64,000 nucleotides of DNA from an uncultured actinomycete (GCA_942491345.1 CALOAN010000042.1:54587-118586); one strand, 5' to 3'; counted from the first letter of the stretch, positions 1 to 64,000 are shown. Translations and numbers: made by a program. The notes: generated by a model from the letters alone, not told the origin.

Positions 1-1
1 G

Positions 2-1306
2 GTGAGAGTCTCGACATCGTGGGACGAGGGACAGCTGAACCTTCGCCTGCGTCTCGACGAAGGCGAACGGCTCGACGGTGCAGGCCAAGCCGGCATGCCA
101 ATCCGACTTGTTGCGAACACTGCGACAATCCGACACCCGGCGCTGTCAGCGGACACGCACCCGGATCTGGTCGCGCTGGCCGTGATCATGACGGTCGCTC
201 CGTGGGTCGGGCGGCGGCTGTGGCTCGACGAACCGGTGTCGTCGGCGTTCGCGGACGCCGCGCAGGATGGCTTCGATTTCGAACTCGGCCCTGTAGATGA
301 GGATCTTCCGTCGAGGGCTCGGGGCCAACACGTAGGGCTCCTCTACTCCGGTGGGGTCGACTCGGTCGCCCTCAGCGAGTTCATCCCTCCAGACTCGCCG
401 CTCATCCACCTCAGGCGCGTTCGGCACCCGCGTGTGCCGAACCGGGCAACCCACCTTCGCGTCGACGTGAGCGAACACTATGCCCGCCTCCTCGAAACAC
501 CTGATCGACGACTCGAGGTCGTGGCCACCGACATTGAGTTTCTATGTCAGCCGTTCCCGACCTACGCGACGTGGATCACACTCGGAATCGGGGCGGTGCT
601 CCTTGCCGACTACCTGAACCTCGGTGCCGTCGCTGCCGGGTTCATTCTCGGTGCGCGACATCTCGACGAAGGCAGGAGATTCGATCCGAACGGTGACAAC
701 GCTCGGGCCTGGTACGGGGTATTCGAAGCCGCAGGGATCCCCCTCTTCGGTGGAATGGCTGGAGCAACCGAAATCCTGACCTTCCAACTCGCCGAGAATG
801 CAGGACTGGAATCGATCACCCGATCGTGCCAGCTAGGGACGGTCGAGGCGCCGTGCTGGAACTGCATCAAGTGCCTGAGGAAGGAGCTCATTGCCTCTGC
901 CCGTTCCGACGAACCCCTCCCGGCCGAACTCGTTGATCGTGTCTCCACGAACGGCAAGATCGTCGAACCGTTGCTCGGGCCGCCCCCGTATTACCAGCAG
1001 CACATCCTCGAGTACGTGCTTTCCCGCGTGCCGGGCATCGAATCAACCTTCCTGAAGAGCACCAAGGACCAGCTGCGTCCCACGCGGAGTGGAAGCGATT
1101 GGGTCGAGCGGTACTACCCGCCGGCCCTCGAACAGATCCCGGCTCCCTGGCTGGCATCGTTCCGACCCCAACTCCTCGACAGCGTTGATCTCATGACCGA
1201 AGAAGACTGTGCGATCGTGGAGAACTGGGACGCCTCGAAGCGTCCTCAACCAGGACCTGATCCCGAGGCCGATGAGCCGGCGGGCCTACAATCGCGGCAA
1301 CCGTAG
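2..1306 (+). CDS. PP-loop ATP pyrophosphatase superfamily protein (function unknown; possibly sugar amidotransferase-like), probably 5'-partial at window edge
   Basis: 434-aa ORF with SGGVDS PP-loop motif (LLYSGGVDSVALSEF) and a CWNCIKC cysteine cluster; ORF is open to window start. Confidence 0.4.
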   Translation: MRVSTSWDEGQLNLRLRLDEGERLDGAGQAGMPIRLVANTATIRHPALSADTHPDLVALAVIMTVAPWVGRRLWLDEPVSSAFADAAQDGFDFELGPVDEDLPSRARGQHVGLLYSGGVDSVALSEFIPPDSPLIHLRRVRHPRVPNRATHLRVDVSEHYARLLETPDRRLEVVATDIEFLCQPFPTYATWITLGIGAVLLADYLNLGAVAAGFILGARHLDEGRRFDPNGDNARAWYGVFEAAGIPLFGGMAGATEILTFQLAENAGLESITRSCQLGTVEAPCWNCIKCLRKELIASARSDEPLPAELVDRVSTNGKIVEPLLGPPPYYQQHILEYVLSRVPGIESTFLKSTKDQLRPTRSGSDWVERYYPPALEQIPAPWLASFRPQLLDSVDLMTEEDCAIVENWDASKRPQPGPDPEADEPAGLQSRQP

Positions 1307-1517
1307 CTGCGCCCGGAGGTGCCCCGTGTGTGTTGTTGATGCCCCGAGTCGGTGCGCTGCAGGCACGATCACTCTGCGGGTGCCGACGCGCAGGGCGACT
1401 CCCGGCTCACGCGGATGATTGCGCACCACATCGCCGCAGACGAGCGCAGGATGAGCCGCTCTCCGGAGCCGTTCGACCGTCTGAACCCCGTTTTCCGGAA
1501 TATGGTTCGGTAGACAT

Positions 1518-2605
1518 ATGCGACTTCTCATCACCGGCGGCTCAGGGTTCATCGGATCGGCCGTCGTGCGCCAGGCCGTAGCTCGCGGCATGTCGGTGGT
1601 GAACGTCGACAAGCTCACCTACGCCGCAACTGCGGGTTCAACGAGTGCAGTCGCCGATTCCGACCGGTACGTCCTCGAAGTCGCCGACGTCGTCGACACG
1701 CAGGCGATGTCCACCATCCTCGCCCGGTTCCAACCGGATCGAGTGATCCACCTCGCCGCAGAAACGCACGTCGACCGCTCAATCGACCGGCCCCTGGAGT
1801 TCGTCGAAATCCAACGTCCTGAACGGCCCGGTGCGATTGCTGGACGCGGCTCGCGAGTACTTCGAGAGCCCTGCCAAATGATCGGCCGCGAGGAATTCCG
1901 CTTCCAGCATGTCTCGACGACGATGAGGTCTTTGGGTCGCTGGGCGATACCGGAAGCCTTTCACGAAGCCCATCCGTACGATCCACGATAGCCCGTATCT
2001 GGCATCCAAGGCCGGCCCCGACCACCTCGTGCGTGCTTGGTATCACACGCAACGGCCTGCCGATGTTGATCAGCAACTGCTGCAACAACTACGGGCCCTA
2101 CCAGTTCCCGGAGAAGCTCATCCCGCTCACCGTCATCCGGGCGCTGATGGGGTTGTCGCTCCCCGTGTACGGAGCAGGCGAGAACGTGCGGGACTGGCTC
2201 TATGTCGAAGACCACGCGGCCGCATTGCTGCAAATCGCCGAAGAGGGGGAGATCGGCTCCACCTACCTGGTCGGAGGCGACGCGGAACAACGCAACATCG
2301 ACGTGGTGATGCACATTTGCAGGATCTTCTCGACGACACTCCGCCCTGTCGCAGAGCGGCTTGATCCGCACGAGCATCTGGTCACCTTCGTCGAGGACCG
2401 GCCGGGGCATGACCAGCGGTACGCCTTCGATGCATCCGATACGTCCGAGCGGCTCGGATGGTCGCCGGCGACCTCGTTCGCGGCCGGGCTGCGCGCAACC
2501 GTCGAGTGGTACATCGCGAATGCGGCATGGTGGGAACCGCTGACGAGCAGCGGGGCCACCGTGGAGCGGGCGGGATTGTCATCTGGAGGAGGTGGCGAAC
2601 GGTGA
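1518..2605 (+). pseudogene. rfbB: dTDP-glucose 4,6-dehydratase, disrupted by multiple frameshifts
   Basis: N-terminal ORF 1518..1991 (MRLLITGGSGFIGSAVV...HLAAETHVDRSIDRPLEFVE) and C-terminal ORF 2033..2605 (NCCNNYGPYQFPEKLIP...DQRYAFD) are both RfbB-like. Middle segment 1800-2030 encodes TNVLNGPVRLLDAAREY and FQHVSTDEVFGSLGD in other frames. Confidence 0.7.
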
Positions 2606-3468
2606 AAGGGATCGTGCTCGCGGGCGGAACAGGGAGCCGACTCGATCCGGCGACCCGGGTGGTGAGCAAGCAGCTCCTTCCGGTCTACGACAAACCGATG
2701 GTCTACTACCCGCTATCGCTGCTCATGCTGGCCGGGATCACCGAGATCCTCGTCATCACCACACCCGACCAGAGCGGTCAATTCCGCCAACTCCTCGGCG
2801 ACGGAAGCGACTGGGGGCTCGATCTGAGCTACGCCGTGCAACCTTCACCGGACGGATTGGCGCAGGCCTTCCTGATCGGAGAGGACTTCATCGATGGTTC
2901 TTCGGCTGCACTCGTACTCGGCGACAACATCCTGTACGGGAGGGGCCTTTCCGGACTGCTCCGCGAAGCAACGCAGCGCGACGGCGCCACCATCTTCGGC
3001 TACCCGGTTCGTGATCCCGAGCAATTCGGTGTTGTCACGCTCGGCGAGGATGGAACTCCTCTGAATATCGAGGAGAAGCCGGATCGCGCGGAGTCGAACC
3101 TCGCGGTGATCGGTTTGTACTTCTTCGATGATCGCGTTGTTGATGTGGCACGCCGGGTGCGGCCGTCGGCGCGTGGTGAACTCGAGATCACGGACGTGAT
3201 TCGATCGTATCTCGACGAGGGTGAGCTCGTGGTTGAGGCTCTGGGACGAGGTATCGCATGGCTCGACGCCGGGACACCCGAGTCCTTGCATGAAGCGTCG
3301 GCGTTCGTGCATACCATCGAGAAACGCCAGGGTTCGAAAGTTGCATGTTTGGAGGAAGTTGCCTATCGCATGGGGTTCATCTCGCGCGAAGCCCTCGCGC
3401 GGCAGGCAGCAACGGCGCCGAGCCCCGAGTACGCCACCTACCTCATGGACGTGCTCGACGAGAGCTGA
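2602..3468 (+). CDS. rfbA: glucose-1-phosphate thymidylyltransferase
   Basis: VKGIVLAGGTGSRLDPATRVVSKQLLPVYDKPMVYYPLS signature; GTG start overlapping rfbB stop (GTGA). Confidence 0.85.
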   Translation: MKGIVLAGGTGSRLDPATRVVSKQLLPVYDKPMVYYPLSLLMLAGITEILVITTPDQSGQFRQLLGDGSDWGLDLSYAVQPSPDGLAQAFLIGEDFIDGSSAALVLGDNILYGRGLSGLLREATQRDGATIFGYPVRDPEQFGVVTLGEDGTPLNIEEKPDRAESNLAVIGLYFFDDRVVDVARRVRPSARGELEITDVIRSYLDEGELVVEALGRGIAWLDAGTPESLHEASAFVHTIEKRQGSKVACLEEVAYRMGFISREALARQAATAPSPEYATYLMDVLDES

Positions 3469-3540
3469 GGCTGCCGTCCTTGGGCGACCCGGCGCCGGGC
3501 CGCGTATGAGCGGACGGCCGATTCCCTAGTATCGGATGCC

Positions 3541-4398
3541 ATGAGTCTGGTGATGGCCGACGAACGAGTCGTGGTGACCGGGGCCACGGGATACATCGGG
3601 TCAGCGCTCGTTGCACACCTTCGCGGCCGAAACGAAGTGCACGTGCTCGCTCGCGATGCCGCAGCGGCCCAGTCGCGTCTCGGGCTCGAATCCAGCCTCG
3701 TCCATGCTGTGGGAGAAGGCTCGATGCCGGTGGGAGAGACATTCGATCGGATCGCTCCGACGGTGGTCTTTCATCTGGCGACTCACTATCGACGGCAAGA
3801 TGACCCGGCCTCGATTGCTCTCATGATCGACGCAAATGTGCGGTTCGGATCGCTCGTTCTCGATGCAGCGTCGAGGTGCGCGGGGTGCGACGTGGTGGTT
3901 GCAGGGTCCCATTTTCAGTTCGCCGGAGCCCCTGGCCGGTCGTCGAGCTTCTACGCATCAACGAAGAACGCTCTCTGCGAGATCGCCAGATACTTGCAGG
4001 AGGCTCGGGGCCTGCAATGGACCCAGCCGGTCATCTACGACGCGTACGGTCCTGCGGACACCAGAGCAAAACTCATCGACGTGCTGATCGACCGGGTGGA
4101 GTCCGGGCAGGCCGTCCGGCTGCCCGACCCCGAGCCGCTCCACCACTTCGTGTATATCGAAGATGTGGTCGCAGCACTGGTCGTTTCTGCCCGCAATCTC
4201 CGGTTCCGCGAAGTGGGCCAAGCGGCACCAGCGTGTGGGTCAGCCCGATCGAGCTCAGCCCGGGCCTCGATGCCCGAGCGTGACTGCTGCGGAGCTGGGG
4301 AACGAGCCTGCTGCGCTGGCCTGAGCCTTCGACCTGACCGCCAGGGCGACCCTGCGGCCAAGTACGAAGGACCAAGGCACGCTGGGGTGGCAAGCTGA
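3541..4398 (+). CDS. NAD-dependent epimerase/dehydratase (SDR family); 3' end appears aberrant or frameshifted
   Basis: N-terminal VVVTGATGYIGSALV Rossmann motif; the last ~60 aa are Cys/Arg-rich and unlike SDR C-termini, while an alternative frame (3876..4283) ends with SDR-like text. Confidence 0.5.
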   Translation: MSLVMADERVVVTGATGYIGSALVAHLRGRNEVHVLARDAAAAQSRLGLESSLVHAVGEGSMPVGETFDRIAPTVVFHLATHYRRQDDPASIALMIDANVRFGSLVLDAASRCAGCDVVVAGSHFQFAGAPGRSSSFYASTKNALCEIARYLQEARGLQWTQPVIYDAYGPADTRAKLIDVLIDRVESGQAVRLPDPEPLHHFVYIEDVVAALVVSARNLRFREVGQAAPACGSARSSSARASMPERDCCGAGERACCAGLSLRPDRQGDPAAKYEGPRHAGVAS

Positions 4399-4465
4399 TG
4401 GTAGGCTGGCTGACGGCATTGGAAGCACATGGATTGCGTTCCATGCGCGTCTTCGTAGCCGGCAG

Positions 4466-6304
4466 GTGAAGACGTCGAGCGTCGCAGACCGTGGACCAAT
4501 CCTCGGCAACGTCGAGATGCCTGAACACGACATCAGCAGCCCACCACCACGGTCGTACCTGACCAGCGGTCGGGTAGGGTGTCGGGATGTCCATCCGAGC
4601 CGTAGCACCGGGACGCGTCTACGAGTTCGGTCACAGATCCGGTGCTCGATCACCTTCGAGGAAGACCACGCCGTGGGGATTCTGGAGGTGGACGACATCG
4701 AAGCGCGGAATCCCGACGGAAGCGCCGAGGATCCCGGAAGTGATGGCTTCAAGCACACCCCCGAGCCACTGATCCGATCGTGGTACGCCGCGCAGCAGGT
4801 GCTCGCCGAAACCGAGCCGGGGGATGTCGTGGTCGCACCGGATCACGGCGGCATTGGTGGTGTTCTGGCGGTGAGCGAAGCGTCCAAACCAAGAGATCAG
4901 CGGCGCCGGATTTGGACGATCGCCGGCGACGGTGCCTGGCTCGAGGCGATGCTCGTTGCGGGAACCGCAGACCATGCTGAGATGCCGTTGGCGTCGGAGA
5001 TCGATTGGGAGCTGGCGCAGTATCGGAACTCAGAGGTGGTGCTCGCCGCATCCCCGATTGCCGCTCAGCTTCTGAGCAGCATCGGCGTGTCGGCGGAGAT
5101 TGTCGACGTCGCGGCTGCTCCGGCGTCGAGTTCGGATGAACCGGGACTCGGGGCCTGGGCGCCGGGACCGGTGTCTCGCAGCAATCGCTCGGGCGATGTG
5201 TTGCGTGCTGCGGCGACGGTTGCCGATCTCCAGGTGACGGTTTCCGGGCAGGACGCTGCGGATCTGATCTGGTCGGGAACAACGTGGGAGGCTCTGAGTG
5301 GCGTACGAGCCATTCTTGGTGACAGGCTCCGGCGGTCTGATCGACCGATTGCGCGGCCGGCCTTCGTGGTGCTGGGGAATGCCCTTGAACCGCCCGATCA
5401 GGCGGCCGCGCAGTGGAGGGACGCCGGCGTCGAGGTCCTGGCGCCGCGGGGGAGCGTCGCGGCGGCGATGTGGAGCGATGTCCGGACCTGGGACTCCAGC
5501 GATGAGCTGGCCTCACTCCTTTCCGGAACGGGTCCGCAATCGACGTCCGTAGCGTCAACGCCGATACGTTCCCCGCAAGCCCCATCGTCGGACCAGTCGA
5601 GGGCCCGGCGGGTATCCGTCGGGGTGCCGGTCTTCCGGAATGTCTCGTTTCTCGACGAGTGCGTCGAGTCGATTCTCGGACAGTCGCAAGCGCCTCACGA
5701 AGTGCTGCTGATGGATGACGGTTCAGACTCTGCCGGAGTGGACCAAGCGTTCAGGCGGTGGGTGGACCGGGAACCGACGCGCATACGCAGACTGTCGCAG
5801 GCCAATCGCGGCGTGTGCACCGCGAGGAACCGGATGATCGAGGCAATGACCGGAGACGCCTTCCTCCTTGTTGATCAAGACGATGTGTTGGAGCCGAATT
5901 GCATCAAACGCACCGCCGAAGCCTTGCGGGAGGATGTGTCGCTCTGGGCCGTTGCAGGTTGGACCGAGTTCTTCGGCGAGTATCAGGGGATCGAGGCGAA
6001 ACCCCCGTTCGATCGGAGGGTCGGGCTGCGAGAGAACCCGATCGTCTCAACGGCAGCGCTCGTCGACATGCACGTACGCGACGCCGGAGTCGCGTTCGCC
6101 CCCGACCTGGCGTTCTTGTACTGCGAAGACTGGCACTACTGGTCGCAGATCATCGCCGCCGGGGGCAACATCGGGCTTGTGCCCGAAGTCGTGGTGCGGC
6201 ATCGCGTTCACCTCGCCTCCGGAGGGTTCCAGAGGACCGAACTCGCTCATCGGATTGGCCGGGCGCGGGCAATCGAACCGCTCCTCGATCCGGCCAACGG
6301 CTAG
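4466..6304 (+). CDS. two-domain glycosyltransferase (N-terminal GT-B-like region, C-terminal GT2 domain); start uncertain
   Basis: C-terminal VSVGVPVFRNVSFLDECVESILGQSQAPHEVLLMDDGSDS plus DQDD-type motif typical of GT2; N-terminal ~380 aa GT1/GT4-like. Confidence 0.55.
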   Translation: MKTSSVADRGPILGNVEMPEHDISSPPPRSYLTSGRVGCRDVHPSRSTGTRLRVRSQIRCSITFEEDHAVGILEVDDIEARNPDGSAEDPGSDGFKHTPEPLIRSWYAAQQVLAETEPGDVVVAPDHGGIGGVLAVSEASKPRDQRRRIWTIAGDGAWLEAMLVAGTADHAEMPLASEIDWELAQYRNSEVVLAASPIAAQLLSSIGVSAEIVDVAAAPASSSDEPGLGAWAPGPVSRSNRSGDVLRAAATVADLQVTVSGQDAADLIWSGTTWEALSGVRAILGDRLRRSDRPIARPAFVVLGNALEPPDQAAAQWRDAGVEVLAPRGSVAAAMWSDVRTWDSSDELASLLSGTGPQSTSVASTPIRSPQAPSSDQSRARRVSVGVPVFRNVSFLDECVESILGQSQAPHEVLLMDDGSDSAGVDQAFRRWVDREPTRIRRLSQANRGVCTARNRMIEAMTGDAFLLVDQDDVLEPNCIKRTAEALREDVSLWAVAGWTEFFGEYQGIEAKPPFDRRVGLRENPIVSTAALVDMHVRDAGVAFAPDLAFLYCEDWHYWSQIIAAGGNIGLVPEVVVRHRVHLASGGFQRTELAHRIGRARAIEPLLDPANG

Positions 6305-6367
6305 GACACGCACGAGTGCCGCCGCCGACACACCCGCGGCAACTGCCTCGTCGACCCTCGACCGGGC

Positions 6368-8233
6368 TCAGGCACCCGCCTTCATGTTCGCGATCTGGAG
6401 GCGCGTTGACTCCAGGTACTGCTCGAACCGACGTTGAGGATCGGAACCCGGGGGAGGGGAGATCTCGGCGAGCACCGCCTCGGCGGCTTCGAAGTGACCG
6501 GTCCGAGCCAGCTCGAGCGCAAGGCCGAATCGGATCGCAACGTCGTACCGCTCATCGGTAATCGCTGCATCGAGTTGGGTGAGCACTTCGGCGCCGTCTC
6601 TTGCGACTGCGTTCGGCGGGATCAGGAGGCGCCACTCTCCGTCGTCGACGATGCGCCAGCCTGGGGGAGCGACGGAAGTCCGCGTATCTCCGGCGAGCAG
6701 AACGACGATCGGTTCTTCCCCGAGGCGGTGGCTCGAGGTGACCATCGCCCGCGGGAGGCGGATCTGGTACCACGTTGGGAGGTATCGGGGTTGGCCGTAG
6801 AACAGGGGCTGGTATCGCGGGAATTCGCGCAGGAACTCGAACAGAACGACGGTGTCCGGTTCCACGTTCTCCATGATGAGGTGCGACGCCTGTTCCCAGT
6901 CGGTCGTCTCCTGTTCGGTGACCTCGGCATGGAATCCAATCGCCGTCGGAATCGCGTAGAGAGCGAGAGCGACGGCACCGATGATCGTCGACGGGATGCG
7001 CCAGCTCTCACGGGGCGCGAGCAGCAGACGCGAACCGACAAGCCCGATCGCCAGAGCGCCGGGCAGCATCAGATCGTGGAAGTAGCGGTCGAAGAACGAG
7101 AATCCGGGTGCCACGGAAGCGAAGAAGACGGCGGAGATTCCGGGAGAAATTGCCGCGAGTGGGATGAACCACCAGACCTCGCCCCGGGTCGGGCGGAATG
7201 GCTTGAACAGCAGAAGGATGACGAGAGCGGCGAGCGCGAGGCCCGCCAGACCGAACGCGGCGTCGAACTCGGAAACGAACGCCGAAACGCTGTCGACGAA
7301 CCGCTCACGCAAGCCATACGGCGTCTGGGTCTCGAAGAACGTTGGGTTCTTGATTCGGGTGATGATCGGCATCGCCAGGGAAGCCACAAACGTGATTCCC
7401 GCGACGGACAGTGCGCTGGTCCCGCCGGGATCGTTCTCACGAACCACGTAGCGGCGCACCAGGAGTCCGGCCACGGCGAACAGGGAAACCATCACTGGGA
7501 CCAGCGCCTGGGTCAGGACGAGGAGCAATCCCGAGAGTCCTGAGAATGTGAGGGTCTTCGCGTTCGGTCCGGTCCGGAGCAGAGAACGGACCGCTACGAC
7601 GAAGAGCAGCGCGAAGAAGGTCGGAATTGCGTACGGCCGGATGAACGCCGTTGTGCGCAGCACAATGGGGGAGAACCCGTACGCGAGGATCGTGATCGCG
7701 GGAGCAAAACGGTTTCCCGCGAACTGCTTGGATAGGTACCCAAGGAAGCCCACCGATCACAGGCCGAAGAGCGTCGGCAGGAGGCGTTCGGCAAAGTCGG
7801 TTGCGCCGAACGCAAGCCTCCATGTTCCACCGAGCGCGACCTCGAGCGGCGGCTGGTTGAGCGCCCACGAGGTGCTGAGCCATTGCCCGGGACCTCCCCA
7901 GTATCCGCCGAGTTGACGCAGCTCGTCGATGTGAAACGGTTCCTCAGTTGCGAAGACGATCCACGTCACCGCAACGAGCACAAACGCCAGAGCGGTCAGC
8001 CATCGCGCGTCGCCCGTGTGCAACCACGAACGGTTTGTGTCTGATGGTGAGGTTGTTGTCGTCAGGATCGTTCCAAGGTCGGCGTGCGGAGCATATCCGC
8101 AACACCAGAGAAGTCGATTGCACGAGCGAAGCAGCATGCGCCGGGCCGGATGGGGCACCCCTCCGGCGTTCGGGGGCCGGCGCGGACGGGTCCGGACGGT
8201 GGAACGGCAGTGAAAATCCGCCGGACGATGCAT
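6368..8233 (-). pseudogene. polytopic membrane glycosyltransferase (PMT/ArnT-like, GT39/GT83-type) interrupted by a single in-frame TGA at 7757-7759
   Basis: ORFs 7757..8233 and 6368..7753 are in the same frame, separated by TGA plus one codon (..TLFGL*SVGFLGYLS..); multi-TM N-terminal region with a soluble C-terminal domain. Confidence 0.4.
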
Positions 8234-8288
8234 GTAATCGCTGCAGCCACACCGGTAGGATGCGCGCAGTTGCCCGATCCCGGACGGA

Positions 8289-8879
8289 GTGCGCCCTGTG
8301 ACGAATCAATACTTCCCAGAGACCGTGTCCGAAGACCTCGCACATATCCGCAGCGAGATCCTGCGGTACCGCAGCACCGACCTCATGGACGATCGGGAAC
8401 GGGCCCGGTTCCTGGGCCTGCCGGCGGGCTGTCGTATACGCGAAAACGCGAAGATCCTGAATCCGGACAACCTCACCTGCGGCGAGAATGTGTGGATCGG
8501 CGAGGGAGCCGTGCTCGACGCGCAGGGCGGCCTCGAGATCGGTGACAACACGCAGATCGGGCTCGGTGTGTTCGTGTGGAGCCACACGACCCACAAGCAG
8601 GCCCGCGCCGGCCAGACAGGTCAGAGCAAGGAACTCATCGACTACAGCCGGACACGTATCGGAAAGAACTGCTTCATCGCGGGGCCGACCGTCATAGGAC
8701 CCGGTGTCACCGTCGGTGATGGTGCCATCATCTCGCCGCTGAACTTCGTGGAGCGCGACGTGGCCCCGGGTGCCGTCGTGAGTGGCCGGCTGGAGCGACG
8801 CGAGGTCGACAATCGTGTTGCGGCGCTCGAAGCCGAGGTCGAATCGCTCAGGCAGCTCATTGCCGAACTCGGGCGCTAG
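8289..8879 (+). CDS. hexapeptide-repeat (LbH) sugar O-acyltransferase with C-terminal coiled coil
   Basis: GENVWIGEGAVLDAQGGLEIGDNTQIGLGVFVWSHTTH left-handed beta-helix repeats; GTG start. Confidence 0.6.
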   Translation: MRPVTNQYFPETVSEDLAHIRSEILRYRSTDLMDDRERARFLGLPAGCRIRENAKILNPDNLTCGENVWIGEGAVLDAQGGLEIGDNTQIGLGVFVWSHTTHKQARAGQTGQSKELIDYSRTRIGKNCFIAGPTVIGPGVTVGDGAIISPLNFVERDVAPGAVVSGRLERREVDNRVAALEAEVESLRQLIAELGR

Positions 8880-8886
8880 GTCCGGC

Positions 8887-9831
8887 CTAGAGCGGACCTG
8901 AGTCTCTCGAAATGATGTAGATCGGCCTGCCGCGCGATTCGTCGAGCGTACGCCATACGTATTCGCCGAGGACCGAGATGGCGACGAGGATCAGACCACC
9001 CATGACGGATATCGCCGTCATGAGCGACGCCCACCCGGAATCCGGGGTTTGGCCGAACAGCGCTCGAAGCACCGTGACGAAGCCGAAGACGATGCCGGCA
9101 AGGCCGACGACCGCCCCAACGATCGACAGCAGCCTGAGGGGAGCGGCTGAGACCGCAATCAGCATGTCGCCTGCCGCTTTGAACTTCTTGCGCGTTGTCC
9201 AGCCAGACTCTCCGGCGGTTCGCGGAGCACGGTCGTAGTCAACGTACGTCTGTCCGAACCCCAGGTTGAAGATCGTGAGGAACAGCGGGAGGTTGCGCTC
9301 CGGGAACGCCACAACGGCGTCGCGAACCCGCCGGGTCATGACGAGGAAGTCCAGGCCGCCCTCGGGATAGTCCAACCTCGTGAGGGCACGGAACAACCGG
9401 TAGTAGGCCGAGGCCATGGTTCGGGTCAGCCATGAGTCGCCGTCGCGATTCGCTCGGCGGCCCCACGCGATGTCCACGGTGGGGCTCAACTGACTGACCA
9501 ACTCGGGCAGAACCTCGGGAGGGTCCTGTCCATCCGCCGAAATGACCGCAACCGCATCGCCCGATGCGAGTTCCAGACCACACCGGATCACCGCGTGGGA
9601 GCCGACGTTGCTGACGAATTCGACGACACGCCCCTCCAAGCCGTCGTCGAGAGCGGCGCTGGCTACATCGAACGTGGAATCGGTCGAGCCGTCGCTCAGC
9701 ACGATGACTTCGATGGAGATTGCCCCATCACCGCTGCTTGGGAAGGTCTCGCGAATGCGATCAATCGCAGCCGGAAGCGCGTCGGCCTCGTTGTACGCGG
9801 GAATGATGATGGACAGGTCCGGGGAGGCCAT
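8887..9831 (-). CDS. GT2 polyprenyl-phosphate glycosyltransferase (GtrB/DPM1-like) with C-terminal TM helices
   Basis: LSIIIPAYNEADALP...VLSDGSTDST GT2-A motifs; two hydrophobic C-terminal helices. Confidence 0.65.
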   Translation of the reverse strand: MASPDLSIIIPAYNEADALPAAIDRIRETFPSSGDGAISIEVIVLSDGSTDSTFDVASAALDDGLEGRVVEFVSNVGSHAVIRCGLELASGDAVAVISADGQDPPEVLPELVSQLSPTVDIAWGRRANRDGDSWLTRTMASAYYRLFRALTRLDYPEGGLDFLVMTRRVRDAVVAFPERNLPLFLTIFNLGFGQTYVDYDRAPRTAGESGWTTRKKFKAAGDMLIAVSAAPLRLLSIVGAVVGLAGIVFGFVTVLRALFGQTPDSGWASLMTAISVMGGLILVAISVLGEYVWRTLDESRGRPIYIISRDSGPL

Positions 9832-9930
9832 TCACTCTCTCTGGATGGCGAACGACACCTTACCGTGGCACCGTGTCGATGCATGGCTATTGGTATAGTT
9901 CCGCGCCCCCAACAACTGGAGAACGTCGGC

Positions 9931-10962
9931 ATGTCGCAAACCGGAATTGGCGTGATTGGAGCTGGCTACTGGGGACCCAACCTCGTTCGAAACTTCAACA
10001 GCAGCGAATCTGCGGACGTCCGCTGGGTCTGCGATATCGATGAGGATGCGGCGGCCCGGCTCGCTCGGCGTTTCGGTGTCGAACGATGGACGTCGTCACT
10101 TGATGATGTGCTTGCAGACGAGTCGGTCTCCGGGGTTGCGATCGCCACGCCGGCAGGAACCCACGGCCCCATCGCCGAGCGTTGCTTCGACGCCGGCAAG
10201 GACGTTCTTGTGGAGAAGCCGCTTGCAAACGACCTCGACGTGGGCCGGCGCCTGGTTGATCGGGCCGACGCCGAGGGGCGCGTGCTCATGACCGACCACA
10301 CCTTCTGCTACACGGGCACGGTCCAATACCTGCGCCAGGCGCTACGGGCCGGCGACATCGGTGATTTCCAGTACTACGACTCCGTGCGGATCAACTTGGG
10401 ACTCGTCCAATCCGATATCGACGTGATCTGGGACCTTGCTCCCCACGATCTCTCGATCCTCGACTTCATTCTTCCCGACGGCATCACGCCGGTGTCGGTC
10501 GCCGCACAAGGCTCCGACCCGTTGGGCGTCGGCCACCCGTGTGTTGCCTATGTGTCGATTCAGCTCTCCAACGGCGCCATTGCACACCTTCACCTCAACT
10601 GGCTCAGCCCGGTCAAGGTCCGCACCATCCTGATCGGAGGTTCGGACAGAATGATGGTGTGGGATGATCTGAAACCGACCCAGCGACTCAGCATCTACGA
10701 CAGCGGAGCGACGCTCGAGACCGATTCGGAGGCTGTGCGCCGCAGAGCTCTCGTTTCGTATCGCATCGGCGACATGGTGGCGCCCGCAATCTCTGAGACC
10801 GAAGCGCTTGCCCTCGTCGCGCAGGAGTTCGTTCAGTCGATCGAGAACCGATCGGCGCCCGCGACCGATGGCCACGCCGGATTGAGGGTCCTCGAGCTCC
10901 TCGAGGCAGCGAGGCGGAGTCTCGAAATGGACGGTTCACCGGTCACCGTCGCCGCATTGTGA
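9931..10962 (+). CDS. Gfo/Idh/MocA-family sugar-nucleotide oxidoreductase (WbpB-like UDP-GlcNAc(A) 3-dehydrogenase)
   Basis: MSQTGIGVIGAGYWGPNLVRNF Rossmann N-terminus; ATG at 9931 is in frame within ORF 9595..10962. Confidence 0.7.
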   Translation: MSQTGIGVIGAGYWGPNLVRNFNSSESADVRWVCDIDEDAAARLARRFGVERWTSSLDDVLADESVSGVAIATPAGTHGPIAERCFDAGKDVLVEKPLANDLDVGRRLVDRADAEGRVLMTDHTFCYTGTVQYLRQALRAGDIGDFQYYDSVRINLGLVQSDIDVIWDLAPHDLSILDFILPDGITPVSVAAQGSDPLGVGHPCVAYVSIQLSNGAIAHLHLNWLSPVKVRTILIGGSDRMMVWDDLKPTQRLSIYDSGATLETDSEAVRRRALVSYRIGDMVAPAISETEALALVAQEFVQSIENRSAPATDGHAGLRVLELLEAARRSLEMDGSPVTVAAL

Positions 10963-11483
10963 CGTTCGCAGCGCATCACCAGGCAATCGCCGATGACGTG
11001 GTGCTGGGCACCGACGTTCGGCTCTCATCGTTCATCAACCTCTACGGCTGCACGATCGGTGACGAGACGCTGATCGGCGCCTTCGTCGAGATCCAGCGGG
11101 GAGCCGTTGTCGGGGCTCGATGCAAGATCTCGAGCCATTCGTTCGTTTGTGAAGGCGTGACCATCGAGGATGAGTGCTTCATCGGCCATGGGGTGACATT
11201 CGTGAACGACATGTACCCGCGGGCGACGGCGCCGGACGGACGGCCGCAGACGAGCGACGATTGGACCGTGATCCCGACGGACGTCAAGCGGGGTGCCTCC
11301 ATCGGCTCGGGAGCGACCATCCTCGCGGGGCTCACGATCGGTGAACGTGCTCTGGTCGGCGCCGGTTCTGTTGTCACCACCGATGTGCCTCCGGGGTCCG
11401 TCGTTGCGGGAAACCCCGCACGTATCATCTCGAGTGCAGACACCGAGCCTTCGGAGGATCCCGATGAACGTCCCGTTTCTTGA
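10959..11483 (+). CDS. LbH sugar N-acetyltransferase (WbpD/WxcM-like)
   Basis: Hexapeptide repeats (LIGAFVEIQRGAVVGARCKISSHSFVCEGVTIEDECFIGHGVTF); overlaps upstream stop. Confidence 0.65.
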   Translation: MTFAAHHQAIADDVVLGTDVRLSSFINLYGCTIGDETLIGAFVEIQRGAVVGARCKISSHSFVCEGVTIEDECFIGHGVTFVNDMYPRATAPDGRPQTSDDWTVIPTDVKRGASIGSGATILAGLTIGERALVGAGSVVTTDVPPGSVVAGNPARIISSADTEPSEDPDERPVS

Positions 11484-12576
11484 CCTTGTCGCGCACCATC
11501 GCCCCTTCCGCGCCGACCTGATCGACAGCTTCTCGGAGATTCTCGATAGCGCTGCCTTCGTCAACGGATCCCGGGTCCGGAGTTTCGAGGAGGCCTTTGC
11601 CCACGCGCACGACGTGGAACACGCGGTGGCCGTGGGGAACGGGACCGTTGCCCTGGAGATCGCTCTCCGCTCGCTGGGTATCGGGGACGGGGACAGCGTG
11701 ATCGTTCCGGCGAACACGTTCATCGCGAGCGCCGAAGCCGTTTCGAACGTTGGTGCAACCCCCGTCCTGGTCGATTGTGACAACACAACCTGGAATATCT
11801 CGGTGACGGCCGTGGCGGCGGCGCTCGAAGCGCAGCCGGTTCAAGCCGTGATTGCGGTCCACCTCTATGGTCAGCCGGCTCCGATCGATGACCTCCTCAG
11901 CGTCATCGAGCCGTACGGCATCCCGCTTCTCGAGGATGCCGCACAGGCCCATCTCGCCGAGTACCGCGGGCGCAAGGTCGGCGGCTTGGGGACGATCGCC
12001 GGATTCTCGTTCTACCCGGGGAAGAACCTCGGCGCCGTCGGTGAGGGTGGTGCGGTCACGACGAACGATCCCGAACTCGCGGCGATGGCGCGCTCGTACC
12101 GTGACCACGGCCAGATCGAGAAGTACCGCAGCGGGGTCATCGGCACGAACGGAAGGATGAGCGAACTCGTCGGTGCCGGCCTGGGCCTCGAACTGGGCCA
12201 CCTCGACGCGTGGACAACCCGCAGACGCGAGGTCGCCGAACGCTACAACGAGCGGCTCTCATCGGTAGCCGGTCTGCAGCTGCCGACCGAACCATCGGAT
12301 GTGCGCTCGGTGTACCACCTGTATGTCGTGCATGCGGACAATCGCGACGAGATTCAGTCGCGGCTATCCGATGCCGGGATCGGCACCGGTCTCCACTATC
12401 CGATTCCCATCCATCTCCAGGCGGCGTACTCGTCGCTCGGCCTCGGGGCCGGTTCGTTCCCAAACGCCGAATGGAGCGCTGAACGACTGCTGTCACTCCC
12501 GATGTTCCCCGAGCTGACGGACGAGCAGGTCGACTACGTGTGTGACGCTGTGCGCGACGCCGTCGAGGCGGCGTGA
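11464..12576 (+). CDS. DegT/DnrJ/EryC1/StrS PLP-dependent sugar aminotransferase (WbpE-like)
   Basis: MNVPFLDLVAHHRPFRADL...GNGTVALEIAL; conserved fold-type I sugar aminotransferase N-terminus. Confidence 0.75.
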   Translation: MNVPFLDLVAHHRPFRADLIDSFSEILDSAAFVNGSRVRSFEEAFAHAHDVEHAVAVGNGTVALEIALRSLGIGDGDSVIVPANTFIASAEAVSNVGATPVLVDCDNTTWNISVTAVAAALEAQPVQAVIAVHLYGQPAPIDDLLSVIEPYGIPLLEDAAQAHLAEYRGRKVGGLGTIAGFSFYPGKNLGAVGEGGAVTTNDPELAAMARSYRDHGQIEKYRSGVIGTNGRMSELVGAGLGLELGHLDAWTTRRREVAERYNERLSSVAGLQLPTEPSDVRSVYHLYVVHADNRDEIQSRLSDAGIGTGLHYPIPIHLQAAYSSLGLGAGSFPNAEWSAERLLSLPMFPELTDEQVDYVCDAVRDAVEAA

Positions 12577-13568
12577 TGACTGCCGACGGAGCCGAACGGA
12601 TCGTTGTCACCGGCGGGGCGGGTTTCATCGGCTCGCACCTGGTCGAGCACCTTGCGCGCGAGACCGAAGCCTCGATCGTCGTGGTCGACGACCTGTCCAC
12701 CGGTTCCCGGGCCAACCTCGAGCCCGTCTCGGCCGATGTGGAGCTGATCGTCGGCGACTGCGCTCAGCGCGACATTGCGCAGGTCGCCGCCGACGCAGAT
12801 CTTGTCTTCCACCTCGCCGTCAGAAACGTGCGGGCCTCGATCGGCGATCCCCGTGAGAACCTGCGGGTGAACGCGACCGGCACCCTCGAGGTGCTCGAGG
12901 CGATGCGCGGGGGACGCCGGGGCCAGTTTGTGTATGTCTCATCCTCGGAGATCTACGGCGTGGCGGACACCGGGTCGTTCAGCGAAGACACGGTGCCGCA
13001 ACCCACCACCGTCTACGGGGCGGGCAAGCTGGCGGGAGAGCTCATCACCCTTGCCTACCACCGCACGTATGGCATGAACACGGCGGTGGTCCGGCCATTC
13101 AACAACTACGGACCACGCTCGCATTTCGAGGGCGATTCGGGAGAGGTGATTCCCAAGTTCATCCTCCGCGCACTCGCGTCAGAACCCCTCCACGTGCACG
13201 GAGACGGCACCCAAACACGCGACTTCATGTACGTAGAGGACACGGCCGCGTGGATCCTCGAACTCGCGCGCACCCCGGCGTTCGCCGGGGAGGTCGTCAA
13301 CATCGGATACGGTCTCGAGATTTCGGTCAACGACCTCGCAGCGGCGGTGCTGGAGATCACCGGTTCGGCGTCGGGAGTTGAATACGGTCCCGAGCGGCCG
13401 GGCGATCTGCCTCGACTCCTTGCAGACGTGACGAAGGTGTCGGGTCTGACAGCGTACGTTCCATCCGTCGGGTTCGAGGAAGGTCTGCGCCGCACGGTGG
13501 GGTACTTCGGCGGTCTTGGGGATCCCGCGACGCTCCTCGCCGAAGAGCAGTCGAGGAATTGGGCGTGA
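12573..13568 (+). CDS. NAD-dependent nucleotide-sugar epimerase/dehydratase
   Basis: RIVVTGGAGFIGSHLVEHL glycine-rich NAD motif and a YxxxK-type SDR core. Confidence 0.65.
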   Translation: MMTADGAERIVVTGGAGFIGSHLVEHLARETEASIVVVDDLSTGSRANLEPVSADVELIVGDCAQRDIAQVAADADLVFHLAVRNVRASIGDPRENLRVNATGTLEVLEAMRGGRRGQFVYVSSSEIYGVADTGSFSEDTVPQPTTVYGAGKLAGELITLAYHRTYGMNTAVVRPFNNYGPRSHFEGDSGEVIPKFILRALASEPLHVHGDGTQTRDFMYVEDTAAWILELARTPAFAGEVVNIGYGLEISVNDLAAAVLEITGSASGVEYGPERPGDLPRLLADVTKVSGLTAYVPSVGFEEGLRRTVGYFGGLGDPATLLAEEQSRNWA

Positions 13569-14689
13569 TTCCCGTCATGAAGCCGTGGTTGGGGGAGGAA
13601 GAGGTTCGTGCGTCGGCCGACGCCATCCGATCCGGGTGGGTGGCTCAGGGACCGCGGGTTGCGGCGTTCGAGAAAGAACTGTGCGAATTCGTCGGGAACC
13701 GGGAAGGCATCGCCGTGTCGTCCTGCACCACCGGACTCCATCTGGTCCTCCACGCCCTTGGAATCGGCGCAGGCGACGAGGTCATCGTGCCATCGCTGTC
13801 GTTCATCGCGACGGCGAATGCGCCCCGCTACGTAGGTGCCCAACCCATATTCGCCGACGTAGACGGCGTCACGCAGAACCTGACGCCGGAGACGATCGCT
13901 CAGGTCATGACGCCAAAGACGAAGGCAGTGATCCTCGTCCATCAGATCGGCATGCCCGCGGATCTCGACCCGATTCGCGACCTCTGTGCCGACCGCGAGA
14001 TCGCCTTGATCGAAGATGCCGCCTGCGCCATCGGATCGACCTATCGCGGCGCCCAGATCGGGAGTGCTCCAGGGACGGCAGTGTTCTCGTTCCATCCCCG
14101 AAAGCTCCTCACCACAGGTGAGGGCGGGATGATCGTCACCGACGCTCCCGATCTTGCCGAGCGCATGCGGACGCTGCGCCAGCACGCCATGAGCGTGTCG
14201 GCCGCCGACCGTCACGCTGCCGATCGCGTGATCGTGGAGGAGTACCCAGAGTTGGGGTTCAATTATCGACTGACCGACATCCAGGCCGCCATCGGCATCG
14301 TCCAGCTGGGCAAGGTCCCGGAAATGATCGCCCGGCGGAGGTATCTCGCCGGAATGTACGCGGATCGCCTTGCAGATGTCGATGGTGTATCGGTCCCGCG
14401 CGATCCCGACTACGGCACGACCAACTATCAGTCCTATTCCGTGGTCCTCGGTGAATCAATCCCGGTGACGCGGGACTTGGTGATGCAGCGCTTGATGGAA
14501 GCCGGCGTCTCGAGCCGGCGCGGGGTGATGGCCGCCCACCTGGAAGCGACATTCACGGGTCAGGCCCGGATACCCCTGCCGGAGACCGAACGCTTGAGCG
14601 AGCGGTCGATCATCTTGCCGCTGTACCACGAGATGACGGAAGAGGACATCGAGACGGTGGTCGACCGGTTCCGTATCGCCCTTCGCTGA
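13559..14689 (+). CDS. second DegT-family sugar aminotransferase
   Basis: MKPWLGEEEVRASADAIRSGWVAQGPRVAAFEKEL; PLP-dependent aminotransferase fold. Confidence 0.7.
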   Translation: MGVIPVMKPWLGEEEVRASADAIRSGWVAQGPRVAAFEKELCEFVGNREGIAVSSCTTGLHLVLHALGIGAGDEVIVPSLSFIATANAPRYVGAQPIFADVDGVTQNLTPETIAQVMTPKTKAVILVHQIGMPADLDPIRDLCADREIALIEDAACAIGSTYRGAQIGSAPGTAVFSFHPRKLLTTGEGGMIVTDAPDLAERMRTLRQHAMSVSAADRHAADRVIVEEYPELGFNYRLTDIQAAIGIVQLGKVPEMIARRRYLAGMYADRLADVDGVSVPRDPDYGTTNYQSYSVVLGESIPVTRDLVMQRLMEAGVSSRRGVMAAHLEATFTGQARIPLPETERLSERSIILPLYHEMTEEDIETVVDRFRIALR

Positions 14690-14706
14690 CGTCCGCCGAC
14701 CTGTCG

Positions 14707-15753
14707 CTAGGAAACGAAGGCACGCCAGCGGTCGGCTGCGCTCGCGTCGGCACGGACGATCCAACGCTCGGCCCGCTCCACGGCCTCGCCGGCATGATCG
14801 ATGAGGCGGCGCGTCGCATTCGCGATCTCCGACGGGTCGTCCGGGATCTCGACCGTCGTGAGGCCCCACAACCTGCCGTCACTTCGGAACACGTCGGACG
14901 TGCGGGAAATCAACGCCGGCACACCCGTCTGGTACGACTCGATCGGCGAAAGCGGGTGGCACTCCGACAACGTGACGTAGAGATTGATGTCCATCGACGC
15001 CTGGAGAGAGACGAAATCGCCCCACGGGATCTCGCCGTGGTCGACGAGGTGCAGGTGATCCAGGTATTCGACGTCCGGTCGTCGCATCACATGCGCCGTT
15101 GCATCGTCGATCAGTGCAACAGCGCCGAGTTGGGTTACGACGTTCTTTCGCCAGAACGGTTCGGCGAAGATCCCGACGTTGAGGCCCGGTCCAACGTCGC
15201 GTGCCTCGTACGACGGGAGATCCGGCGCCCGGTTTGGCACATACGATGCCGGGTATCCGAGAGCGGTGAACGACTCGGCGAGACCTGCCTTCACGAACCC
15301 CACGCGATCTAGAAGCCCGCCGCCGGCAAGCGCAAGAACTTCGTTTGCGACGGCGGCCTCACCGGCTTCGGCGCCGTGCTGGGTCATCGACGAATGGAGC
15401 ACCACGCGGGTGCCTATGCCGGCTCCGTGAGCCGCACGGATGAACGAGCCCGAGCCGGGGGGGAATCCATGGACGACGACGGTTGCAGTGTTGCTGTCGC
15501 GCAGCCCGGCGATGATCTCGTCTTTCCATCGGTCGAGATCGTCGCACTCGATTGTGGGCTCGCGAAAGGTGTACGCCGCGGTTCGCACGCCCCGCCAGTC
15601 GGGGTGGCACACGACGACCACCGCCGGATCGCCCGGATTGAGACCGTCCCACGACCCAAACGACAGAACCGGAGGGCGGTCGTCGGCCGGAGCTTCGGCT
15701 GGTGCATCGGTTGGTGCTGTCGCGGCGAATCGCCGCCTGAGGATCTCACGCAT
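14707..15753 (-). CDS. putative GT-B glycosyltransferase (group 1-like)
   Basis: C-terminal ESYQTGVPALISRTS resembles the GT4 E-x7-E region; otherwise weak. Confidence 0.4.
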   Translation of the reverse strand: MREILRRRFAATAPTDAPAEAPADDRPPVLSFGSWDGLNPGDPAVVVVCHPDWRGVRTAAYTFREPTIECDDLDRWKDEIIAGLRDSNTATVVVHGFPPGSGSFIRAAHGAGIGTRVVLHSSMTQHGAEAGEAAVANEVLALAGGGLLDRVGFVKAGLAESFTALGYPASYVPNRAPDLPSYEARDVGPGLNVGIFAEPFWRKNVVTQLGAVALIDDATAHVMRRPDVEYLDHLHLVDHGEIPWGDFVSLQASMDINLYVTLSECHPLSPIESYQTGVPALISRTSDVFRSDGRLWGLTTVEIPDDPSEIANATRRLIDHAGEAVERAERWIVRADASAADRWRAFVS

Positions 15754-16849
15754 CGATCATGTTCCTTATGGCATCAACGGACCGCTGGGACGCCGACCCG
15801 TCGCCGTAGGGGCTTGGGGTATCAGCGAGCCGGCTGTGAACCGCGGCGAGGTCGGCTGCCCACTCGCTGGCGACACGGGAGATGTCGGGACCGGGATCGA
15901 CCCGCTCAGCGAATGTCCCGATGACTTCGGGCCGTTCCGTCGACCGCCGCACGACGAGGACCGGGCGTTTGTAGACGGACACTTCCTCCTGAACGCCACC
16001 GGAGTCGGAGACGAGGAACGCCGACTCGGCACCCAGCCCGAGGAACTCGCGGTAGCCGATCGGTTCGACGACCATGACCCGGTCGAGGAGGCTCCCGAGC
16101 CCGGCCGAGGCGACACGGGCGACGGCACGCGGGTGGAGCGGGAGCAGCACCGGGAAGGGGAGCGCCGCAAGCTCCTCGAGGATGGACTCGAGAACGTCCG
16201 GGTCGTCGACATTCTCCGGACGGTGGAAGGTGCTGAGCACGAACCGGCCGGGTGTCACTCCGAACGACACAGCCAGCGCGCGGCGTTCTTCGGCGTCCGG
16301 CATGAGCTCACGTACCGCCTCCACAACGGTGTTGCCGGTGACGACGATTCGCTCATCCGGGATCCCTTCGGCCAGCAGATTGGCACGGCTCGTCTCCGTG
16401 GGCGCGAGCAGGAGATCTGCGAGGTGGTCGGTGACGACCCGGTTGTGCTCCTCGGGCATTCGCCGGTCATTGCTGCGGAGACCGGCTTCGACGTGCACGA
16501 CCGGTACTTCACGGGCATTTGCGGCGAGCGCCGCCGCCAGGACGGTGTTGGTGTCGCCCTGGACAACCACGGCTGCCGGCCGCATCTCCTCGAAGACCCC
16601 GTCGAGTGCGGTCACGGCGAGGCCGATCTGACGCCCGCGGGATTCGCCGCCGATCTCGAGGAATACCTTGGGCTCCGGCAGATTGAGCTGCTCGAAGAAC
16701 GAGTCGGACAGACCCGGGTCATAGTGCTGGCCGGTGTGCACAACGACGCCGTCGTCGCCGAGGATTCTCGTGATGTGCGCCAGTTTGACGATCTCCGGCC
16801 TGGTGCCGAGAACCACCATGATCGGTCCGTTCGAATCTCGGCCCATCAA
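15746..16849 (-). CDS. wecB: UDP-N-acetylglucosamine 2-epimerase (non-hydrolysing)
   Basis: MVVLGTRPEIVKLAHI...HTGQHYDPGLSDSFF signature. Confidence 0.8.
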   Translation of the reverse strand: MMGRDSNGPIMVVLGTRPEIVKLAHITRILGDDGVVVHTGQHYDPGLSDSFFEQLNLPEPKVFLEIGGESRGRQIGLAVTALDGVFEEMRPAAVVVQGDTNTVLAAALAANAREVPVVHVEAGLRSNDRRMPEEHNRVVTDHLADLLLAPTETSRANLLAEGIPDERIVVTGNTVVEAVRELMPDAEERRALAVSFGVTPGRFVLSTFHRPENVDDPDVLESILEELAALPFPVLLPLHPRAVARVASAGLGSLLDRVMVVEPIGYREFLGLGAESAFLVSDSGGVQEEVSVYKRPVLVVRRSTERPEVIGTFAERVDPGPDISRVASEWAADLAAVHSRLADTPSPYGDGSASQRSVDAIRNMIDA

Positions 16850-16884
16850 CTCTGTCGCTCCTCGGTCGGTACGCTTCGGCCGTC

Positions 16885-18126
16885 ATGCTACGGGTTCTCG
16901 CAAAGACGGCGCAGATGATCGTGCTCTCGATCGCCGGGTACAACGCGGTTGTTGCGCTGTGGGGATGGAGAAACCGCCCCGCCGCCGCGCCGGGTTCCGG
17001 CTGGCGGCGGCTGCGGATCGTCGTGCCGGCCCATGATGAGGAGGCCGTGATCTCCGGGATCCTTGGAGACCTCGCATCGGACACATATCCGGCAGCTGAG
17101 GTCGTGGTTCTTGCGGATCGCTGCACCGATCAGACGGCGGAGGTCGCCGCCGGCAGGGGAGTGACAGCGGTGGAGCGTTTGAGCGGACCGGGAGGAAAAG
17201 GGGCAGCGCTCTCGTGGTACCTCGATGCCTATCCCCTCGACGATGATGAGGCGCTGGTGGTATTCGATGCCGACAATCGGCTGCCACCTCGAGCTTTGAC
17301 GAGGATCGCCGACGAACTCGACGCCGGCCATGAAATCGTTCAGTGCTATCTCGACGTCGAGAACCCGGATGGATCCGTGCTCGCCACCGCTTCGGCGATG
17401 TCGTATTGGGCCGGGAACCGGATGGTGCAGTTGGCACGCGACAATCTTGGCTGGTCGAGCGACCTCGGTGGCACCGGGATGGCGTTCACCGCAGAGGCGC
17501 TGGATCGGATCGGCGGATTCGGGACCTCACTCACGGAGGACCAGGAGATCGGAGTGCGGGCAGCGCTGGCCGACCTCCGCGTGGCCTGGCTCCACGATGT
17601 GAGGATCCGCGATGAGAAGCCGACCGGCCTGACGACCACCGTCCGACAGCGATCCCGATGGATGTCCGGAAAACGCGAGGTGGCGAAGTTGTACCTGCGA
17701 CCCTTGTGGTCGGCGGCGGTCGAGCGCCGGTCCTTCCGCCTGTTCGACCAGGGGCTCAGGCTCGTCCAACCGGGACGCTCGTTCGTGGCGCTCCTGTCCG
17801 GTCTGTTGGCAGTCGCTGCCGTAGCGACCCGAAGCCGCCTCCTGCTCTCACCGTGGATCTGGGTCACAGCAGCGGTCGGGCAGTTCGCGCAGCCGATCCC
17901 CTTCCTGCTCCGCGACGGTGTCTCGCCCCGCTACGTGGTGCGATACCCGTTCCTTGCCGTCCTCGCCGCCCTCTGGATCCCCATCCGCCTGGTGAGCAGC
18001 CGAATCAACGGTGACTGGTTCCACACCCCGCATGGAGAAGCAACAAACCCCCAGTCTTCGCCTCCCCCACGGAGTGGGGAGGCGCGAGCACCGGCCGCTA
18101 GGCCGGAGCGGAGCGGAGGGGGCTGA
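16885..18126 (+). CDS. processive GT2 synthase-type glycosyltransferase (PgaC/cellulose-synthase-like); last ~22 codons derive from the adjacent repeat array
   Basis: DxD region (VVFDADNRL), QxxRW motif (RQRSRWMSG) and multiple TM segments; ORF runs into the repeat beginning ~18060. Confidence 0.6.
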   Translation: MLRVLAKTAQMIVLSIAGYNAVVALWGWRNRPAAAPGSGWRRLRIVVPAHDEEAVISGILGDLASDTYPAAEVVVLADRCTDQTAEVAAGRGVTAVERLSGPGGKGAALSWYLDAYPLDDDEALVVFDADNRLPPRALTRIADELDAGHEIVQCYLDVENPDGSVLATASAMSYWAGNRMVQLARDNLGWSSDLGGTGMAFTAEALDRIGGFGTSLTEDQEIGVRAALADLRVAWLHDVRIRDEKPTGLTTTVRQRSRWMSGKREVAKLYLRPLWSAAVERRSFRLFDQGLRLVQPGRSFVALLSGLLAVAAVATRSRLLLSPWIWVTAAVGQFAQPIPFLLRDGVSPRYVVRYPFLAVLAALWIPIRLVSSRINGDWFHTPHGEATNPQSSPPPRSGEARAPAARPERSGGG

Positions 18127-18860
18127 GAGGTTGGCGGGACGGTGCAGTTGAGCGGTCCGCGGTGTTTGTCGGCGGAGTGGGGGAGGCGCGTGTACCGGAC
18201 GCTAGGCCGGAGCGGAGCGGAGGGGGCTGAGAGGTTGGCGGGACGGTGCCGTGGAGCGGTCCGCGCTGGTTGTCGTCGGGGGCGGGAGGCGCGAGCACCG
18301 GCCGCTAGGCCGGAGCGGAGCGGAGGGGGCTGAGAGGTTGGCGGGACGGTGCAGTTGAGCGGTCCGCGGTGGTTGTCGGCGGAGTGGGGGAGGCGCGAGC
18401 ACCGGCCGCTAGGCCGGAGCGGAGCGGAGGGGGCTGAGAGGTTGGCGGGACGGGTGCTCCGCGGATGGGCCTCATCTTCGCGTTTCGGGCTCCCAGGCGG
18501 CCCCCTCTGCGACCGGACTCCGTCCGGTCGCGTCTCCCCCACCTTGACGGTGGGGGAGACGAAGGAGCGCGCCGTGACGATGTGGGGGAAAGGGCTGAGA
18601 GGTTGGCGGGACGGGTGCTCCGCGGATGGGCCTCATCTTCGCGTTTCGGGCTCCCAGGCGGCCCCCTCTGCGACCGGACTCCGTCCGGTCGCGTCTCCCC
18701 CACCTTGACGGTGGGGGAGACGAAGGAGCGCGCCGTGACGATGTGGGGGAGGCGAAGGAGCGCGCCGTGGCGATGTGGGGGAGGCGAAGTGGGGGGGAGG
18801 CGAAGGAGCGCGCCGTGGCGATGTGGGGGAGGCGAAGAGAGCCGCTAGCGGCTCTCTTCC
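18060..18860. repeat. composite intergenic repeat array: ~4 x ~105-bp direct repeats, 2 x ~160-bp units each carrying two perfect palindromes, then short 32-bp repeats
   Basis: Direct inspection: aggcgcgagcaccggccgctaggccggagcggagcggagggggctgagaggttggcgggacggtgc recurs. Hairpins gaccggactccgtccggtc and gtctcccccaccttgacggtgggggagac occur twice. Confidence 0.85.
18838..18857. terminator. perfect 20-bp palindrome (gagagccgctagcggctctc) containing the TAG stop of the downstream minus-strand GT2 gene; possible bidirectional terminator
   Basis: Self-complementary sequence read directly; no U-tract, so function is inferred. Confidence 0.3.
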
Positions 18861-19834
18861 TTCAAATAGGCCACGGCACCGGGTCCTCTCACCAGGCCTT
18901 GGAGCACGCCGAGGCCGTACGACGTGTGCATGATCATGGCGGCGGCCATCACGCGGCCAATCGACTCACCGGAACGGATTGCCACTGTGCCGACGACGGT
19001 GAGCCATGATCCGAGCCCGAAGAGGAACGGCCACGACTTCTTGGTGATCATCCCGGCAACGGCGGTGCTGGTCAACCCGACGACGAGGACGGCGGGCGCC
19101 AGCGGGCGCGGCGAGGGGAGCCGACCATTGATCCACAGCATCTCCGACTTGCCGAGTCCGTACCGGTAGTACTGGTTCCACAGCGCCCCAGGATTCTGCC
19201 GCGGCGTGTACTCCGAGTGGATCACCGGATCGACGACCACCTTCCTGCCCGTGCGGTTCCAGCGGTGATAGAAGTCGGCATCCTCGGCGGCACCCGACGG
19301 GAACGCTCGGAAACCACCGAGGTCGAGGAAATCCTCCCTCGGGAACGCACCGAGATACACCGTGTCGACCTCTTCGCGGCGGTCGGCGTGATGAAAACGA
19401 GCCGGACCCATCGTGAGCCGGCTGTTCATTGCCGCGGCGACGGCACGGCCGAATGGGTTCGTTCCGACCGGGTTCATTCGCCCGCCCGCGGCCGCCCCAG
19501 TCTCGATGACGGTCTTGACCGACTGGCGCACGTAGTCGGCTGCGTAGTGGGTATGGCCGTCGGCGCGCACCAAGAAGGGAGCGCCTGACGCCTCCGCGGC
19601 TGCATTCAAGCCGTACGACTGAACTCGGCGATCGTTGTCGATCACCGTGACGTTCGGCGTTGAAACCGTCCACTGTTCGAGCTTCTCGCGCGTCCCGTCG
19701 GTGGACCCACCGTCGGCGATGATGACGTCGAGGGGTCCTGCGTAGTCCTGCCCGATGAGGGAGGTGAGCGTTCCGTCGATCGTCTCGACCTCGTTGAAGA
19801 CCGGGAGGATGATGGTCACAGGCGGTTGCGGCAT
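18845..19834 (-). CDS. GT2 glycosyltransferase
   Basis: VTIILPVFNEVETIDGTLTSLIGQDYAGPLDVIIADGGSTDGT GT2-A motifs. Confidence 0.7.
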   Translation of the reverse strand: MPQPPVTIILPVFNEVETIDGTLTSLIGQDYAGPLDVIIADGGSTDGTREKLEQWTVSTPNVTVIDNDRRVQSYGLNAAAEASGAPFLVRADGHTHYAADYVRQSVKTVIETGAAAGGRMNPVGTNPFGRAVAAAMNSRLTMGPARFHHADRREEVDTVYLGAFPREDFLDLGGFRAFPSGAAEDADFYHRWNRTGRKVVVDPVIHSEYTPRQNPGALWNQYYRYGLGKSEMLWINGRLPSPRPLAPAVLVVGLTSTAVAGMITKKSWPFLFGLGSWLTVVGTVAIRSGESIGRVMAAAMIMHTSYGLGVLQGLVRGPGAVAYLKEESR

Positions 19835-19885
19835 TACGGCCGAAGGTTACCGGCACAGCGGTCACGTCGTTATCGTGCCGCGTGT

Positions 19886-21142
19886 ATGGAGCCCTCCCCG
19901 TCCCAACCGAGCGCTGCCACACGTCTGAAGATATCCGGCACCGCCGCCATGATCCTCGGGACGATGGTGAGCGCCTTCTCGGTCTACGTCTACCAAGTGA
20001 TCGCCGGACGGATGCTGGGAACCGACGAATTCGCCCCCATCGGGGTGATGTGGACGGTGATGTTCCTTGTCTTCACCGTGCTGCTGCTGCCGGTCGAGCA
20101 GTACGTCACCCGTCATTTGACGATCACTGGCGGACGAACCGCCGGAGACCGCACGGGAATCATGCTCGTGGGCGGAACAATTGCCCTCGGGATCGTCCTG
20201 GGCGTCGGATTCGTCATTGTGACCCGCGATCGGTTCTTCGACGGGGCCGCCGTCTACGGCGTGGTGATGTTCATCAACCTCGCAGGACGGAGCATGCTCG
20301 CAATCGCTCGCGGGTACCTCGCCGGCCGGCGGAGGTTCCATGCGTACGGCGCAGCGATCGCGATCGAGGGGGTTGCGCTCGTCATTCTCTCCCTGTTCGT
20401 GGCCGCGGTCAGCCCGACAACGCTGGCGTTTGCCATCGCGATGAGCCTCGGGCCGCTTTCGGTACTGCTGGTCCGCCCGTTCTCGGGTGGCTATCGCGGC
20501 GAGCCGTTGCAGGACGCTTCGGCGCAGGGCATCGGGTTCCTCGGTCCGCTGATCATCGCCACCGGCGCCTCGCAACTCGTGCTGTCCGTCGGCCCGATCG
20601 TCGTGGGGTTCGTGGGTGGAACGGCGGCCGCGATCAGTGTCTTCTTCATCACCTTCACGCTGTTCCGGGGCCCGGTCACCTCGTCGTACAACATCGTGGC
20701 CCGGGTGCTGCCCGACTTCACCTCGTTGGCAGCTCGCGGTGAACAGCACCGGTTGAGCGCGTGGGCCGGGAAGCTCGGATTGATCGGTGTCGCCACCATG
20801 ATCGTGTTCGGCGTCTCCGGGTGGATTCTCGGTCCCACGGTCGTCGACTTCCTCTACGGCGGCGAGTTCCGGCCATCGCCCCAGCTTGCCGCACTCGGTG
20901 CCGCAGGTGTGGGCGCAGCGTTGATCGCCCTGTTCCTCAACCAGATCTACATCGCTCGCGGTGAGACCGGCCGCATGGCCCTTGTTTGGGTTTCGAGCCT
21001 TCTGGTGGCCGGGGCGGTGCTTGCCGTGACCACAACCGAGCCGGTGATCAGGGTTGGGACGGCATTCCTGGCGGGTGAAGCGACGGCCATGGTCTTGCTC
21101 GGCGGCGTTGGAACCCTCGCGCATTGGCGGGATCGAGCGTGA
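19886..21142 (+). CDS. polysaccharide/oligosaccharide flippase (Wzx/MOP-superfamily-like), ~12-14 TM
   Basis: Highly hydrophobic 419-aa protein with the periodicity of MOP flippases, located in a glycan locus next to a Wzy-like gene. Confidence 0.55.
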   Translation: MEPSPSQPSAATRLKISGTAAMILGTMVSAFSVYVYQVIAGRMLGTDEFAPIGVMWTVMFLVFTVLLLPVEQYVTRHLTITGGRTAGDRTGIMLVGGTIALGIVLGVGFVIVTRDRFFDGAAVYGVVMFINLAGRSMLAIARGYLAGRRRFHAYGAAIAIEGVALVILSLFVAAVSPTTLAFAIAMSLGPLSVLLVRPFSGGYRGEPLQDASAQGIGFLGPLIIATGASQLVLSVGPIVVGFVGGTAAAISVFFITFTLFRGPVTSSYNIVARVLPDFTSLAARGEQHRLSAWAGKLGLIGVATMIVFGVSGWILGPTVVDFLYGGEFRPSPQLAALGAAGVGAALIALFLNQIYIARGETGRMALVWVSSLLVAGAVLAVTTTEPVIRVGTAFLAGEATAMVLLGGVGTLAHWRDRA

Positions 21143-22452
21143 CATCTCTACTCGAGAGGAGTCGCGAGATTCGGTCGACCGACGTGCGGCGATGGATGGT
21201 CGTCGCCCTCGTGTTCCTGCTGCCGCTCCACACCGTCTTCGTGCCGGCGGGGATCTCATGGAAGCCGTACCTGCTCATCCTCATCGCCCTCGTGGTGTGG
21301 GACTCCGCCGACGGCCTCCGCGACCGGACGTGGCCCTGGGACCTCCGAGCGTCCATTGCGGTCGGCGCGCTCCTCGTTGCGACGACCGTGGGGTGGTCCG
21401 GTCTTCCGGAAGCCCGTGGTGCCCGGCTGTGGCTTGCATTGCTCGCCGGGACACTCCTGCTACTCGTCGTCGAGCGGTCGATTCGCGAATTCAAACTCGA
21501 CCGGCCGGTCATGAGAGGCATCCTGTGGTCGGCGGTCGCCATGGCCGCGACCGCAGCCGTGCTCTCGTTCGTGATTGTCGGGACGTTCGGCGCCGACGTG
21601 ATCGAAACTATCGATGAGGTTCCGGGGATCGACCGCGTCGGAAAAGCGACGTACCTGACCGAGGGCTTCGTCGCGTTGACGAACTGGCATCAGGACCCGG
21701 GGTACGCCGCGGCATGGATGAACCTGTGGGCTGCACTCGTTGTGGCAGCGTGGGCCCGGGGGTGGGCGTTCAGCCGGTGGTGGCTGAACGCAGTGGTCGT
21801 CGGCGGTCTCGGTGCCGGCACGTTCATGACGATGAGCCGAACCGGATGGATCGGCTTCGTGGTCGCGGTGGGAGCGGCGACGCTCTTCACACACTTCCGC
21901 GACCGCATCCCGTGGCTGCACCTTCTGCGGCTGCTCGGCGTGGCGTTCGCCGCAAGTGTGTTCCTCGTTGCGTCATTCTGGGTGGCCGACCGACCCGGCA
22001 TCGGTACCGATCTTGCCGACGCCGTGGAATACCGGCTTTCCCAAGGTGCGTCCCTTGGTGCTCCGATCGAGGGCTTCGTCGAAGAAGGCATCGGAGCGCA
22101 GGACACAAGATCCGTCGTGTGGCCCCGATACGTCAACGCCTATCAGACCCACCCGATCTCCGGCATCGGTCTCGGCGTCGGCTGGGCGACGCCAAGCATG
22201 CAGGAACCTCACAACCTGGTTCTGCAGCTCCTCGGCGAGACCGGCCTGCTCGGCCTGTTCGCTTTTGCCGCGGTCGTGTACGTCATTTTGGCCCGGGGCG
22301 GAGGGACGATCGGGGCGATCGCACTGGTTGTCGTCGCCTCAACCGCAATGACCCAGACCGTTTTCTTCGAACCCACCTTATGGTTTTCCGGTGCTCTCTA
22401 TCTTGGAAAAGCCGGAGTCGATCGAACGAATCTCCATTCAAGCGGCGCCTGA
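21124..22452 (+). CDS. O-antigen ligase/polymerase family membrane protein (Wzy/WaaL-like)
   Basis: Multi-TM protein with the characteristic FMTMSRTGWIGFVVAV O-antigen-ligase-domain loop. Confidence 0.6.
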   Translation: MAGSSVTSLLERSREIRSTDVRRWMVVALVFLLPLHTVFVPAGISWKPYLLILIALVVWDSADGLRDRTWPWDLRASIAVGALLVATTVGWSGLPEARGARLWLALLAGTLLLLVVERSIREFKLDRPVMRGILWSAVAMAATAAVLSFVIVGTFGADVIETIDEVPGIDRVGKATYLTEGFVALTNWHQDPGYAAAWMNLWAALVVAAWARGWAFSRWWLNAVVVGGLGAGTFMTMSRTGWIGFVVAVGAATLFTHFRDRIPWLHLLRLLGVAFAASVFLVASFWVADRPGIGTDLADAVEYRLSQGASLGAPIEGFVEEGIGAQDTRSVVWPRYVNAYQTHPISGIGLGVGWATPSMQEPHNLVLQLLGETGLLGLFAFAAVVYVILARGGGTIGAIALVVVASTAMTQTVFFEPTLWFSGALYLGKAGVDRTNLHSSGA

Positions 22453-22472
22453 ACGGCGCCGATAACGTCGTA

Positions 22473-24218
22473 ATGAGGGGTCTTCGTCGCTGGACCGTGG
22501 TGCTCGCGTTCGTCGGGCTGATCGTGTCGGTCGCGCCGTCAGCCGGTGCCGGCGAGATCGTCATCGAAGACGAGGTCCACAGCGGCATCTACTCCTCTGA
22601 GTTCTTTTCCTCGAGCGATTTCGATGCACTTGGCAGCGCAGCAGGCGGCCGAGCGACGTTCGGCGGGACCTTCCACGACATCGCAGAGAACGATTCTGCG
22701 AGCGGCGGCTGGTCGAACACGCGGGAGCTGCTCGACGAGGTCTGGCGAGGGAGGGCGACGCCGTTCGCGAGTGTGATCGTGAACGCCTCGGCCTACGCAG
22801 TCGCAGCCGGCCAGTTCGATGCCAAGATCCACGAGTGGGCTTCACACGTCGAGCAGTACCTCAACAAGGGCGAAGGCCGCAGTCTCATCATCGCCCCGCT
22901 CCAGGAGGCGAACGGCACATGGATTCCCTACGGATGCGACCCAGGGAACTTCAAGGGTGCCTACCGCAAGTTCGTTGACATCTTCCGCAGCCGCGGACTT
23001 GACGAAACCAAGGTCCGCTGGGCGTTTGCGCCGAACGGGTGGACGTCACAAGGCTGCGGATCGCTGTCGGACTACTACCCGGGCGACGACTACGTCGACG
23101 TCCTGTCGTTCTCCGGATACAACTTCGGGACGTGTCTCTCGACCAAGTGGGAAAGCGTTGCCGAGGTCGTCGACTTCGCGATCAGTGAACTGACGGCCAT
23201 CAACTCGACCAAGCCGATCGTGATCTCACAGACGGCGGCGGGACGCTCCTGCGGTGGAGACCAGTCCCAGTGGGTGCGAGACCTCTTCGCACATCTCAAA
23301 GCGAAATCGAATGTGTTCGGATTCATCTGGTTCAACCTCAACAAGGAGACCGATTGGCGCGTCTGGACCGGTTCGTGGGTGTCTCCCGGCTGGCAGGACG
23401 GCACCAAGACCGCGAGCTACCAGTGGCCGCTCACCGACTGGTTCGCACGCGGCCCGCTTGTGATCGCTCCTCCGACGCCCCAGACCCCACCCTGTCCCAA
23501 CGGTTTGTGCGACTCGGTCGGACTGGTAGATGCGGGGGGTGAATGGCAGTTGTGGGACGGGCTAGGTTCCGGATCTGGCCTGGACGGGTTCTACTTCGGA
23601 AACCCCGGCGACGTTCCGTTCATGGGAGATTGGGACGGAGACGGAGTCGCCACACCGGGGCTCTATCGGCGCTCTGACGGGTTCGTGTACCTGAGGAACT
23701 CGAATACGCAGGGGGTTGCAGATACAACGTTCTACTTCGGGAATCCCGGAGACTGGCCGTTGGTCGGCGACTTCAACGGGGATGGGAAGGACACCGTTTC
23801 GATCTTCCGCGAATCCGAGGCACGTGTCTACGTGGTGAATCGTCTGGGTGTCAACGGCGGCGGACTGGGCGCGGCCGACTACAACTTCTACTTCGGGAAC
23901 CCGGGTGACGTCCCGTTTGTCGGCGACTTCGACGGCAACGGAATCGACTCCGTTGGGTTGTATCGCCAGTCTTCCGGGTTCGTGTACTTCAGAAACGCAC
24001 TGTCGACGGGTATCGCCCACCTGGAGTTCTTCTACGGCAATCCGGGCGACGTGATTCTGGCCGGTGATTGGGACGGCAATGGTGACGACACAGTGGCGGT
24101 CTTCCGGCCCTCGGACGGCCGTGTATATGTGAATCTGAAGAACGCACCAACGGCGGCCGACTACTACGTCTACGTGGGGTCCTATCCCAACGCCGTGACC
24201 TGGTCCCGAGGTCGCTAG
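22473..24218 (+). CDS. secreted GH26-like (clan GH-A) glycoside hydrolase fused to a C-terminal FG-GAP-like repeat propeller domain
   Basis: Signal peptide (MRGLRRWTVVLAFVGLIVSVAPSAGA); APLQEANGTW resembles the GH26 acid/base motif; 6-7 C-terminal repeats FYFGNPGDVPFMGDWDGDGVATPGLYRRSDGFVYLRNSNTQGVAD. Confidence 0.6.
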   Translation: MRGLRRWTVVLAFVGLIVSVAPSAGAGEIVIEDEVHSGIYSSEFFSSSDFDALGSAAGGRATFGGTFHDIAENDSASGGWSNTRELLDEVWRGRATPFASVIVNASAYAVAAGQFDAKIHEWASHVEQYLNKGEGRSLIIAPLQEANGTWIPYGCDPGNFKGAYRKFVDIFRSRGLDETKVRWAFAPNGWTSQGCGSLSDYYPGDDYVDVLSFSGYNFGTCLSTKWESVAEVVDFAISELTAINSTKPIVISQTAAGRSCGGDQSQWVRDLFAHLKAKSNVFGFIWFNLNKETDWRVWTGSWVSPGWQDGTKTASYQWPLTDWFARGPLVIAPPTPQTPPCPNGLCDSVGLVDAGGEWQLWDGLGSGSGLDGFYFGNPGDVPFMGDWDGDGVATPGLYRRSDGFVYLRNSNTQGVADTTFYFGNPGDWPLVGDFNGDGKDTVSIFRESEARVYVVNRLGVNGGGLGAADYNFYFGNPGDVPFVGDFDGNGIDSVGLYRQSSGFVYFRNALSTGIAHLEFFYGNPGDVILAGDWDGNGDDTVAVFRPSDGRVYVNLKNAPTAADYYVYVGSYPNAVTWSRGR

Positions 24219-24221
24219 GGC

Positions 24222-25775
24222 ATGGCGGCGCGCCAACTGCTGCTCCTCCCGGCGATGATTGTCGGGTTCGTCGTGGCTCTTGGGGTTGCACCGGCACTTG
24301 CCGGAGAGGTCACGGCCGAAGAGCAGCAGTTCATCTACGACCTCAACGAAGCCAGGCGCGACCCGGCTGCCTATGCCGCAACCCACCTCTCGGGCTCACT
24401 GCGGGATCTCATCGCGAGCTACCAGGCTCGCCCGCCGGTCGCCGTCGGCGACGTCATCAGTGATGCTGCTCAGCTTCGGACCGACGACATGGTGGCGTAT
24501 AGCTACTTCGCCCACTACAACCCAATCACCGGATTCGGCCCACCGCAAGCACTGGCGCAGGTGGACTACGACTGGACGAGTTGGGGTGAGAACATCGGCC
24601 GCGGCTATCAGACCCCGTCCTCGATGCTGATCGGCTTTCTCAGCTCGAACTCCGGGCATCGCGAATCGGTCATGGGTCAGGGATCGATCCCACAGACCTT
24701 CCGCGAGATCGGAGTCGGACATCACGCAACCAGCAACACGTGGACCGTCATCCTGGCCCGGCCGGGGAACACGGAACCGGCTCTCACGGGTGTGGTCTAC
24801 GACGACAAGAACAACAACAACCGGATGGACCTGGGTGAGGGCGCAGGCGGTGTCTCGGTGAGTGCCGGCTCTGCAACGGTTCAGACCAACCAGGGCGGAG
24901 GATGGTCGATACCCATAGGTCCGGGAACATGGGAAGTCACCGCATCGGGTGGGGGCCTCCCGAGCACCCTGCGAACCTCAGCAGTGATGGCCTCGACCAA
25001 CGTGTGGATCGAATTCGAGTCCGAGCCGCTCCCGGACCCGCGGCCCGCACCCTGCGCCGGAGCTACCTGTGATTCGGTCGGGCTGGTTGATGATGGAAGC
25101 CAGTGGCATCTGTGGGCCAGCCCGGAAGTAGGCGACGGCATGGACGCGTTCTTCTTCGGCAATCCCGGCGACGTTCCGTTCATGGGGGACTGGAACGGTG
25201 ACGGAGTCGCAACGCCTGGTCTCTATCGGCAATCGGACGGCTACGTCTACCTGAGGAACACCAACTCCCAGGGCAACGCCGACATCAAGTTCTACTTTGG
25301 GAACCCCGGCGACGTGCCGATCGTCGGTGACTTCAACGGCAACGGCCGAGACACGGTGTCGATCTACCGTCCGTCGAACCAGACGTTCTACATCATCAAC
25401 CAATTGGGGTCCAATGATGACGGCCTCGGCGCTGCCGACTACTCCTACCTGTTCGGGAATCCGGGTGACCTGCCGTTCGTCGGTGACTTCGACGGCAACG
25501 GAATTGACAGTGTCGGCCTGTATCGCCAGTCCACCGGTTTCGTCTACTTCCGGAACTCGCTGACGACGGGGATCGCAGAACTCGAGTTCTACTACGGCAA
25601 CCCGGGTGATGTGATTCTCGCAGGCGACTGGGATGGAGACGGGGACGACACGGTCGCGGTCTATCGACCGTCCGACGGCCGGGTGTACATAAACCTGTCG
25701 AATGCGCCAACAGTGGCCGACTACTACGTCTATGTTGGGACCTACCCCAACGCCGTCGCCTGGCAACGAAGCTAG
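24222..25775 (+). CDS. secreted CAP/SCP/PR1-like domain protein fused to a C-terminal FG-GAP-like repeat domain
   Basis: Signal peptide; GENIGRGYQ...SNSGHRESVM CAP motifs; same C-terminal repeats and CxxxCDSVGLVD linker. Confidence 0.6.
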   Translation: MAARQLLLLPAMIVGFVVALGVAPALAGEVTAEEQQFIYDLNEARRDPAAYAATHLSGSLRDLIASYQARPPVAVGDVISDAAQLRTDDMVAYSYFAHYNPITGFGPPQALAQVDYDWTSWGENIGRGYQTPSSMLIGFLSSNSGHRESVMGQGSIPQTFREIGVGHHATSNTWTVILARPGNTEPALTGVVYDDKNNNNRMDLGEGAGGVSVSAGSATVQTNQGGGWSIPIGPGTWEVTASGGGLPSTLRTSAVMASTNVWIEFESEPLPDPRPAPCAGATCDSVGLVDDGSQWHLWASPEVGDGMDAFFFGNPGDVPFMGDWNGDGVATPGLYRQSDGYVYLRNTNSQGNADIKFYFGNPGDVPIVGDFNGNGRDTVSIYRPSNQTFYIINQLGSNDDGLGAADYSYLFGNPGDLPFVGDFDGNGIDSVGLYRQSTGFVYFRNSLTTGIAELEFYYGNPGDVILAGDWDGDGDDTVAVYRPSDGRVYINLSNAPTVADYYVYVGTYPNAVAWQRS

Positions 25776-25794
25776 ATCGCAGAGAACACCGAAC

Positions 25795-27759
25795 ATGGAC
25801 GAGTCACCACCAAAGCAACGAGTCGCGTCCGCACTGCTCGTTGCAGTCACCTTCGCGGCAGTCTTGATCGCTATCCCGCACGGCGCCAGGGCCGACGAAA
25901 CCGAGCTCCCGATCGTGCCGGATTCCGGCATGCTGGCCGACGAGCCGTTTCTCGTCCAGCTCGATCCAAACTCGACGCGATACTCGGCTTCCTCAGATGG
26001 GGACTGGGTGATCCGCGATGCTCGCCCCGGTGAATCGATCCAAGCTGCCTATGAGCGCCTCGCCTCGACGCCGGGAGTGAAGGATGTCGCCTTCAATTAC
26101 CGCTATGCGGCCCACGGTGTGCCGAACGATCCCTTGTTCGCATCGCAGTGGAACCTCCAGCAGATCAACACACCAATCGCCTGGGACTTCGGCGACGGCA
26201 CCGGAACCGTCGTGGCGGTGCTCGACTCCGGGGTTGGTGTGGATGGACAGGACCTTGCGTGCCACGAGTTCGTGGATCCCTACAACGGGATCACGGGCGA
26301 GGAAGGTCTCGCCGCCGTGCTTGACGACAACGGGCATGGCACCCATGTCACAGGAACGATTGCCCAGTGCACCAACAACGGCATCGGCGCGGCCGGCGTC
26401 GCTCCGGGAGCTTCGATCATGCCCGTCAAAGTCATGGACAAAGACGCAATGGCCTCCACGCTGACGATATACCGGGGCATGGTCTGGGCGATAGAACACG
26501 ACGCGGATGTGATCAACCTCTCTCTCGGGCTGGACTGCACCGCTCCATGGCCGACGTGCTCGGACAACGTCATCGACTTTCTGGTGGAAGAAGCGCACGA
26601 AGCCGGCATCGTTGTTGTTGCATCGAGCGGCAACGACGGGAGCGCGTTCGTTTCCTCACCGGCGAACCATCCTCTGACGATCGCCGTCGGGGCTACAACG
26701 ATCGCCGACGTGGCTGCCGAGTACAGCGCACACGGAGACGCACTCGATGTGGTTGCGCCCGGCGGCTCGAGATACGCCGGCATTTGGCAAGAGACGTTCG
26801 ATGAATTCGGGGTGTGGGGCTACTACATGTGGAACGGAACGTCGATGTCCGCTCCGCACGTGACCGGGGCGGTGGCACTCATGCTTTCGGTGAACCCGAA
26901 CGCCTCGCCCGAGTATGTCCGCGACATGCTGACCGAGTCGGCAATCGACATCGAAGAGCCCGGGTGGGATGAGACCAGTGGCTACGGGCGTATCGACGCT
27001 GCTGCCGCCGTTCAAGCGATCCGCTTCGACCCGAGCGATCCGTGTCCGACGACTGAGGACTGCAGCGGCATCTTCACCGTGGGCCAATCGGGGGTGTGGT
27101 CCCTCATGCCCGATCTCTCGGAGCCTTCCATCGCGGATTTCTACTACGGCGTGCCGGGCGACATTGCGTTCTCGGGCGACTGGAACTGCGACGGCACGAG
27201 GACCCCGGGCCTCTATCGCCAGTCGGATGGGTTTGTGTATCTCCGCAACTCGAATACCCAGGGAATTGCGGACATCACGTTCTACTTCGGAAACCCCGGC
27301 GACATCCCGATCGCCGGCGATTTCAACGGCGATGGCTGCGACACCGTCTCCTTGTACCGCGCGACCGAAGGCCGCGTCTACGTGATCAACCGCCTCGGTG
27401 AGGACGGCGGGGGCCTAGGCGCAGCGGATCTCGACTACTACTTCGGAGACCCGGGTGACAAGCCGTTCGCCGGCGATTTCAACGGCGATGGTGTTGACAC
27501 GATCGGGCTCCACCGGGAGTACACCGGGCTCGTCTACTTCCGCAACTACCACGCGCAGGGCATTGCAGATTCCTCGTTCATCTACGGCGACCCGGACGAT
27601 CAGATCCTCGCCGGCGATTGGAACGGGGACGGGGTGGACACGGTCGCCGTATACCGCCCATCCGTCGGCATTCTGTACGTCAAGCTCAGCAACGCACAGG
27701 GTGTCGCCGACTACGAATACTCGATCGGGCCCTATTCTCAAGTGATACGGGCCGGGTAG
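25795..27759 (+). CDS. secreted subtilisin-like S8 serine protease fused to a C-terminal FG-GAP-like repeat domain
   Basis: Asp/His/Ser triad motifs (VLDSGVGVDG; HGTHVTGTIA; GTSMSAPHVTGAVALM) and C-terminal repeats. Confidence 0.75.
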   Translation: MDESPPKQRVASALLVAVTFAAVLIAIPHGARADETELPIVPDSGMLADEPFLVQLDPNSTRYSASSDGDWVIRDARPGESIQAAYERLASTPGVKDVAFNYRYAAHGVPNDPLFASQWNLQQINTPIAWDFGDGTGTVVAVLDSGVGVDGQDLACHEFVDPYNGITGEEGLAAVLDDNGHGTHVTGTIAQCTNNGIGAAGVAPGASIMPVKVMDKDAMASTLTIYRGMVWAIEHDADVINLSLGLDCTAPWPTCSDNVIDFLVEEAHEAGIVVVASSGNDGSAFVSSPANHPLTIAVGATTIADVAAEYSAHGDALDVVAPGGSRYAGIWQETFDEFGVWGYYMWNGTSMSAPHVTGAVALMLSVNPNASPEYVRDMLTESAIDIEEPGWDETSGYGRIDAAAAVQAIRFDPSDPCPTTEDCSGIFTVGQSGVWSLMPDLSEPSIADFYYGVPGDIAFSGDWNCDGTRTPGLYRQSDGFVYLRNSNTQGIADITFYFGNPGDIPIAGDFNGDGCDTVSLYRATEGRVYVINRLGEDGGGLGAADLDYYFGDPGDKPFAGDFNGDGVDTIGLHREYTGLVYFRNYHAQGIADSSFIYGDPDDQILAGDWNGDGVDTVAVYRPSVGILYVKLSNAQGVADYEYSIGPYSQVIRAG

Positions 27760-27822
27760 TTCGCGAACCGCCGGCCCTGTGACCAGCCCGACGAAACGTC
27801 GCCGACCCCTTTCACGGATCCG

Positions 27823-29235
27823 ATGATTCAAGATTCTCCATCCGCAGGCCGAAGACTTCCCATGGGGCCATTTCCCGTCGACCGCCCGCGCCGCCTGCTG
27901 CGCCTGACGGTGGCTGCGCTCGCCGTCGTCGTGGCGTTTGCCGCAATCCCCGCATGGGCCGACTACCCGATGCCGGCACAGCCCGATCCGCTTCCCGCCC
28001 CCGCCGAGGACGGCCTGTACCCGATGATCTTCCCCGTCCAGGGCGACAACTACTTCTCCGACACATGGGGCGCCTGCAGAAGCGGTTGCAGCCGCGGGCA
28101 CCTCGGTGTCGACATCCTCACGTACGGCGTCAAGGGAGTTCCGGTAGTCGCCGCCGCTGCCGGCACGATCGACTGGGTCAGCAGCACCTGCTGCGCCATC
28201 TCGATCAACCACGACGACGGCTGGAAGAGCTACTACATCCACCTCAACAACGACACGCCCGGGACCGACGACGGCCAAGGCTGGGGTATCGCCGACGGCC
28301 TCGAATCAGGCTCCCACGTCGAGGCGGGACAACTCATCGGATGGGTCGGCGACTCCGGCAACGCTGAAGGTGTCAGCCCGCATCTCCACTGGGAGTTGTG
28401 GGCCCCGGTTGATCTCGACGCCGACGACTGGCGCGACCGTCACCAGGCGATCAATCCAACGCCCCACGCTTCGGCGGCCGACGTGCCGCTCCCGGATCCG
28501 CGGCCGGCGCCGTGTGCAGACGGAGTGTGTGATTCGGTCGGTCTGATCGACGAGGGCGGCCTGTGGACGTTGTGGGACGGCCTGGAGGTCGGCGACGGCC
28601 TGGACGGCTTCTTCTTCGGGAATCCCGGCGACGTCCCGTTCATGGGGGACTGGGACGGTGACGGGGTCGCGACGCCAGGCCTCTATCGACAGTCCGATGG
28701 GTTCGTCTACGTACGCGACACGAACACCGAAGGAGTCGCCGATTCGGAGTTCTTCTTCGGGAATCCCGGAGACTGGCCGCTGGTCGGCGACTTCGACGGC
28801 GACGGCAAGGACTCGGTCTCGATCTTCCGCGAGTCCGAGGCGCGGGTGTATGTGATCAACCGGCTCGGCGAAGACGGGGGCGGGTTGGGCGCAGCGGACT
28901 ACGACTTCTACTTCGGGAATCCGGGAGATGTTCCGTTCGTCGGCGACTTCGACGGCGACGGGATCGACACCGTCGGGCTGTACCGCCAGTCGTCCGGGTT
29001 CGCCTACTTCCGGAACTCACTGACGACCGGCGTCGCCGATTTCGAGTTCTTCTACGGAGATCCCGGCGACGTGATCTTGGCTGGCGACTGGGACGGCGAC
29101 GGAGACGATACGGTGGCGGTATATCGGCCATCGGACGGCAAGGTCTACGTGAATCTGGAGAACGCGGCGACGGTCGCCGACTACTGGGTCTACGTCGGTT
29201 CCTACACGAACGCCGTCGCCTGGTCCCGCAGCTAA
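27823..29235 (+). CDS. secreted M23 (LytM-type) metallopeptidase fused to a C-terminal FG-GAP-like repeat domain
   Basis: GHLGVDIL...HLHWELW zinc-binding motifs; possible Tat-type RRLLRL signal; C-terminal repeats. Confidence 0.7.
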   Translation: MIQDSPSAGRRLPMGPFPVDRPRRLLRLTVAALAVVVAFAAIPAWADYPMPAQPDPLPAPAEDGLYPMIFPVQGDNYFSDTWGACRSGCSRGHLGVDILTYGVKGVPVVAAAAGTIDWVSSTCCAISINHDDGWKSYYIHLNNDTPGTDDGQGWGIADGLESGSHVEAGQLIGWVGDSGNAEGVSPHLHWELWAPVDLDADDWRDRHQAINPTPHASAADVPLPDPRPAPCADGVCDSVGLIDEGGLWTLWDGLEVGDGLDGFFFGNPGDVPFMGDWDGDGVATPGLYRQSDGFVYVRDTNTEGVADSEFFFGNPGDWPLVGDFDGDGKDSVSIFRESEARVYVINRLGEDGGGLGAADYDFYFGNPGDVPFVGDFDGDGIDTVGLYRQSSGFAYFRNSLTTGVADFEFFYGDPGDVILAGDWDGDGDDTVAVYRPSDGKVYVNLENAATVADYWVYVGSYTNAVAWSRS

Positions 29236-29470
29236 GGCGAACCCAGGGTTCTCCACCCCGTATGCGGCGCTGTCAGCCCGCGGAATGGATGGCGCTGCGA
29301 ACCCAGGGTTCTCCACCCCGTATGCGGCGCTGTCAGCCCGCGGAATGGGTGGCGCTGCGAACCCAGGGTTCTCCACCCCGTATGCGGCGCTGTCAGCCCG
29401 CGGAATGGGTGGCGCTGCGAACCCAGGGTTCTCCACCCCGTATGCGGCGCTGTCAGCCCGCGGAATCGGT
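29231..29470. repeat. 4 x 60-bp near-identical tandem direct repeats
   Basis: cgaacccagggttctccaccccgtatgcggcgctgtcagcccgcggaatgg[ag]tggcgctg repeated four times with no spacers. Confidence 0.9.
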
Positions 29471-29596
29471 GGCGCGCGCATCGTACGTCAAGAGGGTCAT
29501 ACGGTTCAGGTGTGTCACCCGCCGTGGTGGGCCCGGTGCCGAGGGCTTCGCCGACTCGGGGAGAGAAGGAGCACCGAAGGATGGCTCGCGCGGAGC

Positions 29597-32104
29597 GTGT
29601 CCGCTACCATACGGAGCGTGGCGACACGCCGATCCGCCCTCACCGTTCTCTTCGTGCTGCTGACGTTCTTCGTCGGCGTCGTCCCCGCAGGCGCGGCGCC
29701 GCAGAACTCGGTGACCGCAGGAGCCGTCCGCGTCGATGCCACGTTCCATCACATCGGTGTCTATTGGGAGATCGCCGGCGACGACGATCTCGATTCGACC
29801 ATGACGCTCGAATTCCGACCGGCCGGAACGCCCGACTGGAAGATGGCGGCGCCGGCGATGCGTGCCTATCCGTCCGTCATCGTCAACGGGAATCCGCTCG
29901 GACTCAACTCGTGGGCGGCAAGCGCCATGTTCGTGGATCCCGGCGTCACGTACGAGCTTCGCCTGTCGCTCACCGATCCTGACGGCGGCGGAGCGATACG
30001 CACCGTCACCGGCGCCACCCGCACAAAACCCGCGGTCGACCCGGGAGGCAGGCAGCTCGACGTGGTACCCGGCGCCGGCGGGGGCGACGGCTCCGCAGCG
30101 AGTCCGTTCCGAGGCCTTCAGGCGGCAGCCGATGCCGCCGTGCCCGGCGACGTGTTCCACGTTGCAGCGGGAATGTATGACGGTTTCACGATCACAACGA
30201 GCGGAACGGCCGCCCGTCCGATCAGCTTTGTCGGGCCCTCCTCCGGCCAGGCGATCGTCGACGGTGGCGGAACCGACCGCGAAGTGATTGCCATTGGCGC
30301 CTTCGACACGCCGACCGGATACGTGATCGTGCGCAACCTCGTCGTTCAGAACGGTCGGTGGGGCATCGATGCGCAACGCACTCACAACATCGTCATCGAG
30401 GACAACACCATCCGCGACGTCGACTTCGGCGTCTACAACCGCCGGGGATACGGCGATGAGTTGAACCAGACGGTCTGCAACAACACCATCACCGGCCGCA
30501 CCGCGTGGCCGCAGTCCGGCATTCCGAGCGAACGGGGCATCGATCTGCGCGGCACCGGAAACGTGGCCTGCTACAACCGCGTGACGTACTTCGGTGACTG
30601 CATCTCGGTCCAGCCGTCAACCGGGCCTTCCTACGGCAACGACGTGTACGGAAACGACGCCGCCTACTGCGTCGATGACGGCATCGAGATCGACTACAAC
30701 CGCGCCAACGTACGCGTGTGGCGCAACCGTGTCACAAACGCCCGCATGGGTATCAGCGTCCAGCCGATCTACGGCGGTCCCGCCTACCTGTTCCGCAACG
30801 AACTGTTCAACCTCGAATCCAACCCGATCAAGCTCAACAACAGTCCAAGCGGCCTTGTCGTTGCCCACAACACCGCGGTGAAGCACAACAACGGTCTGGG
30901 TGATCCCGGCGTGCCCTGGACGAGCGCGATCTTCCGGAACAACCTCTTCCTCGGTACCGCGTACGCTTTCGAGTTCACGACCGTCGCACCGAGCGGATTT
31001 CGCGACTTCGACTACGACGGGTGGGGCACGACGAGAGCCGTCGGAGGGGCCTCCGCTCCCTACTTCAAGTGGGACAACGTGCGGTACGACCGGATCACCG
31101 ACTTGCCTTCGGGCGTCGAGGACCACGGCACCGACGTCAGCTTTCCCGATCTGGTCGATGCAAGCCTCACCGCGAGTTGGGACGTCCCGATCACGCCCGG
31201 CAGCCGCGACCTGCGCCTCTCCTCGTCGTCCGCCGGCATCAACCGCGGCACGACGCTTGCGAACCTGAACGACGGATTCACGCTCAGCGGCCTTCCCGAT
31301 CTCGGAGCGTTCGAAAAGGGCCAGCCGCCTCCCCAATACGGACCGGGCGGCCATGCGGAACCAGGACCGGGTCCCGAGCCCGAGCCGGTGATCTACGATT
31401 CGGTCGGCCTTGTGGATCCGGCAACCGGCGTGTGGCGGCTACGAGCGCCGGATACGAGCGTCGACGTCTTCTACTACGGCAACCCGGCAGACGTGCCGTT
31501 CGTCGGAGACTGGGACTGCAACGGTTCTGAGACTCCGGGCCTCTACCGCCAGAGTGACGGGTTTGTGTACCTGCGCAACTCGAACACTCAGGGAAACGCA
31601 GACATCGAGTTCTACTTCGGAAACCCGGGCGATGTGCCACTGGCCGGAGACTTCAACGGCGACGGATGCGACACGGTGTCGATCTACAGGCAGACCGAAG
31701 GCCGTGTCTACGTGATCAACCGCCTCGGCGACGGCAGCGGCGGGCTCGGCGCCGCCGACTACGCCTACTACTTCGGGAACCCGGGGGACAAGGCATTCGT
31801 CGGCGACTTCACCGGCGACGGGGTGGACACCGTCGGGCTCCATCGCGAATCAACCGGCCTGGTCTACTTCCGCAACACCAACACGCAGGGTATCGCCGAC
31901 GTGTCGTTCATCTACGGCAACCCCGGCGATCGTATGGTCGCAGCGGATTGGACCGGCAACGGTATCGACACGGTTGGGATCTACCGACCTGCGAAGTCGC
32001 GGTTCTACTTCCGGTTCACCAACACGCAGGGAAACGCAGACGCGGAACTCGGATGGGGTGAGCCCACGTGGCTCCCGGTCGCCGGTCGGTTGTATCCCAA
32101 CTGA
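29597..32104 (+). CDS. secreted right-handed parallel beta-helix (pectate-lyase-fold) protein with an N-terminal Ig/FN3-like region and a C-terminal FG-GAP-like repeat domain
   Basis: Repetitive beta-helix rungs (NIVIEDNTIRDVDFGV; NNTITGRTAW; NRVTYFGDCISV; WRNRVTNARMGISV); GTG start after the repeat array; C-terminal repeats. Confidence 0.55.
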   Translation: MSATIRSVATRRSALTVLFVLLTFFVGVVPAGAAPQNSVTAGAVRVDATFHHIGVYWEIAGDDDLDSTMTLEFRPAGTPDWKMAAPAMRAYPSVIVNGNPLGLNSWAASAMFVDPGVTYELRLSLTDPDGGGAIRTVTGATRTKPAVDPGGRQLDVVPGAGGGDGSAASPFRGLQAAADAAVPGDVFHVAAGMYDGFTITTSGTAARPISFVGPSSGQAIVDGGGTDREVIAIGAFDTPTGYVIVRNLVVQNGRWGIDAQRTHNIVIEDNTIRDVDFGVYNRRGYGDELNQTVCNNTITGRTAWPQSGIPSERGIDLRGTGNVACYNRVTYFGDCISVQPSTGPSYGNDVYGNDAAYCVDDGIEIDYNRANVRVWRNRVTNARMGISVQPIYGGPAYLFRNELFNLESNPIKLNNSPSGLVVAHNTAVKHNNGLGDPGVPWTSAIFRNNLFLGTAYAFEFTTVAPSGFRDFDYDGWGTTRAVGGASAPYFKWDNVRYDRITDLPSGVEDHGTDVSFPDLVDASLTASWDVPITPGSRDLRLSSSSAGINRGTTLANLNDGFTLSGLPDLGAFEKGQPPPQYGPGGHAEPGPGPEPEPVIYDSVGLVDPATGVWRLRAPDTSVDVFYYGNPADVPFVGDWDCNGSETPGLYRQSDGFVYLRNSNTQGNADIEFYFGNPGDVPLAGDFNGDGCDTVSIYRQTEGRVYVINRLGDGSGGLGAADYAYYFGNPGDKAFVGDFTGDGVDTVGLHRESTGLVYFRNTNTQGIADVSFIYGNPGDRMVAADWTGNGIDTVGIYRPAKSRFYFRFTNTQGNADAELGWGEPTWLPVAGRLYPN

Positions 32105-32130
32105 TCGACGGACGTGTGGCCAAGGCCGGC

Positions 32131-33165
32131 CTATTGAACCGGCATCTCCCTGCCGCCACGGCGGCCGCGCGACGAGCGGCGGCGTCCGAGAAACGCCAGC
32201 TGGTCCCAGGTGTAGTTCCAATGGAGCGCACGGAGGACGTGACGGTCGGGGACGCGGCGAAGACGAGCGATCACGGCGCGCCGTTTTGCGATGACGCCGC
32301 GGCGCCTGCCGATCGATCGGTAGCTCCGCCTCTTGGCTGCCAGCATCGAGAACCCTCGTGACGCGCAGTACGTCCACATCATCAGCTCAGTCCACAACAA
32401 CAACGGAGAGATGAGCAGCCGGGTTGCCCATCTCGTGTTCGCCAGCAGCATCTCCCATCGATTGCGCTCGAGCAGATACAGCTTCTCCGGAGACATCGTC
32501 AGCGAGTAGTGATGCTCGACGGGGGGCGTCGGGACGTACGCGATTCGGTATCCCATCAGCCGCAGCGTCCACGAGAGCTCAACATCTTCGTGGTACAGGA
32601 AACCTCCGGCGTACCAGCCACCCATCGCGGCGAGAACGTCACGTCGGACCACGAAGGCGGTGCCTTGTATGCCGGACACCTCCTGAGGATTCGAGGCGAC
32701 CTCGGTTACACGATGGTGGAGCATCCGGTTGAAGCCGAGTCCCGTGATGTGAATCTCCTGCCCGGCGGCGTTCACCACGTCTGATCCGGCCATCGTCAGA
32801 GTCGGGCAGGTCGCGGCATGGTCAGGGTGAGCGTCGAGGTAGGCGATCTGAGGTGAGAGCCAGCCCGGGGAGGGAACACAGTCGGCGTTCATCACGGCTA
32901 CATACGAGGTCTCGATAGAGCCGAGCACGTCGTCGACGGCGCCGGCGTACCCCAGGTTGCTGGTGTTGTGCGCCGTACCGACGCGCGAATCAGTCGCCTC
33001 GAGATCGCTGAGAATTGATGCTGTGCCGTCGGTCGATGCGTTGTCGACGACGACGATTCGAGTAGCCGCCGGATCCGCAGCGAGGGCCGCAACACAGGTA
33101 GGCAGTGACTCGCGATCGTTGTAGCCCACCACAACCACCGTCACGTCGAGCATGCCGGAGTTCAT
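32131..33165 (-). CDS. GT2 glycosyltransferase
   Basis: VTVVVVGYNDRESLPTCVAAL...VVVDNASTDGT GT2-A motifs. Confidence 0.65.
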   Translation of the reverse strand: MNSGMLDVTVVVVGYNDRESLPTCVAALAADPAATRIVVVDNASTDGTASILSDLEATDSRVGTAHNTSNLGYAGAVDDVLGSIETSYVAVMNADCVPSPGWLSPQIAYLDAHPDHAATCPTLTMAGSDVVNAAGQEIHITGLGFNRMLHHRVTEVASNPQEVSGIQGTAFVVRRDVLAAMGGWYAGGFLYHEDVELSWTLRLMGYRIAYVPTPPVEHHYSLTMSPEKLYLLERNRWEMLLANTRWATRLLISPLLLWTELMMWTYCASRGFSMLAAKRRSYRSIGRRRGVIAKRRAVIARLRRVPDRHVLRALHWNYTWDQLAFLGRRRSSRGRRGGREMPVQ

Positions 33166-34370
33166 GACCTGGGCGAGGGCGGCGCGGGCCGGTCCCTGAA
33201 GAGGGTGAGGAACAGCGACGCTGAGACAAGCTGGAGCCCGAAGACGAAGCCGGTCGACGCGAACACCAGCTGCCGGGTCTCGGTGAACGCCGGTCCTCCC
33301 GCAACGAGCCAGCTGATGATGAGGATGGCAAGGAACACACCGGAGACCACGGCCAGGATGCCGCCGACGACGGCCATCGTGGTGCGCACGCCGGTTGATG
33401 TCGCTCGCTGGAGCCAGATCGTCGGTGTGAAGCCAAGACTCGCTCGATAGAGGGCGGCGGCGAGCCCGAACACAACAAGCTGGAAACCGGCCAGGATTCC
33501 AAGCGCAGCGACGATGAACGTGTGGATGCTCAAGCCGAGGTAGTCCGTGACGATCGGGCCCTGGGACAAGGCGAGTGCGCCGATGATCGAGACGACCAGG
33601 AGGATGAGTCCCGGCACGGCGAAGAAGACGAGCGGCCGGTAGAGCAACACCATGGTCAGGATGCGGCCGAGGATCCCCATCCCATCCGTGATCGGATCGA
33701 GCTTCTTCTCGCCAACCCGAGGGTGGTAGTCAGTCGGCAGCGTTGCCACCCTCAATTCGTTGGCTTGCGATTTGATGCCGATCTCGACCTCGATGTCGAA
33801 CCCGTCGGCTTCGGTGCCGAGGCTCTCGAACACCTCGCGTCTCGCTCCGTAGAGTCCGGACAGGTAGTCGCCGGCATCGAGACCGTGCAGCGACGTCATA
33901 GCCTTGCCGAGCAGGACATTGCCGAGCCGGTTGATCGCTGGTGTGTTCGACGAATCGATGTTGCGCTCGGCTCGCACGAAGTCGTTGTCTCCGAGGAGGT
34001 CGACCATGGCCGGGATCGTCGCCGCGGGGTAGGTAGCGTCGGCATCCATGACGATCACGATCTCGCCTGATGCGGCCGCAACCCCGGTCCGGATTGCAGC
34101 ACCTTTGCCGCGGTTGACGCTGTGGACCTCAACCGCACAGCCAAGTTGGCGTGCAGCATCGGCGGTGCCGTCGGTGCTGCCGTCATCGACCACGAGGATG
34201 TCGGCATCTGGGCCGAGGACCGATCGGATGTCGTCGACGACCACGGGGAGCGCCTCCTCCTCGTTGAAGGCAGGCAACACGATCGTGGTATGAGGTGGCA
34301 AAGGTTCTGCTCCGACCCGGTGGTCGATGTTGTCGGTCGTCGCGACAATACCCGTCGTTGGCCCGATTAC
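33162..34370 (-). CDS. GT2 polyprenyl-phosphate glycosyltransferase with a C-terminal 4-TM domain; start uncertain (overlaps downstream gene in ORF track)
   Basis: TTIVLPAFNEEEALPVVVDDIRSV...VVDDGSTDGT; hydrophobic C-terminus; the SpoIID gene stop at 34367 constrains the true start. Confidence 0.5.
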   Translation of the reverse strand, partial: VIGPTTGIVATTDNIDHRVGAEPLPPHTTIVLPAFNEEEALPVVVDDIRSVLGPDADILVVDDGSTDGTADAARQLGCAVEVHSVNRGKGAAIRTGVAAASGEIVIVMDADATYPAATIPAMVDLLGDNDFVRAERNIDSSNTPAINRLGNVLLGKAMTSLHGLDAGDYLSGLYGARREVFESLGTEADGFDIEVEIGIKSQANELRVATLPTDYHPRVGEKKLDPITDGMGILGRILTMVLLYRPLVFFAVPGLILLVVSIIGALALSQGPIVTDYLGLSIHTFIVAALGILAGFQLVVFGLAAALYRASLGFTPTIWLQRATSTGVRTTMAVVGGILAVVSGVFLAILIISWLVAGGPAFTETRQLVFASTGFVFGLQLVSASLFLTLFRDRPAPPSPRS

Positions 34371-36427
34371 TCGCCCCAGAAGCCGGTCGTCGGATTCATG
34401 AAGCCCTCGCCGAACTCGAAGACGATGTTTGCGGATGTCTGGGTGAAGGTGTCTCGGAGGTACCACGTGCCGGTTGACGGCCTGAAGAGGCCGATCGTGT
34501 CGGTGCCGTCGCCGTCCCAATCGCCGGCGATGATTCGGTCACCGGATGCAGCACCCGAGTAGAAGAACGATATGTCGGCAATCGGACGGTTGAGGTCGTT
34601 CATCAGGTAGACCATCCGGGTGGACGGCCGGTAGACCCCGACCGTGTCGGTGCCGTCGCCGTCCCAATCGCCGGCGATCGGCACGTCGCCCGGGTTGCCG
34701 AACGGGAAGTCGATGTCGGCAATTCCCTGAGTGTTGGTGTTGCGCAGGTAGAACCGGCCCTCGGATGACCGGTAGATGCCGACGGTGTCGACGCCGTTGC
34801 CGTTCCAGTCACCCGACACTGGAAGGTCGCGCGGGATGCCGTAGTAGATCTCGATGTCGGCGATGCCCTGGTTGTTGGTGTTTCGCAGGAAGAGATATCC
34901 ATTGCTCTCGCGATAGAGGCCCATGGTGTCGATGCCGTCGCCGTTCCAGTCACCTGCGTACGGCGTGTCCTTCGGGTTGCCGTAGTAGAAGCTGTCGACC
35001 GTCCCGTTCGAATGCCTGATGTGCCAGATACCGGTTCTTGGATCCTGCATGGCCACCTGATCGGCTTTGGGATTGTTCAGCGGGGGAGGACGGTTGATGG
35101 CAATCGCGAAGTACCACGAGCGGAGTCCGTATCGCGAGGTCACTTCACCGACGCTCTTCTCCACGTTGACGGAGCTGCCGCCGCTGGTGATCCCGCCGAA
35201 GCGGAAGCGGCTCGGGCTGCCTGAATCGTTGGTTGCGATCACGTCGACGGTTTCGACGTCGGCGAGGCCGAGCCACGATGCGAGGCTGGCGCGGGTGATG
35301 GTCTCGTTCCACGAGCGGAACGGATTGATCGATGCGAGCGACCAAGGGTCGGCAACCGAGATGAGATACGGGAATGCTCCGCCCCACTTGTCCTCGGAAG
35401 ACTCGGTAGCGCCGCCCGACGACGAGGAGTAGAACGCTCGGACGATGGTCGAGTCCGGTGCGGCAGGGTGGACGATCACCCGGCCGGTCGTGGAGACGGC
35501 CGCAGCGTCCCATGTCTGCCAAAGCGATCGTGCACCAAGCCATCCCGCAAAGACCTGATCGGCCGAGCTGTTCTTGATGTCGCAGAAGCAGGCGGCAGCA
35601 CGATGGTCCGTTCGAAGGTCGGCGGTGGCGGCGTACGACCGTGCGGCGATGGCCTGAGCCTTGAGCGTCTCGACGTTCCACGAGAACGGCACTTCGGCGA
35701 TACCCCGGGTGTAGGTGTCAAGCGGGAGTTGGACAGCTACGTCGAAGCCCGGCCAGAGTGGACAGGCCCCGGGACACACCGTGTCGGCAACGGTACGCGG
35801 ACCGCCGTTGCCCACCACGCTGCCGTTGTCGACGAAGAGCAGCGCCGTCCCCCACGCGAATGTGCAGTTGGTGGTCCGACATGCGTTGAGGGCGATCACG
35901 TACGGCGGGAGCGCTCCATCGGGAGCGAGTGGGACGGTGATGTCGCATGATCCGGATTCCCAGGCCGTGCCGTCGCTGAACGCCACCGTGCAGCCGCCGT
36001 TGGTCTGCGGGGCCGTATCAACCACGGTGAACGATGCGCCGGCGAAGAGTTCCTTCTGCTGCAACGTGGCGGCGGCGCCTCGTGACACAACGACGCCCGT
36101 GGCGGAGGTGCCCGGTCCGTTGCTGATCGAGACCGTCCGGGTCGTCTGGTCCGAATCGACACCAACGAAGATGTCGCCGTCGGTCGGTACGCCGTTGGTT
36201 CCGATCGTACCGAGCGTTGTGCCCTGGTAGTAGGTGCTCAAGATCTGCTGGTGCGTGGAGCCTTCCGCCGCCATGGCCTCGGCCCCGTATTGGCTCATGC
36301 CAACACCGTGGCCCCATCCGGCGCCGTCAAACGAAACGGTGTCATCTTCGGCCGCATCAGCCGGGACGGCGGTGAACACGACGAGGAACACGACGAACAC
36401 GGCAATGATCCGCCACACGCGAGTCAT
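34367..36427 (-). CDS. secreted SpoIID/LytB-domain protein fused to a C-terminal FG-GAP-like repeat domain
   Basis: Signal peptide MTRVWRIIAVFVVFLVVFTAVPADA; GHGVGMSQYGA, AQAIAARSYA and FYSSSSGGATE SpoIID motifs; C-terminal repeats SFYYGNPKDTPYAGDWNGDGIDTMGLYRESNGYLFLRNTNNQGIAD. Confidence 0.7.
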   Translation of the reverse strand: MTRVWRIIAVFVVFLVVFTAVPADAAEDDTVSFDGAGWGHGVGMSQYGAEAMAAEGSTHQQILSTYYQGTTLGTIGTNGVPTDGDIFVGVDSDQTTRTVSISNGPGTSATGVVVSRGAAATLQQKELFAGASFTVVDTAPQTNGGCTVAFSDGTAWESGSCDITVPLAPDGALPPYVIALNACRTTNCTFAWGTALLFVDNGSVVGNGGPRTVADTVCPGACPLWPGFDVAVQLPLDTYTRGIAEVPFSWNVETLKAQAIAARSYAATADLRTDHRAAACFCDIKNSSADQVFAGWLGARSLWQTWDAAAVSTTGRVIVHPAAPDSTIVRAFYSSSSGGATESSEDKWGGAFPYLISVADPWSLASINPFRSWNETITRASLASWLGLADVETVDVIATNDSGSPSRFRFGGITSGGSSVNVEKSVGEVTSRYGLRSWYFAIAINRPPPLNNPKADQVAMQDPRTGIWHIRHSNGTVDSFYYGNPKDTPYAGDWNGDGIDTMGLYRESNGYLFLRNTNNQGIADIEIYYGIPRDLPVSGDWNGNGVDTVGIYRSSEGRFYLRNTNTQGIADIDFPFGNPGDVPIAGDWDGDGTDTVGVYRPSTRMVYLMNDLNRPIADISFFYSGAASGDRIIAGDWDGDGTDTIGLFRPSTGTWYLRDTFTQTSANIVFEFGEGFMNPTTGFWGE

Positions 36428-36621
36428 CGAAAGGATGCCCATTGGATGTATATCGAACGATGTGGGCGACGCCTTGAGGAATGCCATCACCTTCATTGTG
36501 GTGCCAAAACGGCTGTATTCGACGCGGTGCAGAGATCCGCTCCAGTCACGATCTTCTCGTGCCGATACCGATTCGGGTAGTCTCGCTCGCTCTTGGCCCG
36601 GGGCAGCAGAACGGAGGACAT

Positions 36622-37863
36622 GTGAGTACTGGAACTCGGATCTTTGTGGTCCTCGCTCTCGTTGCCGGTCTGCTCGCCGCGATCGGCGGCACCGCGTCGG
36701 CCGTGTCGAACGACGCCGGCGTCGGACTGGTCGACCCAACAACCGGTGAGTGGTTCCTCCGCGATCCCGGAACCGGTGATACGACGCACTTCTACTTCGG
36801 CAACCCCGGTGACAAGCCGTTCACCGGCGACTGGGACTGCGATTCCGTCGACACTCCTGGTCTCTACCGCAGCTCGGACGGCTACGTCTATCTTCGGAAC
36901 TCGAACACGCAAGGGGTCGCCGATGTGCGCTACTACTTCGGAAACCCGGGCGATATCCCGATTGCCGGCGATTTCAACGGCGATGGCTGCGATACCGTCT
37001 CGATCTACCGGCCCTCGGAGCACCGCTTCTACATCATCAACACCCTCGGTGCCGACGGCGAGGGTCTTGGTGCCGCCGATATCGCATACACGTTCGGTGT
37101 ACCCGGTGACCAACCGATTGCCGGTGATTTCGATGGGAACGGCACGGACACGGTGGGTGTGTACCGCCCCTACACCAGCACTGTGTACCTCCAGAACTCG
37201 CACAAGGGTGGAGACGCCGACGTTTCGTTCACGTTTGGTGAGCGTTCTGACAAGGTGGTCATGGCTGCATGGTCCGGCGGCGTCGACACGGTTGGCGTCT
37301 ATCGGCCGTCAACCGGCACGTTCCACGTGCGCAACAGCAACTCACCCGGTGCGGGTGACGCGTCGTACGACTACGGCTACTCGAAATACGTGCCGATTGC
37401 GGGAACGTTCGGGGCATTGCCGGGAGGTCATGAGGCACCGCCGACGTCTCCGCCGTATCCAAACGTTGGTTCCGGGAAACGGATCATCTACTCGAACTCC
37501 CTGCACCAGGTGTGGCTCATCGACGAGAACGACGAACTCGTCGATACCTATCCGGTAACCGGACGCAAAGGCATCCCGCTTTTCGGGACCTACAAGGTTT
37601 TCTCGAAATCGGTCAACGCCTGGGCTCCGTACGGCGGCATCACGATGAAGCACATGGTGCGGTTCGTCCGGCCCGGGACGTTCGGCAACCAGTGGTCGTA
37701 CGGCTTCCATTCGATCCCGCGGTATTCGAACGGTCGGCCGATGCAGACCGAGGCGCAACTCGGGTCGTTCGGTTCGGGCGGATGCGTCCGGCAAGCCGAT
37801 CACAAGGCGCTCGCGCTCTACAACTGGGCGCCCATCGGCACCACGGTGCACGCAATTCCGTAA
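36622..37863 (+). CDS. secreted protein with an N-terminal FG-GAP-like repeat domain and a C-terminal YkuD-type L,D-transpeptidase domain
   Basis: AGGAGG-type RBS then GTG; signal peptide; 4-5 N-terminal repeats; C-terminal HSIP...GSFGSGGCVR matches the catalytic His...Cys region of L,D-transpeptidases. Confidence 0.7.
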   Translation: MSTGTRIFVVLALVAGLLAAIGGTASAVSNDAGVGLVDPTTGEWFLRDPGTGDTTHFYFGNPGDKPFTGDWDCDSVDTPGLYRSSDGYVYLRNSNTQGVADVRYYFGNPGDIPIAGDFNGDGCDTVSIYRPSEHRFYIINTLGADGEGLGAADIAYTFGVPGDQPIAGDFDGNGTDTVGVYRPYTSTVYLQNSHKGGDADVSFTFGERSDKVVMAAWSGGVDTVGVYRPSTGTFHVRNSNSPGAGDASYDYGYSKYVPIAGTFGALPGGHEAPPTSPPYPNVGSGKRIIYSNSLHQVWLIDENDELVDTYPVTGRKGIPLFGTYKVFSKSVNAWAPYGGITMKHMVRFVRPGTFGNQWSYGFHSIPRYSNGRPMQTEAQLGSFGSGGCVRQADHKALALYNWAPIGTTVHAIP

Positions 37864-37913
37864 CGAACGACGATCCTAGGGACTCAGATGACCAGCCAGT
37901 ATTCTTCGGCGCG

Positions 37914-39428
37914 ATGACGATCTCGACTTCCCCGCGTACCTACGTGCGAGTACTAGTCGGGTTCTTGTCGCTCATGGTCATCGGTGTGGTCTGGGCCGCG
38001 ACTGCTCAGGCCGACGACACCACCACGACTACGACGACGTCGACCACAACCACGACCACCGCGCCCCGTCCGCCCGAGAAGGCCGGTGTCGGCGTCGTCG
38101 ACTCCGAGTCGGGCCAGTGGTGGCTGCGCGACCCGGTCAGCGGCCAGTCAACACGGTTCTACTACGGCAACCCTGGTGATAGCCCGTTCACCGGCGACTG
38201 GAATTGCGACGGCGTCGATACTCCCGGCCTCTATCGCCAGTCAGACGGATACGTCTACCTGAGGAACTCGAACACCCAGGGTGTCGCCGATATCAAGTTC
38301 TTCTTCGGCAACCCGGGTGACATCCCGCTCGCCGGGGACTTCGACGGCGACGGGTGCGATTCCGTATCGGTATATCGCCCTTCGGAGAGCCGCTTCTTCG
38401 TGATGAATCGACTCGGCACCAGTGACGAAGGTCTGGGCGCGGCCGAATACTCGTTCATCTTCGGGGACCCCGGTGACAGGCCCTTCGTCGGCGATTTCGA
38501 CGACGACGGCATTGACACCATTGGCCTCCACCGTGAGAAGACGGGCCTGGTGTACTACCGGAACAGCAACGACCAGGGTCCGGCGGAACACGAGTTCCTC
38601 TTCGGCGACAAGGGCGACCGCATCGTCGCGGGCGATTGGACCGCCGATGGCATTTCCACTCCCGGCATCTATCGCGTAGCACAGGGGAAGTTCTTCCTGC
38701 GATACACCAACACACAGGGCGCCGCCGATCAGGAATTCCTCTACGGCGGATCACTCATGAACCCCGTCGCGGGCGTATTCGGGGATCTGCCAGGCGGCGA
38801 CGCACCTCCGCCCCAGGACAAACTCCTTGTGGCCGAGTTCACGACCTACCACCCGTGCTGCCAGAGCCGCGTGATCAACATCCACCGCATTGCCGATGCC
38901 GTCGACGGGGCCGTTGTGCAGCCGGGGGCGACCTTCTCCATCAACGCTCACGTTGGTCAGCGAACGGAGGCGAAGGGGTACGTTGCCGCAGGGGCGATCG
39001 TTGGTGGCGAGATCGTCTGCTGCGACCACCCGGCGAACATCGGGGGAGGCACGAGCCAGTTCGCCACCACGCTCTACAACGCGGTCTTCTGGGGCGGATA
39101 CGAGGATGTCTACCACAAGCCCCACAGCCTGTACTTCACCCGCTACCCGGTCGGGATCGAGGCGACGCTCGGGTATCCGGGGCCGGATGTCGTCTTCCGA
39201 AACGACACCCTGGCACCCGTGTACATCGACACGTCGCACACGTCCCGCAGCGTCACCGTGCGTCTCTACGGCACCAACGAGGGACGAGTGGTCACGGCGT
39301 ACACAACGGGGTCGGTCACGTCAAGAGACGGAGGGACCGTGAGAGTCACGCGTACGATCACTCACCCCAACGGAGCGGTCGAGACTCAGCGATGGGCGCA
39401 TCGCTACAACCCGATGCCGGAAGACTGA
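37914..39428 (+). CDS. secreted protein with a poly-Thr linker, an N-terminal FG-GAP-like repeat domain and a C-terminal VanW-like domain
   Basis: Signal peptide, DDTTTTTTTSTTTTTTAPRPP linker, 5 repeats; C-terminal GYVAAGAIVGGEIVCCDHPANIGGGTSQFATTLYNAVFWGGYEDV resembles VanW family. Confidence 0.65.
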   Translation: MTISTSPRTYVRVLVGFLSLMVIGVVWAATAQADDTTTTTTTSTTTTTTAPRPPEKAGVGVVDSESGQWWLRDPVSGQSTRFYYGNPGDSPFTGDWNCDGVDTPGLYRQSDGYVYLRNSNTQGVADIKFFFGNPGDIPLAGDFDGDGCDSVSVYRPSESRFFVMNRLGTSDEGLGAAEYSFIFGDPGDRPFVGDFDDDGIDTIGLHREKTGLVYYRNSNDQGPAEHEFLFGDKGDRIVAGDWTADGISTPGIYRVAQGKFFLRYTNTQGAADQEFLYGGSLMNPVAGVFGDLPGGDAPPPQDKLLVAEFTTYHPCCQSRVINIHRIADAVDGAVVQPGATFSINAHVGQRTEAKGYVAAGAIVGGEIVCCDHPANIGGGTSQFATTLYNAVFWGGYEDVYHKPHSLYFTRYPVGIEATLGYPGPDVVFRNDTLAPVYIDTSHTSRSVTVRLYGTNEGRVVTAYTTGSVTSRDGGTVRVTRTITHPNGAVETQRWAHRYNPMPED

Positions 39429-39454
39429 TCCATTCTTCAGCCCGAACCTACTGC

Positions 39455-39655
39455 GGGCCTCATACTCGCGGTTCGAGCTCCCAGGCGGCCCCCTCTCATC
39501 AGGCTGCCCCCTCTGCGGCCGAGCATCAGGCTGCCCCCTCTGCGGCCGAGCATCAGGCCGCCCCCTCTGCGGCCGAGCATGAGGCGGCCCCCTCTGCGGC
39601 CGAGCATCAGCTCGGCCGCGTCTCCCCCACCTTGGCGGTGGGGGAGACCAGGAAG
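39455..39655. repeat. 4 x 30-bp tandem repeats followed by the gtctcccccaccttggcggtgggggagac palindrome (same family as 18.5 kb and 61.5 kb elements)
   Basis: catcaggctgccccctctgcggccgag x4, then a hairpin related to those at 18530 and 61510. Confidence 0.85.
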
Positions 39656-39739
39656 GGCCCCGGCACATGGGGGCGCTTGCGTCCACCGCGAAGGGAGTAG
39701 CGGTCTGCGGCGGATTCATCTGGCGCGCTCCGAATCGTC

Positions 39740-40876
39740 ATGTTTGGGGGAACCGTCGATACACTCACGGCCATCATGATTCCCTTCAAGAGATCTCTTC
39801 TTCTGTTCGTCGCGCTCGCGTTGCTTGTTGTGTCCTGCAGCCGCAGCTCCGCGTCGGACTCAACGACGACGCTGGCCACGACCACATCCACCTCCACGAC
39901 CACATCCACCTCCACGACTACGACGACTACGACGACCACCACGACCACAACCGTGCCGCCGGCGGAGGCGTCGATCAACGGTCTCGAGGCCGATGACGAT
40001 CTCATCAATCGGAGGGTCGTTGCGGTCAAGATCGACAACCATCCGCAAGCCCGGCCTCACACCAACCTGCACCTCGCCGACGTGGTGTACGAGGTGCTCG
40101 TCGAAGGTGGTCTCACTCGGTTCATCGCCTTGTTCCACCAGAGCGACTCCGAGTACGTCGGTCCGGTCCGGTCCGGTCGGCCGACCGATGTGAGCCTCGT
40201 CAAACCCCTCGGAGGGCCGTTCCAGATCTCCGGTGCTCAGCCGTGGGTTCGAGCGCTGTTCTCCAGCGAAGACCTGTACATGATCTTCGACAACGGCATC
40301 ACGACGTTCCGGGACAAGACCCGCAGGGCACCCCACAATCTGTACTCATCGACCGAGGAGATCCGCGAGTGGGCCGATGAACGCGATTGGCCGGACGTCG
40401 CACCGCTCCCCATCTTCTCCTATGCACTGGATGCGCCGGAACCGACCGAAGAGGCGACGTTGATCGAGTTGCAGTTCTCAGGTCACGCCCCCTCGACATG
40501 GATCTGGGATGAGGAAGAGGAGTTGTACTTGCACTCCTACGGCACCGAGCCGCACATGTCGATCGATACCGACAAGATCGATACCGACGACGAAGAACAG
40601 CAGATCTCCGCCGACATGGTTGTGGTTGTCGAAGCCGGCCGTTACACAGCATGGGATCCGGCTGGGAAGGGTCAGGAGCTCCCCGCGTTGAGAACGACCG
40701 GAGAGTGGCCCGCCCATGTCTTCTACAACGGCGGCGTCATCCACGCCACGTGGATGCGGGAGACCGAGGAAGACCCGGTCACCCTCCTCGACGAGGCCGG
40801 CGAAGAGATATCAATCCCGCCCGGACGAGTGTGGATCGAAGTCTTCCCGGACGATCAAACCCTCACCTGGGAGTGA
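39740..40876 (+). CDS. lipoprotein, DUF3048-like, with a long Thr/Ser-rich linker
   Basis: Lipobox (LLVVSCS); TTTLATTTSTSTTTSTSTTTTTTTTTTTTT linker; KIDNHPQARP...GLTRFIALF core resembles the DUF3048/YerB family. Confidence 0.5.
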   Translation: MFGGTVDTLTAIMIPFKRSLLLFVALALLVVSCSRSSASDSTTTLATTTSTSTTTSTSTTTTTTTTTTTTTVPPAEASINGLEADDDLINRRVVAVKIDNHPQARPHTNLHLADVVYEVLVEGGLTRFIALFHQSDSEYVGPVRSGRPTDVSLVKPLGGPFQISGAQPWVRALFSSEDLYMIFDNGITTFRDKTRRAPHNLYSSTEEIREWADERDWPDVAPLPIFSYALDAPEPTEEATLIELQFSGHAPSTWIWDEEEELYLHSYGTEPHMSIDTDKIDTDDEEQQISADMVVVVEAGRYTAWDPAGKGQELPALRTTGEWPAHVFYNGGVIHATWMRETEEDPVTLLDEAGEEISIPPGRVWIEVFPDDQTLTWE

Positions 40877-40879
40877 TCC

Positions 40880-42280
40880 GTGGTCTCGATCGTCGACCTC
40901 GCCGCAGCGGTTCGAAGCGGTGAGCGTTCGGCGGTTGACGGTGTTGAAGAAGCGCTTGCCGCTGCTGAAGCGCTTCAACCCCGCTTGAACGCCTTCACGT
41001 CGATCTCCCGGCCCGGAGCAATGGAGCGCGCCGAGGAGCTGGATCGCAGGATCGCCGCCGGAGAGGACGTCGGGGAGCTTGCCGGCATCCCGATCGGACT
41101 CAAGGATCTGATCGATCAGTCGGGTGTCGCGAACACCAACGGCGCCGCGTTCGAACCCGTGGTTCCTGACACGTCTGCGACCGTGGTTGATCGGCTCGAG
41201 GCTGCGGGCGCGGTCATCATCGGGCGAACCGGCCTTCATGAGTTCGCTTTCGGATTCACGTCGGAGAACGAGCACTTCGGCCCGGTTCGCAATCCCTGGG
41301 ATGTCGAGCTCTCGCCGGGTGGATCCTCTGGAGGTTCGGCAGCGGCCGTCGCTGCTGGCATCGTGCCTGCTGCCATCGGCACCGACACCGGGGGATCGGT
41401 GCGCGTTCCGGCTGCATTGTGCGGCGTGGTGGGCCTGAAAGTCACCCATGGCCGTGTGCCCCTCACCGGAATAACACCGCTCGCCCCGTCACTCGACACC
41501 GTCGGCCCGATCACGAGAACCGTGAGTGATGCGGCCGCCGTGTACGCAGCTATCGCCGGCGACGACCCTCACGATCCTTGGGCCGCTCCGGTGCCCGTGG
41601 GCCTTGCGGGTGGGCCTCGCGATCCTTCGACGATCGCCGTCGGCGTTCCGAAGCAGTGGATGCTCGCGCCGACGGATCGCGTTACGGGCGAAGCGTTCCA
41701 TGCTGCGATCGAGAGACTCGTTGATGCAGGGGTGTCTGTCGAGACGGTGGATGAGCCGGCGCTCTTGACAACCGATGCCGCCGCGTTGGCCACTTCCGCT
41801 GAAGTGTTCCGCGTGCATCGGGATCGCTGGCATCGGGACGCCGATCGATATGGCCGTGACGTGGCCTCCCGTCTCCGCAAGGCTGCAGCAGTCCGGCTCG
41901 ATTCGGTGATCGACGCGATGGCTTGGGACGCCGGAGCCCGCCACGCGATGAGCCGCCTGTTCACTCGATTCGATGCTCTTGTCACTCCTACCGTCGGATC
42001 AACGCGAAAGGTGATCGGACAGGCTGACATAGACATTGACGGAGAGAGCATCTTCCACCGTCTGGTTATTGCTCAGAACACTTGGCCGGTCAATCGTGTC
42101 GGGAATCCGGCCCTCGCGCTCCCGATCCCGAGCAACGGGACGCCGCCCGCGAGCATGCAAATAGTCGGCCGCAGATGGGGTGAATCTGATCTCTTGGAGA
42201 TAGGCCTCGGTCTCGAATCAGCCGGCATCGTCGGCGCCGATTGGCCACCGAACATTGCCCCGCACGCGGCGACTTCATGA
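40880..42280 (+). CDS. amidase-signature family amidase (GatA-like)
   Basis: GGSSGGSAAAVAAG amidase signature and GxSxG-type catalytic region; GTG start overlapping the upstream stop. Confidence 0.7.
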   Translation: MVSIVDLAAAVRSGERSAVDGVEEALAAAEALQPRLNAFTSISRPGAMERAEELDRRIAAGEDVGELAGIPIGLKDLIDQSGVANTNGAAFEPVVPDTSATVVDRLEAAGAVIIGRTGLHEFAFGFTSENEHFGPVRNPWDVELSPGGSSGGSAAAVAAGIVPAAIGTDTGGSVRVPAALCGVVGLKVTHGRVPLTGITPLAPSLDTVGPITRTVSDAAAVYAAIAGDDPHDPWAAPVPVGLAGGPRDPSTIAVGVPKQWMLAPTDRVTGEAFHAAIERLVDAGVSVETVDEPALLTTDAAALATSAEVFRVHRDRWHRDADRYGRDVASRLRKAAAVRLDSVIDAMAWDAGARHAMSRLFTRFDALVTPTVGSTRKVIGQADIDIDGESIFHRLVIAQNTWPVNRVGNPALALPIPSNGTPPASMQIVGRRWGESDLLEIGLGLESAGIVGADWPPNIAPHAATS

Positions 42281-42440
42281 TCGACGCCGAACACACGACG
42301 ATTCCGGCTTTCCCTGATCTGCTGTTCCGCGTCCGGCCCCGGGAGATCGACATTCACCGGGTGGAAGTGGCATAGACTTGCCGAGTGCACATGGGGGACG
42401 ACCCCTACCGATCCCCTACTCGTTATGAGGAGCAGAAATC

Positions 42441-44315
42441 GTGTCAACAGACACTGAGACCGACGCCCCCCCGGCACCGGAACAAATCGATCGGGTGGTC
42501 ATCCGATTCGCAGGTGACTCCGGGGACGGCATGCAGCTGGCAGGGACCCAGTTCACCGCCAGCTCGGCGATGTTCGGCAACGACCTCGCCACGCTCCCGA
42601 ACTTCCCAGCGGAGATTCGCGCCCCTGCCGGAACGATCGCCGGCGTCTCTTCGTTCCAGGTCCACATCGCCGACTGGGACATCCTCACTCCCGGCGATCG
42701 GCCGGACTGCCTGATCGCGATGAATCCCGCGGCGCTCATGGCGAATTTCGACGACCTCAAGCCCGGGGCATTGATCATCGCCAATTCGGACGCGTTCGAC
42801 GAGCGCAATCTCGCAAAAGCGGGGTACGAGAAGAACCCGCTCAAGGACCATTCGCTCCGCGGCTTTCACGTGTTGACGGCTCCGATGGAGGAGCTTACGA
42901 AGCAAGCGCTGGTCGGGACCGGCGTCAAAGGGCGCGAGGTTCTCCGCTCCAAGAACTTCTTTGCCCTCGGGCTGATGTCGTGGATGTATTCGCGGCCGCT
43001 CGAGTCGGTCGAGGGATGGATCACCGGCAAGTTCGGCACCGACACACCGGTTGCCGCCGCCAACCGGGCGGCGCTTCGCGCCGGATACAACTACGGAATC
43101 ACGACTGAGGAATTCCACCACACGTTCGAGGTGCGACCCGCGTCACTCCCCGAGGGGGAATACACGAACGTGACCGGGAATGCCGCACTGGCCTGGGGGC
43201 TGATTGCGGGGGCCAGGGCTGCGAACCTTCCGCTCTTCCTCGGCTCCTACCCGATCACGCCGGCGACTTCGATTCTCGAGGAGCTGGCGAAGCAGAAGCA
43301 CTTCGGGGTGAAGACCTTCCAGGCCGAAGACGAGATCGCGGCCGTCGGAACGGCCATCGGCGCTGCGTTCACCGGCAGCCTTGCAGCGACCACCACGTCG
43401 GGGCCCGGGCTTGCGCTCAAGTCGGAGACGATCAGCCTTGCCTTCATGATGGAGCTGCCGCTGATCGTGATCGACGTCCAGCGCGCCGGTCCGTCAACCG
43501 GGATGCCGACGCGCGTTGAGCAATCCGATTTGCTCTTCGCCATGTACGGACGCCACGGAGAAGCGCCGCTGCCGGTGCTCGCCGTCGCCACTCCGGCGGA
43601 CGCTTTTTCAACGACGATCGAGGCGGCACGAATCGCCACGAAGTACATGACGCCGGTGATCCTGCTCTCAGACGGCTATGTCGCCAACTCATCCGAACCC
43701 TGGCTGATCCCGGACATCGAGGACTTGCCGAAGTTCCCCGTCACGTTCGCGACGAAGCCGAACGACGGCGACCAGTTCCTGCCGTATGTCCGGGATCCCG
43801 TGACCATGGCACGGCCGTGGGCAATTCCGGGAACCCCGGACATGGAGCACCGCCTCGGAGGCCTGGAGAAGCAAGACCGAACCGGAACTGTCGCATACGA
43901 CGGCGCGAACCATCAACTGATGACGGAACTCCGCGCCGCCAAGATCGACGCTATCCGCAAGGACATCCCGCCGATCACCGTCCACGGAGACGCCGACGCG
44001 AGAATCCTCGTACTCGGATGGGGTTCGACCTTCGGAGCGATTCGTGCGGGCGTGCTGAACGCTCGCAGGAACGGACTGTCCGTCGCTCACGCGCAGATCC
44101 GCCACCTCAATCCACTGCCGCCCGACCTCGGCGACATCCTCGAGGGGCGCGAGATCGTGCTGGTCCCCGAACTCAATGCCGGGCAGTTCTCGAAGCTGAT
44201 CCGGGCGGAGTATCTCGTGGATGCGGTGACGTTCGGCAAGATGGAGGGAGACCCGTTCAAGTCGGGCGAGATCGAAGACAAACTCGTGGAACTCTGCCGG
44301 GAGCTCAACTCATGA
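42441..44315 (+). CDS. korA: 2-oxoacid (2-oxoglutarate):ferredoxin oxidoreductase subunit alpha
   Basis: Large two-domain subunit with N-terminal RFAGDSGDGMQLAG and conserved OFOR core; GAGGAG RBS then GTG. Confidence 0.8.
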   Translation: MSTDTETDAPPAPEQIDRVVIRFAGDSGDGMQLAGTQFTASSAMFGNDLATLPNFPAEIRAPAGTIAGVSSFQVHIADWDILTPGDRPDCLIAMNPAALMANFDDLKPGALIIANSDAFDERNLAKAGYEKNPLKDHSLRGFHVLTAPMEELTKQALVGTGVKGREVLRSKNFFALGLMSWMYSRPLESVEGWITGKFGTDTPVAAANRAALRAGYNYGITTEEFHHTFEVRPASLPEGEYTNVTGNAALAWGLIAGARAANLPLFLGSYPITPATSILEELAKQKHFGVKTFQAEDEIAAVGTAIGAAFTGSLAATTTSGPGLALKSETISLAFMMELPLIVIDVQRAGPSTGMPTRVEQSDLLFAMYGRHGEAPLPVLAVATPADAFSTTIEAARIATKYMTPVILLSDGYVANSSEPWLIPDIEDLPKFPVTFATKPNDGDQFLPYVRDPVTMARPWAIPGTPDMEHRLGGLEKQDRTGTVAYDGANHQLMTELRAAKIDAIRKDIPPITVHGDADARILVLGWGSTFGAIRAGVLNARRNGLSVAHAQIRHLNPLPPDLGDILEGREIVLVPELNAGQFSKLIRAEYLVDAVTFGKMEGDPFKSGEIEDKLVELCRELNS

Positions 44316-45349
44316 CGATTGACGTGACTGACTACAAACGGGCCGATTTCCAGTCCGCTCAGGAAGTCCGCTGGTGCCCGGGCTGTGGTGACTACACCAT
44401 CCTTGCCACGGTTCAGAACTTCCTCGCCGAGATGGGGATTGCACGCGAGAACCACGTGTTCATCTCCGGAATCGGCTGCTCGAGCCGTTTCCCGTACTAC
44501 GTGAACACCTACGGCATGCACGGCATCCACGGCCGCGCCCCCGCCATCGCGTCCGGTGTGGCGAGCGCCAATCCGGATCTCACCGTCTGGGTGATCACAG
44601 GCGACGGAGACGGCTTGTCGATCGGCGGAAACCACCTCATTCACGCATTGCGACGCAACGTGAATCTCAAGATCCTGCTGTTCAACAACCAGATCTATGG
44701 GTTGACAAAGGGCCAGTACTCGCCGACCTCGGAGCTCGGGAAGAAGACGAAGACCTCTCCGATGGGTTCGATCGATTTCCCGTTCAATCCTGTCAGCCTC
44801 GCGCTTGGTGCTGAGGCGACGTTCGTTGCTCGCACGATCGACATGGACCGGAAGCACATGGCCGAGGTGCTCGCCGCAGCAGCGGAGCACCGCGGCACGT
44901 CTTTCATCGAGATCTATCAGAACTGCAACGTCTTCAACGACAAGGCGTTCATCGAGCTCACAAGTCGCGAGACCCGAGACGACAACCGCGTCTATCTCGA
45001 ACACGGCAAGCCCATCGTCTTCGGTCCCGACGACGAGTATGGGATTCGCATCGGTCATCTCGGTGCAGAGATTGTCGAGGTGTCGGCGGTCGGCATCGAC
45101 GCGATCCAGGTCCACAACGCCAAGGACCCGGAACCCGGTGTTGCGTTCGCTCTCAGCCGCCTCTCGCGGGGTCCCCATGGGCCAACCCCGCTCGGGATCT
45201 TCCGTGATGTCGACCGCGCGGTCTACGAGGACCTCATGGTTGGCCATATCAACCAGGCCCAGGAGCTGCGCGGGACCGGAGACCTTGCGGCGTTGCTTCG
45301 CTCCGGCGGCAGCTGGACCGCCGAGCAGGAGACCGACTCGCCTTCGTAG
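44312..45349 (+). CDS. korB: 2-oxoacid:ferredoxin oxidoreductase subunit beta (TPP-binding)
   Basis: WCPGCGDYTILATV and GIGCSSRFPYY TPP motifs; ATGA overlap with korA. Confidence 0.8.
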   Translation: MTIDVTDYKRADFQSAQEVRWCPGCGDYTILATVQNFLAEMGIARENHVFISGIGCSSRFPYYVNTYGMHGIHGRAPAIASGVASANPDLTVWVITGDGDGLSIGGNHLIHALRRNVNLKILLFNNQIYGLTKGQYSPTSELGKKTKTSPMGSIDFPFNPVSLALGAEATFVARTIDMDRKHMAEVLAAAAEHRGTSFIEIYQNCNVFNDKAFIELTSRETRDDNRVYLEHGKPIVFGPDDEYGIRIGHLGAEIVEVSAVGIDAIQVHNAKDPEPGVAFALSRLSRGPHGPTPLGIFRDVDRAVYEDLMVGHINQAQELRGTGDLAALLRSGGSWTAEQETDSPS

Positions 45350-45367
45350 CGCCGGAAAGCCGGGACA

Positions 45368-45886
45368 ATGAGCGAAACCGTGAACGTCCGGTTTTCGAAG
45401 TGGGACGGACACGCGCATTGGGCCTTCGACATGAGGCGCCTCGGTGAGGACGAACACGGCGTGTGGCTGTGGGCTCCGGCCGGGACGGAACTCCGTCGGG
45501 GGTCTGAAGCCCCGATCGAGGCGAAACACGGATTCGTCAAAGTGGTAGCTGCCGGGCAGTGGTGGACGGGGATCTGGAACGACGGGCTGCAAACCGACGG
45601 CCGATCGATTCGGACGTACGTTGATGTGATCACCCCGGCCGTGTGGGACGGGGACACGGTTCGCATGATCGACCTCGATCTTGATGTTGTTCGCCGCAGC
45701 GATGGAAGCATCGAGGTCGACGACGAAGACGAGTTCGAGGAACACAAGGTCGCCTTCGGCTACCCACAACACGTTGTCGACCGTGCACGAGCAGAGGCCG
45801 CGCAACTGGTTCTAGCACTCGAGCAGGGCAGGGAGCCGTTCAGTGCTGTGGGGGAAGGGTGGCTGGAGGTGTCGCGTGGACGTTGA
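45368..45886 (+). CDS. DUF402-family protein
   Basis: YVDVITP...RMIDLDLDV pattern typical of DUF402. Confidence 0.45.
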   Translation: MSETVNVRFSKWDGHAHWAFDMRRLGEDEHGVWLWAPAGTELRRGSEAPIEAKHGFVKVVAAGQWWTGIWNDGLQTDGRSIRTYVDVITPAVWDGDTVRMIDLDLDVVRRSDGSIEVDDEDEFEEHKVAFGYPQHVVDRARAEAAQLVLALEQGREPFSAVGEGWLEVSRGR

Positions 45887-46559
45887 GGGGCTGGTGGATC
45901 TTGTCGCCCGCGGTCTGAGCGAAGGCGCGAATGCGTCCAAGGCTGCATCGATGGCTGCCTACATGAAGACCGACACGCCGTTCTACGGCGCCCAGAAGGC
46001 GGCGCGAGTCCCGGTGCACCGCGAGGCCGTCCGCCGATTCCCGCCGGCCGATCGAAACGACTACCGCCAAGCCGTTATCGCACTCTGGAACCAGCCGCAT
46101 CGAGAAGAGCGGTACCTCGCAATCGACTATGCATGCTCGTTTCCGAAGTACATCACGCTGTCGTCGCTCCCGCTGTATCGGAGGATGATTGTCGAGGGGG
46201 CATGGTGGGATTTCGTCGATTCCCTCGCGATCCATCTCGTGGGGCAGGTCTTGCTCAACCAGCGCGAGGCCACGACTCCCAAGGTCAAGGCGTGGATCGA
46301 CGATCCCGACATGTGGCTGCGGCGGTCCGCGATCATCGGCCAGATCACCCACAAGCAGGAGACGGATACCGACCTGCTCTTCGAAGCCTGCGCGCGGCGC
46401 ATGCACGAAACTGAGTTCTTCATTCGGAAAGCCATCGGTTGGGCGCTCCGCGACTACGCCAAGACAGACCCGTCCGCGGTCGTTGCGTTCGTGACCGAAC
46501 ACCGGGACGCACTCTCCGGGTTGTCCTTCCGGGAAGCCACGAAACATCTCGACGTCTGA
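45843..46559 (+). CDS. DNA alkylation repair enzyme family (AlkD/AlkC-like HEAT-repeat glycosylase)
   Basis: AAYMKTDTPFYG...WNQPHREERYLAIDY...FFIRKAIGWALRDYAK matches the DNA-alkylation-repair fold family. Confidence 0.5.
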   Translation: MLWGKGGWRCRVDVEGLVDLVARGLSEGANASKAASMAAYMKTDTPFYGAQKAARVPVHREAVRRFPPADRNDYRQAVIALWNQPHREERYLAIDYACSFPKYITLSSLPLYRRMIVEGAWWDFVDSLAIHLVGQVLLNQREATTPKVKAWIDDPDMWLRRSAIIGQITHKQETDTDLLFEACARRMHETEFFIRKAIGWALRDYAKTDPSAVVAFVTEHRDALSGLSFREATKHLDV

Positions 46560-46571
46560 TACCTTCGCTCC

Positions 46572-47174
46572 ATGGACAGAGAAGTCATGCAGGACATGTG
46601 GAACGACCGCTACCGAGAGAGCGAAACGGTGTTTGGAGATGAGCCGAATCAGTTCCTCGTCGAGATTGCCACGAAACTCGATCGCGGGACTGCCCTCGAC
46701 CTGGGGTGTGGTCAAGGTCGCAACGCCCTGTGGCTGGCCGAACGCGGGTTCGCCGTCACCGGACTGGATCTCTCACCGGTCGCGATCGAGCAGGCGCGTG
46801 CTCGAGCGGCCCAACTTGGACTCGACGCAACCTTCGAGTCGGTCGACTTGCTCACCTGGGAGCCCGATGGGCAGGAGTGGGATCTCGTGGTCTTGGCCTA
46901 CATCCACCTGCCCGAACAGATGAGGCGGGCCGTTCATGCCGCAGCTCAACGAGCCGTCGCCCCGGGAGGCAGCATCGTCGTCATCGCTCATCACCTCGAC
47001 AACCTCGGCGGAGGCACCGGCGGCCCTCAGCGCCCCGACTGGCTCTTCACCGAGGAGCAGCTTGCTGATGACTTCTCCGGCCTCGATATCGTGCGAAACG
47101 AGCAGGTCGTTCGAACCACCGACCACGGCGATGCCCTCGACGTTGTGTGTGTCGCCGTGAAGAAGGCGACCTAG
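46572..47174 (+). CDS. class I SAM-dependent methyltransferase (TehB-like)
   Basis: ALDLGCGQGRNALWLAERGFAVTGLDLS motif I. Confidence 0.6.
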   Translation: MDREVMQDMWNDRYRESETVFGDEPNQFLVEIATKLDRGTALDLGCGQGRNALWLAERGFAVTGLDLSPVAIEQARARAAQLGLDATFESVDLLTWEPDGQEWDLVVLAYIHLPEQMRRAVHAAAQRAVAPGGSIVVIAHHLDNLGGGTGGPQRPDWLFTEEQLADDFSGLDIVRNEQVVRTTDHGDALDVVCVAVKKAT

Positions 47175-47677
47175 GGGTCGATCCGACCGGCACGGGGCAG
47201 TGGCCAGTAGCGAACGACGACCTTCCAGTCAATGTCGGTGATCGGAATGGGTCCGAGGACACGACTGTCGACCGATGAGGCTGCCCGACGGTCCGCCATC
47301 ACCCAGATCGCACCCTCAGGAACGATCCCCTCCACCTGCGAGGCTGTGGGACCGTCGGCCCACGGTTCGGCGAGCAGGCGGCCGTCGATGCGGATCTGCC
47401 CGTTCGAGACGGCCACGTACTCTCCGGGAAGGCCGACCACGCGCTTGATCAGCGTCCAGCCGGGATATGACGGGTGGGTGAAGACCACAACGCTTCCACG
47501 GGTTGGGACTCCTCGCCGACGCTGCGCAATGACCCAATCATCCGGCTCGAGCGTCGGCCGCATCGAATCGTCGACGATCGCGAACCTGCGTGACATTCCA
47601 CCGGCCGCCGCTGCGACCAACGCCGCTCCAATAGCCGCTGTTGCAACCCGTCGCCTGCGAATGTGCCCTCCTCTGAC
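47171..47677 (-). CDS. sodX: S26 signal-peptidase-I-like Ni-SOD maturation protease; start uncertain
   Basis: SMRPTLEPDDWVIAQRR...TLIKRVVGLPGEYVAV S26 motifs; divergently adjacent to sodN as in Streptomyces. Confidence 0.55.
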   Translation of the reverse strand, partial: VRGGHIRRRRVATAAIGAALVAAAAGGMSRRFAIVDDSMRPTLEPDDWVIAQRRRGVPTRGSVVVFTHPSYPGWTLIKRVVGLPGEYVAVSNGQIRIDGRLLAEPWADGPTASQVEGIVPEGAIWVMADRRAASSVDSRVLGPIPITDIDWKVVVRYWPLPRAGRIDP

Positions 47678-47764
47678 GGCGGGGAGTGTACGGAGCAGAA
47701 CCTCTGAGATGCGCTCCCGCACTCGGGTATGGTTGCAGAGAACCCGACCCGATGGAGGGAAACG

Positions 47765-48193
47765 ATGAAGATCGTCGAGAGAATCCTCGCACCGCGTCAC
47801 GAGGCGCATGCCCACTGTGACCTGTTCTGCGGCACCTACGACCCGGCACAGGCAATGATCGAAGCCGTTTCGTGTCTCAAGATCGCTGAGAAGTATCAGG
47901 CATCCGATGATGACGTGTTCCGGTCACGTGCGATCTCGATCAAGGAGCAGAGCGCCGAGCTCGTCAAGCATCACCTGTGGGTGTTGTGGACCGATTTCTT
48001 TGAGCCGAAGCATGTTGAGGAGTTCCCCGGTCTGCATGACCTGTTCTGGCGGGCGACGAAGGCCGCCGGCGAAGCGAAGAAGACGATGGACCCGGCCGCT
48101 TCCCAGAAGATGATCGACCTCATTGCCGAGGTCTCCGATGTGTTCTGGGCCACCGAAAAGGCCCAAGCCGCCGGCGTCTACCCACCGAAGTAG
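47765..48193 (+). CDS. sodN: nickel-containing superoxide dismutase precursor
   Basis: 14-aa pro-peptide (MKIVERILAPRHEA) followed by the Ni-hook HCDLFCGTYDPAQA. Confidence 0.85.
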   Translation: MKIVERILAPRHEAHAHCDLFCGTYDPAQAMIEAVSCLKIAEKYQASDDDVFRSRAISIKEQSAELVKHHLWVLWTDFFEPKHVEEFPGLHDLFWRATKAAGEAKKTMDPAASQKMIDLIAEVSDVFWATEKAQAAGVYPPK

Positions 48194-48195
48194 GT

Positions 48196-48300
48196 GGAAG
48201 ACCCGAGACCCGAGACCCGAGACGCATAGGCAAGGAGTGGGTAACGCTTCGTTGTCTCGTGTCTCGTGTCTCGTGTCTCGTGTCTCGTGTCTTGTCTCTC
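48196..48300. terminator. imperfect hairpin: (ACCCGAG)3 ... ~30-nt loop ... (GTCTCGT)5 between the convergent sodN and murJ genes
   Basis: gacccgagacccgagacccgagacg ... cgttgtctcgtgtctcgtgtctcgtgtctcgtgtc read directly; complementarity is 6/7 per unit. Confidence 0.4.
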
Positions 48301-49914
48301 CTACCCGATCAGCTCCATCACGTCCGTTTCTTCCGGTGGGGCCGGCGGGCGGCGGCGGGCGGCCGCGGTGAGGATGTCGTAGAGGAACGAACCGAGGCTG
48401 AACGCGACCCCCGCGAACACCGCGGTTCCGAGCAGAACTGCCGCGATGCTCACGATGGTGGTCTGGCCCGGGAGGTTCGTCATCACCGCCCAAGCGATCA
48501 GGAAGGCTGCTGCGGCTCCGAGGACGGTCGGCGGTATCGCCCTCCCGGCGGTTCCCAGCACCTGCCGCAGCCGGGCGTGCCCGTCGGCTCCTCGATACCA
48601 GAGCAGCGCAAGTGCGCCCGTGTAGGCGAGAAGCGATAGCACGCTGGCAACGGCCACGCCGCGGATGCCGAATTCGTCGGCGAGCGCGAGATAGAGCGGG
48701 ATGGCGATGGCTGTGGTGACGGTGCCGACAATGACCGGGGTCCACATCGACCGGCGTGCGTAGAACGCGCGGGTGAGGATCTGCAGAGCGCCCCAGATCG
48801 GTATCGAGAAGGCGTAGAAGAAGAGCGCCGCCGCCGTGGCGGAACTGTCTGCCACATCAAACGCATACCGTTCGTACAGCGTCTGGACGACCGGCAGTGC
48901 CAGAGCGGCGAGCAGGCCGGCCGCACCGATTGAGAGTACGAGCACCCACCGCATCGCCTTGTCGACGGTGCTCTGCATGGCTCGAATCTTCCCTTCCGCG
49001 AACAGGCGCGACAAGAACGGGTAGGCAGCAACGGCGGCCGCCTGGGCGATGATCCCAACCGGCACGAGCATGGTGCGTCGGGCGTAGAGGAGATGGGTCT
49101 GGGTCCCATCGCCGACGAGGTCTCCGAAGATCGACATGAAGCTCTCATCGAGTGCCACAATCGACTGACCGATCATGAGTGGGATGGCCATCAGCACGTA
49201 CTGCTTGACGGCGCCCGAGAACCACCCGCCGGCGAAGTCGAAGTGCATACCGACTCTGCGTGCCCCCCACCACTGGACGGCGAGATTGCCGATGAATGCT
49301 CCCGCCACGGCGCCCCAGATGAACCCCTCCGGGTTGGCCGTTCCGGTGACCCAGGCGTAGATGACGCCGCCGGCGATGATGCCTACGTTGTAGATGATCG
49401 GAGCCAGCGTTGGGATCGTGAACACGCCCTGCGCGTACTGGACCGCCGCAAACATGGCACCCACCACGAACGCGAATTGCGCCGTCATGACGATCCGGGT
49501 GAGGCGGACGGTGGTGGACACCTGATCTGGCGTGAACTCGGGGTAGATCGTCTCGATGATCCATGGCGTCGCAATCCAGGCGGCGATGATCAGCGCCGTG
49601 ATGCCAATTGCCAGCCATCGTACGATCGATGAGAAGGCGCGCCAGCCGCCTTCTTGGTCATCATCCGCGAGGTACTTCGAGAAGATCGGGATGAACGTGA
49701 TCGTCAGGAACCCGCCGGCGAGCAGGTAGTTGGCATAGTCGGGGATCCGGAATGCGGCGACGTACTGGTCGGTGATGTTGTCGGCGCCGAGAAACGCTGC
49801 GAAGATCGCCTCGCGAACCACACCGAGCAACCGGGAGATCAGGATGCCGCCGGAGACGACGAGGGCAGCGACGCCGATCCTGCTCCGTTTCAGACGGTCC
49901 GTGGAGCGGCTCAT
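48301..49914 (-). CDS. murJ: lipid II flippase MurJ (MviN)
   Basis: AALVVSGGILISRLLGVVREAIFAAFLGA...DQYVAAFRIPD MurJ N-terminus; 14-TM profile. Confidence 0.8.
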   Translation of the reverse strand: MSRSTDRLKRSRIGVAALVVSGGILISRLLGVVREAIFAAFLGADNITDQYVAAFRIPDYANYLLAGGFLTITFIPIFSKYLADDDQEGGWRAFSSIVRWLAIGITALIIAAWIATPWIIETIYPEFTPDQVSTTVRLTRIVMTAQFAFVVGAMFAAVQYAQGVFTIPTLAPIIYNVGIIAGGVIYAWVTGTANPEGFIWGAVAGAFIGNLAVQWWGARRVGMHFDFAGGWFSGAVKQYVLMAIPLMIGQSIVALDESFMSIFGDLVGDGTQTHLLYARRTMLVPVGIIAQAAAVAAYPFLSRLFAEGKIRAMQSTVDKAMRWVLVLSIGAAGLLAALALPVVQTLYERYAFDVADSSATAAALFFYAFSIPIWGALQILTRAFYARRSMWTPVIVGTVTTAIAIPLYLALADEFGIRGVAVASVLSLLAYTGALALLWYRGADGHARLRQVLGTAGRAIPPTVLGAAAAFLIAWAVMTNLPGQTTIVSIAAVLLGTAVFAGVAFSLGSFLYDILTAAARRRPPAPPEETDVMELIG

Positions 49915-49957
49915 GTTCCTACGATCGTAGATCGTCGTCGCCCGAGAACGCGGTTAC

Positions 49958-50707
49958 TCACGCGAGGTCGCGTCGGCGGAGCACCATCGTGATCGCGGCG
50001 ATCGAGAGTGCGGCAATGAGTACCGTTCTGAAGAGCGCTGTGCCGAAACCCGAGAGGTTTGCGGCTCCGAAGTCTGCGAGTTCGAGAGCGTCCTCGGTTG
50101 GCGCGAGACCGGCGAAGGCCGACATGCCGATCCTCCACGGTGACAGCGCGGAGAGGCCGCTCAGGGCACTCACCACCGCGTTCTCGAAGATGAACACGAA
50201 GGCCAGGCCGATGAGCACAGCCCTGTCGGTGAAGAATCCGAGCGGCACGAACAGAGATGCATACACGATGCTTGCGAGGGTTCCACCAACGGCGAGCGGC
50301 ACGACGTAGCTCCACGATCCCGTCTCGATCCCGTAGACCACCGTCAGTGCGACGGCCCCGAAGATGTTGAGGCCGGCGGACACAATCACGGCGCCCCCGA
50401 ACTTCGAGAGGGCGATGACGGATCGCGGAATAGGGCGGAGCACCAGGAACGACAAGGTTCCGTCGCGGCGCTCATCGCCGAGAGCGGAGGCCGCGATGAT
50501 CAACGTCACGATTGGGACGAGGAGCGGGAAGTAGAGCGCGGCGACCATGATCAGGAACCTGTCGAGCGCTGCCTCCTGGGCCAGCGTCTGTGTCATGAGA
50601 AGGAGCACGCCGGCGGGTGCTAGTTCGCCGAGGCCGAACACGATCATTCGGCGCACGCCGAGCAGTTGCTTGATTGTCGTCGTGGTCATGGCCCATGCGG
50701 CTCGCAT
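49958..50707 (-). CDS. ABC-2-type transporter permease
   Basis: Six hydrophobic segments; translationally coupled to the upstream ATPase. Confidence 0.5.
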   Translation of the reverse strand: MRAAWAMTTTTIKQLLGVRRMIVFGLGELAPAGVLLLMTQTLAQEAALDRFLIMVAALYFPLLVPIVTLIIAASALGDERRDGTLSFLVLRPIPRSVIALSKFGGAVIVSAGLNIFGAVALTVVYGIETGSWSYVVPLAVGGTLASIVYASLFVPLGFFTDRAVLIGLAFVFIFENAVVSALSGLSALSPWRIGMSAFAGLAPTEDALELADFGAANLSGFGTALFRTVLIAALSIAAITMVLRRRDLA

Positions 50708-51645
50708 CAGCGCCTCACCAGGTAGCGGAAGACACTCTCGAGCGAGGCATCCTCGGGCTGGAAGGAGGTAATGAGCGCATCGACTTCTCGCGCGACGGCC
50801 GGAACCCGGCGTCCGAGCGACGCGAGATCGCTGGTTTCGACGTGCAGGATCCCCTCATCGACGGATACGCCGTGTACCAACGCCTCCTCGAGAAGCCGGG
50901 CCGCGAGCACCCGGGTGGAGTCAGATTCGATCCGGACCCGGTATGGGATGTCGGTCATGGCTTCACGAATCGCCGCCACGTCGCCGGCCGCTGCGAGCCG
51001 TCCGTCGACAATTGCGATCACGCGATCCGACATGCGATCGACCTCGTCGAGAATATGGGATGAGACGATCACGGTCCGTCCCTCTTCACCGAGGCGTTGG
51101 AACAGGTTGATGAGGTGGAGACGCTGCACCGGGTCGGTCCCGTTGAGCGGTTCATCGAGGAGGAGAATCTGCGGATCGCTGACGAGTGCTGCGGCGACCT
51201 TGGCCCTTTGGCGCATGCCCTTTGAATAGCCGGCGAGCTTGCGGTCGGCCGGTTCGCCGAGTGCAACCGTTTCGATTGCGCGGGCGGTTGCTTCCTCGAC
51301 GTCGGTGACACTTGCGAGGGTTGCCGCGTACCGGACGTACTCGCGTGCCGTGAGGGAGGGATAGACGGCTGCTTCCTCCGGAACCAACCCGACATTGGCG
51401 TACACCGAAGGGGAGGTCCTCGGCCATACGCCCAACACTCGCACCGAACCCTGTGAAGGCCGGATCAAGCCGGTGAGCATGCGGAGCATCGTTGTCTTGC
51501 CGGCCCCGTTCGGGCCGAGCAATCCGGTGACACCGGGTCCGAAAGAGCAGGTCACGTTGGAGACGGCCACCTTCTGTCCGAACCACTTCGAGGCATCGTC
51601 CAGTTCAACGGTGGGCGATTCGACAAGCGCGGGGTTGGTGGTCAC
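50707..51645 (-). CDS. ABC transporter ATP-binding protein with a C-terminal extension
   Basis: Walker A GPNGAGKTT, signature and Walker B LLLDEP; GTGA overlap with the upstream permease stop. Confidence 0.7.
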   Translation of the reverse strand: MTTNPALVESPTVELDDASKWFGQKVAVSNVTCSFGPGVTGLLGPNGAGKTTMLRMLTGLIRPSQGSVRVLGVWPRTSPSVYANVGLVPEEAAVYPSLTAREYVRYAATLASVTDVEEATARAIETVALGEPADRKLAGYSKGMRQRAKVAAALVSDPQILLLDEPLNGTDPVQRLHLINLFQRLGEEGRTVIVSSHILDEVDRMSDRVIAIVDGRLAAAGDVAAIREAMTDIPYRVRIESDSTRVLAARLLEEALVHGVSVDEGILHVETSDLASLGRRVPAVAREVDALITSFQPEDASLESVFRYLVRR

Positions 51646-52535
51646 ATCAGCCTCCGGTAGCGCCACACCACAAAGATCGAAGATGCAACGGCGACCACTG
51701 CGATCACGGCGAGAGAGACCCAGGGATCGAACCCGGCGCTGGACATCACGGCCTCGCTGGAACCGGTGAGCCCGAAGATCCAATCTCGAACGAAGTCCGG
51801 GTGGTCACCGATCGAGAGGAGGGCCGCGTAGCGGCTCCCCGGGACCGACGTTGCCTCGACGAGTGCTGCGGCAAGGCCCGTTCCGACGAACAGCACGCCG
51901 AGGTAGATGCCGGTAGCCGCTGCCTTGCGAGACGCCACGGTCGAAACCAGGAGAGCGAGTGGTGCGATGGCAAGTGCGTAGACGACGGCGGCGGCAAGGA
52001 TCTTCGGGATTTCGTCGGCGTTGTCCAGGAGGGCACTGAAGAAGCCGGACGGCGAGAGTGCGGCGAATCCGATGTACATCAGCACCTGCGGGATCAGCAT
52101 GAAGCCGGCAACAACGGTGAGCAGCGAGGCGGCCCGGGTCCCGATGTAGTCATCCGGCATGAGAGGGCGTGACGAGTAAATGGAGAGAACTCCTTCTCTT
52201 CGATCGGGGATCAGGAGCTCCGGTCCTGCGAGGGCCACGAACAGCAGGACCACGCCGCCCGTGATCGAGAAGTACTCACCATGGCCGCCGAAGGGTGAGT
52301 CGGCCTCCGGTGAGAATGTCGACAGGAGGAACGCAAACCCGACAAACACGGTTGCGGGCAGAATCGCCAGCACGACGAGCGTCCAGGGCAAGACCTTCTT
52401 CCGCGCCCTGCGGCGGATCCCGAATACCCGAAATACCCCGTCGCGATATGTCGTCGCAATGGCGCCACGCCGCGCCCGGCGCTCTCCTTCGTAAGGGACG
52501 TATCCGAGGTCGTAGACGACACCCTTGTCGGTCAC
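51642..52535 (-). CDS. ABC-2-type transporter permease
   Basis: Multi-TM; 4-nt overlaps with flanking ATPase genes. Confidence 0.5.
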   Translation of the reverse strand: MTDKGVVYDLGYVPYEGERRARRGAIATTYRDGVFRVFGIRRRARKKVLPWTLVVLAILPATVFVGFAFLLSTFSPEADSPFGGHGEYFSITGGVVLLFVALAGPELLIPDRREGVLSIYSSRPLMPDDYIGTRAASLLTVVAGFMLIPQVLMYIGFAALSPSGFFSALLDNADEIPKILAAAVVYALAIAPLALLVSTVASRKAAATGIYLGVLFVGTGLAAALVEATSVPGSRYAALLSIGDHPDFVRDWIFGLTGSSEAVMSSAGFDPWVSLAVIAVVAVASSIFVVWRYRRLM

Positions 52536-53440
52536 GATTCGCTCCCTTCCAGGAACACGTCCTCGAGCGTCGTGGCTTTCGGCCCCATCGATCGCATCCC
52601 GGTACCAGTCTCGGCCAGTGCGTCTCGCACGAGCCGGAACGGATCGTCGGTTGTGGTTGAGACGTGGAGCCGTGGGCCGGTTGCATCGACGGCCGCGCCG
52701 GCGGCGATGAGGTGTTGAACCACAACATCCGGATCGCCGATGACCTCAACCGCGACAACGTCGACGTCAACGAGATGTGACAGAGGCCCCGATCGCAGCA
52801 CGCGACCGCCGTCGAGCATGAGCACCCAATCACACGTGCGCTCGATGTCGCCGAGCACATGCGACGAGACCAGTACGTTGATGCCGAAGCCGCCGAGTCG
52901 CGATATCAGCTCCAGCATCTCCTCACGGCCCTCCGGATCAAGGCCTGCGGTTGGTTCGTCGAGGAACACCAGCTCTGGATCGTGCACGATTGCCTGGGCA
53001 AGCTTGGTGCGCTGCTTCATGCCTGTCGAGAAGCCCTCGATCGGACGGAAGCGTTCCTCCTCGAGGCCGACGAGGGTGAGGATGTCTGAGGCCCGTTGGC
53101 GGGCGGCATTCGCTGGGAGGCCCGCGAGGCCGGCGGCGTACACGACGAAGTTCGCCGCGGTGATATCGAGCGGGAGGCAGTCGCTCTCCGGCATATACCC
53201 AATCCGGGATCGGATATCGAGCATGTCGCTCGTCGCGTTGAAACCAAGGACCGAGGCCGAGCCGACGGTTGGTTTGAGAATGCCCAGGAGGATCTTGATC
53301 AGCGTGGTCTTGCCCGCGCCGTTGGCGCCGACGAGCCCGATCCGCCCTGGAGGCAAATCGAAGTCGACGCCGTGCAGCGCAACGATGGAGCCGTACGCAA
53401 GGCCGAGATCGCGAGCTGAGAGAATGGGGGATTCAGACAT
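52532..53440 (-). CDS. ABC transporter ATP-binding protein
   Basis: GANGAGKTTLIKIL Walker A; FSTGMKQRTKLAQA signature; VFLDEPTAGLD Walker B. Confidence 0.75.
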   Translation of the reverse strand: MSESPILSARDLGLAYGSIVALHGVDFDLPPGRIGLVGANGAGKTTLIKILLGILKPTVGSASVLGFNATSDMLDIRSRIGYMPESDCLPLDITAANFVVYAAGLAGLPANAARQRASDILTLVGLEEERFRPIEGFSTGMKQRTKLAQAIVHDPELVFLDEPTAGLDPEGREEMLELISRLGGFGINVLVSSHVLGDIERTCDWVLMLDGGRVLRSGPLSHLVDVDVVAVEVIGDPDVVVQHLIAAGAAVDATGPRLHVSTTTDDPFRLVRDALAETGTGMRSMGPKATTLEDVFLEGSES

Positions 53441-53705
53441 GACGGCACCATGCTCGCAGATCTGGGAGGTTGCCGGGTCGAGAGTCGTGAAGAGCGAGTC
53501 GCCAGTCGGATCGTCGTGAGCGAGGCCCTGGTGCGCGCCGCTTGACGCGAGTTCGGTTCTCGCCCTGAGGGTGAGTGTGCGCGGTCACGGGCGAATCATG
53601 CCCGAGCTGCCGGCTGCTCGCCATCGGGGATCCACCCCGTTCGACCCCGACACGGCGCTGAGAATCAGGGCTCTCGGTGGCCGGCTGCCGGGTGCCGGAT
53701 TCCGA

Positions 53706-54599
53706 CTACCGGGCGGCGGCCCTCGTTCTGCCGGCTCGGTCGGTGATGACCATGCCGGCGAGGATCAGTGCTCCGCCGATGGCGATGCCGGACTCAATCT
53801 GCTCTCCAAGGAGGACAACACCAGCGACGAGCGAGACGAGCGGGACAAGGTATCCGACCAGCGAAACGGTGGTCACCGGCGCCGACTCGATCAGGCGGTA
53901 ATAGAGGTAGAACGGCAAGAACGTGGAAGCCACTGCCATGTAGAGCACGAGCGCCCAACCCGGGGCCGTCAAGGAATCCGGAAGACCTTCAAACCACAGC
54001 ATGGCCGGGATCAGAACGACGGTGGAGAGCGAGAACTGGAGGCCGGTGATTTCGAGAGGGTCGTAGCGGCCCGCGTACCGCTTGGCATACGCTCCGGCGT
54101 ATCCGATCGCCGCCACCGATATCAGGGCGAGCACCGCCGCGACGAGTGGCCGACCCTCGGATCCGAGGCCCGAATCGCCGGAGACGAGCAGGGCGGCCAC
54201 TCCTATGAATCCGATTGCAAGTCCGACGATCTTTCCCGCGTTGAGCCTCTCGTCGATGAGCATGAAGTTGGCGTAGACCGCTGTGGCGAGGGGGATGAGA
54301 GCTGCGAACAGGCCGACGAAGCCGGCAGACGCCTCCTCGTACGCAAAGGTGAAGAGGACGTATGGGATCAACAGGTTGGTGACCGCCAGCACGGCGCCGA
54401 TCTTCACTGTCAGCCGGTCCGGTCGGCGGAGTCCTTTGGTGGCGAGGAAGGCAATGACGAGGATCGCCGCGATGGCTACTCGCAGCGCAACGGTCGTCCA
54501 GGGACCGACTCCTTCATCGAAGGCGGCTCGGACGGCGACCCCTCCCGTTCCCCAGCCAACGGCAGCAACAACGAACGCGATCCAGGCCGAGCGGCTCAT
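53706..54599 (-). CDS. DMT superfamily (EamA-like) transporter
   Basis: 10-TM profile with two EamA-like halves. Confidence 0.6.
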   Translation of the reverse strand: MSRSAWIAFVVAAVGWGTGGVAVRAAFDEGVGPWTTVALRVAIAAILVIAFLATKGLRRPDRLTVKIGAVLAVTNLLIPYVLFTFAYEEASAGFVGLFAALIPLATAVYANFMLIDERLNAGKIVGLAIGFIGVAALLVSGDSGLGSEGRPLVAAVLALISVAAIGYAGAYAKRYAGRYDPLEITGLQFSLSTVVLIPAMLWFEGLPDSLTAPGWALVLYMAVASTFLPFYLYYRLIESAPVTTVSLVGYLVPLVSLVAGVVLLGEQIESGIAIGGALILAGMVITDRAGRTRAAAR

Positions 54600-54626
54600 C
54601 TCGACTTCAGCCCTACCGTGTGTGGC

Positions 54627-55394
54627 TCATCGGCGACGCCCCCGCCATCCCCGCACCACATACCGCCAGAACGATGATGTTTCTGTGACCGGCACAGGTG
54701 GTGTTTGACCCTCTCCGTCTGCGGCGGTTCCGGAGTCCGGAATGGGTTCGGATGATGCTTGGCCGCCTCCGTCAGCCGATGCGGCGGTTTCGGGGCTCGC
54801 GGCGGGGGCGATTGGTGTGTGACCCCCTCCGCCGTCGTGGCTCGCAGCTGGTGGTTGGTAGCTCGACGCTTCTCTCAGCTCCGCCAGCCGTTCGCGCAGG
54901 AACAGGGCCTCCGTCTCCGCCTTCGCGGCCCGTTCTCTCGCTTCGGCGAGTTGCTGCCCGGCTTCGTGCAGGTTGCCGAGCTGATTGAGCATCTTGTTCC
55001 AAGCATCGACTGGGACAATCATCGTCGCCGGCTCCGGCGGCCGAGCAGGCGTCTCCTGTCTCGTGTCTCGTGTGTCGTGTCTCGTGTCTCGATGCTCTCG
55101 ACTCGCGTCGGGCTCGCGGCGACTGGTATCTCTCTTCGCCCTCACCGACCCCATCTCCACCATCCGCAGTGTCAGCTCTCCGTCCGATTCGAGGTAGGTG
55201 TCCACCGTGTCGCGGCGGCACCATTTCCTCAGAGTGCCAATCGGGATACCCGTGAGTTCGGAGGCTTCGCGTAGCGTGCGCCATTCACCGCTGCGCGGTG
55301 CGGAGTCGCGGTCCTGGGAGACGGCGGGTCGGCCTCGTTTGCGATCGCGTGATTCACGCATCGCTTCGGTCTCCCATCGTTTCGCTGCATCCAT
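54627..55394 (-). CDS. MerR-like HTH DNA-binding protein with a low-complexity DTRH-heptad linker and a C-terminal coiled coil; start uncertain
   Basis: WRTLREASELTGIPIGTLRKWCRR HTH; REHRDTRHDTRDTRQET encoded by (GTCTCGT)n; LAEARERAAKAETEALFLRERLAELRE coiled coil. Confidence 0.45.
   Translation of the reverse strand: MDAAKRWETEAMRESRDRKRGRPAVSQDRDSAPRSGEWRTLREASELTGIPIGTLRKWCRRDTVDTYLESDGELTLRMVEMGSVRAKRDTSRREPDASREHRDTRHDTRDTRQETPARPPEPATMIVPVDAWNKMLNQLGNLHEAGQQLAEARERAAKAETEALFLRERLAELREASSYQPPAASHDGGGGHTPIAPAASPETAASADGGGQASSEPIPDSGTAADGEGQTPPVPVTETSSFWRYVVRGWRGRRR
55046..55092. repeat. (GTCTCGT)n heptanucleotide microsatellite (about 6 units) inside the MerR-like coding region
   Basis: ctgtctcgtgtctcgtgtgtcgtgtctcgtgtctcg read directly; same heptamer as at 48.25 kb. 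Confidence 0.85.
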
Positions 55395-55452
55395 GAGGTT
55401 CGAGGCTAGCGGCCGGCGGTTCGGCGGGATCGGGATCCGGCAGGCTCCTAGG

Positions 55453-56079
55453 ATGGTGGTCACACGACTCAGGATTGAGCATATGCCGGAAGAGCCGCCG
55501 CAACTCGCAGACGAAGTACGAGGACTCGTGCGGAGCATCGTTACCGGCGTGCTCGACGACGCCGGGCGTATCCCGCCACTGCCGGAGCGTGAAGCGCCGA
55601 CACCTGGGGCAGGCGGTTTCGAGACAATCGCTGTCGGCGCCGACCACGGCGGATTCCCGTTGAAGGAGCGAATCGCGTTTCGGCTCAAGGAGACCGGGCA
55701 CGACGTGCACGACTGCGGCACCGATTCCACGGACGCCGTCGACTATCCCGACTACGCCCATGAGGTGGCGCGCCTCGTTGCGGACGGCACGTGCGGGTCG
55801 GGCATTATCGTTGATGGCGCGGGCATTGGCTCCGCGATGGTCGCGAACAAGGTCCCTGGAGTGAGGGCTGCGCTGTGCTATGACCTCTCGAGCGCTCGCA
55901 ATAGCCGCGAACACAACCACGCCAATGTGCTCACGCTCGGCGCCGGCCTCATCGGACCAAACCTCGCTCTGCAGATCGTCGAGGAATGGCTTGCGACGCC
56001 GTGGGGCGAAGGTCGTCACGCCGATCGAGTTGCCAAGATCACAGCCATCGAACACCGATACGCCGGGGGGTCTCCGTGA
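55453..56079 (+). CDS. rpiB: ribose-5-phosphate isomerase B with an N-terminal amphipathic extension (putative BMC encapsulation peptide)
   Basis: [19 protein letters not shown]...[19 protein letters not shown] RpiB/LacAB core; N-terminal [16 protein letters not shown] helix. Confidence 0.75.
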
Positions 56080-56924
56080 CCAGCGACATCCTCGACCGGG
56101 AGATCCTGGTTGAACTCATAACCAAAGAAGTGCTGACCGCCCTTTCGGAGCGCTCTGACATCTGCAAGAACCCCGAGGCGGTTCGCCAGGTTGTCGCGAA
56201 CGGCGCCGACCGTGTTGCATTCCACGGAACTGCGGCGGACGTACCGATCGACGTTGCGAAGTACATCGACCACACGCTCCTGAAACCGGAAGCAACGGCC
56301 GACGAGATCGACGTTTTGTGTGACGAAGCAATGGAGTTCGGGTTCGCCTCGGTCTGCGTCAATCCAACGTGGGTCAAGCGGGCGGCGGACCGCCTCCGCG
56401 GTTCCGAGGTCGTGACGTGTTCGGTGATCGGGTTCCCACTCGGTGCATCGACGCCCGAGATCAAAGCTATGGAAGCCCGGCGGGCCCTCCGGGACGGCGC
56501 GCGTGAGGTCGACATGGTCCTCAATGTCGGGGCGCTCAAGTCGGGTGATCTCGAACTCGTCCGCACGGATATCGAGAAGGTGGTTGACTCGGCGCACGAA
56601 GCCGGAGCGATCGTCAAGGTGATCCTCGAGACGTCGAAGCTCACCGACGAAGAGAAGGTGATCGCTTCTGCGCTGGCGAAGCAGGCGAAGGCCGACTACG
56701 TGAAGACCTCGACCGGCTTCGGCGGCGGGGGGGCGACCGTCTATGACGTCGCCCTGATGCGAGAGACGGTTGGGCCGGAGATGGGCATCAAGGCTTCCGG
56801 AGGAGTCCACACTGCCCAAGAGGCGGAAGACATGATTGCGGCCGGGGCGACCAGAATCGGGGCGTCGGCCGGTGTACAGATTGTTGCGGGATCGGAAGGA
56901 GACGCCGGTGGCAAAGGGTATTGA
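56076..56924 (+). CDS. deoC: deoxyribose-phosphate aldolase with an N-terminal amphipathic extension (putative encapsulation peptide)
   Basis: [11 protein letters not shown]...FASVCVNP...[13 protein letters not shown]...[10 protein letters not shown] DeoC motifs; N-terminal [16 protein letters not shown] helix; GTGA overlap with rpiB. Confidence 0.8.
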
Positions 56925-57534
56925 GGTCCGGTCGTACACCTTCCTGGACTCACTACAACCGCAATACGCCGCATTTCTCGGCACCGTGGCGCAGGGGTTC
57001 CTCCCGCTCGCGGGTGACGCGTCCCTCTTCGTGGAGGTGGCTCCCGGCATCGAGATCAACCGACTCACCGACGTCGCGCTGAAGGCGACCACCGTCAGAC
57101 CGGGGATGCAGATCATCGAGCGCTACTACGGCCTGCTCGAGGTCCACTCGCCGGATCAGGCTGAGACGAGGGCGGCAGGGGCGGCGATTCTCGAGTCGGT
57201 GGATCATGTCGAGACCGACCGACTCAAGCCGAAGATCCTGTCATCGCAGATCATTCGTCGGATCGACGACCATCACGCGCAGCTGATCAATCGAACCCGG
57301 CATGGGCAGTTGATCATCCCCGGCCAGACTCTCTACGTCCTCGAGTGTGAACCGGCCGCGTATGCCTCGCTGGCGGCGAACGAGGCTGAGAAGGCCGCCG
57401 AGATCAACGTCCTCGAGGTTCGCTCGCACGGCTCCATGGGCCGCATCTACCTCGGTGGCGAGGAACGGGACATCGATGTCGGCTGGAGAGCCGCCGTTGC
57501 CGCCCTCGAGGGCCTTGACGGGCGGGTTGTGTGA
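56908..57534 (+). CDS. tandem BMC-domain shell protein (BMC-T, probably permuted)
   Basis: Two BMC-like halves (EVRSYTFLD...; [34 protein letters not shown]); AGGAGA RBS then GTG. Confidence 0.55.
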
Positions 57535-57663
57535 CGGTGAGCAGCAAGTAGTCAGCAGCAAGTAGCGGGTAGCGAACAGGGCTGAGGAGTGCGGAAACCA
57601 CCGCTCACCCGGCCGTCGGCAGTTGCCTAGAGTCAGAAACTAACCACAGAGGGAGACAACCAG

Positions 57664-57966
57664 ATGGCTGAAGCGCTTGGGATGATTGAATGCCGGAGTT
57701 TTGCGGCGATGGTGGAATCGGCCGATGCAATGGTGAAGGCGGCCAAGGTAGAACTCGTTTCGTACGAGGAGACCGGTGGCGGCTACGTGACCGCCATCGT
57801 TCGTGGTGACGTCGCTGCAGTGAAGGCCGCAGTCGATGCCGGCATACGCGGCGCAGAGAAGGTCGGCGAGGTCATCTCGACCCACGTGATCGCCCGTCCC
57901 CATCTCAACATCGACCTGGTGCTCCCGCTCGGACGAGCGGATCAGGCGGCAGAAGAACTCGGTTGA
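57664..57966 (+). CDS. BMC-H hexameric shell protein (PduA/EutM/CcmK-like)
   Basis: EALGMIECRSFAAMVESADAMVKAAKVELVSYEETGGGYVTAIVRGDVAAVKAAVDAG canonical BMC domain. Confidence 0.85.
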   Translation: MAEALGMIECRSFAAMVESADAMVKAAKVELVSYEETGGGYVTAIVRGDVAAVKAAVDAGIRGAEKVGEVISTHVIARPHLNIDLVLPLGRADQAAEELG

Positions 57967-58001
57967 GCCCGACTGCTTCGTACCCCCAGGAGGTGGAATA
58001 G

Positions 58002-58289
58002 ATGCAGCTCGGGAGGGTCACCGGCACACTTGTGTCGAGTCGCAAAGAGCCCCTCATGGAGGGGATGACGTTCCTCGTGGTCCGACAGATCAACGCCGAC
58101 AACACCGACACCGACTCGTACGTTGTTGCCGTCGATGCCGTGGGAGCCGGGGTCGGCGAGGTCGTCATGTACGCCTCCGGCAGCTCTGCACGGCAGACTG
58201 AAGGCACGAAAGACAAACCCTGCGACGCCGTGATCATGGCGATCGTCGACACGTGGGAGATCGACGGCGAGACGGTGTTCGTGAAGTGA
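58002..58289 (+). CDS. BMC-P pentameric vertex protein (EutN/CcmL/PduN-like)
   Basis: [13 protein letters not shown]...[21 protein letters not shown] EutN/CcmL fold signature. Confidence 0.8.
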
Positions 58290-58296
58290 GCCACCG

Positions 58297-59754
58297 GTGC
58301 TGAACGAGCAGGAGATCTCCGAGATCATCGGTCGCGTCCGGGGTCGCGTGGAGGCCGTCGAAGGGCGCAGCCGGACCGGCCCCGCGTTACGCGCTGCCGC
58401 CGAGAGCGCGGCGTTGTCTTCGAAGCTCGGCGACGGCATCTACGCGAACATCGATGAGGCGATATCTGCTGCACGCCGGGCATTCTTCGCGTATCGCGAC
58501 ATGGGACTCGAGAAGCGCAGAGTGATCGTGGATGCGATGCGTTCGGCGATGCTCGCGGACGGGGAGAGGCTTGCCTATCTCGCCCGCGAAGAGACCGGCC
58601 TCGGGCGAGCGGAGGACAAGATCCTCAAGAACCGGCTCGTCACGATCCGCACGCCCGGCCCTGAGGATCTCGAGCCGCAGGCGGTGACCGGGGACTCCGG
58701 GATGATGGTCACCGAGTTCGCCCCATACGGCGTAATCGGCTCGATCTCACCCACAACGAATCCAACCTCGACAGTGATCAACAATTCGATCGCCATCATT
58801 TCGGCCGGGAATGCGGTCACGTTCAACGTGCACCCGAGCGCCAAGGATGTCTCGGTCGAGAACATCCAGGTTCTCAACCGGGCGATCATGTCGGCGGGTG
58901 GGCCTCCGGATCTCATCACGGCGATCGCTGAGCCGACGCTCGAATCGGCGAAGCGGCTGATGGCCCATCCCGACGTACCCGTGCTGCTCGTCACCGGAGG
59001 GCCGGGGGTCGTCAGGGAGGCGTTGGCGATGCCGAAGAAGGCCATCACGGCAGGTCCCGGGAATCCGCCGGCGGTGGTTGATCAGACGGCTGATATCAAC
59101 CAAGCGGGCCGCGACATCGTCCGCGGCGCTTCATTCGACAACAACATCGTATGTGTTGATGAGAAGACGACGATCGTCGTCGACAGTGTCGCGGACCGGC
59201 TCGTGCAGTCCATGACTTCGCACGGCGCCTATCGACTCAAAGAGCATGAGCTGAAACGACTGGAACGCGTGATCTTCAGAGAGATGGGCCCACAAGGGAA
59301 ACCCGGGATCATCAACCCAGCGTGGATCGGAAAGGACGCAGGAGCGATCCTCGCCGAGATCGGCGTGTCGGTCGACACCGACCTCCGCCTGCTCGTCGCC
59401 GAAGTGCCGGCAGGGCACAACCTCGTCTGGACCGAGCAGATGATGCCCGTGATGCCGGTGGTGCGAGTCAAGGATGTCGATTCCGCGATCGATCTCGCGG
59501 TGCGGTCCGAACACGGCTTTCGGCACTCCGCGTCGATCCACTCCACCAACGTCGACACGATCACCCACATGGCACGCGAGATGAACTGCTCGATCTTCAT
59601 CGCCAACGGGCCGAACATTTCGGGCCTTGGAGACGGCGGTGAAGGCTTCAGCTCATTCTCGATCGCGAGTCCGACCGGAGAAGGCCTCACCCGACCTCGA
59701 ACGTTCTCACGTATCCGGCGTGTAACCGTGGTGGGGGCGATGCGCATTGTCTGA
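58297..59754 (+). CDS. CoA-acylating aldehyde dehydrogenase (PduP/EutE-like) with an N-terminal encapsulation-peptide-like helix
   Basis: Aldehyde dehydrogenase core with catalytic Cys region (DNNIVCVDEKT) and N-terminal ISEIIGRVRGRVEAV amphipathic helix; GTG start. Confidence 0.8.
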   Translation: MLNEQEISEIIGRVRGRVEAVEGRSRTGPALRAAAESAALSSKLGDGIYANIDEAISAARRAFFAYRDMGLEKRRVIVDAMRSAMLADGERLAYLAREETGLGRAEDKILKNRLVTIRTPGPEDLEPQAVTGDSGMMVTEFAPYGVIGSISPTTNPTSTVINNSIAIISAGNAVTFNVHPSAKDVSVENIQVLNRAIMSAGGPPDLITAIAEPTLESAKRLMAHPDVPVLLVTGGPGVVREALAMPKKAITAGPGNPPAVVDQTADINQAGRDIVRGASFDNNIVCVDEKTTIVVDSVADRLVQSMTSHGAYRLKEHELKRLERVIFREMGPQGKPGIINPAWIGKDAGAILAEIGVSVDTDLRLLVAEVPAGHNLVWTEQMMPVMPVVRVKDVDSAIDLAVRSEHGFRHSASIHSTNVDTITHMAREMNCSIFIANGPNISGLGDGGEGFSSFSIASPTGEGLTRPRTFSRIRRVTVVGAMRIV

Positions 59755-60352
59755 TCCCGCAATCGCCATTGTCGAATTCGACTCGATCGCATCCGGGATC
59801 TACACCGGCGATGCGATGGTGAAGTCCTCACCGATCGGCTCGATCTACGCCGGTACCGTCCACCCCGGGCGGTACCTCGTTCTGGTATCTGGGGATACGG
59901 CGAGCGTTGAAGTGGCCCTGGAGACCGGCCGGGAAGCAGGTGCGCGATCCGTTATCGACTCGATCTTCCTGCCGGCGGTTCACGATGATGTGGTTGCGGC
60001 AATCGTGTCGCTGGTCGATGCCGCAGACTTCGAAGGCGACGCAGCAGGGATCGTCGAAACCGCCACGGTGGCCAGCGTGGTCGAGGCTGCGGACGCCGGC
60101 GTCAAGGCTGCGGCGGTATCGCTCCCTGCCGTTCGTCTCGCGGACGGACTCGGCGGTAAGGGATACGCCGTCTTCACCGGTCCGATTGCCGAAGTGGAAG
60201 CTGCGCTCGAGGCTGCCGTTGAACGAGCCACACCGACCGGCCAGCTCATTCGTCATGTCATCATCGCGCAGATTCACTCCGAGATGCGGGAGAACCTCGC
60301 TGCCGATCTGCGATTCAATCAGCGACTGGCACAGCACGCGGAGGACCGCTGA
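59747..60352 (+). CDS. BMC-T tandem-domain shell protein (PduT-like)
   Basis: Two BMC domains (AIAIVEFDSIASGIYTGDAMVKSS...; AAGIVETATVASVVEAADAGVKAAAVSL); TTG start overlapping the aldDH stop. Confidence 0.7.
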   Translation: MSDPAIAIVEFDSIASGIYTGDAMVKSSPIGSIYAGTVHPGRYLVLVSGDTASVEVALETGREAGARSVIDSIFLPAVHDDVVAAIVSLVDAADFEGDAAGIVETATVASVVEAADAGVKAAAVSLPAVRLADGLGGKGYAVFTGPIAEVEAALEAAVERATPTGQLIRHVIIAQIHSEMRENLAADLRFNQRLAQHAEDR

Positions 60353-60618
60353 TGCAACTCGGTCGCGTCACGGGGACCGTCGTTGCTTCGGTGAAGACCG
60401 AGGGCCTCGAGGGGGTCAAGTTCCTTGTCGTCCAACCGCTCGATAAACACCAGGAGCCGATCGGCAAGCCCTTGATTGCAGCGGACGCGGTGTACATGGC
60501 GGGTCCAGGGGAATTGGTCTACTTCGTGGCCTCACGTGAGGCTGCCGAGGCACTCGAGCCGAGGTTCGTGCCCGTTGACCACGCCATCGTCGGCATCGTT
60601 GACCAGGTTTCGTTGTGA
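60352..60618 (+). CDS. BMC-P vertex protein, second paralog
   Basis: [29 protein letters not shown]...AADAVYMAGPGELVYFVASREA. Confidence 0.8.
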   Translation: MQLGRVTGTVVASVKTEGLEGVKFLVVQPLDKHQEPIGKPLIAADAVYMAGPGELVYFVASREAAEALEPRFVPVDHAIVGIVDQVSL

Positions 60619-60881
60619 AGATCGGTCTCGTCTCCGGCAACGTCGTTTCGACGATCAACCACCCGTTCTTCGACGGGCATCGCCTCATGATCTGCGACCT
60701 GATCAACCCCGACGGCGAACCGGACGGCTACACGATCGCCGTTGATACGGTCGACGCCGGTGTCGGTGACACAGTCCTCATCATCGACGAGGGCAACTCG
60801 GCGCGCCAGATCTTCGGCCTTACGACCGGCCCGGTTCGCGCCGTCATCACCGGGATCATCGACTCGATCGATCAGGTGTGA
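60615..60881 (+). CDS. BMC-P vertex protein, third paralog
   Basis: MKIGLVSGNVVSTINHPFFDGHRLMICDL...AVDTVDAGVGDTVLIIDEGNSAR. Confidence 0.75.
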   Translation: MKIGLVSGNVVSTINHPFFDGHRLMICDLINPDGEPDGYTIAVDTVDAGVGDTVLIIDEGNSARQIFGLTTGPVRAVITGIIDSIDQV

Positions 60882-60902
60882 TCCGCCGGATACTCGAAGG
60901 CA

Positions 60903-61289
60903 GTGTCTAGCCTCCGCGCCGTGCTGCCCAGAAACGTCCTTGTGTTGATCGTCGTGCTTGCAGTGGCCCTATCCGCCTGTGGAGGGGGTCAGCCGGAGAC
61001 TTGTGATGAGGTCGCCGACGAGACGGTCAAGCTGATGCAAGAACTCATCGACGACGTTGAGAAGGAAGTGGGGGACGTCTCCATCGAGGACCTGCTCGCG
61101 TCCGGCGGGGATCTGCCCTCGATTGAGCACTTCGAGGAAGACTCGGAAAAGATCGACGAGCGGGCCACCGAACTTGGATGCACACCGGCCGAGATCCAGA
61201 ACGGCGTCGCCGCCCGCGCCAACCAACTCGAAGCCGACACCCCGATCGGCCAGTTCCTGATAGAAGCCATCCGCGACGGAAGCCTCTAA
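60903..61289 (+). CDS. small lipoprotein, function unknown
   Basis: Signal peptide with lipobox LSAC; acidic mature part. Confidence 0.4.
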   Translation: MSSLRAVLPRNVLVLIVVLAVALSACGGGQPETCDEVADETVKLMQELIDDVEKEVGDVSIEDLLASGGDLPSIEHFEEDSEKIDERATELGCTPAEIQNGVAARANQLEADTPIGQFLIEAIRDGSL

Positions 61290-62045
61290 CCCTCCCCTCC
61301 ACCACCGAAGGTGGGGGAGGGTGCCCGAGCGGAGCGAGGGCGGGAGGGGGCGGCCTGGGAGCTTGGATCGCGCAGATGAGGTCAGCGCCCGGGTGCCCGA
61401 GCGGAGCGAGGGGGGGAGGGGGCGGTTTGGGAGCTTGGATCGCGCAGATGAGGTCTTGCGCCCGGGTGCCCGAGCGGAGCGAGGGCGGGAGGGGGCGGTT
61501 TGGTTCTCCGTCTCCACCACGCAGTGGGGGAGACGCGACCGGACGGAAGTCCGGTCGCAGAGGGGGCGGCCTGGGAGACCGGACCCCGCCGATTTGGCCC
61601 CCCCCCGGGGTGCCCGAGCGGAGCGAGGGCGGGAGGGGGCGGCCTGGGTCTCCGTCTCCACCACGCAGTGGGGGAGACGGAGACCGGACGGAAGTCCGGT
61701 CGCAGAGGGGGCGGCCTGGGAGCCAGAATCGCGCAGATGAGGTCTTGCGCCGGGTGCCCGAGCGGAGCGAGGGCGGTAGGGGGCGGCCTGGGAGCTTGGA
61801 TCGCGCAGATGAGGTCTGGCGCCGGGGTGCCCGAGCGGAGGAGGGGGGAGGGGGCGGTTTGGTTCTCCGTCTCCACCACCGAAGGTGGGGAGACGCGACC
61901 GGACGGAAGTCCGGTCGCAGAGGGGGCGGCCTGGGAGCTTGGATCGCGCAGATGAGGTCTTGCGCCGGGGTGCCCGAGCGGAGCGAGGGGGGAGGGGGCG
62001 GCCTGGGAGCTTGGATCGCGCAGATGAGGCCTTGTGCCCGGGTGC
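61290..62045. repeat. large composite repeat array (~63-bp direct repeats interleaved with ~75-bp double-hairpin modules); same families as the 18.06-18.86 kb array
   Basis: gtgcccgagcggagcgagggcgggagggggcggcctgggagcttggatcgcgcagatgaggtc recurs at least 8 times; gtctccaccacgcagtgggggagacgcgaccggacggaagtccggtcgcag modules are inserted 3 times. Confidence 0.85.
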
Positions 62046-62096
62046 CCGAGCGTACGCAGCGAGGCGCACGGTCGAGCGATCCGCGAGACTGTGCGC

Positions 62097-62741
62097 ATGA
62101 AGATCACGTACGACGGCGGGACGGTCACCGGCGTCACAGCGGGTGAGCCGGGGGAGATCGGGGTACTGCTCGCCCACGGGGCAGGAGCGGGTCAGGACCA
62201 CCCGTGGATCGTCGCCGTTCGGGACGGTCTCGCGCGACATGGCCTGTTCGTGTTGTCGTTCAACTACCGCTACACCGAGGCTGGGAGGAAGGCTCCCGAC
62301 CGCATGCCGATGCTGGTGAACGTGCACCGAGCGGCCGCCGACCTGTTGGCGGGGGAGTGCAACGGAGTCGTGCTTGCGGGCAAGTCGATGGGTGGCCGCG
62401 TTGGGTCCCACCTAGCGGGCGACGATGGATGGCCCGCTGCGGGTCTTGTGTATTTCGGCTATCCGCTCATGCCGCCGGGCAAGGGCGATCCACGACCCAC
62501 GGATCATCTCGGGAAGATCGAGGTTCCCCAGCTGTTCTTCGCCGGCACCCGGGACCGCCTCTCTCCTCCGGAGCTGATGGCTCCGATCGCCGCTTCCGTT
62601 CCGGATGGGACATTGGAGGTCGTCGAGGACGGCGATCACTCATTCAAGGTGCTGAAGCGGAGCCCGAAGACCAACGAAGAGGTGCTCGACGACGTTGCGA
62701 ACGCTGCCGCCGATTGGATCGTCACCCGGATCGAGAGTTGA
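62097..62741 (+). CDS. alpha/beta hydrolase (dienelactone-hydrolase/KANL3-like)
   Basis: LAGKSMGGRV nucleophile elbow (GxSxG); compact ~215-aa alpha/beta fold. Confidence 0.5.
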   Translation: MKITYDGGTVTGVTAGEPGEIGVLLAHGAGAGQDHPWIVAVRDGLARHGLFVLSFNYRYTEAGRKAPDRMPMLVNVHRAAADLLAGECNGVVLAGKSMGGRVGSHLAGDDGWPAAGLVYFGYPLMPPGKGDPRPTDHLGKIEVPQLFFAGTRDRLSPPELMAPIAASVPDGTLEVVEDGDHSFKVLKRSPKTNEEVLDDVANAAADWIVTRIES

Positions 62742-62752
62742 TTCCGCGGGCT

Positions 62753-62862
62753 CACAGCGCCGTATGCGGGGTGGAGAACCCTGGGTTCGCTGCGCCGCCC
62801 ATTCCGCGGGCTGGGGGCGCCGTATGCGGGGTGGAGAACCCTGGGTTCGCGGTCCTAGCGCT
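62753..62862. repeat. 2 x ~60-bp tandem repeats, reverse complement of the 29.23 kb repeat family
   Basis: ccgcgggctcacagcgccgtatgcggggtggagaaccctgggttcgc is the reverse complement of cgaacccagggttctccaccccgtatgcggcgctgtcagcccgcgg. Confidence 0.85.
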
Positions 62863-63745
62863 TCGGGGGGATGTAGCGGCCGGAGCGGACCAGGCCATCG
62901 CTCGCTTCGAGGACCCACACTGAACCCTTCTTCCACTCCATCGGGCCGTCGAGATCCACGCCGTCCTCGGCGAGCCTCTCCATGACGGGGCCGATGACGT
63001 CGCCGTGGGTGACGACGACCGCCGACTCGCCTTGTAGTTGCTGGAACAGCTCCAGGACGCCGTCCGCGCCGGCGCCGGCACGCAGTCTCCGGTCGAGCAC
63101 ATCCGGCATTCGGATGGCGTTGACGAGGGGCTTCGCGGTCTGAACGCACCGCTGAGAGTCGGAGCTCAGAATCCGAGACACAGGATGTGCATTGAAGCGG
63201 ACTGCGAGGTCGATCGCCTGGTTCCTGCCGCGTCGGTCGAGCGGTCGCTTGCGATCCTTGTCGTTCCACTGCGGTCTTCGCACCGCCCGAGCATGTCGAA
63301 CGAGGTAGATCTTCGAGTGCGACGGGTCGTTGGTCAGTGCGTCGGCTCGCATGAGGACCTTCCTGTCGTTGGTGTACTCGAGCCGCTCCGTCGCTTTGTC
63401 GAGCGTGAGCCAGGCGATGTCGTCGACTTCACGGTTTGGACGGAACTTGCCCCCGACCATCTCCATGTGCCACCAGCGCACAACCTTGCGATTGCCGGCG
63501 TCGGTCTCGTATCCGACCGAGCCGACGTCCACGGGGCGGTTCCCCTGAATGCCGGTCTCTTCTCGCACCTCTCGCAGCGCCGCTTCGAGGAATCCTTCGC
63601 GTCGATTGAGCTTCCCCTTCGGCAGCGACCAATCGTCGTAGCGCGGGCGGTGCACGAGGAGGAACTTCCGTTTGCCGTCGCCGTTCTCCCGGTGGACGAC
63701 CCCGCCGGCTGCCATGATCGAAGCGCGGAATCGTTGGGGGCTCAT
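62855..63745 (-). CDS. NUDIX hydrolase fused to a histidine-phosphatase (SixA/PGAM-like) domain
   Basis: NUDIX box GFLEAALREVREETGI; C-terminal IYLVRHARA RHG phosphatase motif. Confidence 0.6.
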   Translation of the reverse strand: MSPQRFRASIMAAGGVVHRENGDGKRKFLLVHRPRYDDWSLPKGKLNRREGFLEAALREVREETGIQGNRPVDVGSVGYETDAGNRKVVRWWHMEMVGGKFRPNREVDDIAWLTLDKATERLEYTNDRKVLMRADALTNDPSHSKIYLVRHARAVRRPQWNDKDRKRPLDRRGRNQAIDLAVRFNAHPVSRILSSDSQRCVQTAKPLVNAIRMPDVLDRRLRAGAGADGVLELFQQLQGESAVVVTHGDVIGPVMERLAEDGVDLDGPMEWKKGSVWVLEASDGLVRSGRYIPPKR

Positions 63746-64000
63746 GGCTCGTACCGCGCCTGTTCGGCGGCCCACTCGGGAGCGACGTCATCGTGCAGTT
63801 CATCGTCGTTGATCTCGAGATTCGGGAACACGATGGTCCAGCTCCCGTCAGGGTTGGCCTCCCACGCAAGCGAGTCGTCTGCGAGGTCGACATCACCCCG
63901 CGCCCGCTGGGCAGCAAGGTCCAGGAGCCGCTGGTGTGTATCGATGCCCCGATGTGGCACAACCTTTGTCCAGCTCCCGTCGGGGTGGGCCTGCCACGCC
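63742..64000 (-). CDS. hypothetical protein, partial (extends beyond window), contains an internally duplicated segment
   Basis: ORF 63742..63960 plus a repeated WTIVFPNLEI-like coding segment again at 63960-64000. Confidence 0.2.
   Translation of the reverse strand, partial: AWQAHPDGSWTKVVPHRGIDTHQRLLDLAAQRARGDVDLADDSLAWEANPDGSWTIVFPNLEINDDELHDDVAPEWAAEQARYEP

Follow-up and report, generated by a model that had tools for sequence, protein, structure and literature searches.

A predicted five-bladed propeller module shared by eight exported proteins of an Acidimicrobiia glycan locus

How might a peptidase, an L,D-transpeptidase, a glycoside hydrolase-like protein and a beta-helix protein, all encoded side by side in one bacterium, come to share the same repeat module, and what might that module do for them? 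These questions are raised by an eight-gene set in a 64,000-nucleotide stretch of DNA (the window) from an uncultured Acidimicrobiia bacterium.

Eight exported proteins within a glycan-synthesis locus

A six-frame motif scan with the repeat core G[DT][WF]xxxG..D identified exactly eight ORFs (G1 to G8) and none elsewhere in the window, and the partner domains were assigned with Pfam and NCBIfam. The first five genes lie on the + strand, and each carries the propeller module at the C-terminus. G1 (22473..24218), which starts at an ATG and has the leader MRGLRRWTVVLAFVGLIVSVAPSAGA, joins a GH26-like TIM-barrel hydrolase domain (PF02156, E 1.3e-8) to the module (23499-24215; four full repeats at aa 373-564). 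G2 (24222..25775; module 25059-25772, repeats aa 310-501) has a CAP/YkwD-like domain for which the only match, NCBIfam TIGR02909 (YkwD; E 1.9e-10), is below cutoff, and PF00188 is present in its close homologues. An S8 subtilase domain (PF00082, E 3.4e-53) is found in G3 (25795..27759; module 27049-27756, repeats aa 480-672 in the numbering of the long ORF), an M23 metallopeptidase domain (PF01551, E 1.3e-12) in G4 (27823..29235, starting at 27823 or 27862; module 28519-29232, repeats aa 263-454), and a right-handed, NosD-like beta-helix (PF13229, E 2.3e-7; PF05048, E 3.8e-5) in G5 (29597..32104; module 31379-32098, repeats aa 729-920 of the long ORF).

The remaining three genes vary in strand or in module placement. 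G6 (34367..36427, - strand) encodes a SpoIID/LytB domain (TIGR02669, E 1.1e-43; PF08486, E 1e-11) followed by a C-terminal module (34370-35080; repeats aa 585-773). The module is N-terminal, behind the signal peptide, in G7 (36622..37863, +; module 36700-37416, repeats aa 104-294), where a Pro-rich linker and a YkuD L,D-transpeptidase domain (PF03734, E 3.4e-11) follow, and in G8 (37914..39428, +; module 38067-38789, repeats aa 216-408), in which a Thr-rich linker precedes the module and a VanW domain (PF04294, E 9e-37) comes after it. The probable starts of G3 (ATG, 25795), G5 (GTG, 29597), G6 (36427), G7 (36622) and G8 (37914) are well within the longest ORFs. All eight proteins have an N-terminal basic, hydrophobic, AxA-type leader as judged by eye. 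Thus, the signal peptides, the eight partner domains (with CAP below cutoff) and the six C-terminal and two N-terminal modules described in the initial annotation were all recovered. About half of the eight proteins clearly are cell-wall enzymes; the broader claim that every catalytic domain targets the envelope is, for the GH26, CAP, S8 and beta-helix proteins, interpretation rather than observation.

The Pfam scan also confirmed that the set lies in a surface-glycan locus and is interrupted by only two genes, both for GT2 glycosyltransferases on the - strand (32131-34520). One (32131..33165) matches PF00535 with E 3e-23, and the other (33162..34520; PF00535, E 2.5e-26) has a C-terminal membrane region and is polyprenyl-phosphate GT-like. 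An upstream glycan-synthesis block (15746..22452) with matches to PF13641, PF00535 and PF04932 consists of a WecB UDP-GlcNAc 2-epimerase gene (15746-16849, -; TIGR00236, 293 bits against a cutoff of 210), GT2 genes at 16885-18126 (+) and 18845-19834 (-), a multi-TM flippase-like ORF (19826-21142, +), and a Wzy_C polymerase/ligase-like gene (21124-22452, +). DegT aminotransferases are encoded upstream of the set as well.

Anatomy, predicted fold and relatives of the module

In every one of the eight proteins, four full repeats (46-52 aa), an N-terminal half repeat with the motif VGLVDxxxGxWxL and a C-terminal half repeat together form a single fixed unit of ~238 aa. The initial annotation had counted four to seven copies of a ~46-aa repeat, which is incorrect because the copy number is constant. 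An HMM built from the repeats gives each full repeat 70-92 bits (i-E 1e-23 to 4e-30), with the sole exception of the degenerate blade 4 of G7, which scores 41 bits (i-E 4e-14) and whose calcium loop is likewise degenerate. The loop D-x-[DN]-x-[DN]-G, which is of the calcium type by sequence, is present in 27 of the 32 full blades. Where FG-GAP repeats have GAP, the module has G-x-[YF]-R, and an additional NPGDxP turn lies between FG and GD. The blade-specific loops NSNTQG and LGxxGGGLGAAD are strongly conserved over 85 representatives of 50%-identity clusters. Each blade also has an invariant Arg and Asp, and the role of these residues could be structural alone.

AF2 models of the G4 module (pLDDT 93.4, pTM 0.89) and the G6 module (pLDDT 94.3, pTM 0.89) predict that the module is a five-bladed beta-propeller with 1+3 velcro closure, within the range of five to seven blades that had been expected. 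Exactly 20 strands are seen in the G6 model, whose closing blade comprises three N-terminal strands and one C-terminal strand. Blades 1-4 would then correspond to the four full repeats, each with a calcium-type loop between strands A and B, and the fifth blade would draw three strands from the N-terminal half repeat and one from the C-terminal half repeat. Because such a closure brings the termini together, the module should be usable at either end of a protein.

The best Foldseek match to both models is UmbA4, a Streptomyces lectin propeller, with teichuronic acid bound (9oee_A; E 1e-7, 18-22% identity), which is also the only significant match when the module profile is compared with all PDB sequences (E 6.4e-4). 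Later Foldseek matches include ITFG2, integrin alpha-V, the GlcNAc lectins PVL and AAL2, Bap1, TcB and AUDH, a set that coincides with the membership of the VCBS supercluster (PMC8023676). No Pfam or NCBIfam model reaches its threshold on the repeat block of the eight proteins. The sole related Pfam model with any match is PF13517, whose scores of 9.7-15.3 bits (E 0.03-1.8) stay under its cutoff of 26.9, and the G7 module had no PF13517 match at all in the Pfam scan, whereas some homologues with ~58-78% module identity pass this model in precomputed matches. Since the modules of the window fall under the PF13517 threshold, superfamily placement leans on the predicted fold, on the sequence motif and on weak matches to profiles, and on this basis the module is a divergent member of the VCBS/FG-GAP superfamily. 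The four-stranded-blade fold with supercluster neighbors and the Asp-rich loop between strands A and B are both found, and the Pfam gathering score is not reached. AF2, Foldseek and the motif counts therefore bear out the initial prediction of a repeat-based propeller with FG-GAP/VCBS affinity and DxDxDG loops. The accompanying statement that the repeat matches no nameable family is true of Pfam and NCBIfam models at threshold, but not of the supercluster to which the module belongs. A new fold or superfamily was considered and rejected, given this membership and because some close homologues pass PF13517.

Partners, gene neighborhoods and likely function

The module family comprises 31,458 clusters at 50% identity, chiefly from Acidimicrobiia MAGs, and the best 78 genome loci are almost all from Acidimicrobiia or Actinomycetota MAGs. 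One MAG has at least 14 ORFs with the module. Among 147 ORFs of other genomes, the module is C-terminal in 91, N-terminal in 33 and alone in 15, which is the behavior proposed earlier for a portable domain. Fusions are not restricted to wall-active enzymes. Peptidoglycan enzymes make up about one third of the partners in related genomes, where M15_4, PG_binding_1 (with the module in 6 proteins) and LCP occur along with GH26, GH114, GSDH and beta-helix enzymes. Across 85 family representatives sampled more widely, the partners fall into 56 Pfam families, few of which are wall enzymes; PD40/DPPIV_N, trypsin, S8, Calx-beta, PKD, NHL, LRR and a solute-binding protein are among them. This diversity makes the module look like a general lectin-type envelope-retention tag rather than one specific to wall remodeling.

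We favor, with moderate confidence, the hypothesis that each protein is Sec-exported and combines a functional domain with a fixed five-bladed VCBS/FG-GAP propeller, which most likely is a lectin that docks its cargo on a glycan of the producer's own envelope. A Pro-rich or Thr-rich linker would tie the functional domain to the propeller, and docking would be non-covalent. Candidate glycans are the strands of peptidoglycan or a secondary polymer of the ManNAc/amino-sugar type, for whose synthesis the co-conserved WecB, GT2, Wzy and flippase genes would be responsible. We infer a capacity for glycan binding, a dependence on calcium and the identity of the ligand, the glycan-binding role by analogy with UmbA4, tachylectin-2 and PVL and from genomic context. 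Retention on the producer is suggested by the cargo, because M23, SpoIID, YkuD and VanW in the window, and M15_4, PG_binding_1 and LCP elsewhere, act on the producer's own wall.

The same propeller could instead be an offensive targeting lectin that recognizes surface glycopolymers of other microbes and directs lytic enzymes (M23, S8, GH26, beta-helix) against competitors or prey, in parallel with the UmbA lectins of umbrella toxins and the receptor-binding propellers of phages. The nearest solved relative, UmbA4, indeed has its target, Streptomyces teichuronic acid, bound; M23, S8 and trypsin could plausibly serve as weapons; and the family, with its 31,458 clusters, is both very large and diverse. 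We nevertheless regard this explanation as unlikely, because YkuD, SpoIID, VanW, M15_4, the LCP ligases and the solute-binding protein serve or act on the producer itself, and because module genes are kept beside the cell's own glycan-synthesis genes. Moreover, metagenomic proteins that fuse trypsin to the module retain the catalytic motifs TAAHC and GDSGG, unlike UmbA (PMC11062931), and no polymorphic-toxin or immunity domain was found in the part of the window ORFs scanned with Pfam and NCBIfam models, which are not specific to UmbB or UmbC.

Certain partners could also imply a role without envelope retention, in which the module is a carbohydrate-binding module for substrates or environmental glycans, or a calcium-dependent folding or stability domain. 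The GH26, GH114, GSDH and beta-helix enzymes may target external polysaccharides, and DxDxDG loops can aid calcium-dependent folding outside the cell. However, an identical module type is present on peptidases, a transpeptidase and a solute-binding protein, whose substrates are unrelated, which argues against a substrate-specific binding module. Conservation of the blade loops over the 85 representatives and synteny with glycan genes exceed what a stability tag would need, and we judge this possibility to be the least probable of those considered.

The linkage to glycan genes noted initially extends beyond the window. The enzyme set together with the two GT2 genes and the Wzy, flippase and WecB genes was found again in no fewer than 15 loci, which belong to 12 or more MAGs. 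All nine loci in which a homologue of the window SpoIID domain was detected also carry homologues of one or both of the window GT2 genes, and a GT2 homologue adjoins the SpoIID-module gene in all seven of these loci with gene maps examined. The GT2 gene at 32131..33165 keeps its place beside a SpoIID-module gene in other MAGs and is syntenic in loci L003, L005, L006, L010, L016, L026, L029, L042 and L054, and homologues of the GT2 gene at 33162..34520 (46-59% identity) occupy the same position in L003, L006, L010 and L029 and were also detected in L037 and L042. Homologues of the upstream block lie near module genes in L023, L026, L008, L007, L003, L005 and L016, and as a block in L023. Homologues of the window glycan genes are present in only 10 of the 41 long loci with a module gene. 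This fraction and the breadth of partners (56 Pfam families over 85 representatives) run counter to an own-envelope lectin.

These neighborhoods also bear on the idea that the propeller is a protein-protein docking domain that places many exoproteins on one shared protein, which could be an S-layer, a membrane anchor or a partner of the cohesin type, and binds no glycan. Propellers of this superfamily do make protein-protein contacts, a counterpoint to any lectin reading: many VCBS/FG-GAP propellers, such as those of integrin alpha, ITFG2 and BBS proteins, serve as interaction platforms, and Foldseek matched such platforms here. The cargo range is also very broad. Still, the syntenic loci showed no candidate for a conserved partner gene, their conserved neighbors being glycosyltransferases, Wzy, the flippase-like gene and WecB, and the best relatives, by structure and by sequence, whose ligand is known are lectins (UmbA4, tachylectin-2, PVL, AAL2). 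Protein docking is thus about as improbable, in our estimation, as offensive targeting.

Within a locus, modules on unrelated enzymes have a mean identity of 71%, higher than the mean of 64% for modules carried by one kind of enzyme in separate genomes; within-locus values reach 98% in L016 and 93% in L005. The G6 module represents the most divergent lineage, at 44-49% identity to its window paralogues and 67-71% to SpoIID orthologues. Such homogenization within loci would follow if every copy in a cell had to suit a single lineage-specific ligand, and it would equally fit co-evolution with a single protein partner. Gene conversion alone is another possible source of the pattern. A more specific version of the own-envelope lectin proposal can be offered only tentatively: the propeller may be a non-covalent surface anchor used throughout a large uncultured clade of Acidimicrobiia, recognizing a ManNAc/amino-sugar secondary wall polymer made by WecB, GT2, Wzy and flippase, with gene conversion between the tandem paralogues keeping it suited to that polymer.

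Comparison with known systems

UmbA propellers bind wall teichuronic acid in canonical inter-blade pockets and have conserved calcium loops (PMC13274773). Like the module, they are secreted propellers from actinobacteria, belong to its superfamily and have blades of the GDFNGDG type along with these calcium loops, and five-bladed versions exist among them (5BP, 6BP and 7BP families; PMC13274773). UmbA4, the top structural and sole significant profile match, has a cell-wall glycopolymer, teichuronic acid, as its ligand. It differs in having six blades and in being fused to a catalytically dead trypsin-like domain in a toxin particle aimed at other species, whereas the module described here has five blades, is carried by housekeeping-type wall enzymes and many other exoproteins, and shows marginal sequence similarity to UmbA4. 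That this nearest solved homologue recognizes the polymer of a foreign cell runs against an own-envelope role. Identity with UmbA itself was rejected, as trypsin domains are absent from all eight proteins and the neighboring window ORFs scanned with models not specific to UmbB or UmbC gave no toxin-type match.

Tachylectin-2 (1tl2), a five-bladed GlcNAc/GalNAc lectin, is similar to the module in blade number and size. Its repeat length of ~47 aa is also similar to that of the module. It is assigned to the VCBS supercluster as well (PMC8023676), but it is a stand-alone eukaryotic immune lectin with only 8% identity to the module, and 1tl2 was not matched in PDB sequence searches with either a single-sequence or a profile query. 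The Asp-rich A-B loop, which the module carries in most blades, is missing from tachylectin-like propellers (PMC8023676). Membership in the tachylectin-2 family was therefore rejected on sequence and loop, although the number of blades agrees. Canonical VCBS/FG-GAP proteins (PF13517, PF01839) share with the module an FG that ends strand D and a DxDxDG loop, which here follows the NPGDxP turn and strand A. However, integrin alpha and PVL have the FG...GAP 'cage' motif and seven blades, whereas the module has five blades and its GAP is replaced.

The VCBS supercluster is already known to include the uncharacterized 'VCBS actinolectins' (Pereira and Lupas 2021), which occur only in actinobacteria, have a signal peptide, carry the propeller alone or behind a TIM barrel, and link the VCBS core to the tachylectins (PMC8023676). 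G1 with its GH26 TIM barrel, the 15 module-only ORFs and the leaders agree with this published description, and the module family has many other architectures as well; the module, itself uncharacterized, is a candidate member of this cluster.

In its genetics, the module is reminiscent of Gram-positive wall-binding modules (SLH, LysM, SH3b, CW_binding_1 and 2, GW, PG_binding_1), which are portable, are found at either protein end and have many paralogues per genome, and with which it shares enrichment on peptidoglycan enzymes and a genetic link to secondary-polymer synthesis. SLH is linked to pyruvylated SCWP, and CWB2 is linked to PSII. The SLH-SCWP linkage has been documented (PMC6081394). 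No match to SLH, LysM, SH3b, CW_binding_1/2, PG_binding_1 or SPOR was found in the eight proteins at E ≤ 0.01 (Pfam), and the fold is unrelated, a 238-aa propeller in contrast to small repeats or three-helix modules. In this Acidimicrobiia lineage, the module might fill the role that SLH, LysM, CWB2 and choline-binding repeats have elsewhere. If it does so by recognizing the secondary wall polymer, the propeller would represent a class of cell-wall-binding domain with a new structure, and the locus would be a self-contained unit encoding both a polymer and the wall-remodeling toolkit docked on that polymer.

Anatomy and fold of the shared module

A six-frame scan of the 64-kb window for the core motif G[DT][WF]xxxG..D returned exactly eight ORFs, all between 22.4 and 39.4 kb, and an HMM built from the repeats recovered four full copies in each of the eight encoded proteins (G1 to G8 in gene order). 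Full copies scored 70-92 bits (i-E 1e-23 to 4e-30), the exception being the degenerate fourth copy of G7 (41 bits, i-E 4e-14). The eight repeat-bearing ORFs reported in the initial annotation are therefore confirmed by both methods, but the 4-7 copies assigned to them must be revised to a fixed set of four full and two half repeats in every protein. This common unit of ~238 residues consists of an N-terminal half repeat (VGLVDxxxGxWxL, corresponding to HMM positions 23-37), four full repeats of 46-52 residues, and a C-terminal half repeat corresponding to HMM positions 2-15. Seven of the eight modules carry an LGxxGGGLGAAD insertion in the second full repeat, which G6 lacks, and Pro-rich or Thr-rich linkers join each module to its cargo. 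The presence of the same fixed unit in every protein indicates that it was duplicated and moved as a whole.

AlphaFold2 was run on two alignments, one headed by the G4 module and the other by the most divergent module, that of G6. Both models are all-beta, with mean pLDDT values of 93.4 and 94.3 and a pTM of 0.89 in each case. Of the exactly 20 strands in the G6 model, the N-terminal half repeat contributes three and the C-terminal half repeat one, and the module is accordingly modeled as a five-bladed propeller with 1+3 velcro closure. Because the termini meet in one blade, the module can be tolerated at either protein end. A propeller of five to seven blades with Ca sites had been expected at the outset; the models settle on five blades, and Ca-type loops of the form D-x-[DN]-x-[DN]-G, predicted to correspond to the metal-binding DxDxDG motif that the superfamily has in loop A-B, occur in 27 of the 32 blades. 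Cysteines are placed in two ways. G1, G2, and G4 have a pair in the linker directly before the module (PCxxGxCDSVG), and G3, G5, G7, and G8 have one residue in the blade-1 Ca loop (GDW[DN]CDG) and one in blade 2 (GDGCD[TS]). This latter pattern, which is also the family consensus, suggests an inter-blade disulfide. The G6 module has neither arrangement.

The top Foldseek match for both models was UmbA4, the lectin propeller of a Streptomyces umbrella toxin (9oee_A, E ~1e-7, 18-22% identity), followed by ITFG2, integrin alpha-V, the GlcNAc lectins PVL and AAL2, Bap1, TcB, and AUDH. Entry 9oee is the S. coelicolor UmbA4 protein solved in complex with S. griseus teichuronic acid, and as a whole these relatives correspond closely to the members of the VCBS supercluster of Pereira and Lupas (PMC8023676). 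UmbA4 was also the sole match when a module profile was compared with all PDB sequences (E 6.4e-4, via GDFNGDG-type blades), and a PDB search with a single module sequence gave only a spurious match to BmdC (E 0.08). In agreement with the early remark that the repeat fits no nameable family, no Pfam or NCBIfam model reached threshold on the module. PF13517 (FG-GAP_3), the only Pfam model to touch it, did so below threshold, and is passed by some homologs with about 58-78% module identity. Taken together, the structural and profile relatives and the Ca loops identify the module as a divergent five-bladed member of the VCBS superfamily rather than a new fold.

The enzyme set and its glycan locus

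The view that each protein carries a different catalytic domain has held up. GH26, S8, M23, Beta_helix/NosD, SpoIID/LytB, YkuD, and VanW domains pass the curated score cut-off of at least one Pfam or NCBIfam model, and the CAP/YkwD domain of G2 is detected below curated cutoffs only (TIGR02909, E 2e-10), with PF00188 present in close homologs. A basic, hydrophobic Sec-type leader with an AxA-like site is evident by eye in all eight proteins once the likely start codon is chosen. Also as originally described, the genes lie in a glycan locus, and the set is interrupted solely by two GT2 genes on the opposite strand.

Upstream of the set are GT2 genes, a multi-TM flippase-like ORF, a gene for a Wzy_C protein, and a group of sugar-nucleotide genes (window 9595-16849) encoding a GFO/IDH/MocA oxidoreductase, two DegT aminotransferases, a 4,6-dehydratase/epimerase, and WecB. 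WecB scores above its NCBIfam cutoff and the oxidoreductase resembles UDP-GlcNAc 3-dehydrogenases below cutoff; no equivalog-level assignment was obtained for the genes of this interval. Judged from these matches, WecB would imply ManNAc in the polymer, and the sub-cutoff similarities of the oxidoreductase and the DegT enzymes point weakly to sugars of the amino or diamino type. The genes thus suggest a polymer of ManNAc and amino- or diamino-sugars, akin in kind to teichuronic acids. A gene for a DUF3048 secreted protein or lipoprotein (window 39740-40876) directly follows the cluster, an amidase gene is also present downstream, and the gene for the lipid II flippase MurJ (window 48301-49914, minus strand) is found 9 kb downstream, adjoining ABC-2 transporter genes. 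The DUF3048 protein and MurJ represent additional cell-envelope functions nearby.

Several low-complexity features accompany these genes. Most of the stretch from the stop codon of G4 to 29597, the likely start of G5, consists of a 60-bp tandem repeat (4.0 copies, 98% matches, window 29237-29475), which artificially lengthens the longest G5 ORF. The repeat was rejected as a structured RNA, since its predicted fold is no better than that of shuffled sequence (z -1.2), and an Rfam scan of the whole window, this repeat included, gave no match. A second intergenic repeat (27 bp, 4.2 copies, 95% matches, window 39497-39610) sits between the G8 stop and the DUF3048 gene. The proteins encoded on either side of it, G8 (window 37980-38070) and the DUF3048 protein (window 39830-39950), have long Thr/Ser-rich linkers after their signal peptides, for example DDTTTTTTTSTTTTTTAP. 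These linkers, which give rise to spurious Pfam "New_glue" matches, could be O-glycosylated linkers of surface proteins.

When other module-bearing loci were searched by tblastn with the catalytic parts and glycan genes of the window as queries, at least 15 loci, representing 12 or more MAGs, showed the same arrangement. The catalytic domains are mostly about 30-60% identical across these loci, and the short YkuD domain is 76-82% identical. The conserved order begins with GT2, Wzy, flippase, and WecB genes, continues with GH26-module, (CAP-module), M23-module, and S8-module genes and then with module-YkuD and module-VanW, and ends on the opposite strand with two GT2 genes followed by SpoIID-module. 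A homolog of the SpoIID domain was detected in nine loci, all nine of which have homologs of one or both window GT2 genes, and a GT2 homolog adjoins the SpoIID gene in all seven loci whose gene maps were examined. Module genes outside this set are dispersed, and glycan-gene homologs occur in only 10 of the 41 loci that span 12 kb or more. The linkage between the enzyme set and glycan synthesis is conserved, which supports a functional connection without implying its nature.

Family size and homogenization

An exact-sequence look-up of G4 returned no existing record. A word-indexed search gave 3,326 matches to the module, and an exhaustive profile search of 1.84 billion representatives gave 31,458 clusters (50% identity) at E <= 1e-3 and 8,197 at E <= 1e-30. 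Among them are giant proteins in which up to nine stretches match the profile, and the propeller is thus used in multi-copy arrays as well as in the form of a single terminal tag. Giant metagenomic proteins include P0121 (3432 aa), P0127 (3436 aa), P0143 (3101 aa), and P0186 (3867 aa). In one-genome-per-species contigs, 462 stretches were confirmed, and the best 78 loci derive almost entirely from Acidimicrobiia or Actinomycetota MAGs. These 78 loci hold 147 module-bearing ORFs, with up to seven per 20 kb, and one MAG has at least 14. The module is C-terminal in 91 of the 147, N-terminal in 33, alone in 15, and otherwise arranged in 8. The family dominates the architecture of the exoproteome in uncultured Acidimicrobiia. 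Labels from other phyla were noted for a Kiloniellales MAG (L001, L041) and for Acidobacteriota MAGs (L006, L009, L015, L021, L026, L038, L054). Several loci so labeled show a typical Acidimicrobiia-type cluster, which probably points to mis-binned contigs or to taxonomy labels in need of checking.

Modules within a locus tend to resemble one another regardless of the enzyme to which they are attached. For GH26, M23, and S8 proteins, modules on different enzymes of one locus average 71% identity, versus 64% for modules on one enzyme in different loci. Within the window, the G1, G2, and G4 modules share 74-82% identity with each other and at most 74% with those of orthologous enzymes elsewhere. 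The G6 module, at 44-49% identity to its window paralogs versus 67-71% to SpoIID orthologs, represents an old, separate lineage. The extreme values elsewhere are 98% between the S8 and GH26 modules of L016, 93% and 87% in L005, and 88% between the SpoIID and S8 modules of L006. In the neighboring GH26 and S8 genes of L016 (2487-7513, 98%) and L005 (6951-12642, 93%), near-identical modules are joined to unrelated catalytic domains, reflecting either active gene conversion or repeat collapse in MAG assembly. Recent gene conversion within the window was ruled out, since module DNA identity there is only 60-78% and leaves no very recent conversion tract. Homogenization of modules on unrelated enzymes is expected if all copies fit one lineage-specific ligand, and gene conversion between tandem repeats or assembly collapse could contribute to it. 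It provides a clear case, found in nature, of concerted evolution acting on a proposed targeting domain.

Fusion partners, proposed role, and known systems

Partners were initially surveyed by applying Pfam to 141 non-module parts from the best 78 loci. The families found were GSDH (12), FG-GAP_3 (12), S8 (11), M23 (10), M15_4 (10), YkuD (9), SpoIID (9), GH26 (9), PD40 (8), Beta_helix (6), Big_9 (6), PG_binding_1 (6), cadherin-like (5), CAP (3), LCP (3), and GH114 (1). M23, M15_4, YkuD, SpoIID, PG_binding_1, and LCP together account for at most 47 of the 141, given that one protein can count under several families, so peptidoglycan or wall-polymer enzymes make up at least one quarter and, if family overlaps are few, up to about one third. 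This share seems high for secreted proteins, but the association is not exclusive. A second census, of 85 high-scoring metagenome-wide representatives, revealed partners from 56 Pfam families, including PD40/DPPIV_N, trypsin, S8, Calx-beta, PKD, NHL, LRR, and a PnrA-like solute-binding protein, with only two SpoIID partners. This breadth rules out a module specific to wall enzymes and marks it as a general, portable exoprotein module. The "wall-remodeling toolkit" of the initial annotation remains an apt description of the window locus, but it cannot be extended to the family.

We infer that the propeller is most likely a lectin that docks its cargo non-covalently on an envelope glycan of the producing cell. 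The nearest relatives with known ligands bind glycans, one of them an actinobacterial wall polymer (PMC13274773). Furthermore, L,D-transpeptidase, SpoIID, VanW, M15_4, and LCP cargoes act on the cell's own wall, and the genes of the enzyme set are linked to those for WecB, GT2, Wzy, and the flippase. Candidate ligands are the locus polymer and peptidoglycan itself. Among the 85 representatives, conservation is highest in blades 1 and 2 (YRQSDGxVYLRNsNtqG, the LG...gGLGaA loop, and one Cys apiece in the two adjacent Ca loops), and the blade-4 Ca loop is degenerate, so the functional site probably lies on the blade 1-2 side.

The kinship with UmbA4 also raises the prospect of a lectin used offensively to target other cells, as happens in Umb toxins. 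Cargoes of a housekeeping type speak against this, as does the lack of any toxin-type domain among the window ORFs scanned. The trypsin-module proteins, which might be read as UmbA-like, have intact catalytic motifs, whereas UmbA lacks the triad. Docking to another protein is possible for this superfamily, but no conserved partner gene was seen in the syntenic loci. A carbohydrate-binding module (CBM) serving the attached enzyme, or a Ca-dependent stability tag, is unlikely, given that the enzymes sharing this one module have unrelated substrates.

Soil, freshwater, and marine samples are rich in Acidimicrobiia, most of which are uncultured, and to our knowledge the envelope biology of this class is essentially unexplored. 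If the propeller is a wall-glycan lectin, it would define how exoproteins are displayed in this class, add a propeller to the few wall-anchoring modules of Gram-positive bacteria, allow tens of thousands of metagenomic proteins now labeled "hypothetical" to be annotated by function, and yield lectin probes directed specifically at an unknown wall polymer. Even as a generic interaction domain only, a large, unnamed VCBS-type five-bladed family would gain a useful annotation.

An earlier published description is that of the "VCBS actinolectins," an uncharacterized, actinobacteria-only group with a signal peptide, found alone or after a TIM barrel (PMC8023676). Compared by description only, this group agrees with G1 and with the module-only ORFs. 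Fold, superfamily, and general concept are all established already, as are actinobacterial propeller lectins for wall glycopolymers and portable wall-binding modules on exoenzymes. No characterization of the module itself was found in the literature searched, and what is added here is a very large, unnamed, and uncharacterized five-bladed VCBS-type family, its conserved tie to a glycan locus, and the homogenization of its modules within loci.

Follow-up and report, generated by a model that had tools for sequence, protein, structure and literature searches.

The SPU3 subtype of the sugar-phosphate-utilisation (SPU) bacterial microcompartments (BMCs) was catalogued in 2021 (Sutter et al., PMC8217296), and SPU biochemistry was described in 2024 (Dwyer, Sutter & Kerfeld, PMC11585597). 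In the definition of the subtype, an aldehyde dehydrogenase (AldDH), an aldolase of deoxyribose-5-phosphate (DERA) and an RpiB-like protein (RPI) are the only enzymes, PTAC is absent, and the shell genes comprise a single BMC-H, a BMC-P triplet of which two members are neighbours, a CcmP-like BMC-Tdp and a PduT-like BMC-Ts without the pore cysteine (PMC8217296, PMC11585597). For typing, the catalogue relies on colour clades of the shell proteins. SPU2 shares the three enzymes, a CcmP-like Tdp and a Ts, and its hosts are mainly Bacteroidetes, Spirochaetes and candidate phyla. Biochemical data come from a single SPU type, SPU6 of Chloroflexi. The HO BMC of Haliangium ochraceum also has a BMC-P triplet, a BMC-H, a Ts and a Tdp.

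Here, a 64-kb stretch of DNA (64,000 nucleotides; hereafter the window) from an uncultured actinomycete was analysed. Based on its match to the published descriptions of the subtype, we identify the locus that it carries, with good confidence, as an SPU3-subtype SPU BMC operon of uncultured Acidimicrobiia, with a proposed chemistry leading from deoxyribose-5-phosphate to acetyl-CoA. The locus shares with SPU3 the order RPI then DERA, N-terminal extensions resembling encapsulation peptides (EPs) on all three enzymes, a single BMC-H with KAAK/RPH interface motifs, three BMC-P of which two stand side by side, a Tdp resembling CcmP, a Ts with neither pore Cys nor PduS partner, the lack of PTAC, and the replacement of RPI Cys66 by Asp. 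Actinobacteria are among the host phyla listed for SPU3, and no difference of substance was found. RPI and DERA are fused in 12-20 of the catalogued SPU3 loci and are separate genes here, and the SPU3 papers do not mention the lineage-specific divergent HTH and coiled-coil gene that accompanies the present operon (PMC8217296, PMC11585597).

The other described systems differ in several features. In SPU2 an additional green-clade BMC-P brings these proteins to four, two BMC-H are often present, and 80% of the Ts proteins keep the pore Cys, unlike the present locus. In SPU6 the AldDH EP is C-terminal and the enzyme lies on another AldDH branch, whereas the EP-like helix is N-terminal here; moreover, the SPU6 Tdp belongs to the 'blue' clade and is not CcmP-like, and a EutQ-like protein and a GntR/UTRA regulator are present. 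The main HO locus lacks DERA and RPI and has more than one Tdp, again unlike the present locus.

Gene content and layout of the locus

Nine intact genes, most of them overlapping, lie on the plus strand at 55483-60881, with a divergent gene upstream:

54627-55394, minus strand: HTH and coiled-coil protein, candidate regulator, 255 aa; divergent, unannotated family
55483-56079, plus strand: RpiB-like protein (the SPU 'RPI'), 198 aa; PF02502, TIGR01120
56076-56924, plus strand: DERA (DeoC, deoxyribose-5-phosphate aldolase), 282 aa, signature enzyme; PF01791, TIGR00126 equivalog
56908-57534, plus strand: BMC-Tdp shell protein, CcmP-like, tandem permuted BMC domains, candidate gated pore; PDB 4HT5, NCBIfam CcmP
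57664-57966, plus strand: BMC-H hexamer shell protein, 100 aa; PF00936
58002-58289, plus strand: BMC-P pentamer (vertex) protein 1, 95 aa; PF03319
58297-59754, plus strand: CoA-acylating aldehyde dehydrogenase (AldDH), 485 aa; PF00171, NF011927
59747-60352, plus strand: BMC-Ts shell protein, PduT-like, tandem BMC domains; two PF00936 domains
60352-60618, plus strand: BMC-P pentamer protein 2, 88 aa; PF03319
60615-60881, plus strand: BMC-P pentamer protein 3, 88 aa, overlapping protein 2; PF03319

The order rpiB-deoC-BMC-T-BMC-H-BMC-P-aldDH-BMC-T-BMC-P-BMC-P is the one proposed in the initial annotation, and the families were confirmed by profile matches for all genes but BMC-Tdp, which was placed by its homology to CcmP. 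The locus had been placed correctly, but the start of rpiB given there, 55453, had to be corrected: the ATG at 55483 is the likelier start because AGGA lies 8 nt upstream of it and most homologues are 198 aa long. The translational coupling suggested earlier is seen for most of the genes. The stop and start codons of rpiB and deoC overlap as GTGA, as do those of BMC-P2 and BMC-P3, and overlaps of 17 nt, 8 nt and 1 nt are found for deoC/BMC-Tdp, AldDH/BMC-Ts and BMC-Ts/BMC-P2, respectively. The 129 nt between Tdp and BMC-H form the sole sizeable gap in the operon, and the RNA structure predicted in this spacer was not significant (z-score -0.76). Rfam gave no match in the window, and the promoter and terminator scan returned no more hits than in shuffled sequence, so that neither element could be recognised. 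A 72-bp array downstream was considered as a CRISPR array and rejected, because its 'spacers' are themselves repeated.

A Pfam scan of the window covered its 58 called genes together with the HTH gene and an additional ORF. PduL, Pta, AckA, ADH and PduS were not found in the 64 kb (no PF06130, PF01515, PF00465 or PduS-type match), so that the lack of PduL and ADH first noted near the locus extends to the whole window. AldDH, DERA and RPI are the only enzymes of the locus and no PTAC accompanies them, as in SPU3. Neither a nucleoside phosphorylase nor a phosphopentomutase, the suppliers of deoxyribose-5-phosphate, was detected in the window.

The three enzymes

DeoC matches the TIGR00126 equivalog at 273 bits (cut-off 117), and alignment to solved DERAs places the catalytic residues at D146, K181 and K210. 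The DERA fold begins at residue 58 (PDB 8QPS, E=2e-82) and is preceded by an N-terminal extension of ~57 aa, of which a helix and a 16-residue segment are conserved across about 70 loci. This extension appears to fit the amphipathic helix and two strands that have been described for SPU DERAs and are lacking in non-BMC DERA (PMC11585597). The AldDH matches NF011927 at 612 bits (cut-off 403) and the BMC AldDH 5JFL at E=6e-122, and its Cys286 falls at the position where 5JFN has the catalytic, modified Cys. Its EP-like helix is N-terminal, not C-terminal: the first ~20 residues (MLNEQEISEIIGRVRGRVEA) are conserved, with the motif ExEIxxIIxRVxGRV kept in related loci, and the fold starts at about residue 43. 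The RpiB-like protein (PF02502, 176 bits; TIGR01120 above its cut-off) begins with an EP-like helix, where the hydrophobic moment of the protein peaks, followed by a Pro-rich linker; in related loci the helix is conserved and the linker hypervariable. Encapsulation-peptide-like helices are hence found at the N-terminus of all three enzymes and are kept across about 70 loci. As these helices are amphipathic and of the EP type, the enzymes are probably packaged.

The RpiB-like protein has Asp111 at the position of E. coli Cys66 in PDB alignments and Ala113 in place of the catalytic Thr68; in our own reading of the motif, Ser117 falls at the position of M. tuberculosis Glu75. Neither the Cys66/Thr68 pair nor the Glu75 alternative of a functional ribose-5-phosphate isomerase B is therefore present. 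The motif [VI]DGAG[IV]GS was found in 69/69 SPU RPI copies, so that the Asp is universal there; the other rpiB copy of these genomes retains CGSG, and in close relatives a canonical Cys-type rpiB lies ~4.8 kb downstream. Asp in place of the catalytic Cys has been reported in all SPU RPIs, and neither this change nor the encapsulation peptide of RPI could be kept as a novelty, both being already published (PMC11585597). The gene called 'rpiB' encodes the Cys-to-Asp SPU variant, which is probably no ribose-5-phosphate isomerase. Instead of serving as the housekeeping enzyme, its product would most likely bind DERA as a partner or isomerise another substrate.

In a rival reading, the compartment handles a sugar phosphate besides or instead of deoxyribose-5-phosphate, and the Asp-variant RPI would genuinely isomerise a new substrate, ahead of or after the aldolase step, in a core pathway of three enzymes. 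We consider this reading quite unlikely. The Asp could serve as catalytic base, like the Glu of M. tuberculosis RpiB, but the SPU6 RPI, the sole SPU RPI assayed, has negligible ribose-5-phosphate isomerase activity, and a linking enzyme such as transketolase is missing (PMC11585597). A protein with its own EP-like helix, under strong purifying selection (dN/dS 0.06-0.13) and with D54/H55, H144 and R178/H179/R182 retained for phosphate binding and ring opening, would suit an isomerase; a structural or partner role is suited equally well by the natural DERA-RPI fusions and by the DERA-RPI complex, which was published together with active DERA for the SPU6 enzymes in vitro (PMC11585597). Also in favour of an isomerase, the Asp clade is large, as 92 of the best 150 cluster representatives carry Asp at this position. 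Against a different substrate, the aldolase scores far above the DeoC equivalog cut-off with all catalytic residues kept.

Shell proteins

The BMC-H matches PF00936 at 101 bits, and BMC-P1, P2 and P3 match PF03319 at 101.7, 88 and 78 bits; at least one BMC-H (PF00936) is thus clustered with at least one BMC-P (PF03319), the combination by which a BMC locus is recognised. Inspection of the BMC-H sequence shows the interface motifs KAAK (residues 25-28) and ARPH (77-80), which were compared with published motifs. No second BMC-H or other shell gene was detected in the 64-kb window by tblastn, and the three BMC-P genes against one BMC-H counted in the initial annotation were recovered as such. 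BMC-P1 shows 38-40% identity to P2 and P3; the latter two are adjacent and overlapping, and P1 stands apart.

The two BMC-T genes reported earlier are both present, with the refinement that they belong to different classes, Tdp (56908-57534) and Ts (59747-60352). The Tdp scores below the Pfam BMC cut-off (19.7 bits). It matches CcmP (PDB 4HT5) at E=2.5e-84 and 5LSR also at ~1e-84, with CsoS1D behind at 4e-52, and the HO BMC-T structures 5V74 and 5V76 at E about 1e-68 to 1e-71. Its NCBIfam CcmP score of 333.5 bits lies just under the cut-off of 340, and a gene identical to it has the precomputed Pfam family CsoS1D_N. By these matches the protein is a clear CcmP homologue, assignable to the CcmP-like major clade; a 210-aa CcmP-like Tdp is found in one catalogued actinobacterial SPU3 locus. 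The Ts has two PF00936 domains and matches PduT (3N79, E=7e-32). It lacks the pore cysteine, with His39 (HPGR) where PduT-type proteins carry the CPGK Fe-S motif, and the window holds no PduS homologue, again as in SPU3.

With DeoC, an RpiB-type protein and an acylating AldDH beside the shell genes, the SPU-like character first proposed for the locus is upheld. The BMC-H, the BMC-P proteins and the second BMC-T pass Pfam, the first BMC-T is recognised as a CcmP homologue, and the N-terminal extensions looked for on the signature enzymes are present on both deoC and rpiB; since the shell profiles match and these enzymes are extended, neither of the findings that the initial annotation had named as speaking against its reading was obtained.

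A carboxysome-like or HO/FRAG-type compartment of other function, with DERA and RPI as mere neighbours, is very unlikely. The closeness of the Tdp to beta-carboxysomal CcmP would agree with it, but RuBisCO, carbonic anhydrase and CcmM/CcmN, which a beta-carboxysome calls for, are all missing among the genes of the window. BMC-P triplets, Tdp and Ts occur in HO and FRAG5 loci as well; FRAG5, however, carries the EP of its AldDH at the C-terminus and possesses a pair each of BMC-H and Tdp, unlike the present locus. Moreover, the idea of mere neighbours is at odds with DERA and RPI that overlap shell genes translationally, carry EP-like extensions and are invariantly linked to the shell genes in 80 loci.

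Distribution, regulation and proposed role

The nine-gene order was identical in all 80 related loci retrieved, as far as each contig spans. These loci come mostly from Acidimicrobiia MAGs and represent species-level genomes, with AldDH sequences 73-98% identical; the exact RpiB and HTH proteins are likewise annotated from Acidimicrobiia MAGs. Strong purifying selection acts on each of the nine genes (dN/dS 0.02-0.22 at dS about 1). Because of the invariant order in 80 loci and these dN/dS values, the operon is not a product of chance; the nine genes form a real operon, and its protein-shelled organelle probably degrades deoxyribose phosphate from DNA. Clustering of the flanking ORFs of the 80 related loci revealed no recurrent PduL, Pta, AckA, Fe-ADH, PduS or shell gene; the sole recurrent neighbours are the HTH gene and EamA-type transporters. 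It is hardly credible that the locus has decayed or fallen silent and no longer builds its organelle: the incomplete metabolosome core (no PTAC, ADH or PduS) and the loss of the catalytic Cys of RPI, which together with the lack of a recognisable promoter or terminator might suggest it, are SPU3-wide and SPU-wide traits, respectively, and the nine ORFs are intact, coupled, under purifying selection and in identical order in the 80 species-level genomes wherever the contig spans.

The same order in 80 loci, mostly from Acidimicrobiia, means that the organelle is not rare in this actinobacterial class. The initial annotation had called it uncommon for an actinobacterial-type genome, a view that does not hold, as the operon is widespread in Acidimicrobiia and SPU3 had already been recorded in Actinobacteria. 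Indeed, the SPU3 catalogue comprises 31 loci, and the Acidimicrobiia clade found here is much larger. Nor can novelty be attached to a set of three BMC-P genes and a single BMC-H, or to the absence of PTAC and ADH, since these features define the published subtype SPU3. Matching SPU3 point for point and being common in Acidimicrobiia, the locus is an ordinary one.

For the divergent upstream gene, which precedes rpiB in most related loci, no Pfam or NCBIfam match was obtained at threshold. An intergenic region of 88 bp (55395-55482) separates it from rpiB. The initial annotation had described a divergent MerR-like regulator. A divergent HTH gene is indeed present, but its resemblance to MerR, BldC and Xis is at the fold level only, with the MerR HTH profile PF00376 below threshold (14.2 bits, E=0.039; cut-off 28.2). 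Among 1499 homologues none has a Pfam domain and nearly all of the named ones are 'hypothetical'; their alignment contains four conserved modules. In the AF2 model, residues 39-94 form a winged HTH and residues 130-179 a long helix, and its nearest folds are Pukovnik Xis, BldC and MerR-type proteins (TM 0.64-0.71, target-normalised; E about 0.05). From its conserved position, the HTH and coiled-coil protein is the probable regulator of the operon. An McdB-like positioning role, suggested by disordered stretches, the coiled coil and a Trp at the C-terminus, was rejected because the winged-HTH fold is clear and no ParA/McdA partner is encoded among the operon-adjacent genes.

In the mechanism that we propose, BMC-H would tile the facets of the shell and the three BMC-P paralogues would cap its vertices, with the PduT-like Ts, devoid of the Fe-S cysteine, and the CcmP-like gated Tdp as putative minor components. 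From the family assignments and the SPU6 DERA work, we infer that deoxyribose-5-phosphate from DNA or nucleoside breakdown would enter the shell and be split by DERA to G3P and acetaldehyde, and that the acylating AldDH would convert this volatile and toxic aldehyde, with CoA and NAD+, to acetyl-CoA and NADH. The splitting of deoxyribose-5-phosphate and the trapping of acetaldehyde, as already put forward in the initial annotation, correspond to the published SPU model (PMC8217296, PMC11585597). With PTAC, ADH and PduS all lacking from the operon, acetyl-CoA, presumably together with NADH, must exit, or CoA and NAD+ must enter; a published hypothesis proposes that this cofactor traffic passes the large gated Tdp pore. 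It is possible but unlikely that all parts of a more far-reaching reading hold jointly, namely an Acidimicrobiia SPU3 compartment without any dedicated cofactor-recycling enzyme, an Asp-variant RPI that is a catalytically distinct sugar-phosphate isomerase (e.g. of the triose phosphate or another product) and no inert partner, and a BldC/Xis-like HTH protein that founds a new family of BMC-specific regulators.

The role of the Asp-variant RPI, the recycling of NAD+ and CoA without PTAC, ADH or PduS, and the reason for three BMC-P proteins are questions already posed SPU-wide in the 2024 literature, and the present locus opens none beyond them. It adds one uncultured Acidimicrobiia example of the most widespread and least studied metabolosome type. 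Many Acidimicrobiia keep the SPU3 operon as a stable trait with vertical conservation, and its conservation in this class fits a lifestyle of scavenging DNA and detritus.

Gene content of the operon and its match to SPU3

Nine genes on the forward strand at 55483-60881 were identified by listing ORFs and by calling genes with a self-trained codon-usage model. Families were assigned with Pfam and NCBIfam profiles (AldDH, acylating aldehyde dehydrogenase; BMC-H, BMC-T and BMC-P, shell protein classes; Tdp and Ts, two BMC-T classes).

Genes of the operon, in order (all + strand)
RpiB/LacAB-family protein (PF02502, 176 bits; TIGR01120, 153.9 bits, cut-off 138.65)
Deoxyribose-phosphate aldolase, DeoC (TIGR00126, 273 bits, cut-off 117)
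208-aa protein, Tdp (BMC domain weakly matched, 19.7 bits)
BMC-H, 100 aa
First BMC-P, between BMC-H and AldDH
EutE/PduP-type aldehyde dehydrogenase (NF011927, 612 bits, cut-off 403)
Two-domain BMC protein, Ts, PduT-like
Two more BMC-P, last in the operon

Adjacent genes overlap or sit almost end to end (GTGA, 17 nt, 8 nt, 1 nt, GTGA), apart from a 129-nt spacer before BMC-H. For rpiB, 55483 is the likelier start, given an AGGA 8 nt before it and a length of 198 aa in most homologues. The gene calls, profile matches and tight junctions confirm the nine-gene microcompartment locus proposed in the initial annotation.

The Pfam BMC model is a poor detector of the BMC-Tdp class. Against the PDB, the 208-aa protein matched the beta-carboxysome shell protein CcmP (4HT5, E=2.5e-84), followed by the HO-shell BMC-T proteins and CsoS1D; judged by these matches, it is an unambiguous CcmP homologue and so a tandem-permuted BMC-Tdp. 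The two-domain protein matched PduT (3N79, E=7e-32) and carries HPGR at the site of the CPGK found in Fe-S-binding BMC-Ts proteins. BMC-H carries KAAK and ARPH, which were compared with the published motifs. No further BMC-H, BMC-T or BMC-P was found in the window by tblastn.

More than 280 sugar-phosphate-utilisation (SPU) loci from 26 phyla have been catalogued in seven subtypes (Sutter et al. 2021, PMC8217296). In that catalogue, SPU3 loci have AldDH, pfam01791 and pfam02502 as their only enzymes, N-terminal encapsulation peptides (EPs) on AldDH and pfam01791, a CcmP-like Tdp, and a BMC-Ts with neither a PduS partner nor a pore cysteine; Actinobacteria are among the host phyla. Every item of this description was checked and found in the locus, a genuine, intact microcompartment operon that is most probably of the SPU3 type. 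In the nearest alternative, SPU2, there are four BMC-P and the pore cysteine is usually present, whereas our locus has three BMC-P and lacks the cysteine. The published tree includes an actinobacterial SPU3 locus, RBG_16_68_12, whose Tdp (210 aa) is CcmP-like.

The SPU-type reading of the initial annotation was correct, but it overrated how unusual the locus is. The three points it had singled out (three BMC-P to a single BMC-H, and the lack of PduL and of an alcohol dehydrogenase) are the definition of SPU3. Both enzymes are indeed missing from the locus, and a Pfam scan of the 58 called genes, together with the HTH gene and an additional ORF, extended this to the whole window, where no phosphotransacylase (PTAC; PF06130), Pta, acetate kinase, Fe-ADH, PduS, RuBisCO or nucleoside-catabolic gene was found.

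Enzymes, N-terminal extensions and proposed pathway

The catalytic Asp and two Lys are kept in the aldolase (DERA; D146, K181, K210), as is Cys286 in AldDH. In PDB alignments, Asp111 and Ala113 of the RpiB-like protein (RPI) align with catalytic Cys66 and Thr68 of E. coli RpiB. The motif [VI]DGAG[IV]GS is common to SPU RpiB copies (69/69), and CGSG is kept in the second rpiB of the same genomes. The Asp variant occurs in 92/150 best cluster representatives from a 1.8-billion-protein library, with a median of 67 residues ahead of the DHGG motif. The Cys-to-Asp change and the RPI EP were considered as possible novelties and set aside as already reported: Dwyer, Sutter and Kerfeld (2024, PMC11585597) described the substitution in all SPU RPIs, an RPI EP, negligible R5P isomerase activity of the SPU6 RPI, a DERA extension of one helix and two strands, and a DERA-RPI complex.

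The closest relative, L004, encodes a second, canonical rpiB of 149 aa at 17335-17784 (-), with a Cys-type CGSGAGA motif and 40-45% identity; it follows the Nudix and polyphosphate-kinase genes, some 4.8 kb downstream from the final BMC-P. It lies at an equivalent position in the related loci L005, L011 and others; the corresponding position here falls just past 64000, outside the window.

In-frame translation of upstream sequence from about 70 loci revealed conserved N-terminal helices on all three enzymes: [ED]xEVRxLVxRIVxGVLD in RpiB, followed by a hypervariable Pro/Ala linker; RExLxExITxEVLxAL in DeoC, followed by a conserved 16-residue segment; and ExEIxxIIxRVxGRV in AldDH. Within RpiB, the hydrophobic moment is highest in its N-terminal helix. 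DeoC is 225 aa in a public call (NCBI contig L001, 211-888) versus 282 aa here, a 57-aa N-terminal extension being missing, and RpiB calls vary (198, 208 or 228 aa). These lengths fit the published warning that automated annotation truncates SPU enzyme extensions and EPs (PMC11585597).

Homology establishes the set of shell proteins and the enzyme families that keep intact active sites. Following the published model, deoxyribose-5-phosphate would enter the shell, DERA would split it into G3P and acetaldehyde, AldDH would make acetyl-CoA and NADH, and products and cofactors would be exchanged via the predicted gated Tdp pore; the RPI-like protein may be a DERA partner, or an isomerase with another substrate. 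Acetyl-CoA export through BMC-Tdp has been suggested for PTAC-less SPU types (PMC11585597).

Genomic surroundings

Features around the operon
1-36 kb (1-36500): polysaccharide and cell-envelope cluster
36-53 kb: cell-wall enzymes, amidase, 2-oxoacid:ferredoxin oxidoreductase, Ni-SOD and its peptidase, MurJ, two ABC exporters
54627-55394, -: divergent 255-aa HTH and coiled-coil protein of an unannotated family
60903/60921-61289, +: small gene with a lipoprotein-type signal (LSACGG), 22-40 nt past the last BMC-P
61319-62052: tandem array of a GC-rich 72-bp unit, about 10 copies (64% matches; 215-bp higher-order period)

The first cluster includes glycosyltransferases, DegT aminotransferases, a UDP-GlcNAc 2-epimerase, proteins resembling Wzy and MurJ, and a number of large secreted proteins (an S8 peptidase, a beta-helix protein and a GH26-like protein). 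Several of its long ORFs, among them 6368-7753, 14707-15753, 19949-21142 and 24222-25775, have no Pfam match. The adjacent ORFs 1518-1991 and 2033-2605 (+) match one NAD-dependent sugar 4,6-dehydratase/epimerase, the former its N-terminal and the latter its C-terminal half (PF16363 positions 1-150 and 171-331); either the gene is frameshifted or split, or the assembly is in error.

Immediately upstream of the operon lie the divergent 255-aa gene and an EamA transporter, as originally annotated. Downstream are the lipoprotein-like gene, the tandem array, an alpha/beta hydrolase and a Nudix-histidine-phosphatase fusion. The lipoprotein-type gene has no family match and is kept after the operon in about 35/80 best loci; it may be co-transcribed, and no tie to the compartment was seen. 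The array takes up the whole intergenic space from the lipoprotein-like gene to the hydrolase gene, and its unit contains short palindromes, e.g. GCGACCGGACGGAAGTCCGGTCGC. L004 has just one unit at this site (gap about 230 bp), and none was found in other related loci. CRISPR was rejected because the inter-repeat segments are themselves repeated. No Rfam family was detected in the window, the spacer between Tdp and BMC-H showed no significant RNA structure, and no promoter or terminator match was informative.

Distribution and the neighbouring HTH family

Three short public contigs carry the exact AldDH, NCBI MAG GCA_049666265.1 among them, and the exact RpiB and HTH proteins carry the label Acidimicrobiia bacterium. 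Scanning one genome per GTDB species, we found AldDH relatives in at least 569 stretches. In the best 80, identity is 73-98%, and nearly all of these stretches belong to Acidimicrobiia/Actinomycetota MAGs. The order RpiB-DeoC-Tdp-H-P-AldDH-Ts-P-P is identical in 80/80 of these, as far as each contig extends, and all nine genes have dN/dS of 0.02-0.22 in pairwise comparison with three relatives (dS about 1). Thus the SPU3 operon is a conserved, selected trait of Acidimicrobiia and no rarity.

Some loci with this gene order (L014, L020, L026-L031, L039, L056, L080; AldDH 75-80% identical) are labelled Acidobacteriota, Kiloniellales or Gemmatimonadales, reflecting either mis-binned or mislabelled MAG contigs or whole-operon horizontal transfer. 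In L004 (10001-12300; 98% AldDH identity), AldDH and BMC-Ts each align by tblastn in two pieces, which suggests frameshifts in that assembly.

The divergent 255-aa protein had no family match at threshold (MerR HTH model, E=0.039), and none of its 1499 homologues carries a Pfam domain, nearly all named ones being 'hypothetical'. Alignment resolved four modules separated by low-complexity linkers: an N-terminal WETEA motif, the HTH, a nearly invariant helix (about 45 residues) and, at the C-terminus, TTSxWRYxxxGWRxRKR. AlphaFold predicts a winged HTH (pLDDT >90) together with a single long helix. Among solved structures, those closest in fold are mycobacteriophage Xis, Streptomyces BldC and MerR-type regulators (target-normalised TM 0.64-0.71, though E is about 0.05). 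The 'MerR-like' label is therefore acceptable only for the fold. The gene is present in most of the best 80 loci; it is missing from an Ilumatobacter-like subclade (L035, L047, L060, L068, L079, L082). From its position, we infer a candidate regulatory role. The remaining interest of the locus lies in questions raised before for SPU loci in general, and in this unannotated HTH family beside the operon in Acidimicrobiia.
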